Part shown: one piece after another, positions 1 through 64,000 of the stretch
How the letters are laid out: every line of letters starts with the position of its first letter
How positions within the stretch are numbered: the stretch's first letter is position 1
Assembly: GCA_030390025.1 (NCBI GenBank)
Contig: CM059432.1
Location: 66,776,001-66,840,000 of the forward strand
Direction: 5' to 3'
Length of the DNA stretch: 64,000 nucleotides
Origin: Squalus acanthias
Lineage: Eukaryota
Translations under genes and position numbers: made by a program
Notes under the pieces: model-generated
Told to the model about the DNA's origin: nothing
Databases searched by the model: none
Seen by the model: the letters and a program-made list of their open reading frames with translations, nothing else

Positions 1-423
1 AGCTAAATCTCTGCACAAAATGGAGTCAGCAAGAGCCTTTCCATTAGGCAAGGAAGCTGGTGTAATGTGGAGTATTTATGTGTTTTTCCAGCTGTTACTT
101 AATGGACTCGCACAATGGCCACTGAGCTTCCGCCTCCCCTTCACAGGCGAGGTTCCCGAGGTACATGAATCCCGTGCGCAACCAGTCAAAGACCAAACCT
201 GACATTAAAAAGGCAATTAAGGGTCTGTAAACGAGCAGTTAAGTACCTCAATGAGGTCGCCCGCCTCTCCCGAGCGGGTCCGTGGCACGCCTCAAAATGT
301 GCCCGAGTTAAAGGCGGAAGTCGACAGTATGACGATGGGTTCCCGACGGGCTGTCAATTTTTTCACTTTTAACCACTGACCCGCCCCCAATCCCGCACGC
401 TCGCCAATGTGAAAATTACAGCC
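1..423. mobile_element. Right end of a Harbinger-type element, truncated by the window edge
   Basis: GC-rich subterminal block (ccgcctc, ggcggaagtc, cccgccccc) ending AAAATTACAGCC. It resembles the ends at 26215, 38758 and 40685. Confidence 0.55.
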
Positions 424-610
424 AGTAAGTTTTACTTGGTTGCATGCGGGAGTTTGGTGATACAGCAGCCTTCTTACAGTGCAGCTGAAGGTCATACAAC
501 TGTTGGATTGAGGATGGGTGCTTCACAATGTCCAAATTGAGGATGGACAACAGGCAAGGTGGTGCCGGTAGGTCCTTCGTTAAGGTTGGGTGAGAGGACA
601 TAGGACTGAC

Positions 611-1010
611 CTTCCCCATTCTGGTCAGGTAATTAAATCTCTTCTTTGGCACTAGATGGCTACTCTGAGGCAATGTTCCCTTTAAGCTGCGTGGCCGCAA
701 GCACTCCAGGGGTCCCGCGCAGCCGGTGAGCCAGCTTTTAAATTGAAAAAAATACGCGCATGAACGAAATTTTGTATGGGCTGCGGAGCCTGTTAAAGGG
801 GCTGCGTGGCCCAAAAGTAATTACAGGGAACATTGCTCTTAGATTGGAGGTGGCACTTATGGCCTGTGCAACCTGCCTCCACTGCATTCGCACCATGGCA
901 TGAGATCTTCTCCAGGGTGCCAAACAAGCCTGCCTGCTTAGCTCTTATTTTCTACAAGAGTACTTCCATCTCAGCATCAGAGAAGTAAGTTGGAAGCTGT
1001 TCTCCCTGGA
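611..1010 (-). pseudogene. Decayed Harbinger Myb/SANT (trihelix) exon-1 remnant
   Basis: Minus-strand peptides 'QWRQVAQAISATS' and 'KKRFNYLTRMGK', then a GTCAGT donor at 610. Same motif as QCRKKFNDL.RSGK|GT in other copies. Split by the MITE at 671-835. Confidence 0.6.
671..835. mobile_element. hAT-type MITE
   Basis: TIR CAATGTTCCCT(T/G)TAA at both ends. The 8-bp flanks CTCTGAGG and CTCTTAGA match 6/8, consistent with a hAT TSD. Confidence 0.75.
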
Positions 1011-1459
1011 GATCTGCTCACAGCTGTCACTAAGTCATTCTCTTCAAGACATTGGAATACTTGCCCCTTGAGCTGACAGAGCATTTTAAATTCCATGGGT
1101 GAAGGCAGCCTTTCCAAGGCAAGTCTCCCAAAAGTTAGGCAAATTGGATGACCTTGGAAAATCTGCTGCAGTCAGTGGTGGGAACATGGGGCAGACAGAA
1201 GCTCACAACTGCTGCACTTCTGCCAATGGAATGGCAAGGCAAGACATCTAGGTACAAGCCAATCTGGAAAATGTATTAAACACCAGCAAGAGCGCCCTGG
1301 AGTACGGAGTTCAAATGTGGTTGCCATACTTACAAAGTGATATAGAGGCAGTAAGAAAGATTCAGAGTGTATGAAGCTTCTGGATTTTAGATTCTAGCTA
1401 CTAAAAAGGGAGCTAAGGGAGCTGAATTTATTCCAGTTGAAAAAGATGGAGGGGCAGGA

Positions 1460-1612
1460 ACATGGTAATGTGGCCGCTTAAATATTTCTTTTCCCCTCTA
1501 GGACCTTGGGTTGAGTCCAACATAGACTGATAGGATGAATAATTCTGCTGTCTGCTGGCTGTAAGGGAACCACCTTAACTGAGTTTGGGCGGTTGCAATC
1601 CCAACCCATTAT
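1460..1612 (+). mobile_element. Old tRNA-derived SINE fragment, LF-SINE-like
   Basis: cctctaggaccttgggttgagtcc...tctgctggctgt...tgagtttgggcgg. Homologous to 50370-50555 and resembles my recollection of the LF-SINE consensus. Confidence 0.45.
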
Positions 1613-2364
1613 TCCTACATACTTATCCAGCTATTGCATGCTTGTTTCTGATTTTTCATTTTACTGGATCACTTTCAGTCAGTTTGCTGGCAACTCTGGT
1701 AATGATTATCATGGATTGGCAATGTTAGCTCTAATGGGATCATACAGATGTTAGTGTCTAACTTTGTTTAGTCCGTATTATAGTAGTTCCATCCAATAAC
1801 ATGACATCAGCACTCAATAGGTTCAATGCTGTGTTGCAAGTCAGCAGTGTAACCTAAACTAACTTGTAGCATGCAGTCCTGAGATCTCTTTCCATTAACT
1901 ATTTCCATACTGTTTGCTTCTGTGCCCATTTCTTTGGACAAAATGACAAAAATATTAGAGAACACCATTAGCCATAAAGAGTTGGGACTACTGGTCATTT
2001 TTATTGACTGCTCTCAGATAAATCTAACAGTCCTAATCTAAAAAAGCAGAGAAGGAAGTAAGATAAGGAGAGTAATGAAGGAAATAATGCAGAAAGAAAA
2101 GATTTTTTAAATCACTGCTTAGATTAAAGAAAGCTTGTTTAGAATATGCATCAATCATAGAGATGGTTCCCTATGAAGAGCACCCTTTACTGTGTTGCCA
2201 AGGTTTTTCAGCCAATCAGAAGTTAGTGTGTTTATCATGTGAGAAGTGTACAGCTCTGATGGAATTAAGAGAGCTGTAGAAAATGAAATAAAGTTCTTTT
2301 CTTATGTTTTATTCCATACTCAAGATTAAATTTGTTTAAAATATCGCCACATGCAGGCGGAGAG

Positions 2365-2617
2365 TGTTCCAAACTTCTAGCACCCTCTGTATGAAAAAGT
2401 GCTACCTGATTTCACTCCTGAATGGCCTAGCTCTAATTTTAAGATTATGTCCCCTTGTTCTTAATTTCCTCCACCAGAGGAAATAGTTTCTCCATATTTA
2501 CCCTATCAAATCCTTTTAGCATTTTAAATAACTCAATCAGATCACCCCTCAATCTTTCATACTCAAGGGAATACAAGCCAAGTTAATGCAACCTGTCCTC
2601 ATAACTTAACCCTCTAA
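2365..2617 (-). mobile_element. CR1 LINE 3' fragment
   Basis: Antisense to the CR1 ORF2 C-terminal region (RGDLIE..K/YEDRL type sequence). Confidence 0.6.
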
Positions 2618-2621
2618 CCAT

Positions 2622-3234
2622 CAGGATGTCAAACATACGGCCCGCGATACTGTTTAATCTGGCCCACGGTGTCCTATGCTTAGCATTACCATGTGTTCCA
2701 AATTGTGACACGAATCTCCTGGGTGCTGGTTCTCAAGCCTGGGAGAATTGTAGCTTTTAATCTTTGCGGTGGAGCAGAGGCCCCTTCCACTCCGTGATAT
2801 CACCACCCCCCACCCCCCACCACACCCCGCACTTTTTTACATTCAAGGACCGCTACTTAGGCCGTTATAGAACTGGAGAAGCTAGTCGGATGCTCCACCG
2901 AGTTTTTAACACATTTTGCAGAAGTGTCCTAAAACAGGTGCAGGATACTTCTTTGCATATTTAAATTGATCCAATGCTGATTTCAGGCAGCCGCCATGGG
3001 TGCCTAAAACAGCGAGGTCTGAAATAGCGGCAGCCTTGCCGTCAATGCAGATTAGGTGCAGGACCTCATACCCAGAAATTGGTATATATTGAGCCTGTTT
3101 TCCACCCAAAAAACAGGTAAAACACATACCAATTTCTACCTCAGTGTGTCCAAATAACTTTTGCTGAATGTGGCCCACGCCAAGTGAAAGGATATCGGAT
3201 CAGGCCCACCATATAAATTCAGTTTGACATCCTA
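2622..3234. mobile_element. hAT-Charlie-like non-autonomous element
   Basis: TIR (C/T)AGGATGTCAAAC at both ends and repeated GGCCCAC/GGCCCGC subterminal motifs. No TSD recognised. Confidence 0.6.
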
Positions 3235-4121
3235 GTTTTACATTAATGTTTGGTTGACAACTTCTGTTTTAATGTTAACATTCAACTGTTAATCAACATC
3301 CTTCCTTCTATGGTTCACAATGACACGCTTTCAGTAAGCACAAGACACTTGATGGTGGAGTATTCGGAACAAATTTTATTGATATCCAGCATTGGTGATC
3401 GATCTATACTGTACACAGAGAGTAACTTTTGGTTTCTAGTGCTATCTTTCGAGCCCTCCAAAGAACTGTTGAAAGCCACACTCCTTTAATCACCATATTT
3501 TGCCTACATCAAAGGAGCATGTCAGGGATAAGACCTCATAATGTATCTGTTCCTGAATCTTTTGAAAACAATCTATTCATGTAAAATGGCCTAGAATTTC
3601 GATTGCGTAGCGCCCGTTGTTTGGGTGCTATGGGTGCCAAATTGGGACCAAAGTGGCACCCGAACAGCTGCGCACACTTCTGGTGTGGGCCACGCCGGAC
3701 GCCATCTTGGTGAGGATGGTAGGTCAGCCATTTGGAGCATGTGCTAGAAGTAAGGTAAATAGACAGATTGTGACGTCAATCAGTGTGCAATGCTGATTTT
3801 ACGCCAGTGCTGCCATTTTCGTTGTCATAACTGGAACTAACGCCCTCTCTTAACCTCGCACAGCTGAACATGCATTCAGCAGCAGGAAGGACCCCATCTA
3901 CAGCGTTATTTAAAGGGATAATTAACAAATTTCAGGTAACTTGCTTTTTGATTTCTACTGGCTCTGTGTAAGATTTTGGAACTGGTTGGAGCTTTCTAGA
4001 GTTATCTAAAGTTGGTGGGGTGACAGGGAGTGATGCTGCAAGTGGAGAAGGTCCTGGTCAGACCACTTGCTCCCAGTCATGACAGGGAGATGGAGCAGAG
4101 GCAGCGAAAAAGAGGACAAGC

Positions 4122-4543
4122 TGCGTTGTGCTCGGGTGACATTCTGGACTGTCTTGTGAGTGCGGCTGATGAATCTGGCATTGATGCATCTCCTGACAGC
4201 TTGAGCATACATGTCAAGCTTGGGGCAGCGACCCTCCGGAGGGGTCCAATTTGACTCTTTTTTCTTCGGTTGCTGCACTGCGAGTCCCTCTGTCTGCTGT
4301 TCTGGATCATTGATTGTCTCATTGGGTTTGTTGCTGACATCTTGGGATTTGTGGAAGAATTCCCGGAGCCTCATTCTCCTGATGAATTCCTCTGTGTCTG
4401 CCGCGAGACCGATGGGGTCCATTTTGGTGGTGGGGCAGAACTTGAGCCCTAGGGCGAGAACTTCGATTTCGTCTGGTTGAAGGGTGTGGTCGGACAAGTT
4501 GACAATTGACTTCCCTGTGGTTGCAACCGTGGTACCGGGGGAG
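4122..4543 (-). pseudogene. Inverted N-terminal segment of the Penelope ORF
   Basis: Minus-strand peptide NLSDHTLQPDEIEVLALGLKFCPT...RLREFF...VQNVTRAQR overlaps the plus-strand ORF start QNVTRAQRNAI. Confidence 0.9.
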
Positions 4544-4547
4544 GTTT

Positions 4548-6404
4548 CAGAATGTCACCCGAGCACAACGCAACGCCATCCACACTCTCAAGACCAACCG
4601 CAACATCGTCATCAAACCAGCGGACAAAGGAGGAGCCATCGTCATACAGAACAGAATGGGCTATTGCAAAGAAGCATACCGACAACTGGACAACCTGGAA
4701 CACGACAGACAGTTACCCGCAGATCCGACCAAAGAACACACCCGCCAACTCAATAGACTGATCAAGACCTTCGATCCAGACCTTCAAAGCATCCTACGCG
4801 CTCTCATCCCACGTACTCCCCGCGTGGGAGACTTCTACTGCCTCCCAAAGATACACAAAGCCAACACACCCGGACGTCCTATCGTATCAGGCAACGGAAC
4901 CCTGTGTGAGAACCTCTCTGGATACGTCGAGGGCATCCTGAAACCCATCGTACAGGGAACCCCCAGCTTCTGCCGCGACACCACAGACTTCTTACAGAAA
5001 CTCAGCACCCACGGACCAGTTGAACCAGGAACACTCCTCGCCACGATGGACGTATCGACACTCTACACCAGTATCCCCCACGATGACGGCATCGCTGCGA
5101 CAGCCTCAGTACTCAACACCAACAACAGCCAATCTCCAGACGCCATCCTACAACTCATCCGCTTCATCCTTGACCACAATGTCTTCACCTTCGACAACCA
5201 TTTTTTTACCCAAACACACGGAACAGCCATGGGGACCAAATTCGCACCCCAATACGCCAACATCTTCATGCACAAGTTCGAGCAAGACTTCTTCGCTGCA
5301 CAGGACCTCCAGCCAACGCTGTACACTAGATACATCGACGACATTTTCTTCTTTTGGACCCATGGCGAAGGATCACTGAAAAGACTACACGATAACATCA
5401 ACAAGTTCCATCCCACCATCAAACTCACCATGGACTACTCCTCAGAATCGGTTTCATTCCTGGACACACGAGTCTCCATCAAAGACGGACACCTCAGCAC
5501 TTCACTCTACCGCAAGCCCACGGACAACCTCACGATGCTCCACTTCTCCAGCTTCCACCCTAACCACGTTAAAGAAGCCATCCCCTATGGACAAGCCCTG
5601 CGAATACACAGGATCTGCTCAGACGAGGAGGAACGCGATGGACACCTACGGACGCAGAAAAACGCCCTCGTAAGAACGGGATATGACGCTCGACTCATCG
5701 ATCGACAGTTCCGACGGGCCACAGCGAAAAATCGCATAGACCTCCTCAGAAGGCAAACACGGGACACAACCAACAGGGTACCCTACGTCGTCCAGTACTT
5801 CCCCGGAGCGGAGAAACTACGCCATGTTCTTCGCAGCCTTCAACATGTCATCGATGACGACGAACACCTCGCTAAGGCCATCCCCACACCTCCACTACTT
5901 GCCTTCAAACAGTCGCCTAACCTCAGAAGTACCATCGTTCGCAGCAAATTACCCAGCTTTCAGGATAACAGCGACCACGACACCACACAACCCTGCCACG
6001 GCAACCTCTGCAAGACATGCCAGATCATCAACACAGATACCATCATCACACGTGAGGACACTACCCACCAGGTACATGGTACATACTCATGTGACTCGGC
6101 CAACGTTGTCTACCTCATACGTTGCAGGAAAGAATGCACCGCGGCATGGTACATCGGCGAGACCATGCAGACACTGAGACAACGTATGAATGGACACCGC
6201 GCAACAATCGCCAGGCAGGATTGTTACCTCCCAGTCGGGGAACACTTCAGCAGTCAAGGACATTCAGCCTCGGATCTGCGGGTAAGCGTTCTCCAAGGCG
6301 GCCTTAGAGACACACGACAATGCAAAATCATCGAGCAGAAACTGATAGCCAAGTTCCGCACTCATGAGGACGGCCTCAACCGGGATCTTGGGTTTATGTC
6401 ATGA
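4548..6404 (+). CDS. Penelope reverse transcriptase + GIY-YIG endonuclease; frame open but N-terminus detached by the inversion
   Basis: Motifs KPADKGG, LPKIHK, GRPIVS, MDVSTLYT, GTAMG, RYIDD, FLD, YRKPT; C-terminal NVVYLIRC...WYIGET...RMNGHR...GLNRD. ORF track 4506-6404; bases 4506-4547 derive from the inverted segment. Confidence 0.92.
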   Translation, partial: QNVTRAQRNAIHTLKTNRNIVIKPADKGGAIVIQNRMGYCKEAYRQLDNLEHDRQLPADPTKEHTRQLNRLIKTFDPDLQSILRALIPRTPRVGDFYCLPKIHKANTPGRPIVSGNGTLCENLSGYVEGILKPIVQGTPSFCRDTTDFLQKLSTHGPVEPGTLLATMDVSTLYTSIPHDDGIAATASVLNTNNSQSPDAILQLIRFILDHNVFTFDNHFFTQTHGTAMGTKFAPQYANIFMHKFEQDFFAAQDLQPTLYTRYIDDIFFFWTHGEGSLKRLHDNINKFHPTIKLTMDYSSESVSFLDTRVSIKDGHLSTSLYRKPTDNLTMLHFSSFHPNHVKEAIPYGQALRIHRICSDEEERDGHLRTQKNALVRTGYDARLIDRQFRRATAKNRIDLLRRQTRDTTNRVPYVVQYFPGAEKLRHVLRSLQHVIDDDEHLAKAIPTPPLLAFKQSPNLRSTIVRSKLPSFQDNSDHDTTQPCHGNLCKTCQIINTDTIITREDTTHQVHGTYSCDSANVVYLIRCRKECTAAWYIGETMQTLRQRMNGHRATIARQDCYLPVGEHFSSQGHSASDLRVSVLQGGLRDTRQCKIIEQKLIAKFRTHEDGLNRDLGFMS

Positions 6405-6732
6405 TACATGACATAGAGTCATCCAGACTCGAGTCGTCGTTGGCTTGTTCACAGATGTGATTCCCAGTAAAAAAGTAAAAATTTTAAAGTTTATCGTTTT
6501 CCATACCGACTGCAGCTTTTGACACATTAGACCCCCTGTAACCCCACCTCATTATCTCAGTTGTATCTTGCTATGTCTTTGATGTGGTGCCTTCCTGGCT
6601 GACCTGATTGTTTATCTGCCGAGGTGTGACAAAAGGCAGTCAGGAGGATTAAATGTAGTCGTCTGCCATTGTAAGTTACACATGCATTGTTCTCTATCTA
6701 TATATGCTTTGTCGATTTTGTATTCCTTTACT

Positions 6733-6770
6733 TCACCTGACGAAGGAGCAGCCGCTCCGAAAGCTTGTGA
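6733..6770 (+). ncRNA. Minimal type-I hammerhead ribozyme in the Penelope pLTR
   Basis: TCAC-CTGACGA-A-GGAGC-agcc-GCTCC-GAAA-GCTT-GTGA: helix I TCAC/GTGA, CUGANGA and GAAA cores, 5-bp helix II, palindromic AAGCTT in place of helix III. Confidence 0.88.
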
Positions 6771-6860
6771 TTTCAAATAAAACTGTTGGACTATAACCTG
6801 GTGTTGTGCGACTTCTCACTTTTGTCCACCCCAGTCCAACACCGGCATCTCCGCATCATG

Positions 6861-8469
6861 GCCATCCTGAGAGAGGGCAGCAGGTTCCTGCTCCACTGAC
6901 CCACTGCCACTCCCCCGGGGCAGCACCACAGCATCCTTAGCAATCTGTTGCAGCACAGATTGCTGGCCTGCTGTGAAACCGTGAAAGCCCCGGTCGACAG
7001 TGGTAGACCCAGCCACGATGGCAGCAGTCAGAGCTTGCGTTGCATCAAGCTGAGACTGCATGAGAGCGGTCTGAGATTGAATGCCACCAAGCATAGACTG
7101 CATTACAGCACTAAGATGTTGCGTCGCTTCCACTGTGCTGCAATGGAAGCTGCTAGATCGCCCCTCACACGCAGCATCAGGTCTGGGTCGCCATGGTCTC
7201 TCTGGGAGTCTACCGTCCTTTGCAGACTGGAAATGATGGGCTCCATGGTGTGCGCAGAGCTCTGTGCAATGTTGGAGGCGGACTCCTCCACACTCCTTAC
7301 CATTGCCGAGAGGGTCTCGGGCACCCTTGCCATTGCACCTATCATCTCCGTGTGCATGCCCTTCACCCTTCTTCTAAAGGCCTCCCCATCAAGGTCCTCA
7401 TTTGAGCCCTGTGCAGCAGAACTCACGCGCAAACTCGCCCTCCGGGGAGCTGAACCTTTCCCCCTGGCCTTGCTGCAGCCCACTCATCCCCGGTGCCCCA
7501 CCCTGTGCAGATCCTGCTACTGTACTAGCCTCTAAAGAACGCGTGGTGCCAGTGTCTGAGCTGGTGCCTGCGGGTGAGAGATGCAGTGACGCGGTGTGTT
7601 CTTCCTCCTCCTCTCCTCCCGCCTCACTCTCTGCGGTGCCCTCAGGGACAGGCTGCTCAGCTGCTTGCTCATTATCTGAAAGCATAAAGGCACAAGAGAC
7701 GGGTTAAGGTGAGGGGAAGGGGGGCGGGAAGGGAGAAATACTGTACATGCATACAGCATGATTAGCTGGAAAGGGCGAAATGCTTGTGGGGTGAGGGGGA
7801 AGTGGGATGTGAGAAGAAGGAGTAGGGATGAACATACCATTGTTGTCCCCAAGGGGGTCAATGTCGCCGGTGGCCACAGTGCCCACCAGCTGGCGCCCAA
7901 TAATCTGCAGCACTCGATTCTCCAGCACAGACAGTGGTTGGGTGTCGGCTTGTCCCCTGCCTGTGTGCTCCTGTTCCCTTCTGTTGTGAGCCACCTTGGC
8001 CTGCAAAAGAAAGGAAAGTGTGTGAGTGAGTGTGGAGCAATGTGTTTGGGTGATGTGCCTGCCATAGTTGAATAGCTGTCATTGTGTGCAAGGTGTGAGA
8101 TGTGGGTGTGAGTGTTGGTAGGTAGAGATTGTTGGTGGGTGAGTGCTGGGGGTGTGGTGCATTGAGCAGTGTGTGAAGACTGTGGTTCAGATGGTGGTAT
8201 GTAGCATTTGTTGAAGTATTGACTCACCCTGACCACACGAGTGAGGTTGTTAAATTTCTTCCTGCACTGTGTGTGGGCCCTGGGGACCACAGTGCTGCCC
8301 AATACGTACTGGGCTACCTCCCTCCACATGGTGTGGAAGACTTGCAGCAAGGACCTCCTGCCACTTTCTGGGTAGTGCACCACCCTCCGTCTCTCCACTG
8401 CAAACACCAACACCTCCAATGCATGGCACAGAATCTGCGGGCTCTCTCCCTGGGGCATGGATCTGCCAT
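6861..8469 (-). pseudogene. Spliced Harbinger Myb/SANT-domain gene, decayed (exons 8469-8228, 8000-7838, 7675-~6861)
   Basis: ATG at 8469. LEVLVFAVERRR...MWREVAQ...QCRKKFNNLTRVVR|GTGAGT. Canonical GT-AG introns, acidic/low-complexity exon 3, frameshifts. Confidence 0.85.
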
Positions 8470-9471
8470 CTGGCACTAGTACTGGGGAAAGAGGGAGCTG
8501 TTTCGTCAGGACAGGCTCCACTTCAACCGGGCTGGGACAAGCGTCCTGGCAAATCAAATAACTGGGGCCGTAGATAGGGCTTTAAACTAAAAAAAAGTGG
8601 GGGTGGGGGGTGTGTTAGGGAGGGATCATGTGAGGGGGAATTTAGAAATCTAAAGAGAAAGGTCAAGGCAATAGAGTAGTGTAGCGATTTGGGTAAATAT
8701 AAGCAGAGTTTGACAGGAAGGGACAAAGATTTTAATGGTAGCAGAGAATAAGGTCAAAGCAGGGAATAGTGGTAAAAAATTTAAATTAAAGGCTCTTTAT
8801 CTAAATGCATGAAGCATTCGTAACAAGATAGACAAACTAATGGCACAAATAGAGATAAATGTGTTTGATCTAATAGCCATTACAGAGACATGGTTGCAAG
8901 GTGACCAAGGTTGGGAACTAAATGTTCCAGGGTACTTGACATTTTGAAAAGAAAGGAAGAATGCAAAATGAGGGGGAGGGGTAGCCCTGATAATAAAGGA
9001 TGACTTAAGGACAGTAGAGAGAAAGGATCTCGGCTCGGAAGATCAGGAAGTAGAATCAGTATGGGTGGAGATAAGGAATAACAAGGGGCAAAAAACATTG
9101 GTGGAAGTAGTAGGCCCCCTAATAGTAGCTATACCGTTGGACAGAATATTAATCAAGAAATAGTAGGAGATTGTAACAAAGGTAATGCAATAATTGTGGG
9201 GGACTTTAATCTTCACATGGACTGGACAAATCAAATTGGCAAAGGTAGTCTGGAGGACGAGTTCATAGAATGCATTTGGGTCAGTTTCCTGGAACAATAC
9301 ATCATGGAACCAACCAGGGAACAGGTTATTTTAGATCTTGTATTGTGTAATGAGACAGGGTTAATTAGCCATCTCATAGCAAAGGATCCTCTGGGGCAAA
9401 GTGATCATAATATGATAGAATTTCATGTTAAGTTTGACAGTGACTTGCCTAAGTCCGAAACTAGAGTCTTA

Positions 9472-10378
9472 GGGGGAAAAATTCAGTTATTTGCACCTCC
9501 CGTTAGCGCCTTAAGAGGGCGCTAATGGGACGCAAAGCAACTAGCGCCCGGGCGCGGCGATGTTTGCGCCGCTCGCGAAATTAACTAGACATTTTGCGGC
9601 GGCGCTAAACACTACCGCCACGATCTCCTGTCCGGCGGATCGTGACGTCAGTCGAGTGCGCAACGCCCCGGTAGCGCCCCGGTAGCGCCCCGGAGTGGAT
9701 ATTGAGTGGCGCCCCCTGCCTTACCGCCTGCCGCTAGCAACGACAGGTTGAGGGAAGCGTTTTGCAGTCAGGAAGGGACAGGTGGAGCGCTATTTAAAGG
9801 TGACGGCTTCCTGCCTTTTTTCGTTGGTGGCATTTTCGAACCACGCATTCTGAGAGAGAGAGAGAGAGAGAAACCTCTGGAGAGATTCAATGCTGTGTGA
9901 AGGAGTTTTGGGTACTGAGCAGCACTTTGCAGGTTCATTTTGATTTGCCCTTCCTTGTATTGATTTAGAAGCGATTGTGGGGGCTGCACTCTGAGCTCTT
10001 TCCCTGGGCCTCTCCATTGTTCTTTCCAGCAGATTTGATGTACATGTCTCTCCAGGCCGAGATTCAGGGCTGCAATGAGCAGGATGTGGATGGAAAGCAA
10101 GATCAACCCTCCCCTTTAAGAACTGGCTGGCGCCATTGTGTCTGTGTTCCATTGCTGACTGACATCACATGAGCTTCGCCAGCGCTCTGAGTTAGCGCCT
10201 CGCTCCTTGGCCTTTGTGCCTTAAGACAGATGTGTAGCGCCTGATTTAGCGCTCCAATCACCTCCAGGGGCGATAAAAGTCAAGTTTGCAGTTGGAGGCG
10301 ATAATTAGCGCCAGGCGCCAATCTTAGCGCCCGGCCAATAATTGCGCCCCAAATGGGGCGATACTGAATTTCTCCCCC
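9472..10378 (+). mobile_element. GC-rich ~0.9-kb Harbinger MITE, family A copy 1 (strand = reference orientation for this family)
   Basis: TIRs GGGGGAAAAATTCAG and CTGAATTTCTCCCCC, TSD TTA (9469-71, 10379-81). Close homologues at 35365 and 46469. Confidence 0.93.
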
Positions 10379-11923
10379 TTAATCTTAAATAAATCCAATT
10401 ACATAGGTATGAGGGGCGAGTTGGCTAAGGTAGATTGGAAAAATAGATTAAAAGGTATGGTGGTAGATAAGCAGTGGCTAGCATTTAAAGAAATATTTCA
10501 AAAATACATTCCATTGAGAAACAAAAACTCCGCGGGAAAAGTGATCCATCTGCGGCTAACTAAAAAAGTTAAGGATAGCATTAGATAGCATTAGATTGAA
10601 AGAAGAAGCTATAATGTTGCAAAGAATAGTAGTAAGCCTGAGGATTGGGAGAGTTTCAGAAACCAGCAAAGGATAACCAAAAAATTGATTAAAACGAAAA
10701 AAATAAAATATGAGAGAAAACTAGCAAGAAATATAAAAAAAGAGCTTCTACAAGTATGTAAAAAGGAAGAGAGTTGCAAAAGTAAACGTTGGTCCCTTAG
10801 ATGCTGAGACAGGAGAAATCATTATGGGGGATAAGGAAATGGCAGAATCGTTAAACAAATATTTTGTATCTGTCTTCATAGTAGAAGACACAAAAAGCAT
10901 ACAAAAAATGGTGGGGAACCAAGGGTCTAATGAGGGTGAGGTAATTAACATAATTATAATAAGTAGAGAAAAAGAACTAGAGAAACTAATGAGACTAAAA
11001 GCCAACAAATCCCCGAGACCTGATGGCCTACATCCTAGGGTTCTAAAAGAGATGGCTGCAGAAATAGCAGATGCATTGGTTTTGATCTTCCAAAATTCCC
11101 AGCAGATTGGAAGGTAGCAAATGTAACACTGCTAATCAGGAAAGGATGGAGAGAGAAAACAGGAAACTACAGGCCAGTTAGCCTGACATAAGTAGTGGGG
11201 AAAATGCTGGAATGCATTGTTAAGGAAGTGCTATCAGGGCACTTACAAAATCATAACCTGATTAGGCAGAGTCAACATGGTTTTATGAAATGTAAATCGT
11301 GTTTGACAAATTTATTAGAGTTTTTTGAGGATGTAACTAACAGGGTAGATAAAGGGGAACCAATGGATGTAGTATATTTAGATTTCCAAAAGGCATTCGA
11401 TAAGGTGCCACATAAAAGGTTATTACAAAAGCTAAGGGCTCATGGAGTTGAGGGAAATGTAATAGCATGGATAGAGGATTGGTTAACGGACAGAAAACAG
11501 AGAGTAGGGATAAACGGGTCTTTTTCAGGTTGGCTGGCTGTAACTAGTGGGAAGCCGCAAGGATCAGTGCTGGGGCCTCAGCTATTTACAATCTATATTA
11601 ATGACCTAATGAAGGACTGAATGTAATGTATCCAGGTTTGCTGACGATACAAAGCTAGGTGGGACAGTAAGCTGTGAGGAGAATACAAAGAGTCTGCAAA
11701 GGGATATAGATAGACTAAGTGAGTGGGCAGTAAGGTGGCAGATGGAGTATAATGTAGGGAAATGTGAGCTTATTCACTTTGGTAGGAAGAAGAGAAAAAC
11801 AGAATATTTTTTAAATGGTGAGAAACTTTTAAATGTTGGTGTTCATAGAGATTTGGGTGTCCTCGTGCAAGAAACACAGAAAGTTAGCATGCAGGTACAG
11901 CAAGCAATAAGGAAGGCAAATGG

Positions 11924-12353
11924 CATAGAAACATAGAATCTAGGAGCAGGAGTAGGCCATTCAGCCCGTCGAGCCTGCTCCACCATTCAATACGATCATG
12001 GCTGATCATCCAAGTCCAGTACCCTGTCCCTGCTTTAATCCCCACAGTACACATATCCCACCCTACCCCCATAACCCCACATATTTAATTCCCCCTAACA
12101 TATCCCATCCTATCCCCATAACCCCACATATTTAATCCCCCCCCTAACACTAAGGGTCAATTTATCACAGCCAAATCAACCTAACCCGCACATTTTTGGA
12201 CTGTGGGAGGAAACCGGAGCACCCGGAGGAAACCCACGCAGACACGGGGAGAATGTGCAAACTCCACACAGACAGTCACCCGAGGTCAGATTCGAACCCG
12301 GGTCCCTGGCGCTGTGAGGCACCAGTGCTAACCACTATGCCACCGTGTTGCCC
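11924..12353 (-). mobile_element. HE1-like V-SINE (tRNA head, V domain, CR1-derived tail)
   Basis: Revcomp shows A box TGGCATAGTGG, B box GGTTCGAATC, V-core gtggagtttgcacattctccccgtgtctgcgtgggtttcctccgggtgctccggtttcctcccac, and a CR1-like tail. Confidence 0.9.
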
Positions 12354-13749
12354 TTATTTGGCCTTTATTGCAAGGGGGTTGGAGTATAAGAGTAAGGAAG
12401 TCTTGCTACAATTATTCAGGGCCTTGGTGAGACCTCACCTGGAATACTGTGCACAGTTTTGGTCTCCTTATCTAAGGAAGGATATACTTGCCTTGGAGGC
12501 AGTGAAATGAAGGTTCACTTGATTGATTCCTGGGATGAGAGGGCTGTCCTATGATGAGAGATTGTGTAGAATGGGCCTATACTCTCTGGAGTTTAGAAGA
12601 ATGAGAGGTGATCTCATTGAAACATACAAGATTCTGAAGGGGATTGACAGGGTAGGTGCTGAGAGGTTGTTTCCCCTGGCTGGAGTGTCTAGAACTAGGG
12701 GGCATAGTCTCAGATAAGGGGTAGGCCATTTAAGACCGAGATGAGGAGGAATTTCTTCACTCAGAGGGTTGTGAATCTTTGGAATTTTCTGCCCCAGAGG
12801 GCTGTGGATGCTGAGTCTTTGAGTATATTCAAGACTGAGATGGATAGATTTTTGGACTCTAGGGGAATCAAGGGATATGGAGATCGGGTGGGAAAGTGGA
12901 GTTGAGGTGGATGATCAGCCATGATCTTATTGAATGGCGAAACAGGCTCGAGAGGTCGTATGGCCTACTCCTGCTCCTATTTCTTATGTTCTTATCATTA
13001 CGGCTGCTTGAGTCGTTCGGCTCCTTCTCCTTGAACTGCTGCTGCTGGCTGAGATGGCTGCACAGCCAGCAATGATGAGAATGAGATTCTGCAGTATCAA
13101 TGAACCTGCCTTTAATAACTGGAAAGAGCCTGTGGCAATGATAACTTGTGATTAGACTGCACCAGATATTGGGCAGCGCTTCGAGTTTAACACCACTGAG
13201 CTGGGCCATTAGTGCTTGATTTAATGCTCCAATCTTTTCTTTGTGCAATGAGACTGAATTTTGCTTGCAGTCTGAAGCATTAGCATCTGGTGCTAATTCT
13301 CCAACTTTTCTACTGACACTGCCCATTCCATGGCTATAACGAATTTCTAGCCCACAGTGTGTTTATTGTCTTGAAGTATAATTTACTTCAAATACCTTAC
13401 TATCTGATCCATACACAAAGGCGAGATTAGGCTTATAAGCTAACCCATTAGCACTTCAAAATTATTAAATATCAAACACAAACATAAACTCTAGTTGATA
13501 ATTTTACTAATAGCCATGTGATGTGTTGAAATCTACAGCCAAATGTGTGTAAATTGAGGGTTGGGGAGTGAAGCTTAAAATACCTTGCAACCCCCTTGAG
13601 AGATTCGGAACTATAACATTTTATTGTGAATTTGTAGATAAAAAATTCCACGGAGGATCAATTTGCAGAAAAAATGTATTTTCCACGAATAGCATTAATA
13701 CAAGCAAACCTTTAGGAACCTAGGACTAAGAGTGCAAGAAGCAACATTA

Positions 13750-14504
13750 GGCCAGAAATTGCTGGGATCATAATGATGCATTAACACTGCTCACCTTTAT
13801 TAAATCATAAAACATCCAGCAATTTGCAGAGTAAAAGAGATAAATCTTGAGTTCCAATTCTCTACAAATTGCTGGACAATTTGCCATCAGCACCTCCGCC
13901 GTTAACATCTCCAAAGCCGTTAAAAGTCCTTTCTTGCCGCGGGGCTCCCCATTGAAGTTAGTGGCGATGAGCCTGCTGGATTTATGATGTTAATACAAAT
14001 TATTCCCACCTCAGCCATTTGAGGCTGATAATTAATGCCGTGATATATGGTCCTGGCATGACACTCAACCTTGCAGGCCCATAAAGGGACCAAGGAAGTT
14101 GTGGAGTCTAACTGATAGAGATTGACGGCTATGATTAGTTAACAACTCCATTATCATTGTATCATAATACTGCCAGGATGGCAGAAGGTGAACTAGATGA
14201 ACCGTGGTCCTGCAATTTCTATGTTCCTATGAAAAAAGTGCAATGATGTACCCTCTGGATGTTCTATTTTTCCTGATCATGAAGGATGGGGCCGTTGGTT
14301 CTATACTTGATGGGTTAAGAATGTTTGTACATTTTGCTCACCTATCTTGCCATTCACTCAATACCTTTTCAAGGACATTGACATCGCTGCGCTGCTATCC
14401 TATCGATGTTCCAGCAATTTGCAGCACAAATATAATGCGATGTCAAAGATGAGCTATAAAGTCCAATGAATGTTGTTTGCCCCGAGATCTAGCAATTTCT
14501 GGCC
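13750..14504. mobile_element. Harbinger-type MITE
   Basis: Perfect 14-bp TIR GGCCAGAAATTGCT. Flanks TTA/TTT. Confidence 0.8.
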
Positions 14505-14715
14505 TTTTTTCACTCACAACATCATAAAACCTGCATGAAGGTGGAGCTTGTGCAACAGATTTTATATTACCCTTATTCTACCAGATAGCTTTGTAAATGC
14601 TGTTTAATATTTTATTTTTATGTTGTGTGCTGACAAGTTCTAGTGGCAGAGAATACTTCCCACATTAACCAATTCTTCTTTCTTACACTAAAAACCACAT
14701 GAGATCACTTAATGT

Positions 14716-15232
14716 CAACAACAACAACCACAACTTGTATTATATAGCGCCTTTAACATAGTAAAACATCTCACAGGTTCACAGGTACGTTATCAAACAA
14801 AATTTGACACCGAGCCATATAAGGAGATGTTAGGGCAGATGACCAAAAGCTTGGTCAAAGAGGTAGGTTTTAAGAAGCATCTTAAAGGAGGAAAGAGAGG
14901 TAGAGAGGCAGAGAGGTTTAGGGAGGGAATGCCAGAGCTTAGGGCCTTAGCAGCTGAAGGCACGGCTGCCAATGGTGGAGCGATTAAAATCAGGGATACT
15001 CAAGAGGCCAGAATTGGAGGAGTGCAGATATCTTGGAGGGTTGTAAGGCTGAAAGAGATTACAGAGATAGGGAGGGGTGAGGCCACAGAGGGATTTGGAA
15101 ACAAGGATGAGAATTTTAAAATTGAGGGATTTCTTAACCAGGAGCCAATGTAGGTCAGCGAGCACAGGGGTGATGGGTGAATGGGACTTGGTGCGAGTTA
15201 GGATATGGTGGCAGAGTTTTGGATGACCTCAA
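14716..15232 (-). mobile_element. L2 LINE 3' fragment
   Basis: Peptide LADLHWL...FKILILV.KSL.GLTPPYL...RAFS and tail gcgctatata...(gtt)n. Confidence 0.85.
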
Positions 15233-16898
15233 TCACCTTTCAAAATTATTAATAATTGCTAAAGGGGCTCCTCTATACTTGACACAAATTCAGGAATCTT
15301 ACTCATTGAAGCCATAAGTACGCAAGGTTTTGCACCCCAGGAGCGTCCCTTACCTGCTCAGACAGTGCTTCCTGGGCATGTCAGAAGAGATAGTTGTCTT
15401 GTGGTTATGGTACTGAACTAGCAACCTAGAGATTGCGAGTTGGCAAGTTGTGAAATTAAATTCAATAAACCTGGTAACTTGTGACCTAGAACCAGTAAAA
15501 TAATCACAAAAGCTTCCGGATTGTCATAATAACCCACTGTTTCACAAACATCCTTCAGGGAAGGGGCCTGTCACCCCTATCTGATCTTGCTCCAGGTCTC
15601 ACACTATGGCCGCAATTTCGCCTACCGAGGCGGGCTCAGTGCGGCTGAGGTAGGTGACGGGTTGGGATCCCACCCCCGGCTCCATCCCGCTCTGTGAGAA
15701 GGATTTTCCATTGATTATGCTTGTTAAGCCCGCCCTGCAAGGTTCCCGGCCAATTAAAAGGAAGCGGGTCTGATGACGTCATTTGATGACACGTCATCAG
15801 CCAGTTTCCTTAAAGGGACCATGTCCACATTCATTTTGACAGTTGTGCTGTCAGTGTTCTGCAGCATTAAGGTGTTGCAAACACTGACAAGCACCGCAGA
15901 AAGGTGCACGGCTGCACCCAAACTCTCCCATGGGCACCCAGACTCTCCCACAGCACACAGGGAGGTTCTCTTCCCTTCCAATGGGCGGAAGAGACCTCCC
16001 TGGGACACCATGCAGCCTGGTTGCACATTGCACAGGAGGGCATAAGCAGGGATGTCATCAGGAGGACCAGGCTGCAATGGCGCAAACCCTTCAATGACCT
16101 CAGTAGATCACGAAACGTTACTGCAAAGCCACACTCAACCTCATCCTGCTGTGCGACTCATCACATTCCCATCACTCTGCCTTCCCTACCCTACTCCTGC
16201 ACATCCTTACTCACACCAACTTATCTTGCACCTCCACCCATCCCTCTCTATCTACATTATCACTTCCCCACCTCACTAGCCACCCCTCACACTCACCCTC
16301 ATCCTTGTCCAATCATACCAACTAACAACACACAAGGGTAGGCACTTGGGTGTTTTCGCCAATGTTCATGTAAAGTTTCTGTTGATGTGTTGCCAAACAT
16401 TGAAAACTTTATTTTCCACACTTTGCCTTCTTGGACAGATTTGTGTGCACCTTTGGAAGTGTCTTCGTGAGTTGCAGTGAATGGTGAGACAAAACGGTAC
16501 CCCCCCGCAATTTGATGAGTGTGAAAGGAATGGTTTGGGCATTGCAGGGATGTTTTATGGTGTTGGTGTGGGGTGGTGCCAACATGGTGCCTCATGTGAC
16601 AGCCAGGGTATACAGCATAAAGTGCAGTAAATCTGACCTCCTGCCTCAGCTTCACAGACGAGGTCTAGGCACAGCGGGAAACCGGTGGGCAATCTGTCAA
16701 ATCCAAAAAGCTGTGAAAAAACCATTGAGCGTCAAGTGAAGTAAATCTGGCCATGGTACGGCCATCCCTGTCCTCCCGGGCAGCAATGTTGTCGGGTGCT
16801 GATGCCCTGTGTCCTGTGCAGCATCAGGTGATTGCGGAGCAGGTTAGTGTTCTTGTTGGTGATGCTGGTGTGCCTAGTATCGTGTCAGTGTGATACTC

Positions 16899-17310
16899 GG
16901 GGCAGCGCCAGGTGGGAGCGGCAGTCGGAGCGGGGTAGCGCCAGGCGGGAGTGGCAGTCGGAGCGGGGCAGCTCCAGGCGGGAGTGGCAGTCGGAGCAGG
17001 GTAGCGCCGGGTGGGAGCGGCAGTCGGAGCGGGGCAGCGCCAGGTGGGAGCGGCAGTCGGAGCGGGGTAGCGCCAGGCGGGAGTGGCAGTCGGAGCGGGG
17101 CAGCGCCAGGCGGGAGTGGCAGTCGGAGCGGGGCAGCGCCAGGCGGGAGTGGCAGTCGGAGCGGGGCAGCGCCAGGCGGGAGCGGCAGTCGGAGCGGGGT
17201 AGCGCCGGGTGGGAGTGGCAGTCGGAGCGGGGTAGCGCCGGCTGGAGTGGCAGTCGGAGCGGGGTAGCGCTGGGTGGGAGTGGCAGTCAGAGCGGGGCAG
17301 TGCCAGGCGG
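16899..17310 (+). repeat. 33-bp GC-rich minisatellite, about 12 copies
   Basis: Unit GGGCAGCGCCAGGYGGGAGYGGCAGTCGGAGCG. The 11-aa periodicity is visible in all overlapping ORFs. Confidence 0.95.
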
Positions 17311-18270
17311 ATGGCGGCGGATGAGCGTGAGTTCTGTTCACCGGCACTGACGAGTTCTGGGCGGGCAGTGCGGGCTCTGTGCAGCCAACGGGTTCGGGCA
17401 CCTGTCCTCCTGGAGTCCTGTTAGGCAGTCGGTGGTGGTAGGGTGGGAGAGAGAGACAGAGGTTTGTTAGTGTGTGTGCATTTTAATTTAATTTAATTTT
17501 AGCGCGTGCATTTCTTAAAAAGCTGCATTTAATATAACTTTAGTGTATGTATCTCTGCAAAAAGCTGCATTTTAACATAATATAATTTTAATATAATTTT
17601 TACGTAATATAATATAATGTAAAGTGGGGAGGGGAGCTGAGAAGGTGGGGGTGTGAGGGAGAGTGGACCCGAGGGAGTGAGGGAGGGGGTTAGTGGGAGT
17701 ATGTATGTGTGTGTGTGTTTGCTAAGCCCATCCAACAGAACCTGGGGGGCGATTTTCCCAGCCCCGAGGAGGCGGGTTTGGAGGCGGGACAGTTGGCAAA
17801 ATGGCAAAAACTGAGGGCGGGTTCGGGACCCGCCTCCAACACACCTCCGCGCAATGTTGCCGGAGGCGGGTTTGATGGGTGCAATTCGGTCCCGCCTCCA
17901 TCAGTCGGGAGAGGTAGTTAAGACCCTTAAATAGTAGTTAAGGGCCTCTATAATCCTATTTTGACAGGCCTTCGTTATTTTACCACATTTTCAGCGTGTT
18001 GCACGACCCTCCTAAACCACGCCAGCTAATCCTGGCGGGTTGACCAGTGGGTGGCCTCCTCACAGCTGCAGCTCCACCATTAAAATGGAGCTTTCATCAG
18101 GGAGCAGTTGCAAGTGGCAGAACTTTTGTTCCAAAGGTCTTTCAGCACTTTTAGCAGGCCTACCGAAGTTGGAGGTGCTGCAGTTTCTATCTCTGAACTG
18201 TGGGACCTCTTTGGAAGACCCTCTCCTGCTTGGACTGAGCGCTTCTCCAACGGAGGTATCTGCCAGCAGC

Positions 18271-19510
18271 ATGGAAACCATTTATTTCCTTTCACCATGG
18301 ACCTCAGATTCAGTTGAGGAGCAGCCACGGTAGCAGCAGAACCAGGCAACTCAACAGCAACAGCAGCAGGAGCCCCCAACCTTTTGCTCACCCACCTGAT
18401 GCTGCACAGGGCAGAAGGCGCCAGCGCATGGAAGCACGTCGCCGCAGGAGATACCCCCCTCAGGGTTTACAGACAGAGGATGAGCTACCTCAACATGACT
18501 GAGTAGCAGTGCCAAAGGAGGCTGAGACTTTCGCAAGAGGTTGTCGGAGACATCTGCGCACTGCTGCACCAACACCTGGAGCCCAGAGGAGCGGGTGGAC
18601 ACCCTTACCAGTGGCAGTCAAAGTCACCACTGCACTCAACTTTTTTGCCTCAGGCTCCTTCCAGGGATCAGCAGCAGACATCAGCGGCATCTCACAGTTG
18701 GCCGCCTACAGTTGCATCACGGAGGTTAGCAATGCCCTTTTCGCAAAGGCCCACAATTACATCCACTTCTCAAGGGATCAAGCAAGTTAACTGCGCGTTT
18801 GGTTGGCTTTGCAAATATGGCAGGCTTGCCAATGGTGCAGGGCGTCATAGACTGCACACATGTGGCTCTTAGGGCGCCCCATCACAACCCAGCTATATTT
18901 GTCAACCACAAGGGCTTCCACTCCCTCAACGTACAGCTGGTGTGTAACCACAAGAAGGAGTTCTTGCATGTTTGCGCCAAGTTCTGTGGTAGTTGCCATG
19001 ACTCTTTCATCCTGCGGAACTCTCGTGTTCCTCCGCTCTTCAATCCGCCAACCAACTTAACGGATGGCTCCTTGGTGACAAGGGCTACTCCCGGAAGAAG
19101 TGGCTAATGACGCCGATCAGGAGGCCAGCTAACGAGGCTGAAGAGTGCTACAATGCCAGCCATATTTCGACCAGGTCCATCACCGAGCAAACCATTGGCT
19201 TGCTGAAGATACGATTCCGATGCCTTGACAGATCAGGTGGAGCCCTGCAGTATTCAGCAGCCAGGGTCTCCAGAATGGTCGTGGTCTGCTGTGCACTGCA
19301 CAACATGGCACCGCATCATGGTTTGCAGCTTCCTGATGAGCAAGTGGCTCAGTTCATAGCCTCCTCAGATGAGGATGAGGATGAGGAGGAGGAGGAGCAG
19401 GAGCAGGAGGAGGACCGAGCGACGGCGTATCGACCAGCAGCAGCGGCAGCACGCGAGCACATGGCTGCCCGTGATGCAAGGGATGCACTCATCCTGGCCA
19501 GATTTGCATT
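18271..19510 (+). pseudogene. HARBI1-like DDE (DDE_Tnp_4) transposase, disrupted
   Basis: Motifs [72 protein letters not shown], then an acidic tail. Stops at 18331, 18504, 18788 plus frameshifts. Confidence 0.93.
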
Positions 19511-21310
19511 GGTTGCCCATTTTGGCACATGTCCTTGGCTCCATCTTAACACATAATAGACAGTGGACATGACTCTCTGGCCTCCTTTCACTCTGGCCAC
19601 CAACATGACCACGCAAGTGTCGCGGAGCCCGCAATGTGGAGCTGCCTAAGGCGAAATAACAGATGCCATGACGCCAACAGTTTGCCATCACCTCATTTTT
19701 ATACATTCAAACAGGGATGGCATTTCGTCAATAAACAGAAACAAGCACCCAAGTGCCTACCCCTGTGACTAATGGTGTTTTATTTTTCTCTTACGCGTGC
19801 TCCTACATGGTGCTCCCCCTGTGGCTTCAGCAGAAGTGGAGGCCCTTGCTCACTTTCATGCTGCTCCTGCTTCGACACCTTTGGCGGGCGTCCTCTGGGT
19901 TTATGAGCCTGTGAGGGCTCGCCAAAGGTCTGCTCATCCTGCGGCAGTGCAGGGGCTCAGACGCCCATCTCAGTTGGGTGCGGACTCTGGTGGGGCTCTG
20001 ACCAAGGGCAGTGGCATGCAAGTGTGAGCGCTTGGAGAGGAGCCCCCACTTCCTTGTTCTCTGCCACCAACTTCCCTCTCATGGGTCAGGTCCACCTCAG
20101 CGCTTGCAAGTGGCTTGAGAGCACCTTGTTTCACATCAGGGGTCCATGGGGACCCGTATCTGCACTGGCAGCCCTACTCAAAAGGACTTCCATGAAGCTC
20201 TGGTTTCTCTGCTCAATAGCTGCCCATCACTCCTCCATTCTATTCTGAACAATCACCATGCTTTCCTGACTCTGGCGACTTATTTCCTCCATGGCCATAG
20301 CCAGCCTTTCCACGGAGGTTGCCATCCTTTCTGTGGTGCTGCGTATATGTGCCATTGCCTCCCCAACAGCACTGCTCATATTAGAGTTGGACTCCTCCAT
20401 TCTTTCCACACTCGCAGTGACCCTGGAGACAAGACCTGTCAGAGACTCCTGCACCTGCTCCTGGAGTTCCAGCACCGCTCTCCTTCTGGATGGACCCAGA
20501 GGCACGGGGTCCACATGCAGCGGAACAGAGCTCTGAGAGTCCTGCGCCCTCTGACGAGGACTCTCCATTGCTGTCGCTGTCTCCACCACCTGCTGATGCT
20601 CATCTGTGAGATGTGATACACCAGGTGACAACACTAATCTATGTCCCGAAGGTCCCACCGAGGTGTGTGTATCTGCGCTGGTGCTGGGTGCGCTTACATC
20701 TGCTGACGCTTCGTCCTCAGAGGTTGCAGGCTCCCCTGAGGAGTCTTGCTGCTCAGCCTCTTCCTTGTCGACAGTGGTGTGGGGCTTTGTGGATGGTCCT
20801 GTGGGGGAGTAAAGGCATGGGTTTGACACTTGACGGAAGTGTGGCATGCACATGTAATAGTGCAGATGCTCAAGTGGCATTCTAATAATGTACACCAGCA
20901 GCCATTTCAGTCACTCAAGCAGTGTAAATGAGAGAGAGGTAAAACTATTCTGTCACCAGCTTGCACTGCCTCGTCCGTCTGTCCGAGCCCCACTTCCACC
21001 TCCACCTCTGCGCCAGCGATGTCCTGGGCCACCTCTTCAGCCTGGGTGAGATGGTCTAGGGAAGGTGGCCCTCCTCCTGTCTTCATCCTTTCCCTTCTAT
21101 TGTGGGCTCTCTTTTCCTGCAGTGAGGGAGACAAGTGGAGTTGGAGTGAGAATGATGGAGTGAGTGTAGAGAGTCCAGAGCATAGATGCTAGAAGGAGAC
21201 AAAGATGGAGTGAGGTTCCATGTCCAAGGGCCCTCCCTGTGTGTTGTTAGTCATTGTCATTGCATAACATTGAAAGGGAGTGTGAGGGCAGCATAGTCAA
21301 ATAGTCAAGT

Positions 21311-21530
21311 GAAATAACAACAGAAAATGCTGGAAAACTCAGCAGGCCAGGCAGCATCCGTGGAGAGAGAAAGAGAGTTAACGTTTCAGGTCGATGACCT
21401 TTCGTCAGAACTGTGAAGAGCCGGAAACCAAATAGATTTAAGGCCAGAGTAAAGCTGGGAAAAGGGGGAGGGGATAAAAGAACAAAGGGGGAGATGAAGA
21501 GACATTAAGAGACATTAAGAGATATGCAAG
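21311..21530 (-). mobile_element. Penelope-like pLTR fragment in intron 1 of the Myb gene
   Basis: Revcomp ...ctgacgaaaggtcatcgacctgaaacgttaactctctttctctctccacggatgctgcctggcctgctgag..., a characteristic pLTR sequence. Confidence 0.8.
21376..21412 (-). ncRNA. Minimal type-I hammerhead ribozyme
   Basis: Revcomp AGTT-CTGACGA-A-AGGTC-atc-GACCT-GAAA-CGTT-AACT. Cores, helices I and II, and the AACGTT palindrome are intact. Confidence 0.88.
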
Positions 21531-22354
21531 GCTAGAGGTGGTGTTAATGATTGGGTTCATAGAGTGAGAGGGATGGTGAAGGGTGCAAGGGGTGTAAGGG
21601 CAAAGTGGGATATGTAGGAGGAGGTTGACAATGCAGAGTGCTGGTGATGAGAGGAGAAGGGGAGCAGAAGGAGGGTGAAGCTGAAGGTATACTCACTTTG
21701 CCTGATCTTACAAGGTCATTGAACTTTTTACGGCACTGCACCCATGTTCTGCTGCACACTGATCTGGAGGTGATGTCCCTTGCCAGCTGTACCCATACAG
21801 CCTTGGTTTCTTTGGGAGGCCTCTATCTCCCAGATGAGGGGAAGAGCACCTCCCTGCTGGCTCTCACTCCCTCAACCAACATTCTCAGCGCCTCATCTGA
21901 GAACCTCGGGGAGGCCCTTGCTTTGGAGTTGGCCATTGTTGAAGGAGATAACAGCTTGGAGGTGGTGCAGCATCGACCAAAAACCAGTGGAATGAGCCAA
22001 GGCAGCAAGCAGCCCTTAAATGAAGCTGGATAAGTGACGTCAGCAGAGGCGAGTTTCAGTCCCAAAACACTAATCGGCCCAGGGGAACCCACACCTCTGA
22101 AATCAACTGGCCAATTCGGGGAAAATGGCAAATTTTTCCCACCTCTCAGTGGAGGCGGGTTTGGAACCCACCCAAACCGAAACCCGCCTCCAACCCGCCT
22201 CCATTGGGAAAATCGCGCCCCTGGTCTCCAATTGTCCTGGGTTTCCTTGCCATTGGACCAAGACCTTGCTCTGTCAAGTTTGTGTGGTAGCTGGTGTGCA
22301 ACGGCCACCCCATGTTAAAAGAATTCACGCACAGACATCTTCCACCCCTTTAAA

Positions 22355-25300
22355 ATGAAGTTCGGGACCTGGAACGTCAGGACCCTCATGGATAACCCCA
22401 ACAGCGACAGACCTGAACGTCGCACCACTATCATAGCCCGGGAACTCTCAAGCTTCGACATCGACATCGCCGCCCTGAGCAAGACATGGCGGGCAGGCAA
22501 AGGCCAGCTCAAGGAACAAGGTGGCGGATACACCTTCTTCTGGAAAGGCAAACCAGAAGAGGAACGCCGTCTCCATGGGGTTGGCCATCAAAAATGAGCT
22601 AGTTTGGCGTCTTAGAGATTCCCCTTGTGGGATAAACTAATGCCTCATGACCCTTCGGCTCACTCTAACCCGGAATCAGTACGCTACGGTTGTCAGTGTG
22701 TACGTCCCAACCCTGGAAGCTACGGAAGAGGCCAAAGAGGAATTCTACTCCAGCCTTGAACAATCCCTGTCCCGAGTTCCAACGGGTGACAAGCTGATTC
22801 TCCTTGGCGATTTTAATGCCAGAGTTGGAAAGAACACAAACCTCTGGAGAGGTGTGATTGGCAGGGAAGGAGTAGGGAAAACCAACTCCAATGGAATCCT
22901 TCTCCTGACGAAATGCTTAGAACATGGTCTTGTCATAACCAACACCTTATTTCGTCAGAGAGATAAGTACAAGGCCTCATGGCAACACCCTCGCTCCAGG
23001 CATTGGCATCTGTTGGACTATGTCATCATCCGAGCGAGGGCCCACAAGGATGTTCGCATCACCCGTGCCATGACAGGAGCTGATGACTGCTGGACTGACC
23101 ACCACCTAATCAGTTCCGTTATCTCCATCAACCTAGCCTCAAAATGGCAGCGGCAACAGAAACGCTGCCGCAGAAAGATCAAGGCTGAAAGACTCAAAGA
23201 CCCTGCAAAGAAAGCCCAATTCAGTCAACGCCTCACAGCTAACCTGACGACTCCCAATGAACCGGAGCCGCAGAGTGTCCATAGTGTCTGGTCTGCCCTT
23301 AAGTCCACCATAATTAGCACCTGCGAAGAGACTCTTGGTTACTCTACCAGAAAACATCAAGACTGGTTTGATGAGAACGACCAGGAGACCAAGGAGCTAA
23401 TATATCGTAAACGTAAGGTGTTCTTGAATTAGAAACATCATCACAACTCGAGGGAAAGAAGACAGATTTACAGACAACTGAAGGCCGAGGTTTAACAAAA
23501 AACCCGTGGCCTAAAGAACAGATGGTGGGTGGAAAGAGTGCAGGAGATCCAGCAACTAGCTGATAACCATGACATGCATGGATTCTTTAGCGCAGTCAAG
23601 ACAATCTACGACCCAAGCACCCGAGGACCTATCCCGCTGAGAGCTAAGAACAGTGAGGTGCTCATAAAGGACAGAGATGCAGTCAGTGCTGGCTGGAAGG
23701 AGCACTTCGAAGATCTCCTCAATCAAGACTCTGTCTCGACATGAGTGTCCTTGACTCCATGCCACAGCATGCTATCCGCCACTATCTCAGCACAATCCCA
23801 GCCCGCATGAGGTTGAAAAGGCCCATCCGACAGCTGAAAAACAACAAGGCTTCCGGAGCAGATGAAATCCCTGCTGAAGTATTAAAGCATGGTGGAGAAG
23901 TACTCTTGGTGCGAATCCATGACCTTATCTCCCTTATCTGGAAGAAGGAGTGCATGCCAGGGGATTTCAGAAACACTGTAATCGTGACCATCTTCAAGAA
24001 AGGGGACAAGTCTGATTGCGGTAATTACAGAGGAGTTTCCCTGTTGTCTGCCACAGGGAAAGTCATTGAAAGAATCCTCCTCAATCGTCTCCTCCCAGTG
24101 GCTGAAGAGCTCCTCCCAGAGTCACAATGCGGATTCCGTCCACTAAGAGGCACAATGGACATGATTTTCACTGTGCGACAAATCCAAGAAAAATATATGG
24201 AGCAGCATCAACCTCTGTACATGACCTTTTTTGACCTTACAAAGGCCTTCGACTGTCAACCAAGAGAGATTATGGAGTGTCCTTCTCAAATTTGGCTGTC
24301 CTCAAAAATTCGTTGCCATCCTCCGTCTGCTCCACATGCAAGCCATGATCCTTACTAACGGATCCGTCACAGACCCAATACAAGTGAAGGTCGGGGTCAA
24401 GCAAGGCTGTGTCATTGCACCAACGCTCTTCTCAATCTTTCTCGCTGCAATACTTCATCTCACCCCTAACAAACTTCCCGCTGGAGTGGAGCTAATTTAT
24501 AGGACAAACGGGAAATTGTTCAATCTCCGTCGCCTTCAGTCCAGAACCAAGATTGTCCCAACCTCTGTTACTGAATTACAGTATGCAGACAACGCTTGTG
24601 TTTGTGCACACTCGGAGGCCGAACTCCAAACCATCATTGACTCCTTCACTGAAGCGTATGAGAGACTGGGCCTTACATTAAACATCTGAAAGACAAAGGT
24701 TCTTTACCAACCTGACCCTACCGCACAACACTGCCCCCGACTATCAAAATCCATGACGAGACCTTGAACAGTGTGAACCACTTTCCATACATTGGGAGCC
24801 TTCTGTCAGCGCGGGCGGACATCGATGACAAAATCTAACACCGCCTTCAGTGTGCCAGTGCAGCCTTTGGCCGCCTGAGGAAAAGAGTGTTTGAAGACCA
24901 AGACTTCAAACCCAGCACCAAGCTCATGGTCTACAGAGCAGCAGTGATACCTGCCCTCCTGTATGCTTCAGAGACATGGACAATGTACAGTAGGCACCTC
25001 AAAACACTGGACAAGTATCACCAATGCTGCCTCCGCAAAATCCTGCAAATCCATTGGCAGGATAGGCATAGCAATGTCAGTGTTCCCTCTCAGGCTAACA
25101 TCCCCAGCATTGAGGCATTGATCACGCTCAATCAGCTCCGATGGACGGGCCACATTGTCTGCATGCCTGATACAAGACTCCCGAAACAAGCGCTCTACTC
25201 TGAGCTCCGTCACGGCAAGCGATTTCCAGGAGGGCAGAGAAAACGCTTCATGGACGTCCTGAAAGCCTCCTTGAAAAAATGTAACATCCTCATCGACTCT

Positions 25301-25558
25301 TGGGAATCCCTGACCCAAGACCGCTCAAATTGGAGGAGAAGCATTCAAGAAGGCACCGAACACTTTGAGTTTCTTCATCAGGAACACACGGAGGCCGAGT
25401 ACAAACAGCAGAAGGAGTGTATGACAAACCAAGCACTCCTTCCACTCGTCCCTTCAACCACTACCTGCCCCACCTGTGGCAGAGTCTGTAGATCCCGCAT
25501 AGGGCTCATTCATCACCTTAGAACCCACAATATTGGAGTGGGAGCAAGTCATCCTTGA
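22355..25558 (+). pseudogene. RTE ORF (APE endonuclease + RT + C-terminal C2H2 finger), disrupted
   Basis: Motifs GTWNVRTL, LGDFNARVG, TDH, NYRGVSLL, ESQCGFR, DLTKAFD, GVKQGCVIAP, QYADN, CPTCGRVCRSRIGLIHHLRTH. Multiple stops and frameshifts. Confidence 0.95.
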
Positions 25559-26779
25559 CTCCGGGGGACTGCCTAAGAAGAGGAAGAGTGCCTGGTGATG
25601 TTGGTGTTGGGGCTGATCGTGGAGGGATTCTGAGGACCAAGGTGAGATTTTTTCAAGAGTACCGATGCTGCTGGAATATATGGCAGCTGAAGTTGAGATG
25701 ACAGAAACGATCTGTCAATGGTGAGAGAGCTTGCTCTGAGGAAGTGACAGTGGATAGAGAGTTTACTCCAAACACTTCCAAACTGCATAAAGCTAAAAAG
25801 TGTATTCCAAATCCTGAAGGCTGCAGCTTCTCAGATTGGAAAGTGAACAGCTGTGAAATGATAGTTTTTATACCACTTTTACAGCTGTCAACTATTCAGA
25901 GGAATGGAGAGTCATTGACAGGCCGACCTAATTACCTGACGTGATCCCCGAGCGCCGGAACCTCGTGAAAAAGCTGGTAAAATGGTAAGTACATGGTAAA
26001 ATGGCGTTCAAGTACCTTTTAACAAGCTCTTAAGTATCTGAATTGGCTCACCCGCCGCTTGGTGTCGGGTCTGTAAAGCGCAGACAGACCCGACACTTGG
26101 GAAACTGACATGGAGGCAGGTTGACAGTGGGATCCCAACCTGCAGTCAATCTTTTCGATTTTGACAGCGGACCCGCCTCCAAACCCGCCCTCTGAACGCC
26201 GGCAAAATTCCAGCCTACATGTTTAACTCTTAGTGCCCTCTGAAGTGACCCAGGAAGATGCCAATTGCAAAAATCACAACTTCAGCAATAATAAGAAAAT
26301 TTGACAGACACCACTGTGGGAACCGCAGTGGAGAAGGCCCACCTGGCCAACTAGGGATGGGTAATAAATGCAGCCTTGCCAACATCACCCACTTTCTAAG
26401 AACAAATGAAAAAAAAAGCGTTCCCGAAAAGGCTTCACAAAGAAGGTCGTCACATAGCCTTGCTGCCTCCTGGAGGTTGCCTGAAGACGATTTATACCAC
26501 AGAGAAGACTTTTCCTATAAGCACAAAGGTCACAACTACATTACATTTTTATGCCATTGGATTCTTCAAAGTCACCACTGGTGACAAATCAGTCAGTCGG
26601 GTGTCCGCAGATGTTTCCCAAGTGAGTGACAGAGGCCTTGTTTACAAGGGACCACACGTTCATCACTTTTTCTGTGGAAAGGAGATATCAGCTTGACAGG
26701 TTTACCAAGAGCGCAGGTTCGATATCTTTCAATACTAAGTGGCATACATGATGTAGCTAATTGATTTAAATTGTGAGAA

Positions 26780-28140
26780 GAACAACATGCATTTATAAAG
26801 CAGCTTTAACATAAAAAGTTCCACGGTGCTTCACAAATTGCAATATAAAAGAGAATGGCTGCCAAGCCACAGAGGAGAGATTAAGAAGACAGCACCTCCC
26901 AAACCCGCAACTTCTATGACCTAGAAGCACAAGGGCAGCAGACGCATGGGAACACACCTGCAAGTTCCCCTCCAAGTTACACACCATCCTGACTTGGAAA
27001 TATGTCGCCATTCCTTCATCGTCGCTGTGTCAAAATTCTGGAACTCCCTCCCTAACAGTACTATGAAAGTACCTTCACCACATGGGCTGCAGCGGTTCAA
27101 GAAGGTGACGCACCACCACCTTCTCAAGGGTAATTAAAGATGGACAATAAATGCTGGTCTTGCTAGTGATGCCCACATCCCAGGAATGAATAAAAATAAT
27201 TACCAAAAGCCTGCTGAAAAAGATGGGTTTTGAGTAGGCTTTTAAAGGTGTAAAGATTGGAGAGGTGGGGGGGATTTAGGGATAGATTTCTGGAGAGCAA
27301 GACCAAGGTGGCTGGAAGCTCTGTCATCAATGGTGAAGCAAAATTTGGGGGAGATGCACACAAGACCAGGTACAGGAGAGGATGTAAGACCAGAGGTTAT
27401 AGGGTGGAACAAGGTATTGGAGGGGTAGGACAGGTAGTAAAAGTAGGTTAGCAAGGATGGGGTAATGGGAGAGTGGAACTTTTTGTGGTACGGTATACAG
27501 GCAGCTGCATTTTGGAGAGATTAGAGTTTGTGGAGTGGAGGATGGGAGGCTGGCAAAGTGGACATTGAAATAATCAAGTCTAGAGGTGAGAAAAACATGG
27601 ATAAGTGTTTCATTAGTGGAGCTAGGGTAAAGGTGGCTAATGTTACATAGGTGAAAATAGGCAGTCTTGATTATGGATAGGATGTGGGGTTTGAAATTCA
27701 GCTCAGATTTGAGCAGGATGCCAAAATTTTACACTGTTTCATTCAGCCTGAATGAGTGGTTGGGGATGAGGATGGAATCAGTGGCAAGGGAGCAGAATTT
27801 GTGATGGTGGATGAAAATTATGGCTTTGGTCTTCTTGATGTTAGGTTGGCGGAAATTGTAGGTCTTCCATGGCTTAATGATGGACAGTCTGACAAAGCAG
27901 TCATATGGCCTACTCCTGCTCCTATTTCTTATGTTCTTATAGAATAAAAGTTGTTGTGAGCTCAAGAAAGCTAGAGGAGAGGTATAACTGGATGTCCTTA
28001 GCATATGTGTGGAAGCTTACCCCATGCCTGTGGATGATGTTGACTAGGCGAATGCAGATGAGGGAAAGGAAGAGGCCGAGCGTAGCCTCTGGAAGTGACA
28101 GTGGGGAGCAGGAAGATAAGTCATTGCTGGAAGTCATCCC
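26780..28140 (-). mobile_element. Old L2 remnant, interrupted by CR1 pieces
   Basis: Minus-strand IHRHGVSFHTYAKDIQLYLS (YADD region), FKSLLKTHLF, and an L2-type tail near 26790. Confidence 0.6.
26891..27196 (+). mobile_element. CR1 (family B) 3' end
   Basis: WNSLP...LQRFKK..HHHLLKGN* and its tail. Matches ~44755-45069. Confidence 0.85.
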
Positions 28141-29799
28141 GGTGGTGTCAGAAGGGCAGAAAATGGACTTTAGGGACTCAAACAGAACATTTGAGTTGGG
28201 CATGGAGCTGGAAAGTAGTGATGTGTCCAAGAACCATAGACAGGAAGTGAGGAATTAAGGACTAATTAAGAATTAAGAAGTGAGTTATGACAGCAATTTT
28301 GAAAGGGATCTGTTCTGAAGGAATGGAAACCTTTTACAGCTAGCATGGAAGGACAGAATATTTTCTGTGCTGCTGGGGCTTGCTGAGGTTGGAGAATTCT
28401 TGAATGGAAAACAGCAGACTAGGTTTGAATAGGAAAATATAAGGATAAGTGAATATTCTGGATTTTTCAGGGTAACTTTTGGGGATTAGTGATTATCTAT
28501 TTGGACCTTTATCTCAGGAGGGGTAGGGTGTACATGATCTGGTAGATTACAGAAGGGCAGGGTGGGTTGGCTCAAATCATCAGGCCGCGACTTTTGAATT
28601 TAAAGTAGGCCCCCGCCTGCCTGTAGCGGGAGCCTCAGCTGACTTGAAAGTCGGCGAAGCTGAAATGGCTCTGGGTGAGAACAGAGCAGCCTCAGGCTGG
28701 TAAGCCGATTAAGTCTAATCTTAACCCCTCCCACGCACCATTCTCACTGGGTGAGGGGGTTAAAAATGATGCCATTGTCTTTAGATTAGAGATATGAAGA
28801 TCTATAAAAGTCTCCATAGTTCTCAAACTACACATGTGCCATAAATACAGAATACCAGAAAGCATTATTCATTATTACTATAATTTATTCCATCAAACTG
28901 CATTGTAGTATTCCAGTCTTTTGCATTATTTACATTATTTGCAAAGTTTTACATAAGATGGTAATTCATAATAGCTACGAGATATTATTCCAAAGCATGG
29001 TACATTTTGAGCTTAAATTCTCAATGCGCAGTACATTGTAACAGAGTTTCAGAACTAAAGTATCAAACTGATATTTTTATTATTATTTGTAAGGAATAAT
29101 GTTCATTTTACAGCTCCTAAGGAAGGTGAATTGCATTGCATTCAAGGTCAGTGCAAATAATGAAAACGAGTCTAAGCAAAATTGTAGAGGTACAATACAA
29201 TGACATAAATCATTGTAGAACAATCAGCACATCAGATTGGCCCATTTCAAATTGTGAGAAATCTTCAAATTTAAAATACAATAATCAAACACTGACTACC
29301 AGTAATGCGTAATGATCTCAATCAGCAGCATGAAGACATGTCACTGAAAGGGGGACAAACTCTTGACATTAATTGGGGAAAGTGTAAAGAGAACGAGTCC
29401 TCATCCAGTGAACTTTTGTTGGGGTAACTACCAGACTTTATTTCAGCTGATGTCTGTAAGCTTTGGGAATCACATAGATCTCTTCATTACACAAGGAATA
29501 ATAAAACAATGATTTATACCTTTAGAAGTACCATTCTTACCTTCCTCTCTGATTAGAACACCACTATTTATTTGGCACTTCTGTTAAATTACAGAACTGC
29601 TAATCCTGGAACGTCACTGCCTTGGTCCACTGCTAGCACCCTCTTAGAAGGGAGGACAATAAAATGAGAACCTATAAATGTTACTGCTTCATACCACTGG
29701 GATTTTCTGTATTGTTTATAATATTTCATCAGTGCAGATCATTATATACAAAGTATTTAAATAAATAATTGGTTTATTTGAATTCTATGTGATAATATT

Positions 29800-30547
29800 G
29801 GCCCGGATTTTACGGGGCCTATGATGGACTATGCACAGCGTACGCCGTCGTAAGTGGCCCGCAAGTTCCAAGTTTCCGCATGCGCTGCACATGCGCGAAA
29901 ACCCGGAACTTGCGATCTGTCAAGTTTCTCCTTGACAGATTGCGCGCATCCGCTGTAAATTCACTTTTGCTGGCGCAGAGTTGAGCTATTTGCCCAACTA
30001 CTACCCAGCGAATACCCATCAAACACTTACACCTGGTAAAAGCAGGCGTAAGGCCTTCTTTTACCAGCGTAAGGGTTAAAATAAAAGTTAAAATAATTTT
30101 TTTTAAATGATTTATACATTCACTTACATTTAAAATTAGTTTAGGTTATTTTTGTTCCATTTAAAAATGTTTACATTTACTTTTCAAAAAAATTTATTTT
30201 TATTTTAAATTAATTTTGAACCTGTGATTATTTATTTTTATTTCAGTGTTGTGAAGTTGTATTTATTAGGTGATTCCTATTATGCTTATGGGGATTTCGT
30301 ACATAAATGGAATCCCCATAAGCATAATAGGAATCCCCCTTTATCATTGGTTGGCCTGGCACACGTGATCCCAGGGACGCTTGCGAACCGCTGCACCCCT
30401 CGGATGCGTGGGCCTTTATGCAGACGTACCCCCGCAGGTCCAGGACCGGAACAGTCTGAAGCTCCGGAGGCTGCAGGTAAGTACGGAGTTTTCTTGCGGT
30501 TTAGAGGCATAGGCGGGCGGCAAGCCTCCGACCGCAATTTCCAGGCC
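29800..30547. mobile_element. Harbinger-type MITE with AT-rich core and internal hairpin
   Basis: Ends GGCCCGGATTTTACGG and revcomp GGCCTGGAAATTGCGG. Flanks ATT/AAT. Confidence 0.75.
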
Positions 30548-33053
30548 AATATAAATCAAAGATATGTTTAATTAACACAAAAAGTGGAATGTTCTCACAC
30601 ATATATGAAAATAAAAAGCACTCAGTAATTAAAACAAACAATGCTGTAAACCAAAACAATATCAGCTTTAATTCAGATCCATCTTGGGGAAATTTTCAAG
30701 GCACTTCCTAGGCAAATCGCATTTCCATCTTCAATGATTTGGGTCTGCAAGAAAAAGAAAATCTACAATTTAGAAACTAAAATGCAACAGGTTCCAAACT
30801 ACAGTAAGAATTTATTCACCATTTATATATTTCTAACCGTAGTAAACTGTGCATAGATTTATTGCAACTCTTTTTCTAGCATGTAGCACCAAAACCATAC
30901 AATTTAACAGAGATCTGTGAACACGGTGCTGGTGGGATTTCGGCACCAGTGGTGTGGCCTGTTTTTTCTTTTCAGGGCTGGAATCTCACTGGGGGTGAAA
31001 TTGGACCTCGTAGCGCCCACTGTATTTTGCCAATATTTTCTGTTTTATTTCAGAACTGCTACACTTCCAGATTTTTTTCTTTTTTCCATTCCCTCCTTTT
31101 TTATTTTATTGCCTTTATCCTGATGTTGCCTGTCCCATGTCTTTTCATCATCTTCGATACTTGCCAGATCTTTTGTTCTTTTCATGTCTTTCCATCATCT
31201 CCCCATAGATCTTTCATATTATCCAACAGCTTTCTGGAAAACAGTTTGTAGGTCATTCAACCCATAAACTCCAACTCTGTGACTGGAGTACTGATGATTC
31301 TCTCCCCGCTCCTCCTATCCCTATTATTTTCCAACCTAACTGTTTTGATATGGAACTAAAGTGAGTAAATTGATTTGAGGTACAGATCAGCCATGATTGG
31401 ATTAAATGATGGTGCAGGCTTGAGGGGCAGAATGGCCGACTACCCCTACGTTTTTGTGAGAATAGAGAAGACTGTGTGATTCGATAGAAGTGTTTAAAAT
31501 TGAGAAATTGGATTGGCACTGGGAACCAGCACAGAGTGGGAAACAAGCCTGGAACGCACACCCAAAGATGAAGGCTCAAGACTCGCTGGAAATTGGGCTT
31601 CGGGCCTCATCAACATAATACCAATGAGCTGCGGATGCCAATCAGGCATCGAGATGCAGCTCACTAGTCATGACCTTCGCAAAATCTGCCAGCTCGGATG
31701 CCGAGCCAGCCCACAGGTAAGTCCTGGGGGGCCAGAGACAAACCAGAGCAGGGAGAGATTGGTTGTCAGTTCTTTCAATGACCAGAAATTCTCTCGGTTA
31801 CAAAGATACATTTGACATTTTTCTTAATTTTTAATCATTGATAAGCAGTTTGTAATCCTGTGAATAATCCTATAGAATTGAAATTGCTTTCTGTATTCTT
31901 GTTAAGGTCTACATTTGCTTGCTCAATAAACAGAGCACTGCAGACGGAAATCCTTTTTATTTTAGATCCAGAAGACATTTTAGAGCAGATTTATAACTAC
32001 AAATACAATGGTGTTTTTTCTCAGCATTATTTTTAGGGTGACATTTTCTTTTATCACAGTGATTACCGTAATACATTAACACATTTTCACAAATTGGAAA
32101 ATAATGTTTACATCATTATAGTTATGTGAGAAATCAGTAAGGTAACATCTAACTATGTAAAATCCTGGCCAGAAATTTCCTCAAAGCTGTTCCTGCAAAC
32201 ACCGCTGTAACTTTGCCAGAAGTGGAGTGGAAACCTTGTTTTCTTGCATATACTTCCTGCTACCTGTCAAAAACTAAAGAGACCCAAAGCAAATGTTCCA
32301 TTAGAAATGGGCTAAATAATAGTAAGATATTCTCTGTTAAACATTCATGAATAACTACTTGTATATTCATGGATAGCGTCTTCATAGAATTACATAGAAT
32401 ATATAGCTCAGAAACAAGCCATTCGTCCCAACTGGTTTATGCTCCACACAAGCCTCCTCCCATGCTACTTCATCTAACCCCTTCATTAAACTACACAACA
32501 GGGGGATGTTGTGTGAATGTGTTAAGCGCTCATCTGCTAAAATGGCCAATAATTTCAAACACCAGAAGATAAGGAGGGGGGTAGGCCTGATAATAAAGGA
32601 TGACGTAAGGACAGTAATGAAAAACGATCTTGGCTCAGGAAGTAGAATCCGAATGGGTGGAGATAAAAAATAACAAGGGGCAGAAAATACTGGCAAGAGT
32701 AGTTTATAGCCTCCTAACAGTAGCTATACCATTGGACAGAGGATTAATCAATAATAGGAGCTTGTAACAAAGGTAATGCAATAATCGTGGGGGACTTTAA
32801 TCTTCATATAGATTGGGCAAATCAAATTGGCAAAGATAGTCTGGAGGAGGAGTTCATGGAATGCATTCAAGACAGTTTCCTAGAACAATATGACATGGAA
32901 CCAACCAGGGAACAGACTATTTTGTATTGTAATGAGACAGAGTTAATTAGTAATCTCATAGTAAAGGATCCTCTGGGGAGGAGTGATCATAATATGATAG
33001 AATTTCACATTGAGTTTGAGAGTGAAATACTTAAATACAAAACTAGAGTCTTA

Positions 33054-33814
33054 GGGGTAAAAATTGAGTCGCGCCCCATTTGGGGCGCTAACCTCGCCGG
33101 GGCGCGACTTTTAGCACCCCGAAAAAATTAGCGGCCCCGCGCCGGAACTTCAGTGGTTGCGCCCCAAGAGGGAAGTGGGGCGCAACTGGAAGCAGCCCGC
33201 ATCCCTCTTGGGGCGCTGCGAGTGAATATCCTGGCGCTACGTGCCGCAGCGCCACGTGCTGCGGCACGTCGCGCCGTGGTATTGCAGGCCTTCCTCCCCT
33301 TCTTAAAGGGGAGGGACCCTGCGCAGCGCGAACCGGGGTCCAGCTGGGCCCCCAGGGATCGGGAGTGCCGGCAAAAGAGCCCGGCACTCAAGAGAAGTGC
33401 CGGGCTCATGGAGCGCAGCCGGCACTTCACGGTGGGGGGGCTTCACGGGGGCCGGGGGCAGGTGCTGGCAGGCGGCCAGCAACAAAAATGGCCGCCTGCC
33501 ACCTCCGCTTTAAATATCGTCGCCCCGGCCGCACGTACGCCTCCCTGAACCCGTCGGACATAGCGTCTGGCGGTAAATCAGGGGGCGCGACTGAAGATCA
33601 CGGCCGGGGCGCGAGCGGGGTGCTGCGCACGGCGATGACGTCATCGCCGGCGGCGCAGCGCCACAGGACGCTACCGGCTGCCGCCGCCGCTAACCTCCCA
33701 CTAAATTTTTCGGGAGGCGTGGGCGGCGCTGCGCTCGGGCGTTAGCTGCTTTACGCCCCATTAGCGCCCTCTTAAGGCGCTAACGGGAGGCGCAAGCAGC
33801 TGAATTTTTCCCCC
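33054..33814 (-). mobile_element. GC-rich Harbinger MITE, family A-related but with a different interior, in opposite orientation
   Basis: Ends GGGGTAAAAATTGAG and CTGAATTTTTCCCCC, TSD TTA (33051-53, 33815-17). Revcomp of the right end matches the left end of the 9472 element. Confidence 0.92.
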
Positions 33815-35364
33815 TTAAACTTAAATAAAGCCAATTACATAGGTATGAGGGGTGAGTTGGCTAAGGTAGATTGGGAAATTAGATTAAAAGGTATGATGGT
33901 AGATAAGCAGTAGCAAACATTTAAAGAAATATTCTAAAATTCTCACAGAATATACATTCCATTGAGAAATAAAAACTCCACGGGAAAAACTATCCATTCT
34001 TGACCAACTAAAGAAGTTAAGGATAGTCTTAGATTAAAAGAGGCTTATAATGTTGCAAAGAATAGTAGTAAGCCTGAGGATTGGGAGAGCTTTAGAAACC
34101 AGCAAAGGATGACCAAAAAATTGATTAAAAAGGAGAAAATAGAATATGTGAGTAAATTAGCAAGAAATATAAAATGAGATTGTAAGAGCTTCTACAAGTA
34201 TGTAAAAAGGAAGAGAGTAGAGAAAATACACAATGGTCCCTTAGAGGCTGAGAAAGATGAAAATATAATGGGGAATAAGGAAATGCAGAGACTTTAAACA
34301 AATATTTTGTATCTGGCTTCACAGTAGAATACACCAAAAATAGTGGGGAACCAAGGGGCTAATGACAATGAGGGACTTAAAGTAATTAAAATCAGTTGAG
34401 AAAAATACTTGAGAAACTAATGGGACTAAAAGCTGACAAATCTCCTGGACCTGATGACCTATGTCCTAGGGTTCTAAAAGAGGTGGCAAAAGAGATCGTG
34501 GATGCATTGGTTGTGATATTCCAAAATTCCCTAGATTCTAGAACGGTCCCAGCGGATTGGAAGAAAGCAAATGTAAGCCCGCTATTCAAGAAAGGAGGGA
34601 GAGAGAAAACAGGGAACTACAGGCCAGTTAGCCTGACATCAGTCATCGGGAAAATGCTGGAATCCATTATGAAGGAAGTGGTAACAGGGCACTTAGAAAA
34701 TCGTAATATGATTATGCAGAGTCAACATGGTTTTATGAAAGGGAAATTGTGTTTGACAAATTTATTCGTTTTTTGAGGATGACTTAGATGAAAGGACCGA
34801 GTGTAATGTATCCAAGTTTCCTGACAATACAAAGCTAGGTGAGAAAGTAAGCTGTGAGGAGGACACAAAGAGCCTGCAAAGAGATAGACAGGTTAAGTGA
34901 GTGGGCAATAAGGTGGCAGATGGAGTAAAATGTGGGGAAATGTGAGGTTATTCACATTGGGAGGAAGAATAGAAAAACAGAAAACTTTTTAAATGGTGAG
35001 AAATTATTACATGTTGGTGTTCAGAAAGATTTAGGTGTCCTCGTACAGAAAACACAGAGTTAGCATGCAGATACAGCAAGCAATTAGGAAGGCCTTTATT
35101 GCAACGGGGTGGCAGTACAAGAGTAAGGAAGTCTTGCTACAATCATACAGGACTTTGGTGAGACCACACCTGGAGTACTGTGCACAGTTTTGGTCTCCTT
35201 ATCTGAGGAAGCATATACAGTACTTGCCTTAAAGGCAGTGCAACAAAGGTTCACAAGATTGATACCTGAGGTGAGAGGGTTGTCCTATGAGGAGAGATTG
35301 AGTAGATTGGGCCTATACACTCTGGAGTTTAGAAGAATGAGAGATGATCTCATTGAAACATATA

Positions 35365-36244
35365 GGGGGAGAAATTCGGTATCGCCCCATTTGGGGCACA
35401 ATTATCGGCCGGGCACAAAGTTTAGCGCCTAGCGCTAATTATCGCCTCCGACTGCAAACTTAGCTTCTATCGCCCCTGGAGGTGATTGGAGCGCTAAATC
35501 AGGTGCTACACACATCTCTTAAGGCGCTAACGCCGAGGAGCGAGGTGCTACCTCAGAGCGCTGGCGAAGCTCATGTGATGTCAGTCAGCAATGGAACATA
35601 GACAAACTGGCGCCGGCCAGTTCTTAAAGAGAAGGGTCGATCTTGCTCTCCATCCACACCCGGCTCATTGCAGCCTTGAATCTCGGCTTGGAGAGACCGG
35701 TACATCAAATCTGCCGGAAAGAACAATGGAGAGACCCAGGGAAAGAGCTCAGAGTGCAGCCCCCAAAGTCTCTTCTAAATCGATGCAAGGAAGGTCAAAT
35801 CAAACTGAACCTGAAAAGTGCTGCTCAGTACCCAAAACTCCTTCACACAGCGTTGAATCTCTCCAGAAGTCTCTCTCTCTTTCTCTCAGAATGCGTGGTG
35901 CAAAAATGTCGCTGACAAAAAAAGGCAGGAAGCTGTCGCCTTTAAACAGCGCACCCCCAGTCCCTTCCCGACTGCAAAACGCTCCCCTCAACCTGTCGTT
36001 GCTAGCGGCAGGTGGTAAAGCAGGGGGCGCCACTCAATATCCGGTCCGGGGCGCTACTGGGGCGTTGCACGCTCGACTGACGTCACGATCTGCGGGCGCC
36101 GGAGATCGTAGCGGTAGTGTTTAGCGCCACCGCAACATGTCTGGTCAATTTCACGAGCGGCGCAAACATCGCCATGTCCGGGCGCTAGTTGCTTTGCGCC
36201 CCATTAGCGCCCTCTTAGGCGCAAAGCAACTGAATTTTTCCCCC
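35365..36244 (-). mobile_element. Harbinger MITE family A copy 2 (inverted)
   Basis: Revcomp homologue of 9472-10378, TSD ATA. The empty site is visible in the CR1 copy at ~12620. Confidence 0.93.
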
Positions 36245-36646
36245 ATAAGATTCTGAGGGGGATTGACAGGATAGATGCTGAGAGATTGTTTCCCCTGGCT
36301 GGAGAGTCTAGAACTAGGGGGCATCGTCTCAGGATAAGGGATCGGCCATTTAAGACTGAGACGAGGAAGAATTTCTTCACTCAGAGGGTTGTGAACCTTT
36401 GAAATTCTCTACCCCCAAAGTGCTGTGGATGCTCAGTCATTGAGTATAGATAGATAGATTTTTGGACTCTAGGGGGATCAAAGGATATGGAGATTTGGCT
36501 GGAAAGTAGAGTTGAGGTCGAAGATCAGTCATGATCTTATTGAATGGCGGAGCATGCACGAGGGGCCATATGGCCTACTCCTGTTCCTAATTCTTATGTT
36601 CTTATAATTTTTTTGCCATTTAGCAAAATTACATCAGAATTGCAAT

Positions 36647-38758
36647 GGCCCTGCTATTAACTCAAAGGCACGTTGGGAGTGGGGGCTCCGATATCCTGTG
36701 GGAAATCCAGAAGTAAGTTTAGTGCGTCTGTCAGTGGCATTTTAATGCAGCCAACTCATTATCATTTTATTTCTGGGTTTGGCATCGATTGCGCGGCAGC
36801 GGGCGTGATGAGGACCTGCATGACGCCATCTCCACTCCAGTATTTAAAGGGCCAATTGAAGATGGAATTTGGAGTTGGAACCAAAAGAAGACAAGGTGTG
36901 AAAATGGATTCAGGATGCTCAAAGGCTGTGTACCGCTTCAATGATGCCTCTCTTGATTACTGCTGGGGGCTGTGAGGAGCTAGGGAGAGATACTCTTCCC
37001 CAGCAATGGGAGGAAGAAACCTACTGCTGCCCCAAAGAAGATGTGGCTGGAGGTGGCCCAGGAGATCAGCAGCAGGAGCATTGTGCCATGCTCCTGGATT
37101 CAGTGCAGGAAGCACTTTAATGACCTAACCAGGTCAGGAAAGGTGAGTACAGTTGTACATTCACCTATATCCTGCTGTGCACATCACCCCACCCTCTCAC
37201 TCTGCCTTGTCAAGTATATTTCATTACATCTCTCCTCTTATTCTGCAAGCGCACCCATCCTTCTCTTTCTATGCACCTTCTTACATCCCCATCTATCCAT
37301 CCACCACAGATACTCACCATTGGTGACACAATTGAATATCAGTGACCCACATGTCATACAACACTCAGTCATGTTGACTTGAGTTCAACAGCGAGTGAAA
37401 TATGATCATCTTCATAATGATAAGTTGCAACATACTTACCTTGCCAGTACTAATTCATATCTTTTCTCTCCACGTGCAGCTGGAGTCCATGGACCTCATG
37501 GATGACAAATCCTCAGAGGAGCTGATTCCTTCTGAGGGTGCACCATCACAGGACTCATGCTTAACATGCACTAGCTCAGATACTCGCTCTTCGGTAGGAC
37601 CAGTTAGATAGATAGTTGGGCTTTAACCTGGTGACACACACTTCACAAGTGGGCAAGAGCAGACAGTGGTGGCAGTGAGAGCTGTGGAGAGTCCGCTCTC
37701 TCTCCAAGCTCTGCTCAGCTGGAAAAAGATGCTGTACCACGGGGGGCTGTCGATGAAAAGGAGAATCATTGAGGAGCAGCAGAGAATGTGCGATGTAGTG
37801 ACAGGACTTCCAAACACACTGACCATAATTGCAGAGAGAATGGAGGAGTCCACCTCAAGCAAGAGTGAGATGATGTTATTGCGACGATGTCTTTTTACAT
37901 GGATAGAGTGGCCAACTCCGTGGAACATCAAACGCAGCAACCAAATAAGTCTATGACCGCCTTGACCACGGCCGTGCACACTCTGGATGCCAACATGTCT
38001 GCCGCCTTGAACCGGATGACAGATACCTTAGCCATGGCCTTACAGTGCCGCACTGATCTAAAAGTGCTCTCCAGCAGAGTGGTAGGGGTGAAGTGTGGCT
38101 GTCCTGTCAGAGGGTTGGTGGCAAAAGGGTACATGGCAGTGGGGACTCCACTCAAAGCACTTCCGCTTCTCACCCCTCTGCTGCTTCCCTCTCTGCTGTC
38201 CAGCTAGCGGTCTCTCAAGAACATGCTGCTGCTGCTAATGCTCCTGCTGGTGCTGATCATACTGTTCTTCATCTGAGGCCCAATCTAAGGCAGCCAAGGC
38301 GCCACCCATCCTGATGCGATTCAGAAAACCTCCAAAGTGTAGAACATAAACTCTCAGCAAAAGTACTGTAAAAAAAAAACTTTCCGACTAGTAGGTAAGA
38401 AAGCAGCTGTGAGTGTTGAGTATTTATTGCAGTATTTCCATGCGTTCAAATCAGCCCTCAATTGCCATTGTGTTCTCGCCTTGCTTTCAATAGCAAGTTT
38501 CAGTAAGCCTGGGAAAGTCATTGATGCGACTTTAAACTTAAAAGTGTGTTGAAATATCGCTCCAATTGAGCAATTACCATAAGTTAATAGGCAACCTGCC
38601 TCTCCTGAAGGGGTTGCAGACAACCAGCCTAACGCGCCCGAGTTAAATGCGGAAGTCAGCGGGTTGGAGCCAGCTTCCGGACGCGCTCACATTTTTGTCA
38701 GATTTAACCCCCCATCCGCACCCAAACACACGCGCTCCTCCAGGTTAAAATACCCCCC
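36647..38758. mobile_element. Harbinger deletion derivative with Myb remnants on plus
   Basis: Flanked by AAT/AAT. Exon 36904-37142 (RFNDASL...WLEVAQEISSRS...WIQCRKHFNDLTRSGK|GTGAGT) and an exon-3 remnant at ~37480-38180. TIRs match poorly. Confidence 0.7.
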
Positions 38759-39918
38759 AATGTTTCCAGGATTCTGATATGGGGAAAACGGACCACAGAG
38801 CTTGGGCACATGAGCAATTCAAACGAAAAGCTAACTCTGGAGAGATGAGAGCGGTTAATGCCTACTCCTGTCTGTGCAGCCCCTTTAGAGCTGTGTCATA
38901 GTAGCCTATCAGAATATCCCAAAGTGTTGTGTGCTCTTCGTCCCAGGTTCCCTGCTCTGTCCTATTGTCTGCCTGGTACTCTTCTGCTCTTCTGCTCAAT
39001 ATTTCCTGGAATCCTGAGATGCAGAATGAAATCTGGACTAAACCAGGTGTGAGTACTTTGTAGGTCACCTCTGGAGCATCAATTTAATCTAATTCAAAGT
39101 TAGCTCTGAGGATGACTAGGTTTAAATCTTTCATCTGCCAATAGGAGTTTCTATTAAAAATAATTCTTTAAAAGCACAATCTAAACTTTATTTAGCTTAT
39201 GCACCCGATAGTCATTTTATATCATTTTCTAAAATTAAAAAAAGATATAAAATTGTTGAACAATAAAAAAAATTCGGGAGCAGTCAGGTATTATTTATTT
39301 TAGACATGTAGATGCCAATTGTTATGTATAACAACTCATTTTGTAACTATAACCCTGATTTTAACCTAACCAGCCCAGACAAGAGTCGGCAACGTCAAGC
39401 GAATAAAGGGGGTCATTGCCAATATTTTATGAATACTTTTGAGCTGGTTGCACTGGCATGCGCCTCCCCCCCCCACCCACCCCCCCAACCACCCCACCAT
39501 CCCGAGCAACTTGTTAACACTGCACCTTCCTCCCCTCGTCTCTTATAAAGGAGGCCTAATTCCAAAATTGGTGCCATTTTCAGCTGAGCACCCGAACTTC
39601 CTCCCCTTCCTGAGTGGTTATCCAATGCTGCATCTTCCTCCCCAACCTCCCTCTAGTGCAGTGTTGTCCGTCAGCCACAGTTGTGGTTACAGAAACACCG
39701 TTTTAACCACATGCACTAATTTTAGTAGCAAACACCTTAAACACACTCACACAATATAGGTAACCTTGATGCAGTGTACTTCACCTGTGTGTATTTGGTT
39801 AACAAACATCTACCACCATTCAGTAACCAAGGAAGTAAAGCACTCACAGTGATGAAAAAACACTCTCAACACTCTGCGTATTGTCTTACCAATTTACCGA
39901 CAATGTATAAAAAGGTTA

Positions 39919-40685
39919 GGGCTGGATTTTGTCTTGGGGTCAGGTTGGGGTCGTGTAATCCGCATTTCGTGTTTCCCCCCGACTCCAGATTAATGTGGAT
40001 GAATGATGCAATTTTCACTTAATTGGGCAATTGAGTTCCAGCATGTGGGAACCCATGAACTAATTAGTGGTTTCAGTCTGAAAGTCGCCTCTGATGATGT
40101 CATCATTGCTGACTGCCCAGTCTCAGAGACTGTTGGTGAGAGAGGACCTGCCTGGCTTGCTTTTGATGTGAGTGGACCTAGATGCAAAATATGGGGGGGA
40201 GAGAGAGAGAGAGAGAGAGAGAATGAATTTGTTTTGCTTCCAAGTCCTCTCACAGCAAAGGCCAGGCAGTTTCTGAACACATTCAATGCAGCAGCGGCGA
40301 CTTTCACACCTAATACTACTACTACTACCTTCATCACATCTCCGTTGTAATAGTGGACCTGCAGCTGATAGTCAGCTGTCCACTTGTGCTCCCGCCAGGT
40401 TTCACTGGAGTGTTTCAGACCAGGCGTACTTCACGTCAGAAAAGGGTTAAACTAGCTAAAACGTTTCAAAATGGCATTACAGAGCCAATTTAGAGCTTGT
40501 TAAGGGCTTTAATGGCCTCTCCCGCCTCTTGGAGGCGGGACGGAGTTGGGAACCCCGTGACTGATTTTGTCAAAATTGCGTGGAGGCGGGATGGAGTCGG
40601 GATGGGGTCGGAAACCCCGACCCTGCAAATTTAACCCCCCACACGCCTCCAAACCCGACTCCATGGGTCATTCAAAATCCAGCCC
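39919..40685. mobile_element. Harbinger-type MITE
   Basis: Perfect 13-bp TIR GGGCTGGATTTTG. Flanks TTA/TAA. Confidence 0.82.
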
Positions 40686-43121
40686 TAAAGTTCACATGCA
40701 TATGCCACGTGAACAAGTATTGAGATGACATGCAAAATGATAGTGTCCATTACTCAATTTTTATTTATTAATCAGAAATAATATAAGTCATATCTGGATT
40801 TCCAATTCGCCACATGTGGCTAGTGGCTTTCCTTTTGGAGAACACTGTTTGAGCGGGCATCCAAAATGCAGCCATAGTAACATTGGCGCCTTTTAGAATT
40901 ATTCAAATTAGCTGACCCTGCCCTAACCATGAATACTCCAGCGGGGTCACCAGTGCATCGGGATACCCAGTCCTCTGTGCTCACACAGCAGGGTCGAGGG
41001 ATTTCAGCTCCTAAAGCTAAGATCATTTTATGCATATATACTTACATGGCAAATATTTATTGTTGTGTACACAATGGGCTCACAGCTAATCTTGTCAGCA
41101 ACCTTGCACATCTTTTGTAGTCTGTAACAGAAAACACAGAATGGTATTTAGTAACTAAATATTTAGAAAACGATTACTTCTGTGAACAATTGTATTCAAA
41201 ATGTGGTGGAATTCATGAAGATTTTTAATAAAATGCTAAAGTTCAGTGTAAAACCAAATATATACCAAGAATAATATTTCTGTAACACCTGGTCCAGATG
41301 TTTGGAACTGAAGGAGGTGAAATTTCTCCTGTTCTGTAATTTTACCAAAATAAGGCGTCATGAGTATAAAACAGGGATTTCCATGAAAAAAAAGACTTTA
41401 ATTTATGTAGCGCCTTTCACGGCCTCAGAACACTCCAAAGCACTTTACAGCTAATGATGTACATTTGAACTGTTGTAACATTAAATTAGCAAAGGCACTT
41501 CCCCAAACAAGTTAATGTATCAGTAACAACTATACCACAGTGGGGGAACTGCAACTCCCACCAGTTTTCAGCGCAAAATGTGCAGTGCACACAAAGGTGT
41601 CAGCCTGAGGCCCAGTCACAAAATGGGCCTCGGGCTTCATTTGTATGAAACTGGAGAACTGCGGACACTAATCGGGTGTCCCAATACCACTCGCCTGTTG
41701 GGGCCTGACTAATTCCAGCCAGCTCTGATACCAAAATTGGTAGGTCCTGGGAGGGTGAGGCAAAGCAGAGGGAAGCTGGCAGCAGCCCACAGTATTTTTG
41801 TGGAGCCAGGGCGAGCACTCCTACTCCTCCTGGCTTCACAGAAATGAAAGTATTAAAAATTTTCCTTACTTTTTGGAGTGAACTCACATCCCTTTAAGGA
41901 CTGCTGGTTAGGCCACTGAAAATCCGGAACTACAGGACGGAGCATGTATGACCTAAGCTTTGCCCATTTGCTGACCAATTGCTGAGGCATTGGGAAAGAA
42001 TGAGTTGGAGTGGGAGACTATGCAATAAATCATGACTTCAACACTGAGGTGTAGTGCATAAGAAGAGCATGCAAGGTGCCACAGTTGGCAAAAACAACAG
42101 GAAAATTTAAAGGAGCTGTACCATAGTTGTACTGATAAAAGGTAAGAGAGGAATTATCTATCAGATAATAAGCCTTTTCTTGTATTCTGTTCAGAACTCA
42201 GGACTGCAGAAGACTGCATTGATCAGGACTGAATTTGTCCTCTCTGTTACTGGTCTAATGAACATTTTGGCATGGTGTTGTGTGAAGATGTAATGCTGCT
42301 GTTACTCCACAGGTACTGCTTTGTCAACTGGTACTTGGTCTGAGAGCCATGTGAGCAGACAGCAGTGAGTTACACTGACCTGCTTGCGTCAATCTATTCT
42401 GGGGAAAGCAGACTTAAGTTCATAGAATATTTGCTTGTATGATGCTTCCACCAATATTAGAGTTGTAGAATTATACAGCACAGAAGGAGACCATTCGGCC
42501 CATCCTGACTGTGCCAGTTCTTTGAAAGAGCTATCCAATTAGTCCCATTCCCCGGCTCTTTCCCCATAGCCCTTGTTGCATGTGCAGAAGACTGCTGGTT
42601 GACTTCTGAATGCCGCTGAAATTTCCAATGTTCGAAATCAGTCAGTTCTTAAGATTAGAAACAAAGGTGATCCAGCAGAACACCTGAGCTCCTTCGAAAC
42701 AATTTAGTTTAAAAGTTTCACTTCATACTGTAATTATACTGGAACCATGTGAAGCTGGAGTGGTGTGTGATCATATCCTTAAGGTGTTCTCATGCATTGT
42801 ACAACATGTTTCACAAACGGCAATTCATCTACAGGTACACTACAAAGGAGAAACTAATTGCAGTGTACAACTACATTATAAAGCATTCAACGCTCTGCCT
42901 CCTACATATACATTCTATCTATACCAGCATATAAGAGGGGTAGGTTAGAGTCATGAAATGCAAAACAATTTATATTGGTTATGATGCAGCACTTAATATC
43001 TTCTTACTTGATATTATATATTCAGCTTTGATTTATGATAATGTTATTAATTCCTGGTGATTCACTGCCTTTTGGAGCTCTTTCAGACTATTGCAGAATA
43101 AGGTCAGTGAATGTATGTTAC

Positions 43122-45069
43122 AAGCATGGGTAAGGAAACCTCCTGCTGATTACTACCTACTGCCCTCCCTCAGCTGATAAATCAGTACTCCTCCATGTTG
43201 AACACCACTTGGAAGAAGCACTGAGAGTAGCAAGGGCTCAGAATGTACTCTGGGTGGGAGACTTCAATGGCCATCACCAAAAGTGGCTCGGTAGCACCAC
43301 TACTGACCGAGCTGGCCGAGTCCTGAAGGACATAACTGCCAGACTGGGCCTGCGACAGGTGGTGAGAGAACCAACACGAGGGAAAAACCTATTTGACCTC
43401 GTCCTCACCAATCTGCCTGTCACAGATGCATCTGTCCATGACAGCTTTGGTAGCAGTGACCACCGCACAGTCATTGTGGAGACAAAGTCCCGTCTTCACA
43501 CTGTGGCACTAACACCATGCTAAATGGGATAGATTCAGAACACAGAACAGATCTAGCAGCTCAAAACTGGGCATCCATTGTGGGCCAGCAGCAGCAGCAG
43601 AATTGTATTCCACCACAATCTGTAACCTCATGGCCTGGCATATCCCTCACTCTACCATTACCATCAAGCCAGGGGACCAACCCTGGTTCAATAAGGAATG
43701 TAGAAGAGCAGCATGCCAGGAGCAGCACCAGGCGTACCTAAAAATGCAGTGCCAACCTGGGGAAGCTGCAATCCAGAACTACATGCATGCTAAAAAGCGG
43801 AAGCAGCATGCTATAGACAGAGCTAAGCGATCCCACAATCAACGGATCAGATCAAAGCTCTGCAGTCCTGCCACATCCAGTCGTGAATGGTGGTGGACCA
43901 TTAAGCAACTAATGGGAGGGGAAGGCTCCATGAATATCCCCATCCTCAATGATGGTGGAGCCCAGCATGTGAGTGCAAAAGACAAAGCTGAAGCGTTTGC
44001 AACCATCTTCAGCCAGAACTGCCGAGTGGATGATCCATATCAGCCTATTCCTGAGGTCCCCACCATCACAGAAGCCAGTTTTCAGCCAATTCAATTCACT
44101 CGACGTGATAAAGAAACAGCAGAGCGCACTAGATACAGCAAAGGTTATAGGCTCCGACAACATCCTGGCTATCGTGCTGAAGGCTTGTGCTCCAGAACAA
44201 GCCGCGCCTCTAGCCAAGCTTTACATTTCTGCATGCAACAAGACCTGGACGACGTTCAGGCTTGGGCTGATAAGTGGCAGGTAACATTTGCACCACACAA
44301 GTGCCAGGCAGTGACTATCTCCAACAAGCGAGAGACGAACCACCGCCCCTTGACATTCAACGGCATTACCATCGCCGAATCCCTCACCATCAATATCCTG
44401 GGGGTCACCACTGACCAGAAACTTAACTGGACCAGCCACATAAATACTGTGGCAACAAGAGCAGGTCAGAGGCTAGGTATTCTGCAGCGAGTGTCTCACC
44501 TCCTGACTCCCCAAAGCCTTTCCACCATCTACAAGGTACAAGTAAGGAGTGTGATGGAATACTCTCCACTTGCCTGGATGAGTGCAGCTCCAACAACACT
44601 CAAGAAGCTCGACACCATCCAGGACAAAGCAGCCCGCTTGATTGGCACCCCATCTACCACCTTAAACATTCACTCCCTCCACCACCGGCGTACTGTGGCT
44701 GCAGTGTGTACCATCTCCAAGATGCACCGCAGCAACTCGCCAAGGCTTCTTCGGCAGCACCTCCCAAACCCGCGACCTCTTCCACCTAGAAGGACTAGGG
44801 CAGCAGGCGCATGGGAACACCACCACCTCCAAGTTCCCCTCCAAGTCACACACCATCCTGACTTAGAAGTATATCACCAATCCTTCATCGTCGCTGGGTC
44901 AAAATCCTGGAACTCCCTACCTAACAGCACTGTGGGAGTACCTTCACCACACGCACTGCAGCGGTTTAAGAAGGCGGCTCACCACCACCTTCTCAAGGGA
45001 AATTAGGGATGGGCAATAAATGCTGGCCTAGCCAGCGATGCCCACATCCCATAAACGAATAAAAAAAAA
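43122..45069 (+). mobile_element. CR1 LINE family B with the RT core deleted near 44225
   Basis: APE motifs VGDFN and SDHR, C-terminal QQDLDDVQAWADKWQVTF...WNSLP, A-rich tail. The 467-aa ORF is a deletion/frameshift fusion lacking the RT catalytic region. Confidence 0.9.
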
Positions 45070-46095
45070 TTCCTTTAAAAGCACTTCACACTGAATCAAG
45101 ACAGACCAAATGCTTTTCCTCCATCTGGAGGTCATCTCCTTTTAACATGCTTCAGCTATAAAGATGAATATCTCGACCAAATTTGTGCTATTAATATGGG
45201 AAATGCAGTCTACCCTTAAGAGGTGGCGTCTAATGGCTGGAGTCAGATACAACCAGAAAGTGGATAAAAAATAGGTTCTAAAACCATGTGACTCCAAAAA
45301 CAAATTGTTTGCCCTCTGCCAAAAGCCCACCAATAACTAAAAATAGAACAATGGAAAGAAATAATGCCAAAACTGATATTTACATTCCAGTTAAACAGAA
45401 ACTAGAGGACATACAAGAAATACTTCACGAATGCCAAAAAATAAAACTGAAGGCAATTTGTCAAAGATGCAGAGATGTTGAAGGCTCCTGCTGTGCCCCA
45501 AAATTCACACGCTTCCGATATGGAAGCAAGCATCTATATTTCACCCAGAAGACTACCGTTTGATTCAAATGCAATATTATGCCAAACAGATCTGCTTTTA
45601 GCAACCATGCCTTTTAATATTTTATTTGTTGTTACAAGTTGGTGTAATATTCCAGCCTAATATATCTGTATGCCTTCAGTTTTTACCTCTCCTCTCTACA
45701 AGAAATTATAATGGACAGGTTGTACAAGTTATCATTCTGGGAAATTCAAAAGACCAGCTTTTAGACCATCCATGTGCAGTAAAATGGTGTTTATTCAGAA
45801 CAATTATTCAACAAAGTTGATATTCGTATCTACCAACTGTCCATCCTGGTGGATGATCCTTTTTTTGCTCGTACATAAATCCTACCCAGACAAACTTTTT
45901 GCAATTAAATTAGTCAGTCATATATATTTAGTCCTTTGCCATTAGTATCTTGTATTTTGCAGACACAGAGCATCCTACATCCTTTCTTGGATAATAATCA
46001 AGAAGATCCCCACGTCAGGTGGCATAAGTCAGATGAGAGCTCCAATCAAAGGGAAGAATCTAGTGTCGAAGACTACAGCACAAAGTAAATATATT

Positions 46096-49000
46096 GGCTG
46101 TGAAATTGGAGCATTTAGCGCCAGTCATTAAGGCTGGTTTGGAAGTAAAAATGGTGGCCGCCTCACTTCTGCCCACTTCCGGCATGGAAGGCGGCCGCCG
46201 CCATTTTGGACAGGCCGGCAGCGCTGCCATTGCCTGCGATCACTTCACATATTCAAATTATCCAGATCGTGACGTCAATCGGCGTGCAACGCTGCATTGA
46301 CGCACAATCTGGGATTTTCGATCTCGCTGCTCTTAATAACACCCTCTCCAAACCAGGCACAGAAGAACATGTGTGCAGCAGTACAACGGAGCTGCTGCCA
46401 GCACTTCTTAAAGGGATACACACAACTTTCAGGTAAGTTTAGATTTTTGCTTTTGAACTGGTTTCTTTGGGGGAAAAATTCAGTTGGTTGCGCCTCCCGT
46501 TAGCGCCTTAAGTGAGCGCTAATGGGGCGCAAAGCATCTAGCGCCCGGGCGCGGCGATGTTTGCGCCGCTCGCAAAATTAAGTAGACATTTTGCGGCAGC
46601 GCTAAACACTGCCGCCACGATCTCCTGCGCCGGCAGATCATGACGTCAGTCGAGTGCGCAATGCCCCGGTATCGCCCCGGAGCGGATATTGAGTGGCGCC
46701 CCCTGCGTTACCGCCTGCCACTAGCAACGACAGGTTGAGGGGAGCGTTTTGCAGTCAGGAAGGGACTGGGGGAGCGCTATTTAAAGGCGACCGCTTCCTG
46801 CCTTTTATTGTTGGTGACATTTTAGAACCACGCATTCTGAGAGAGAGAGAGAGAGCGAGAGGGAGAGACTTCTGGAGAGATTCAACGCTGTGTGAAGGAA
46901 TTTTGGGTACTGAGCAGCACTTTGCAGGTTCATTTTGATTTGCCCTTCCTTGTATCGATTTAGAAGAGACTGTGGGGGCTGCACTCTGAGCTCTTTCCCT
47001 GGTACTCTCCATTGTTTTTTCCAGCAGATTTGATGTGAAGGTCTCTCCAGGCCGAGATTCAAGGCTGCAATGAGCAGGATGTGGATGGAAAGCAATATCA
47101 ACCCTCCCCTTTAAGAACTGGCCCGCGCCATTGTGTGTGTGTTCCATTGCTGACTGACATCACATGAGCTTCGCCAGCGCTCTGAGGTAGCGCCTCGCTC
47201 CTCGGCCTTTGCGCCTTAAGACAGGTGTGAAGCGCCTGATTTAGCGCTCCAATCACCTCCAGGGGCGATAAAAGTCAAGTTTGCAGTCGGTGGCGATAAT
47301 TAGCGCCAGGCGCTAATCTTTGCGCCCGGCCGATAATTGCACCCCAAATGGGGCGACACTGAATTTCTCCCCCTTTAAGTTTTATTGGAGTAGTGGCTTG
47401 GTACAATACATTTAAAAAGTTGTTAAAGTGTGCAGTGAGTGCAGTGAGTGCTGCTGGATGTTTACAAGGCTTTGGCTCTTAAAGGAAGGCCTCTGAGAAC
47501 ACCACTTGCTCCCAGTCCTGGGGGCTCTAGTTGCAGCCCCTCTTAGACTGCAGCATGACAGGGAGATGAAGCAGAGGCAGCATAGGGAAAAAGCTGCTCG
47601 CAGATGGAGGAGGAGGAGGAAGAGGAAGAAGCAGAAGATGAGGAAGCAGAAGGGGAAAAAGCAGAAGAGAAGGAAGCAGAAGAGGAGGAAGCAGAAGGAA
47701 GGAAGCAACCCAAACAGCCACTTTCTGGCCGGGATATCCGGGAATGAATCATCCGCCTGCAGTACCAGTGAACACAACCCCAATTCCCCTTTCAACATTT
47801 GTCCCACACCTTACCTTCCCTCTGTTACTGACCATCACAGCATCCTCTTGGCCATAATGCTGAAATAAAAACCACCACAAAGCAAACTTTCCAATCCAAC
47901 TTTATCCATATATGCATCCAATATTACATCAAAAAATTAACTAGTCACCCTTGTGCATTCCCTTAGTGAGTGTCTTTCATGTGCCTTTGCCTATCCTACT
48001 GATGTTACGCAGTGCTACCCCAATGGCTGCAGTATGGCTGGTGGAAGGCTGCAGACATTCAGTGGGGGTCACTGCAGGTGGCCTTGCAGGACGACCTCGA
48101 GGAGCTGATGGCTGGGAGTGTGAAATCGAGTAATGGTGCTTCATCTTCTTCTTCAGTCTCCTCTCCCTCTTCTTGGTCAACCACTGGCTGGGCAGCCTGG
48201 AGTTCTTGGGTGTCTGAAATGAGGAAGGCACGAGGGTAGGGTTGTGGTGAGGGGAGTCAGGTAAAGCAAGAGGTGCATGCTTACACCATGTGCAGCTTGT
48301 ACATCAGAAGACATTGTGGGATGAGGGGGAAGTGGGATGTGAGAAGGAGGATAACGTATGAAGATATCGGCATCTTGTATTCTTTCAGCCCTGCCACTGG
48401 CCTGGCCAAGGGCTCAGCCATGCCCCTGCCAAGAATGGCCAGCACCATCTCTTCCAAGGGGGTGAGGTAAAGCTAGGAATGTGAGGTGTGCCTCAGGTTT
48501 GGTACAGATTGTTGATAGGTGATTGATAGGGGGGATCGTGCATTGAGTAGTGTGTGAGGCTAGTGGTGGAGTTGGTAGGAGACAGCTTTTAAAGATGCAT
48601 TCACTAATCTTGACCACTTGTCTGACGTCATGAAACTTCTTTGGGCACTGGAGCCAGGGCCTGGGGGCAAAACTGTTGGCAGTGACCACCTCGGCGATCT
48701 GGTCCCACATCCTTCTTTCTGGAGGACCTCCTGGCCCCCTGTGGGTAGAGCGCCTCTCTTCCAGTGTTGACCCCCTGCACAAAGCTCGAGTGATGCATCC
48801 GAGACCCTAGGTAACCTTTCCGCAGGCGAATGATTCCATCCTGGATATCCCAGCCAGAAAGGGACTGTTTGGGTTGCATCCTTCCTTCTGCGTCTGCCTC
48901 TTCTGCATCTTCCTCTTCTGCGTCTTCCTCTTTCCTCTGTGAGCGGATGCTGTAAATCTGAAATAAAAGCATAAAATGCTGGAAATACTCAGTAGGTCAA

Positions 49001-49526
49001 GCAGCATCTCGACCTGAAACATGAACTCTGTTTCTCTCTCCACGGATGCTGCCTGACCTGCTGAGTATTTCCAACATTTTCTGTCTTCTCAGAGGCCTTC
49101 CTTTACCATCCGAGGCCTTGCAAGTGTCTAGCAGCACTCTCTGCACACTTAAAAACTTTTAACATATATTGCACCAACTTCAATAAAAAATTTAAAAATC
49201 CAGTCCAAAAGCTTAAATGCAAACTTACCTAAAAGATGAATGTGTTCCTTTGAGAGGTGCTGACAGCATTTCTGTCAGTCTGCTGAATGCTGCGTTTTCA
49301 TAGCGAGCTTAGGACCCAGCGTTGAGCTCAGTGCTAAGGTCGAAGTGCACTGAGGTGACGTTAAGTCAGCGTGCGTCACCCTCCCTTCATTGACATGTCC
49401 AGAGCCAGCCCTGCTATCAAAATGGTGGCCAACGGTCCCACACCAGAGAAGGGCGCGAGAGTGGTGGTCGCCATTTTTCGCCAGGACAGTGGTGCAAATG
49501 GGTGGTGCTAAGTGGCCCAATTTCTA
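46096..49526. mobile_element. Chimeric Harbinger derivative (Myb remnant on minus, two transposase-side ends)
   Basis: Left end GGCTGTGAAATTGG. ~47600-48700 is a revcomp homologue of ~61500-62530, and ~48815-49526 is a direct homologue of ~62410-63161. Right TIR is clipped. Confidence 0.75.
46469..47373 (+). mobile_element. Harbinger MITE family A copy 3
   Basis: Colinear with 9472-10378, TSD TTT (46466-68, 47374-76). Confidence 0.93.
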
Positions 49527-50369
49527 AATTGTAGAATGGAATCCTTTGACAATAAATTATTATTTGCATTGGTAAAATGTAATCATATCAAGAATTACTC
49601 TCTATGAGGAGCTATTTCAGAAGACTTCTGAAATTTTTCATTAAGCAGAGCTTACTTCTAACTTAGTGCGTCATTCTAGAATATAATTTTATTTACAGAA
49701 TTTTGTGAATAATAAAATGAGGGCCAAAGTTCTTCTGTATCCATCATGGGAACAGATCAGCGAGGGGCATCACTGAAGAAGCCTGAGTTGGGCAGGCCCG
49801 ACACCTGCCTTGCTTATCGATAACTACTTTTGTCACGGGGTCCTTCAACATTTGTTAGGTCCCTCATTAACATATTCAGGAAGCTTAACGCCTGTTTCGG
49901 GCATACACCAGGGAGGCCAGAAAAAGGGCCCCATGAATTTATCAGTGGGACCAACGTTGGGCGCAAGCCGTCCCAGTGCTAAATTGGCATGCTTTGCACC
50001 CATTTTATGCCAGAGAAACAGACACAATGCATACTAATTGCAACCTCAATGTCTACAAATACATACTATTTTGTTCAGATCACTTTGAGGAACATTAAAA
50101 TTGTTTTTTACCACCAACTGTGTAGTTATTTAAGAATGATGGATAGATTATTTTAAGATTCTGTTGTATGATTTATTTTCCTTTCTGCCTTACATTTTGT
50201 TTTACTTTGCACAGGTGCATGTTCTTTCTGAGCTATATTTAATAATACAAGATTCATAAGGACAGATACAGCTGGCACTCAGGCTTAGAATAATCTGGTT
50301 ATCTACTCAGACAAAGCCACTGGGATACATTTAGTACAGTTCGTCTATGTAAAACGACTGCATTATGGG

Positions 50370-50555
50370 AACTGGGTTACACATTGACCTATTACTAGGT
50401 CCTAAGTTCCAATCAAACTCAGACCAGTAGCATGGAAGTCTCCACTGTCTGTTGGCTGTAGGATTTCTATGTTAAGTGAGTTTGGGCAGTCTCAATCCAG
50501 TTCCTAGTGCCACAACTGCCTCTAATTATGCACTAGATTGTCAACCTCGCTCTTT
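50370..50555 (+). mobile_element. Old SINE fragment, LF-SINE-like
   Basis: tctgttggctgt...ctatgttaagtgagtttgggcagtctcaatccagttcctagtg. Homologous to 1460-1612. Confidence 0.45.
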
Positions 50556-51974
50556 TCTGAGGTAGTTTCGAGGCACATTGCTGGGAACCTTTACTCTCCA
50601 TGTCATACCTGAGCTGGGATGATCGATGCTAACCCTGGGTGGCCAAATGGAAATGCTTGCATTCCTCAGCCTTAAGTTTAAATTTTAGAAAAAGCTTTAT
50701 AGACAGATCGTCGAAATTCTTGATGTGAAATTTTCCCACTTTATCAATTTGAATTTAGGTTTTGGTTATAGAATATTCCATCTGAAGGAAAGATAAAAAG
50801 TCATTCCAGAAAGCAGGAGCTTATAATTTGAGCACTGCTGCTGCATGAAATTGCCTTCATGGCTTCTCAGTATTCACTTAATCCGGACGGTAGCATTATC
50901 AGAGCCAGAAATCCTAATCAGAAAGCAGTCTTTATTTTTTTTGTTTTCGGGATGTAAGCAACACTAGGAAGGCAACGTTTATTAAAAAAAAACTCCTGCT
51001 ATCTGAACATTAATTTATTATACAACAATTTAGGCTTCAATCCACAACAGATTTTGTTGTCCAGGTTTCAATGTGGCGAGAAATTGGACAAAGAGGTTTT
51101 GCAGAGCATCACTGCCCTCATAGTTACTCAGAGATCTGCTCCCATGCACATCTGTGGATATACTGAGGCTGCTGCCTCTCAGGGTGATGACACAACCAGC
51201 CAGTCTGATGGGCGGGGTGGGGGGTGGGAGGAGAAGAGGAGAAAGATTCAGCGCTTTCATACTGCTCGGGGAGGGGGGGGAGGGCAAACCAGTGCAATCA
51301 GCTCAAAATATTTTTAAATATTGGCAGGCAGTCCCCTTAATTTTCTTGATGCAGCCAGCGGTCTTCTGGGTTGTCCAAGGCCCGAACACCTCAGGGGGCC
51401 CACTTGTGCCCTTCCATGGAGCTGGACACCAGCATCTTTCCAATGTCCATATTGGTGGCTGCTCAGGAGATGGGAACCATGGGAATTCTGATGGGGGGAA
51501 ATCATCCTGCCATTTCAGGCTTTTTCTGGGGTCATAGGCCTTCTATAGGGTGGACAAAACTTCCATCCACCACAGGCCACAGTGGAAATTCCTCTTGATA
51601 CATATTGGGGTGGGGAGCCAGCGGTACTAGGTCTCATGTGGTTTTCTGCCCCTTCAGCTGATCTCCCAAGTCCCAAGGAAATTCGAGGCCATTTTCTTTA
51701 TAGTCAGTTTCTTGGTGATATTGGACATGGTGAGTCAGCTGCTTGTCTGGTAACATAAATATCTCCTTCATGCTCTGATCCAAAAAGCAAATAAAGATCC
51801 AACTAAAAAAGTTAACATTCTACATGCAGTTTATTTTTAACACCTGCTGTAAATGGCAAAAAGTAACGTTGGACAATACTTCCACCTGAAGACTAGAAAA
51901 TACTTTGAGGACCAAAAGCCCTTCATTTATAAGTCAACTAGAAAATCAGCCCTATTTTCTCTGTCTCATACTAA

Positions 51975-52699
51975 GTCGCCCAGTGGGCTTAGCAGGCCAA
52001 TTAAGGGAAAGCCGGTTACTGGTGATGTCAGCGAATGACGTTTCATCTGTCAAGATTTTTTGACAGATGAATTGTCATCGTTTGACAGCTATGTGAAGCT
52101 GTCAAACACTGACAATCTATCTTCTAAGTTGAGTCCTTTACTCAAGACTCAATTAGAAAGCCTTCCTGAGCAGAAAGCAGAAGGCTGCTGCATTTAAGAA
52201 TGCAGCGGCCATTCTGCTTTCTATGCCGGTGAGATGAGGGACTCCCAAGACCTGAAGGGATGAAGCCTGGAGGAAGAAGCAAAGGTAAGTAAAGCTTTTA
52301 AAACACTTAAGACTCACCTCACACACTTACCTCTGCACACATGCACCCATCACTCACCTGCACACCGGACATCTCGGCCCCTCTGACCCCCGCAGACCCA
52401 TGGCTCGCCTCGCTGACCCTAGCGAGGTTCGGAGCTGTCGGGAAGCCCACACTTTAGGTGACAAAATGGGGATTATCCAAAAAACTGCCTGTTAACTATC
52501 TGTTAACAGGCAGTTAATTGGCACTAATCCCCTTCCCGCCTCGAGGAGGCGGCTCCCAGCGCGGGTCGGGTACCCGCCTCCTGGGAAGATGGCACGGAGG
52601 TGGGTTGGGGGCGGGATGGGTACCCGCCCCCAAATTCTGCCATTTTCCTGGCAGTCTCGCCTCCATACCCGCCTCCCCAGGGCTGGCAAAATCACCCCC
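51975..52699. mobile_element. Truncated Harbinger derivative with the right end intact
   Basis: Revcomp of the end, GGGGGTGATTTTGCCAGCCC..GGAGGCGGG, matches the left end of the 17745 element. Followed by CAG. Confidence 0.7.
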
Positions 52700-53165
52700 C
52701 AGGGATTGGGGGATTGTCCTATGAGGAGAGATTGAGGAGACTAGGCTTATAATCAGTAGAATTTAGAGGAATGAGAGGTGATTTCATTAAAACATGTAAA
52801 ATTCTTACAGGGCTTGGCAGGGTAGATGCTGGGAGGATGTTTCCTCTGGCTGGGGAGTCTAGAACTGGGGGGTCACAGTCTCAGAATAAGGGGTTGGCCA
52901 TTTAGGACTGAGATGAGGAGAAATTTCTTCACTCAGAGGGTTGTGAATCTCTGGAATTCTCTATCCCAGAGGGCTGTGGATGCTCAGTCATTGAGTATAT
53001 TCAAGACAGAGATCAATAGATTTTTGGATATTAAGGGAATCAAAGGATATGGGGATATTGCGGGAAGGTGGCGTTGAGGTAGAAGATCAGCCATGATCTT
53101 ATTGAATGGTGAAGCAGGCGCAAAGGCCAAATGGCCTACTCCTGCTCCTATTTCTTATGTTCTTA
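52700..53165 (+). mobile_element. CR1 3' fragment
   Basis: EMRRNFFTQRVVNLWNSL and a tail like that at 12995. Confidence 0.88.
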
Positions 53166-53529
53166 AACCAATGGAAGGCTCTGCTCGTGGGTGGGGTCAT
53201 CTCAATCAGCTGCCACAAGGCCAGTTATTTATCCGTATGTCTCTAGTTGATTATTACTTATTGATGACTTTACTCCCTACTGACTCGTATATTTTTAGAA
53301 CGGTGTTGAAGAGCTATATTTTAGCCACCGAGGTGGCACAAGTGACTCACTATGCTGGTTGGCCACCACTGGGCTGTATAAATGCAACTTTTGTTATTCC
53401 TTTTTTTTGACAATGATAGTGTCCTTGCCTGCATTTTTCTTTCAACCAACACCATTAAAAACAGAGTAACTGATCATTCATCTCAGTGCTGTTCGTATGG
53501 CCTTGTTAGGTGTTGAATAGTTGCTATGT

Positions 53530-54478
53530 TAGAATCATAGAATGATACAACACAGAAGGAGGCCATTCGGCCCATCATGTGCCAGCTCTTTTGTAGAGCT
53601 ATCCAATTAATCCTACTCCCCTGCTCTTTCCCCATAGACCTGTAAATTTTATCCTTTCAAGTATTTATCCAATTTCCTTTTGAAAGATACTATTGAATCT
53701 GCTTTCACCAACCCTTCAGGCAGTGCATTCCAGATCACAATAACTCACTGTGTAAAAAAATGTTTACTCATGTTGCCCTGGTTCTTTTGCCAATCACATT
53801 AAATCTGTGTACTCTGGTTATTGACCCTTCTGCCAATGGAGACAGTGTCTCCTTATTTACTCTATCAAATCTTCTCTTAACCTTCTTTGTTCTAAGGAGA
53901 ACAACCTCAACTTCTCCCGCTCTCCACATAACTAAAGTCTTTCATACCTGGTACCATCCGGTAATTTTCTTCTGCAAACTCTTTAAGGACTTGGCATCCT
54001 TCCTAAAGTGTGATGTGCTGAATTGAACACAATACTCTAGCTGAGGTCTAACCAGTGTTTTATAAAGGTTTAGTATAACTTCCTTGCTTTTCTACTCAAT
54101 GCCTCTTATTAATAAACCAAGCTCCTGTAGGCTTTTTAAACAGCCTCTCAACTTGTCCTGCCACCTTCAAAGATTTGTGTACATACACACCCAGGTCTCT
54201 CTGTTCCTGCACCCCATTTAAAATTGTACCCTTTAGTTTATATTACCTCTCCTCATTCTTCCTGCCAAAATGCATCACTTCACACTTCCCTGCGTTAAAT
54301 TTCATCTGCCATGTGTCTGCCCATGTCCTCCTGAAGTCTGTTACTATCCTCCTCATTGTTTACTACATTTCCGAGTTTCATGTCATTTGCAAACTTCGAA
54401 ATGATGTCCTGTATACCCAAGTCCAGGTCCTTAATATATATCAAAAAGACCAGTGGTCCTAATACCCACCTCTGGGGA
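53530..54478 (-). mobile_element. CR1 3' fragment with internal deletions
   Basis: Antisense CR1 tail (agaatcatagaat) and antisense RT C-terminal sequence. Confidence 0.8.
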
Positions 54479-54736
54479 ATTCAAAGAATTCAATCAAGTT
54501 TGCCATTGTTCTGTCCACATGCATATTTTGTTCAACTCACTGTAAGTCACTGTATGTTAAATGCTTTAAGACATTTCTGAGAAAGATGATAAAACTTTGT
54601 ATAGTGGTGTCCCCCTGAGGTGGGTATTAGGACCACTGCTCTTTTTGATATATATTAAGGTCCTGGACTTGGGTATACAGGACATCATTTCAAAGTTTGC
54701 AGATGACATGAAACTCGGAAATGTGGTAAACAATGT

Positions 54737-55173
54737 GTCAGCTGTGGCTCAATTGGTAGCACACTCGCCTCTGAGTCAGAAGGTTGTGGGTTCATAGTCC
54801 CACTCCAGGGACTTGAGCACAAAAATCTAGCCTGACACTACAGTGCAATACTGAGGGAGTGCTGCACTGTCGGAGGTGCCGTCCTTCGGGTGGATGTAAA
54901 AGATCCTGTGGCACTATTTCAAAGAAGAGCAGGGAAGTTATCCCTGGTGTCATGGCCAATATTTATCCCTCAATCAACATCACTGAAACAGATTATCTGG
55001 TCATTATCACACTGCTGTTTGTGGGAGGTTGCTGTGTGCAAATTGGCTGCCACGTTTACTACATTACAATAGTGACTACACTTCAAAAAAGTACTTTATT
55101 GGCTGTATAAGTGCTTTGGGATGTCCGGTGGTCGTGAAAGGCGCTATAGAAATGCAAGTCTTTCTTTTCTTTT
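54737..55173 (+). mobile_element. SacSINE1/DeuSINE-like SINE
   Basis: tRNA-like head (TGGCTCAATTGG...GGTTCAT), Deu-type core (gtaaaagatcc..tggcactatttc..gaagagcag...ggccaatatttatccctca), L2-type tail gcgctatagaaatgcaagtc. Confidence 0.8.
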
Positions 55174-57054
55174 TAAGTATGCAACTGATTTTCCATGAGT
55201 TTTTACATTTATGCAGGGCTAACAAGAAGTCCATACAAAGTATGCTGTAGGAAAATAACAGATGGTTTACCTTGTTTTCAAATGAATATACACACATCTA
55301 TAATATATTAAAAATCTTAATACTGCAGGCAGTTACTGTCAGTACAACTTGACTTCCCATTGTTATGTTTTTGTCAGACTTTTGTGTCAACTTTTTCCCA
55401 TTATAAATTCCTATGTCCAAGTTTATAATGGATTTAGGCAATGTAAACTATGATGACCCAATATGACCAATGGGTTCTGAAAATTCATGCAAAATGCATT
55501 CTGAAAATGTTTCTAGCCCCATTATTTTCCTCAGGGGAAGTAGCGGGGCACTGATGGGAATGAGGCAGTGGTAAGAAGGAGAATGGGTAGTGGGAAAGTG
55601 AAAGGGTAGGGGATGCAATAGGTGTAGGGGTTGGGGGGAGCATGAGTAATTAGGGGAGGGGATGGGATGGGAGCCACAATCCTGACCCCAAATGCTGCCT
55701 GCAGCAATTAGTGGCTCTTTTCTCCACCACACCACCCATCACATTCCACCTGGAAGGATGGAAGAATAGAACAGAGGAAGAAGCAAAATCAAAAGCGATG
55801 GGGAGAGAAGCAGAAAAGAAGTTAAGGAGAAAGACAGAAGCAGAAGAGGAGACAGGTAAGAGAATAACAGAATTCTCTGACTCACTATGTGTAACACCAC
55901 GAGATTTGCATTGCAGATTATTGCTCTTTGGAGATTTAGGCTATAAAATTTATACTGATCTGACTCTATAAGGTACGGAATAACAATAACCTATAACTTA
56001 GCAGGTCAGCATTTACAAAAGTCAAAAAGGAACCCTAATCTTGTCATCTCATGTCCCATTTACTTTATTTTACAGCTGTCAACAGCAGTACCAGGTCTGG
56101 TGACAACAGCACAAAATAATCAAAGTGGTGTTGCTGTCTCTAGAGACACTGCGATCCACCGAAAGAAATGGGTTTCACTTTTTCTTATTTGTTCTCGGGA
56201 TGTGGTTGATGCTGACAAGGTTGCATTTATTGCTCATAAGTGGTTGCCCTGAGACAGTAGTGGCCATTCTTCTTGAATTGCTGCACTCGCTGAGATAATG
56301 ATGCTCCCACAATGATAGAGTACTTCACAGTTTGCCGCAGTGGTGTGCTAGGTCACTTCAGAGGACATTAAATATGTGGAGTTGCATCACCTGAACGACA
56401 TTGGTGAACCAGTTGAGTTTGTACAACGATCCAGCAACTTTCCTGGCCATTTTCCTGGTGCTAGCCCACAAATTGCCAGATTTATTGACAACTTGTATTG
56501 GTGGGATGTGATGGGCTGTGATCCCAGCAGCTACATCAGAATCACACATGCCAGTACCCTCCTCATTGACCCCAACCGGAGTTTGCAAGGTTAGTGGGAG
56601 GGCACCTCACTTGCAGGAGGGCATAAGTGCCACTTCGGATGCAATTTTTGGCACCCATCTGCAGCATGTGCCAAGAATGTTGACGACCGCCCACCCATGG
56701 GGTTTGCTCATGAACCCTGACCCTGCCATCGTGCTAATCATTTCCCGAGCAAGGGGGCTAATGCAGGAAGTTTTTTAAATAAATGTTACTCTTTGTGGGT
56801 CCTGGCTGCTTTCATCGACAGTAATTCGACACTTCTGCACTCTCAATAAGGAGCTGCAACTGCAAGGAGCATCAGTTGGAGAGAGTGCTATAACAATGTA
56901 GCACAATGCTCTTATTTGCATTCTATGTAGGCATGGATTCCTGCTGGGACTGTGAGATTATGGAATTACCTCTTATGTATTAATTTCTAATTTAAACTTG
57001 AAGGAAGTTATAGAAGGTGAAATTTAACTTAGGCATGGGCGCAAAACAGTGGAT

Positions 57055-59902
57055 TAAAGGCAATGGATATGGCAAAGGCTATGGACGCCAACAACATCCC
57101 GGCTGTAGTGCTGAAGACTTGTGTTCCAGAATTAGTCGCGCCTCTAGCCAAACTGTTCCAGTACAGCTACAACACTAGCATCTACCCGATAAAGTTGAAA
57201 ATTGCCCAGGTATGTCTTGTCCACAAAAAGCAGCACAAATCCAATCCGGCCAATTACCACACCATCGGTCTACTCTCAATCATCAGCAAAGTGATGGAAG
57301 GTGTCATCGACAGTGCAGTCAAGTCTCACATACTCATCAATAACCTGCTCACCGATCCTCAGTTTGGGTTCTACCAGGACCACTTGGCTCCAAACAACAT
57401 TACAGCCTTGGTCTAAACATGGACAAAAGAGTTGAATTCCAGAGGTGAGCTGAGAGTGACTGCCCTTGACATAAAGGCAGCATTTGACCGAGTATGGCAT
57501 AGATAGAACATAGAACATAGAACAGTACAGCACAGTACAGGCCCTTCGGCCCTCGATGTTGTGCCGAGCATTGTCCGAAACCAAGATCAAGCTATCCCAC
57601 TCCCTATCATTCTGGTGTGCTCCATGTGCTTATCCAATAACCGCTTGAAAGTTCCTAAAGTGTCCGACTCCACTATCACAGCAGGCAGTCCATTCCACAC
57701 CCCAACCACTCTCTGAGTAAAGAATCTACCTCGGACATCCCTTCTATATCTCCCCCCATGCACCTTATAGTTATGCCCCCTTGTAACAGCTACATCCACC
57801 CGAGGAAATAGTCTCGGAACATCCACTCTATCTATCCCCCTCATCATCTTATAAACCTCTATTAAGTCACCTCTCATCCTCCTCCGCTCTAAAGAGAAAA
57901 GCCCTAGTTCCCTCAATCTTTCCTCATAAGACCTCCCCCCCAAACCAGGCAGCATCCTGGAAAATCTCCTTTGCACTCTTTCCAATGCTTCCACGTCCTT
58001 CCTATAGTGAGGTGACCAGAACTGCACACAATATTCCAAATGTGGTCTCACCAAGGTCCTGTACAGTTGCAGCATAACCTCATGGTTCTTAAACTCAAAC
58101 CCCTTGTTAATAAACGCTAACACACTATAGGCCTTCTTTACTGCTCTATCCACTTGAGTGGCAACCTTCAGAGATCTGTGGATATGAACCTCCAGATCCC
58201 TCTGTTCCTCCACGTTCCTCAGAACCCTGCCGTTAACCCTGTAATCCTTATTCAAATTTGCCCTACCAAAATTAATCACCTCGCACTTATCAGGGTTAAA
58301 TTCCATCTGCCATTTTTCAGCCCAGCTCTGCATCCTATCAATGTCTCTTTGCAGCCTACAACAGCCCTCCACCTCATCCACTACTCCACCAATCGGTGTC
58401 ATCAGCAAATTTACTGATCCACCCTTCAGTCCCCTCCTCCAAGTCATTGATAAAAATCACAAACAGCAGAGGATCCGAGCACCGACCCCTGTGGCACACC
58501 GCTGGTAACTGGTCTCCAGTCCGAAAATTTTCCATCCACCACCACCCTCTGCCTTCTATGAGATAGCCAGTTACTTATCCAATCGGCCAAATTTCCCTCT
58601 ATCCCACAACTCCTTACTTTCTTCATGAGCCGACCATGGGGAACCTTATCAAACGCCTTACTAAAATCCATGTATACGACATCAACTGCTCTACCTTCAT
58701 CTACACACTTAGTTACCTCCTCAAAGAATTCAATCAAATTTGTTAGGCAAGACTTACCCTTCACGAATCCGTGTTGACTATCCCGGATTAAGTTGCATCA
58801 AGGAGCACTAGTAAAATTGAAGTCAATGGGAATCAGGGGGAAAACTCTCCACTGGCTGGAGTCATACCTAGCACAAAGGATGATGGTTGTGGTTGTTGGA
58901 GGCCAATCATCTCAGCCCCAGGACATTGCTGCAGGAGATGCTCAGGACAGTGTCCTGGACACAACCATCTTCAGCTGCTTCATCAATGACCTTCCCTCCA
59001 TTATAAGGTCAGAAGTGGGGATGTTCACTGAGGACTGCACAGTGTTCAGTTCCATGCAAAACTCCTCAGATAATGAAGCAGTCCGTGCCCGCATGCAGCA
59101 AGACCTGGACAACATTAAGGCTTGGGCTGATAAGTGGCAGGCAATGAACATCTCCAACATGAGAAAGTCTAACCGCCTCCCCTTGACATTCAATGGCATT
59201 ACCATCGTCGAATCCCCCACCATCAACATCCTGGGGGGGTCACCATTGACCAGAAACTTAACCAGACCAGCTACATAAATACTGTGGCTACAAGAGCAGG
59301 TCAGAGACTGGGTATTCTGCGGCGAGCAACTCACCTCCTGATTCCCCAAAGACTTTCCAACATCTACAAGGCATGTGCCATAAGTGTGATGGAATACTCT
59401 CCACTTGCCTGGATGAGTGCAGCTCCAACAAGCACTCAAGAAGCTCGACACCATCCAGGACAAAGCAGCCCACTTGATTAGCACCCCATCCACCATCTTA
59501 AACATTTACTCCCTCCGCCACCAGCGCATCGTGACTGCAGTGCGTACCATCTACAAGATCCACCACAGCAACTTGCCAAGGCTTCTTTGACAGCACGTCC
59601 CAAACCCGCGACCTCTACTACTTTGAAGGACAAGGGCAGCAGGTGCATGGGAACACCATCACCTCCAAGTTTCCCTCCAAGTCACACACCATCCTGACTT
59701 GGAAATATATCGCCGTTCCTTCATTGTTGCTAGGTCAAAATCCTGGAACTCCCTACCTAAAAGCACTATGGGAGTGCCCTCACCACGTGAACTGCAGTTC
59801 AAGAAGGCGGCTCACCACCACCTTCTCAAGGGCAATTAGGGGTGGGCAATAAATGCTGGCCTTGCCAGCGATGCCCACATCCCATGAATGAATTAAAAAA
59901 AA
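57055..59902 (+). mobile_element. CR1 family B, 5'-truncated, split by an antisense CR1
   Basis: RT N-terminal part (NYH.IGLLSIISKVME, QFGF, DIKAAFD) resumes after 58794. Tail at ~59900. Confidence 0.9.
57501..58794 (-). mobile_element. Younger 5'-truncated CR1 nested in CR1 family B
   Basis: ORFs with DFSKAFDKV, PQGSVLG, LVRPHLEYCVQFW. (CTATGTT)n tail. Apparent TSD GCAT (57497-500, 58795-98). Confidence 0.92.
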
Positions 59903-60957
59903 GGAAATATAATCAAGTGTGATGTATAACGGGCGGCTGATCTACGAGCACCCATTTTGCATTCCTACCGAAGTTGAATTTTCACCCCCATATTGTTTGT
60001 GCAACACACATACCTTGCCTTTAAAACAAGGCAGATTTTCTCAGAAGAATGATTTTCAATCATTCTTCAGAAATTTGGGAAATATCAGATATTTAGTGAA
60101 GTGAATCACCTCCTTGAATATATTATTGAAGTATTTTTACTATTGGGTAAAAGCATTAACATTTGATTGTGCTGCTGTATATCAGAATAGTAATATAAAA
60201 TTGCAAGTCTGTATGCAGATTACATTACTGTGCTTGCCTTTACTTTTTATTGGCAAATTTAATAAATAAATTGCTGAAAAAAGGTGTCACAAGAGAACAC
60301 TATACAGGGTTTGTTCATGTTTGTCTTATATGATGTGCATTTTGGACATAAATAAGCAATCATTTGAATGTGCACGTGGCTGTGTCAATCCATTCCAATT
60401 CACTACATATGCAACTTCGAAATCAACCAGAATCATAGAATCATATAGCACAGAAGGCGGCCATTCATGTCTGTGTCAACAAACTAGAATTTACATTAAA
60501 CACAGGACTTCTTTGCCATGGTAAGAAGGTAAAGGAATGAATATTTTTCCACTTTCTGTATCCTGGGTCATGATGACTCCCTGGTCTGGTATAGATTGAC
60601 TTAAACCCTGGAAAATCTGTGTTGCCGTTTGTATGGCAATAACACTGATCGGGCAAGACTTCCACCCACTGTGAATTGCAATGCTGACCCAATCTGAAGT
60701 CGCGGAGTCAGCTTATTTATGGATTGAAGAGCGGGCCAGAAGCGCAACATCTGTGTAACATTGAAGTAAAGTGCTGGGAGTGTGGATAGGAAGAAAATTG
60801 TTGTTACAAGATGTAAAAGCCTGCCGCAACTTAACGTGACAGCAGGTTCCTGGAGGCACAGTAGGTTCGTGGCATGTCTTCTCTGTCAACTTTTGACAGA
60901 ATATTCAACTGCCGTGATTTCTTTTCAACAGATTCTTTTGTGATTTTCCAAGACTTT

Positions 60958-63165
60958 GGCCTAGAAATTCGTGACTGCTACAAAAGCTGCCAGTGCCATC
61001 GCGGCTGGGTGTTAATGTCCGCCAAAAATGGTGGTGCTGGCAGGACCAAAAAATTGGCAGTGGGGACTAAGTAACATTAGCCCAGTGCTTAACTCTCTGT
61101 GCAACACCATCCTGGTGGCGTTCGTCCGGCAGGAGGCCCTAATGTAGCTTGGCCGATGTGTCGGTGCAGCTAGAACGGCCTCTCTGAAAGCAAGGCTGTC
61201 ATTTCAGAAAGCATTGTCAGTTTCTTAAAGAGGCAATGGCTTCTGAAATGAAAAAAATAAAAATGATGTAAAAATTTGCAGTTTTCAGCCCTTACAGCTC
61301 AACTGCCTTCTGCAAAAAAAAAATTAACATTTAAAAGAATTCCCAAATGGGAGTCTTTAGCTCTTAAAGCTGAATTCCCTTCCACGCCTAAAAAAAAATA
61401 GGAAAATGCTTCATAACTAACAGAAATGGCAGAGCAAGCCAGGAGAGGTTCTCTACCCACAAGGACCAGGAGGCCCTCCAGAAAGAACAATGTGGGACCA
61501 CATCACCGAGGCCGTCACTGCAAGCAGTGTTGCCCCCAGCACCTGGCTCCAGTGCCCGAAGAGGCTTCATGGCCTCTGACCACTGGTCAAGGTCAGTGAA
61601 TGCATCTTTAAAAGCCATCTCCTACCAGCTGCATCACTAGCCTCACACACTGCTCAATGCATGACTCCCGCCCCACCAATCTGTACCAAATACAAAGCCT
61701 ACACCTCCTATTCCTAGCTTCACCTCAGCCCCTTGGAGGAGCCGGAGCTGGCCATTCTTGGCAGTGGCATGGATGAGCCCTTGGCCCAGGGCTGGGCTGA
61801 AAGGATACAAGATGCTGGTATTCTCATATGTTATCCTCCTTCTGGTATGCACCTCTTGCTTTCCCGCCCTCTCCTCACCACAACTCCTCCCTTGTGCCTT
61901 CCTCATTTCACACACCCAAGAAATGCAGCCTGCCCAGCCAGTGGTTGAACAAGAAGAGAGAGAGGAGAGAGAAGAAGAAGAAGAAGAAGAAGAAGAAGAA
62001 GAAGAAGAAGAAGAAGAAGAAGAAGAAGAAACACTGTCACTCGATTTCACACACCCAGCCACCAGCTCCTCAAGGTCGACCAGCAGGGCCATTTGCAGCG
62101 TAGCCCACTGAAAGTCAGCAGCCTTCCACCAGCCATGCTGCAGCCACTGGGGTAGCACTGCGTGACATCAGTACGATAGGCAAAGGCACACACAAGACAG
62201 TCACTAAGGGAATGCGTAAGGGTGATGAGTTGATTTCTTGATGTCATATTGGATAGATAGATGTATAAAGTTGGATTGGAAAGTTTGCTTTGTGGTGACT
62301 TTTATTTCAGCATTGTGGCCAAGAGGATGCTGTGATGATCAGTAACAGAGGGAAGGGAACGTTTGGGACGAATGTTGAAAGGGGAATTCGGGTTGTAGTC
62401 ACTGGTACCGCAGGCGGATGATTCCATCCCAGATATCCCAGCCAGAAAGGTTGAATCCTTCCTTCTGCTTCATCCTCTTCTGCATCTTCCTCTTCTGCGT
62501 CTTGCTCTTCTGCGTCTTGCTCTTCCCTCTGCGAGCAGATGCTGTAAATCTGATATAAAAGCATAAAATGCTGGAAATACTCAGCAGGTCAGGCAGCATC
62601 TCAACCTGAGACGTGAACTCTGTTTCTCTCTCCACGGTTGCTGCCTGACCTGCTGAGTATTTCCAGCATTTTCTGTCTTCTCAAAGGCCTTCCTTTACCA
62701 TCCGTGGCCTTGCAAGTGTCTAGCAGCACTCCCTGTACTCCCTACTTTAGTTTAAACATGTATTGCAGCAAGCCACTACTACAATAAAATTAAAAAAAAT
62801 CCTGTCCAAAAGCTTAAATGTAAACTTACCTGAAAGATGTGTGTGTCCCTTTCAGAGATGCTGACAGCGTCTCTGTCAGTCTGATGAATGCTGTGTTTTC
62901 ATAGTGAGCTTAGGGCCCAGTGCTGAACTCAACGCTAAGGTCGAAGTACGCTGAGGTGATGTTAAGTCGCCGTTGCACGCTGACTGACGTCGCCATTTCT
63001 TCATTTACATTTCCAGGGCCAGCATTGCTATCGGCAGCGCTAAGGCCCTTACCAAAATGGCGGCCGCTGAGTCCCGCGCCGAGAAGGGTGCTAGAGTGGC
63101 GGCCGCCATTTTTCAACAGGATTGCGGCGGTTACTTGTGGTGGTAAGTGGCCCAATTTCTAGGCC
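60958..63165. mobile_element. Non-autonomous Harbinger derivative with Myb remnants (+) and a transposase C-terminal remnant (-)
   Basis: Perfect 12-bp TIR GGCCTAGAAATT. ATGGCAGAGCAAGCC at ~61426 and a decayed QCRKRF-type segment. TSD not matched (TTT/CTG). Confidence 0.8.
61971..62030 (+). repeat. (GAA)20 microsatellite
   Basis: 60 nt of uninterrupted GAA inside the Myb remnant. Confidence 0.95.
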
Positions 63166-63176
63166 CTGATCTTGTC

Positions 63177-63492
63177 TTCCGGCTGAGACGTTAAATCGAG
63201 GCCCCATCTGCCCTCTCAGGTGGACATTAAAATTCCATGGCACTATTTCGAAGAAGAGCATAGAAGTTCTCCCGGCATCCTAGCCAACATTTATCCCTCA
63301 ACCAACAGCACCAAAACAGATTATCTGATCTCATTGCTGTTTGTGAGACCATGCTGTGTGCAAATTGGCTGCTGCATTTCCTACATTACAACAGTGACTA
63401 CATTTCTAAAGGGTAATTTGGTTGTAAAGTGCTTTGGGATGTCCTGAGGTCATGAAAGGCGCTTTATGAATGTGAGTCTTTCTTTTCTTTTT
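63177..63492 (+). mobile_element. DeuSINE-like SINE, 5'-truncated
   Basis: Core and tail homologous to ~54890-55173. Confidence 0.8.
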
Positions 63493-64000
63493 TGGCTTCA
63501 AATTCATACATTGGCGAATTGCAAGGAAGGTGGCAGAAGGAGGTGATTTCTCAGATGTCGAACTACAGACCTGGACAAGATCTGCCATAGGAGAGACCGC
63601 CAGCTGGGCTTGTAATCACCATAGTCATATGTAAAGAGGTGGCAGTGGTGCTGAGTGCCACCTCTCAATCCCCAGGACAGTGGACCAGTGCCGGAAAAAG
63701 TGACTTGGTAGGCATGGTAAGAGAAGGGAGGCCTTCACCTTTTCATTTTGGCATCATGGGACCCGCTCACTGTTTAAATGGAATAAAATGTCTTTGTTTG
63801 CAGTACGCCATGGTTCAAGGACTCTCTGACTCTTCCACCTCGAAGTTGTGTTTGGAGCTCCCTTCAGAAGCTCTTCTTGCATGAAGCTTCTTGCGACTCC
63901 AAGCTCTCATGTTACAGGGTCCTTCTAGCATTTGTCCTTCTGGATGCATCACCTGTCTGCTGCCACCTCAAAGATTCCCTTCAGATGCTTACTTTCATCT

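Follow-up and report, generated by a model that had tools for sequence, protein, structure and literature searches.

Among Harbinger transposons, a target preference that extends beyond the duplicated bases is an already established principle. The zebrafish elements Harbinger3_DR and Harbinger3N_DR are described, in the accessible parts of PMC3016246 and PMC2836001, as preferring a 15-bp palindrome with the consensus AAACAC|CWG|GTCTTT. Which Harbinger protein reads the target arms and core is left open in those parts of PMC2836001. Here, we analyzed a 64-kb window of shark DNA (the window being the whole stretch under study), for which a first-pass annotation had proposed that Harbinger elements repeatedly enter one and the same nucleotide of CR1 LINEs.

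Elements and host CR1 copies in the window

The following features were located.

8756..12902, + strand: CR1 LINE copy 1, whose decayed ORF2 spans codons ~50-995 of the natural reference, found by tblastn with the intact ORF2 of locus L249, an ORF with Pfam APE and RT matches
9460..9471, + strand: left target arm plus duplication at CR1 codon ~288; right arm at 10382-10390, motif score 10.4 bits
9472..10378, + strand: 907-bp non-autonomous Harbinger element of family A, flanked by the TTA duplication (9469-9471 and 10379-10381)
32645..36503, + strand: CR1 LINE copy 2, decayed ORF2 (codons ~148-992) with two insertions inside, found by tblastn with the L249 ORF2
33054..33814, - strand: Harbinger non-autonomous element, sister family B, 761 bp, at CR1 codon ~288; TTA duplication, site score 9.6 bits
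35365..36244, - strand: family A element at codon ~903 of CR1 copy 2; ATA duplication
46469..47373, + strand: family A element outside CR1 ORF2; TTT duplication, site score 5.7 bits

The host was recognized as CR1 by PF03372/PF14529 and PF00078 matches on a 995-aa natural ORF and by the octamer tails after the ORF end, an 8-bp repeat that we take to mark this LINE as CR1. The 3′ end of copy 1 reaches about position 13000. The elements at 9472-10378 and 33054-33814 both lie at CTAGAGTC-TTA-A(T/A)CTTAAATAAA, in opposite orientation and with TTA on both sides. The shared insertion base falls at codon ~288 of ORF2, just past the APE domain, which spans residues 66-270 of the intact natural CR1 ORF2; around this base, the two hosts have 87.6% identity. 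The coordinates, together with a genome-wide excess over reversed controls (below), confirm the proposal that the two elements occupy an identical CR1 base. Their interiors differ, as the first-pass annotation had stated, and only the ends are held in common: a first stretch of ~290 nt, at 72%, and 35 nt at the opposite end. The third family member does lie inside CR1, in the same copy as the second; codon ~903 is a separate recurrent site, with three sampled ORF2 insertions at codons 903-904 and one more with mismatched flanks. The element at 46469-47373 is a fourth family member in the window, absent from the earlier annotation.

Identity and structure of the Harbinger family

The family counts about 59,000-60,000 copies in this large genome; its coding elements measure 4.1-4.3 kb and their non-coding derivatives 0.7-0.9 kb. 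Terminal inverted repeats are ~16 bp long (GGGG..CCCC), and an exact 3-bp duplication was found in 127 of 200 elements, the remainder having no far end in the locus or mismatched flanks. Family A aligns with both ends of the long elements (the first ~519 and the last ~388 bp) at 72-91%; the element at 9472-10378 is an internal-deletion derivative that kept just these two parts. Family B shares only its ends with the long elements (70-73%) and forms a sister lineage.

The long elements encode a DDE transposase of the HARBI1/DDE_Tnp_4 type (PF13359, with E-values of 7.8e-40 for L262 and 9.4e-35 for L213) with 35 residues from the second D to the E (counted on P0001); open transposase frames of 360-386 aa were present in 4 of 13. 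A first Pfam scan of the long-element frames left 9 of 11 with no match, and a Myb_DNA-bind_5 exon (PF13873; E 3.1e-9 in L262 and 7.1e-9 in L263), convergent to the transposase, was found afterwards. These two genes bear out the Harbinger identity. Zator is another superfamily with a 3-bp duplication, and a Zator-like identity was set aside because DDE_Tnp_4 and Myb genes were found. Hence the family combines DDE_Tnp_4, a Myb/SANT-like gene, terminal inverted repeats, a 3-bp duplication and an extended palindromic target, as do members of PIF/Harbinger (PHIS superfamily). The duplications (n = 127) were TAT/ATA in 49 cases, TTA/TAA in 18, AAA/TTT in 16, CAA/TTG in 12 and CWG in 2. These counts rule out the strict TWA duplication of PIF/Harbinger in the narrow sense (18/127) and likewise differ from the CWG duplication of NuwaI. 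Set against the C|TNA|G of the NuwaII type, 75% of the 125 sites carry C at -1 and 70% carry G at +1, with TNA-type duplications a minority.

A palindromic motif predicts the CR1 insertion sites

A logo of 125 unique insertion sites was symmetric about the duplication and gave the palindrome TWARASWC|WWW|GWSTYTWA as the preferred target, 17-19 bp in all with ~8 bp per side. We derived a scoring matrix from the 97 non-CR1, non-tail sites only. In 29 of 30 empty CR1 copies it ranked the codon ~288 base 1st-3rd of 1,000-2,800 ORF2 positions (in the remaining copy this base fell outside the ORF mask), a score that would place it in the top 0.02% among random positions. Codons that the matrix often put at the top in ORF2 include 63, 104, 453, 471 and 734, all of which were hit in the sample; the high-scoring codons 340, 412 and 772 had no insertion among the sampled hits. 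The symmetric logo and a matrix learned outside CR1 thus bear out the suggestion of strong sequence-specific targeting of the Harbinger3_DR type.

Genome-wide, the codon ~288 base was occupied in 91 cases (reversed-pattern control, 8) versus 1,868 empty ones (control, 13), an occupancy of ~4%, roughly 600x that of the average TTA/TAA. This base took 59 of the 62 insertions counted within 30 bp of an upstream anchor, and zero insertions were found 0-30 bp downstream of intact empty sites. Flat use of TWA or WWW sites is therefore ruled out: neighbouring bases are nearly empty, and ORF2 hits formed 22 close pairs where a flat null gives 4.6 on average. The elements at this base are 580-907 bp long and belong to many subfamilies, some loci carrying transposase-coding sequence. 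One unrelated-looking element also sits there.

We conclude that the family favours a 17-19 bp palindrome, and that CR1 hits likely recur because a few CR1 positions match it and these exist in thousands of copies. By analogy with the known Harbinger family, a Myb protein would bind the element ends and a DDE transposase would cut and join. The transposition complex may read both target arms symmetrically, which would explain the even orientation split at the codon ~288 base (of 32 elements, 15 lie in one orientation and 16 in the opposite one, with 1 unassigned). After an insertion into a tail, the remaining octamer units would still be a target, so that elements could stack 8 bp apart.

CR1 hotspots and the rest of the genome

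Among 184 sampled insertions, 82 (~45%) were in CR1 ORF2 or 3′ ends versus ~18% of background, and 97, with the same motif, were outside CR1. ORF2 received 41, about a 1.5x enrichment over its 14.9% background (hits at codon ~63, the start of the CR1 APE domain, are counted as ORF2). The strong enrichment sits at the CR1 3′ octamer tail, with 2,702 junctions and about 14% occupancy, and it tracks motif score; ORF2 codon ~63 is about 12% occupied. The codon ~288 base is one of several CR1 hotspots and lies far below the largest. It holds about 0.1% of family copies and 0 of the 184 sampled insertions, and the best tail 11-mer holds 4.5%, so the family is no specialist with most copies at one multicopy target. 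The view of this base, or of CR1 ORF2, as the landing site of the family is not upheld.

Tail units differ sharply. GACTCTAT, GATTCTAT, GTTTCTAT and GTTCTTAT score 11.3, 9.2, 6.7 and 4.2 bits, respectively, and were occupied in 24/30 (partly selected loci), 6/37, 0/29 and 0/43 cases, or 0/72 for the poorly matching tails. Nearest-copy identities of 96%, 89%, 97% and 94% in the same order showed no trend that would point to younger CR1 subfamilies with motif-escaping tails. Carriage of the element by CR1 retrotransposition from the tail is also unsupported, as tail loci differ in element ends, lengths and downstream flanks.

The matrix underestimates occupancy at the codon ~288 base (1.0% predicted versus about 4% observed) and at the CR1 tail (3.3% versus about 14%), and ORF2 hits are more clustered than it expects (22 pairs versus a mean of 11, p 0.03; codon ~63 hits omitted). 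Non-CR1 sites of at least 9 bits are themselves much used, at about 1.2-1.5% per site, and tails of at least 9 bits are 8-14x above them. At matched scores of at least 7 bits, the odds ratio for use of ORF2 versus non-CR1 sites was 3.2 (p 0.002) with a random background and 1.5 (p 0.21) with a local one. There may hence be a residual CR1 excess of 1.5-3x beyond the motif.

Alternative explanations

It is possible, if on the unlikely side, that insertion follows the motif only and that the CR1 excess reflects retention, insertions being harmless in dead repeats, together with shared regional accumulation. The drop of the odds ratio with a local background favours this, as does the CR1 ORF2 share of 10-kb loci (23.8% around elements versus 14.9% at random). 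Retention alone, however, can yield neither single-base precision nor the difference between tail types; it adds to the motif explanation and does not replace it.

We consider it doubtful that the CR1 3′ tails form a self-renewing landing pad, in which phased octamers are recognised better than a lone motif, every insertion creates a new target and several Harbinger families stack in the same tail. If this is true, a DNA transposon settles on the priming end of the commonest LINE of the genome and may disable it.

Steering of the family to CR1 beyond the local motif, by longer CR1 sequence, phased octamers or CR1-associated chromatin or protein, would make CR1 a true landing pad. The ~45% share of the sample, the excess left at matched score (greatest in tails) and the stacking of elements, seen at 5 of 30 tail loci, are in line with it; but more than half of the sampled insertions (97/184) carry the same motif outside CR1, poorly matching tails are empty, bases adjoining the hotspot are almost untouched and the ORF2 excess is not significant against a local background. 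We regard such steering as improbable.

Descent of the hits from one ancestral insertion, multiplied through segmental duplication or through retrotransposition of the CR1 that carried it, with rearrangement afterwards, is already refuted for both window elements and for the sampled set and has next to no probability overall, despite two points in its favour: a contig C12 cluster with two repeated flank types (7 of 91 sites; 8 of 62 in the upstream-anchor count), likely the product of duplications, and some clustering of occupied hosts on the tree (6 changes versus 10.8 with shuffled labels; 1-2 of 500 shuffles as low). The 32 elements at the codon ~288 base fall into 26 clusters at 95% identity and occur in both orientations; their lengths, the transposase-coding loci and the unrelated-looking element argue the same way. 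Occupied hosts are at most 95.2% identical, and tree tests rejected both a single clade of occupied hosts (p-AU 0.0003) and a grouping of the two window hosts (p-AU 1.6e-73). The independence claimed for the two window insertions therefore stands, and extends to the sampled set.

With the motif explanation preferred, an extended target motif is enough by itself to make hotspots, 4-14% occupied, out of a few bases within an abundant LINE; therefore, shared transposon-in-LINE insertions at such positions are unsafe as markers of common descent.

Comparison with known systems

No report of Harbinger hotspots in CR1 was found among titles and abstract openings; subscription journals and Repbase Reports were mostly beyond this search, which does not imply absence from print. 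The comparisons below draw on the accessible parts of the cited sources.

Elements of other superfamilies are likewise described as inserting repeatedly at defined places in abundant repeats, namely MuTAnT in TA microsatellites (PMC4486113) and nested plant LTR retrotransposons (PMC6911290). Unlike in these cases, nesting here can be predicted from a motif that was derived outside the host repeat.

NuwaI and NuwaII of the PHIS superfamily (PMC4482050) resemble the shark family in their GGG termini, DDE plus Myb/SANT genes and length of about 4.2-4.5 kb, and NuwaII (C|TNA|G) also in the C before and the G after the duplication; the duplications here are neither CWG (2/127) nor mostly TNA/TWA. 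A two-protein PIF/Harbinger system likewise mobilizes PIF and mPing (Tourist MITEs) of maize and rice, and its target preference also reaches past the duplication (PMC2836001). The plant preference is a 9-bp one around TAA/TTA, unlike the 17-19 bp seen here, where TTA/TAA make up only 14%.

Harbinger3_DR (PMC3016246, PMC2836001) shares with the shark family two genes, non-autonomous partners, a 3-bp duplication and a palindromic target, and its consensus agrees with the arms of the shark motif (ARASWC|...|GWSTYT) at 12 of 12 positions, a likeness of target motif. The shark family differs in its AT-rich, relaxed duplication (CWG again 2/127), in a preference of ~8 bp on each side, in its about 59,000 copies and in its hotspots in CR1. 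With arms that match Harbinger3_DR, a core that differs and natural open transposase frames, it offers a direct way to test which protein reads the arms and the core.

Two CR1 copies in the window are occupied at the same base

The first-pass annotation had placed two oppositely oriented, TTA-flanked Harbinger elements on the identical nucleotide of two CR1 copies, and a third member inside CR1. We numbered sites against an intact natural CR1 ORF2 (995 aa; APE 66-270, RT 552-768). Both insertions fall on the same base, at codon ~288, and the third member was indeed found in ORF2. The window holds four members of this GGGG...CCCC family:

9472-10378, Harbinger element 1, orientation opposite to element 2; TTA on both sides, in CR1
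33054-33814, Harbinger element 2, orientation opposite to element 1; TTA on both sides, same base of a second CR1 copy
35365-36244, Harbinger element 3; ATA duplication, codon ~903 of the CR1 copy that carries element 2
46469-47373, Harbinger element 4; TTT duplication, outside ORF2

The interiors of elements 1 and 2 differ as described, likeness being limited to ~290 nt (72% identity) and 35 nt at the opposite end. The repeat hosting element 4 (46386-46468 and 47374-47502) is seen again at 49083-49177 and 62675-62876. Also present are a decayed Harbinger-type transposase remnant (18456-19310; 47-63% identity to the family transposase) and a further GC-rich element with GGGCTGGATTTTG inverted ends (39919-40685), likely a second Harbinger-type non-autonomous family.

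The family is a two-gene Harbinger

Thirteen of the 127 elements with an exact duplication are 3.5-4.3 kb long (two have common flanks). Long elements carry a DDE_Tnp_4 transposase (E 7.8e-40; 383 aa counted from the first Met in locus L262), whose frame is open (360-386 aa) in 4/13, and a convergent Myb_DNA-bind_5 gene; with the 3-bp duplication, this confirms the Harbinger assignment. Sequence comparison indicates that, of the two short non-autonomous families, A is an internal deletion of the long element and B a sister lineage. In loci L097, L107-L109, L115, L125, L130, L146, L156, L157, L165, L171, and L176, full-length elements have flanks without a common duplication or from different repeats, which may reflect recombination between copies or a decayed duplication. 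In the available text of PMC4482050 and PMC9179366, Harbingers are reported absent from the shark genomes examined there.

Insertions at codon 288 are independent

A host tree was built from 62 CR1 rows (32 occupied, 30 empty); 27 were excluded because their flanks were short and 2 because of long branches, leaving 14 occupied and 19 empty rows. A single clade of occupied hosts was rejected (p-AU 0.0003), as was a grouping of the two window hosts (p-AU 1.6e-73), which are 87.6% identical. The inserted elements lie in both orientations (15 versus 16, 1 unassigned) and form 26 clusters at 95%. We conclude that insertions at this base are independent. Four occupied loci contain transposase-coding sequence; in one of these, identity is 57% and the ends differ. 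Pointing the other way, occupied rows were more clustered than shuffled labels (6 changes versus a shuffled mean of 10.8) and slightly more diverged (88.7% identity versus 90.6% among empties), which may reflect an older age of the hosts and the selection of empties by exact match.

Seven to eight occupied sites with two recurring flank types lie on contig C12 (64.76-65.01 Mb), likely a segmental duplication array. Outside it, two close occupied pairs were seen, the window pair (23.6 kb apart) and C9:49662728/49713464, against ~0.1 expected under even spread by hand estimate; they may reflect regional density.

The codon 288 base is a minor landing site

Across 3.71 Gb, element ends GGGGKARAAATT gave 122,438 matches (control 3,667), and therefore ~59,000 family copies; intact 24-letter right ends numbered 36,278. 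The codon 288 site followed by GGGG was found 91 times (control 8) and the empty site 1,868 times (control 13), an occupancy of ~4% (4.6% raw). Since 23/30 fetched occupied loci had the exact 12-mer end by eye, this site holds ~70 of the 59,000 copies (0.1%). TTA/TAA makes up 3.7% of positions and 18/127 duplications; by hand calculation its average occupancy is ~6e-5, ~600-fold below that of the codon 288 site. A search anchored upstream placed 59/62 matches at this base (8 from the C12 cluster), 2 at 6-8 nt upstream, and 1 in sequence that was not CR1-like; it doubles as proof that gapped patterns work. Downstream of intact empty sites, the genome pattern search found no element end at offsets of 0-30 bp.

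Insertions were sampled on contig C1 by taking the pattern matches that come first (to ~24 Mb; 90 loci and 108 of 210 further listed places), so the sample is biased to intact-end copies rather than being a random genome-wide draw. Automatic masks assigned 184 distinct sites as 37 ORF2, 31 3' end, and 116 other; after hand correction (~20 rows) there were 41 ORF2, 41 tail or 3' end (a few other than octamer tails), 5 doubtful tails, and 97 other. In 20 random 10-kb loci, ORF2 makes up 14.9% (bootstrap 10.7-19.1%) and the 3' end 2.9%. Codon 288 was hit in 0 of the 184. The proposed role of CR1 as the family's landing site is therefore overstated, 97 insertions lying in neither CR1 ORF2 nor its tail or 3' end.

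The predicted uneven spread over CR1 held, with this base in a lesser role. Insertions recur at codons ~63, 471-473, 733, 820-822, 840, and 903, and 32 ORF2 insertions (codon 63 excluded) formed 22 close pairs, versus 4.6 under flat use of AT-only (WWW) sites, which is ruled out, and 11 under the target-site matrix. The CR1 tail 11-mer joined to an element end occurs 2,702 times genome-wide and empty 12,642 times (~16,000 once the last pattern letter is corrected for), giving ~14% occupancy and 4.5% of all copies; a CR1 ORF end lies 60-125 nt upstream in 18/30 tail-junction loci. Another hotspot lies at codon ~63, where the APE domain begins: of 6,858 sites, the first 100 listed included 12 that were occupied, three of them likely one duplicated event.

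A symmetric motif probably accounts for most of the preference

Exact duplications were found for 127 of 200 right ends: TAT/ATA 49, TTA/TAA 18, AAA/TTT 16, CAA/TTG 12, ATG/CAT 8, and others 24. The flank logo proposed earlier, from 125 unique sites, is palindromic, TWARASWC-WWW-GWSTYTWA, peaking at -4 (A 87%), -1 (C 75%), +1 (G 70%), and +4 (T 85%).

With a matrix trained on 97 non-CR1, non-tail sites, the codon 288 base scores 9.6 bits and ranks 1-3 among ORF2 positions in 29/30 empty copies. Tail units of 11.3, 9.2, 6.7, and 4.2 bits were occupied in 24/30 (partly selected), 6/37, 0/29, and 0/43 tails. Estimated occupancy at ≥9 bits, from small background counts, is 1.2-1.5% outside CR1, 2.7-4.2% in ORF2, and 9-21% in tails. 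The motif thus explains most of the 600-fold effect. The residual excess is 1.5- to 3-fold in ORF2 (p 0.21 with local, 0.002 with random background) and larger in tails; it may stem from a blunt matrix, its training sites being decayed, from regional co-occurrence (ORF2 makes up 23.8% of the loci surrounding elements), from retention, or from true steering. A very young CR1 subfamily (L249 1701-4685, minus strand; L277, L190, and L293) has an open 995-aa ORF2 (protein identity between copies 98-99%) and the tail unit with the lowest motif score.

Mechanism and comparison with known systems

A two-gene Harbinger with a 3-bp duplication and a symmetric motif has thus inserted recurrently and independently, hotspot rank tracking motif score. 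In the known family, according to the available text of PMC2836001 and PMC9179366, the Myb protein binds element ends and transposase, and both are required. A symmetric complex could read both target arms, and CR1 would supply a few good sites, each in thousands of copies. Octamer tail repeats would remain targets after an insertion, which would explain stacking: in 5/30 tail loci another GC-rich element ends just upstream, the two sharing one CR1 tail at a spacing of ~8 bp. In three of the five, the upstream partner belongs to a second family, whose ends are of the GGGCT(C/G)GATTTTG type. Stacked loci are:

L302, L304, L317, L318, L330 (around 1500); also L102, L117, L207, L250

We conclude that the original observation is real and that the insertions are independent and base-precise; they mark a minor hotspot for a Harbinger guided by its target motif, not a LINE-homing system. 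No published description of Harbinger hotspots in CR1 was found in the literature searched; related families may appear in the supplements of PMC4482050. Target preference is known for the superfamily, 9-bp in plants and 15-bp in vertebrates (PMC2836001, available text). Of the duplication-defined groups in the available text of PMC4482050, the dogfish family fits none, being neither TWA nor CWG and only partly C-TNA-G. It works like Harbinger3_DR and shows the superfamily features tested. The Harbinger3_DR target consensus, given as AAACACCWGGTCTTT in the available text of PMC3016246, agrees with both arms of the dogfish motif and differs in the core, in support of the proposed strong, Harbinger3_DR-type sequence-specific targeting.

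Follow-up and report, generated by a model that had tools for sequence, protein, structure and literature searches.

Does a DNA transposon that carries a hairpin made from another transposable element spread that hairpin as a silencing cassette, or is the hairpin a passenger? The locus studied here lies in a 64,000-nucleotide stretch of the Squalus acanthias genome (GCA_030390025.1 CM059432.1:66776001-66840000), hereafter the window, in whose coordinates all positions are given. The original prediction placed there a Harbinger subfamily that had captured a Penelope pLTR fold-back, thereby disseminating a dsRNA-forming cassette and serving as a potential source of anti-Penelope small RNAs. Overall, we found that the hairpin is real and that its earlier description was accurate. 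Its origin is likely the passive nesting of a typical fold-back of a Penelope-like element (PLE), accompanied by a target deletion, in a non-autonomous Harbinger-like element, followed by co-amplification of the two.

Anatomy of the hairpin and of the PLE insert

The arms of the first copy of the hairpin (in host copy 1) are reverse-complementary at 33 of 36 positions, exactly as predicted, and those of the second (in host copy 2) are paired at 35 of 36; a mismatch at the base of the stem (48972/49081 in copy 1) is common to both. Both copies folded far better than dinucleotide shuffles on both strands (z = -9.9 to -12.5, with 0 of 200 shuffles as good). The free repeat at 21300-21445 gave z values of +1.0 and -0.5 against its shuffles, that is, no fold-back. 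The alignment of copies 1 and 2 was gapless across the insert and into the host on either side, taking in the inner and both outer junctions, which bears out the claim that the same insert with the same junctions recurs at 62565-62672. An Rfam scan returned five matches at E<=5, none of them near its own gathering score and no hammerhead among them; the best microRNA match was mir-1288 at 62571-62666, with 29 bits against a gathering score of 70. The parts of the insert and its free relative are as follows.

48946-49084, plus one ambiguous base at 49085: PLE insert of copy 1, 139 bp, including an unpaired tail of about 23 nt
48946-49008, minus strand: inverted, 5'-truncated PLE terminal repeat, a 63-nt 3' end with 86% identity to 21310-21358; contains the left arm, 48973-49008
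48946-48968, minus strand: extra 3' tail of the minus-strand piece, about 23 nt
49009-49084, plus strand: main 5'-truncated PLE copy, a 76-nt 3' end with 92% identity to 21394-21320 over 76 nt; contains the right arm, 49045-49080
62538-62676: PLE insert of copy 2, delimited by alignment to copy 1; arms 62565-62600 and 62637-62672
21310-21420, minus strand: free PLE repeat of the same kind, in the Myb-side portion of a different Harbinger; it has no fold-back, and its minimal hammerhead (core 21408) is intact

As aligned to the free copy, the insert is two 5'-truncated 3' ends of one PLE repeat placed back to back, with an extra tail on one side. The two pieces meet at their 5' ends and point their 3' ends away from each other; the stem is simply the stretch in which they overlap. 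The predicted likeness of the arms to the pLTR at about 21323-21358 was confirmed, at 86-88% over 50 nt and 91-92% over 76 nt when the match is extended to 21310-21394. The loop had also been read as the 3' half of a hammerhead, and this holds: the main piece begins within helix II, the 5' half of the core is missing from the insert, and only a decayed 3' half is kept, the insert of copy 2 having lost the GAAA box as well. At 21408 on the minus strand, the free copy keeps a complete minimal hammerhead with a bulged base before helix II and a two-base palindrome, both of which are described for PLE hammerheads in the available text of PMC4209133; in this copy the repeat resembles the PLE family repeats with a minimal hammerhead treated there. 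A hammerhead descriptor gave four hits in the window, against a mean of 0.5 and a maximum of three in 20 base shuffles, and two of the four hits lie in LINE-like repeats. Animal retrozymes have been linked to pLTRs; what is accessible of that work (10.64898/2026.07.22.740005) has no bearing on fold-backs.

The 64-kb window holds no reverse transcriptase (RT) frame linked to this pLTR family, so the PLE identity of the insert rests on the ribozyme motif and the insertion geometry. The Penelope origin that had been claimed for it is supported. The RT-bearing element at 4122-6860 has a different terminal repeat, with no match in blastn. This long PLE has a 633-codon open RT frame (Pfam RVT_1) with what we take, by eye, to be a GIY-YIG-like C-terminus, a hammerhead at 6737, and a 5' inversion with a 25-bp overlap (4122-4146 / 4548-4572). 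Other fold-back structures in the window are a larger one at 54354-54735, presumably LINE-derived, with 124-bp arms that are 95% complementary around a 134-nt spacer, and two small hairpins with 25-28-bp arms (30269-30338 and 3074-3137). There is also a 33-bp tandem array at 16832-17326.

The Harbinger-like host, the insertion site and the spread of the insert

Four copies of the host family in the window bear on the history of the insert.

46096-48820, plus strand: copy 0, an uninserted sister, with a nested 0.9-kb terminal-inverted-repeat (TIR) element at 46469-47373
48820-49526, minus strand: copy 1, an insert-bearing left-end fragment, 79.6% identical over 758 columns to 62408-63161
60958-63165, minus strand: copy 2, a complete 2.2-kb non-autonomous element with 12-bp TIRs and a Myb-like remnant; the transposase core is missing
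from 3589: copy 3, an uninserted relative that keeps part of the stretch replaced by the insert

In copies 0, 1 and 2, a basic N-terminal remnant is joined directly to an acidic C-terminal tail. This shared loss of the transposase core indicates that the host was already non-autonomous. No DDE domain was found in these three copies; the DDE_Tnp_4 match of the window (E 1e-18) sits in another element, at 18730-19553, and BLASTP gave no alignment between the acidic remnant of the host and the DDE frame at 19002-19553. A Myb_DNA-bind_5 match in copy 0 (48573-48740, minus strand; E 7e-4) scored 19.9 bits, below the cutoff of 21.7, and the matching 42 amino acids of copy 2 gave no hit to this model. 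The 3-bp flanks of copy 2 differ (TTT / CTG), giving no target-site duplication; neither end of copy 1 is intact, its TIR having lost the final 4 nt. By eye, the outer flanks of copy 2 fit an A-N-N-Y / R-N-N-T context, as do those of three of four neighbouring TIR elements. Because of the mismatched flanks and the lack of a DDE domain, we name the host Harbinger-like rather than a proven member. Of the Harbinger assignment originally made, the short TIRs stand, the Myb-like remnant scores below cutoff, and the 3-bp duplication (copy 2) and the DDE domain (copies 0-2) are absent; membership in PIF/Harbinger is probable.

The host is comparable to zebrafish Harbinger3_DR and 3N_DR and to rice mPing, as far as the available text of PMC2836001 describes them, in its short TIRs and in its remnants of two convergent genes, including a Myb/SANT-like piece. 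Non-autonomous PIF/Harbinger elements as presented there resemble neighbours in the window, which have like TIRs and 3-bp duplications, whereas the host differs in the unmatched flanks of copy 2, in the lack of a DDE domain in copies 0-2 and in its retroelement passenger. These neighbours are TIR elements of 0.8-0.9 kb, at 9472-10378 (duplication TTA), 33054-33814 (TTA), 35365-36244 (ATA) and 46469-47373 (TTT), of which those at 9472 and 33054 occupy the same site in two copies of a LINE-like repeat. The stretch at 46096-49526 is itself a composite of copy 0 (plus strand) and copy 1 (minus strand), with their left ends inward. The two are fused at 48820, where the transposase remnant of copy 1 abuts Myb-side sequence of copy 0; the composite possibly arose by deletion between two convergent copies, or by alternative transposition.

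Alignment to the uninserted sister showed that the insert replaced 95 bp of host, corresponding to 47500-47594 of copy 0. This stretch, kept whole in copy 0 and partly in copy 3, contains an AG resembling an acceptor, and a transposase-like frame has its first codons there; the AG is present in both uninserted copies and was lost with the deletion. The insert lies about 440 nt from the element end, in agreement with the few hundred bases first given.

We then considered how the insert came to be present more than once. With copy 0 for comparison, derived or diagnostic sites group copies 1 and 2 together in each of the five regions (sites at which copies 1 and 2 agree, against the two alternatives: 42:10:10, 30:4:7, 6:5:7, 9:3:0 and 3:1:1; the AT-rich intron is uninformative). 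Beyond the window, four coded runs from four studies (organism labels A, D, A and F) were aligned to 62380-63200 at 80% likeness, and pieces bridging a junction under a 31-letter rule were counted by hand among the longest 32 of 76,044. Among these 32, five bridge the left junction, seven the inner and seven the right, and the bridging contigs occur under three organism labels; the window copies are thus not the only two, as a purely local duplication would have it. At least three contigs (run X1, piece 1; run X10, pieces 9 and 10) cross all three junctions with 0-1 gaps. They differ from copy 2 at 41/238, 36/242 and 40/246 positions (15-17%), in alignments at 80% likeness that come without letters and may be partly non-homologous, and on the same three spans copies 1 and 2 differ at 20, 17 and 17 positions. 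One X1 contig displays the letters of the left junction itself, in a form distinct from both window copies. The sequence of the arms appears to lie overwhelmingly outside the Harbinger-like host: 62676 is the point at which 962 contigs of run X1 depart from the stretch, with PLE tail and not host as their continuation. Moreover, among the 15 joints listed of 373, nine connect the left arm to other points of the main PLE copy, as would be expected of further fold-backs of the same PLE repeat with different truncation points. Exact-pattern scans gave no match in metagenome contigs (junction and arm) or viral contigs (arm), where vertebrate DNA is not expected.

Two other histories have to be set against a single inherited insertion. 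Copies 0, 1 and 2 lie within 17 kb, and copies 1 and 2 are more alike in the insert and its near flanks (18/292 differences) than distally (43/323; p=0.003), as would fit a single insertion that was duplicated locally, or transferred by gene conversion, just one time between neighbours separated by 13.6 kb. However, copies 1 and 2 cease to be homologous at the TIR, both are set apart from copy 0 by the shared sites, and the more distant copies in X1 and X10, with bridging pieces under three labels, speak against a local event, which we consider very unlikely. The closer likeness around the insert belongs to a gradient that is also seen against copy 0, with divergence falling from about 43% close to the left end to about 8% close to the transposase tail, suggesting that the host copies are mosaic. 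Gene conversion of the insert alone, to which this gradient had pointed, is unnecessary since the gradient holds against copy 0 too. As for repeated independent PLE insertions at a hot spot in the host family, the unrelated full-length PLE at 4122-6860 replaces most of the transposase side of copy 3, with a breakpoint no more than about 3 nt away from where host sequence resumes after the studied insert, and one X1 contig joins host letters to the PLE tail at the left junction unlike either window copy, one base off. Yet independent fold-backs vary in their inner junction, while copies 1 and 2 share all three junctions as well as derived bases, and the three contigs that span the whole insert do so almost without gaps; recurrent insertion is therefore extremely improbable in our judgement. 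The insertion very likely predates at least some amplification of the host, because diverged insert-bearing copies in other runs are not merely a local duplication. To this extent, the claim that the insertion came before amplification stands.

Pairing, predicted splice sites and the silencing reading

If the hairpin were kept for its fold, its pairing should have been preserved beyond neutral expectation. Between copies 1 and 2, the arms differ at 4/72 non-CpG sites, the unpaired insert at 2/56 (p=0.70) and the near flank at 12/164 (p=0.78). All four arm differences break Watson-Crick pairs and none is compensated; two of them give G-U on the minus strand and one on the plus strand, as from transitions. 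At non-CpG sites the arms are 5.6% diverged, against 13.3% for the distal 5' part of the host; the gradient against copy 0 marks this difference as regional, not arm-specific. The neutrality test compares two copies only, with a power of 0.18 for a halved rate, up to 0.42 for a quarter rate and 0.85 for full constraint. We thus saw no sign of pairing preservation in these copies, and the hairpin appears to decay.

Two predicted splice sites flank the hairpin on the minus strand.

49221-49231, minus strand: 5' splice-donor consensus (predicted), intron start 49228; the same motif is in copies 0, 2 and 3
48959-48980, minus strand: PLE-derived 3' splice-acceptor-like site (predicted), a pyrimidine run and CAG, 14 nt beyond the stem

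The inward-facing donor had been predicted at about 49227, and its GT indeed starts at 49228, 144 nt before the insert. The motif is a feature of the whole host family, and uninserted relatives carry it as well, at about 46433 and 3936. Among the AGs that follow the donor in copy 1, the PLE-derived one scores highest for pyrimidines (12/15); in copy 2, where the predicted donor and PLE-derived acceptor lie at 62829 and 62551, an AG near 62779, at a distance of about 50 nt from the donor, scores equally. If the donor is used, the two predicted sites would place the whole hairpin inside a 270-nt intron in copy 1.

The claim of a captured dsRNA cassette with an anti-Penelope role supposes that a Harbinger subfamily spreads a transcribed hairpin, which is diced into anti-Penelope small RNAs and kept by selection. 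The stem is near-perfect over 36 bp and lies downstream of the donor of the host family. Inverted Penelope copies in transgenic Drosophila gave siRNAs matching the inverted regions, according to the available text of PMC3681739. Pieces from runs guessed to be RNA also bridge the junctions (X17, pieces 18 and 19; X18, pieces 25, 26 and 29), but these contigs are strandless and possibly DNA, so that they attest presence and not transcription; the run search listed no RNA holder, and four runs were guessed as RNA at shares of 0.09-0.10. Against this, every arm change is uncompensated, the mismatch at the stem base is present in both copies, the arms are no more conserved than the near flanks, and the great majority of occurrences of their sequence are not in this host, fold-backs with different inner junctions among them. 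Likewise, the same Drosophila report, in the part available, has the siRNAs failing to silence Penelope efficiently, and the hairpin of maize Mu killer measures about 4 kb (PMC3440606, as excerpted). Since the fold-back is in addition a described PLE form, we hold selected silencing to be highly improbable, and the word capture is not supported.

A related possibility is that the PLE tail was the useful part, providing a 3' splice site to substitute for the host acceptor lost in the deletion; the hairpin would then lie at the end of a 270-nt intron. The deletion did take out an acceptor-like AG that copies 0 and 3 retain, the PLE-derived AG does have the best pyrimidine tract in copy 1, and the tail differs between copies 1 and 2 at just 1 of 26 sites. 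Nevertheless, the acceptor-like site is built into the antisense strand of the PLE tail, so selection is not needed to account for it, an equally scored AG exists in copy 2, the donor is crossed unspliced by listed pieces 20, 21, 30 and 31 in both runs guessed as RNA, and the downstream frames are decayed. A donor-to-acceptor joint was absent among the 15 joints listed of 373, in contigs that show presence and are uninformative on splicing. We give this reading very little credence. Equally doubtful is a combination of the two, in which the intronic PLE hairpin, with an acceptor from its own antisense tail, would be released as a tailed-mirtron-like or Drosha substrate from a germ-line Harbinger promoter, give rise to small RNAs that target a highly abundant PLE family at its most conserved end, and be kept across several species.

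Known hairpin systems help to place the structure. Like Mu killer (PMC3440606) and the inverted Penelope of Drosophila (PMC3681739), to the extent that the available portions describe them, it is an inverted transposon repeat downstream of a possible promoter; it differs from Mu killer in its short stem, in being borne by a second transposon and in being known from sequence alone. Self-folding vertebrate repeats, including a palindromic Harbinger of Xenopus and a Penelope of lizard, are heavy ADAR targets in the accessible part of PMC5625713. The present hairpin is likewise a self-folding vertebrate repeat that needs no inverted neighbour, but its palindrome is that of a PLE carried as a passenger by a Harbinger-like element, and it is documented as DNA sequence only.

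Origin and meaning of the nested insert

Passive nesting with co-amplification brings these observations together. A non-autonomous Harbinger-like family had already lost its transposase core, as copies 0-2 show, and one member gained the 139-bp PLE insert in place of about 95 bp of host. The fold-back would have formed at integration: the PLE protein would have cut and primed both strands, starting at two sites near the 3' end of its RNA, and the short cDNAs would have been joined while the target between the cuts was lost. The host, mobilised in trans, may then have taken the insert to several loci, as the junctions shared by diverged copies suggest, and the insert now occurs under at least three organism labels. 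The hairpin itself would have no selected role and be decaying. Any transcript running through it would contain an intronic dsRNA like those of many other PLE fold-backs, and this would more probably be edited by ADAR or removed by splicing than act as a dedicated silencer.

This geometry is not unusual for a PLE, since it matches a described insertion form. PLE insertions can have an inverted, 5'-truncated copy at the 5' end and a 30-40-bp tail at one end only (PMC8557442, available text), and in assays with a purified PLE protein both strands were cut and extended, while reverse transcription started at two sites between which the tail lies (PMC11167929, available text). The insert shares with such complex insertions of endonuclease-positive PLEs (PMC8557442, PMC11167929; as far as these texts go) the back-to-back 5'-truncated fragments, the outward 3' ends and the one-end tail. 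It differs in being very short (139 bp), in an extra tail of about 23 nt rather than 30-40, in its 95-bp target deletion, in its multiplication by a DNA-transposon host and in the lack of a linked RT frame in the window. The 64 kb contain two more PLE insertions inside Harbinger-like elements, at 4122-6860 and 21310-21540. The latter, the third such nesting, is the free PLE end with the intact minimal hammerhead, embedded in a long Harbinger (DDE_Tnp_4 at 18730-19553), on its Myb side. A search by title and abstract start found no paper on a Harbinger subfamily with a PLE insert; subscription journals and Repbase are mostly outside that search.

If small RNAs from the cassette silenced the PLE family, the finding would matter far more, as a case in which a transposon spreads silencing across element classes; the present evidence gives no hint of this. 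Instead, the insert marks a Harbinger-like subfamily common to several species, and offers a clean, dated example of nesting. Read against the uninserted sister, it documents, to the base, how a PLE integrated, with outward 3' ends, a one-sided tail and a 95-bp deletion, a record that fits the two-strand priming seen in vitro.
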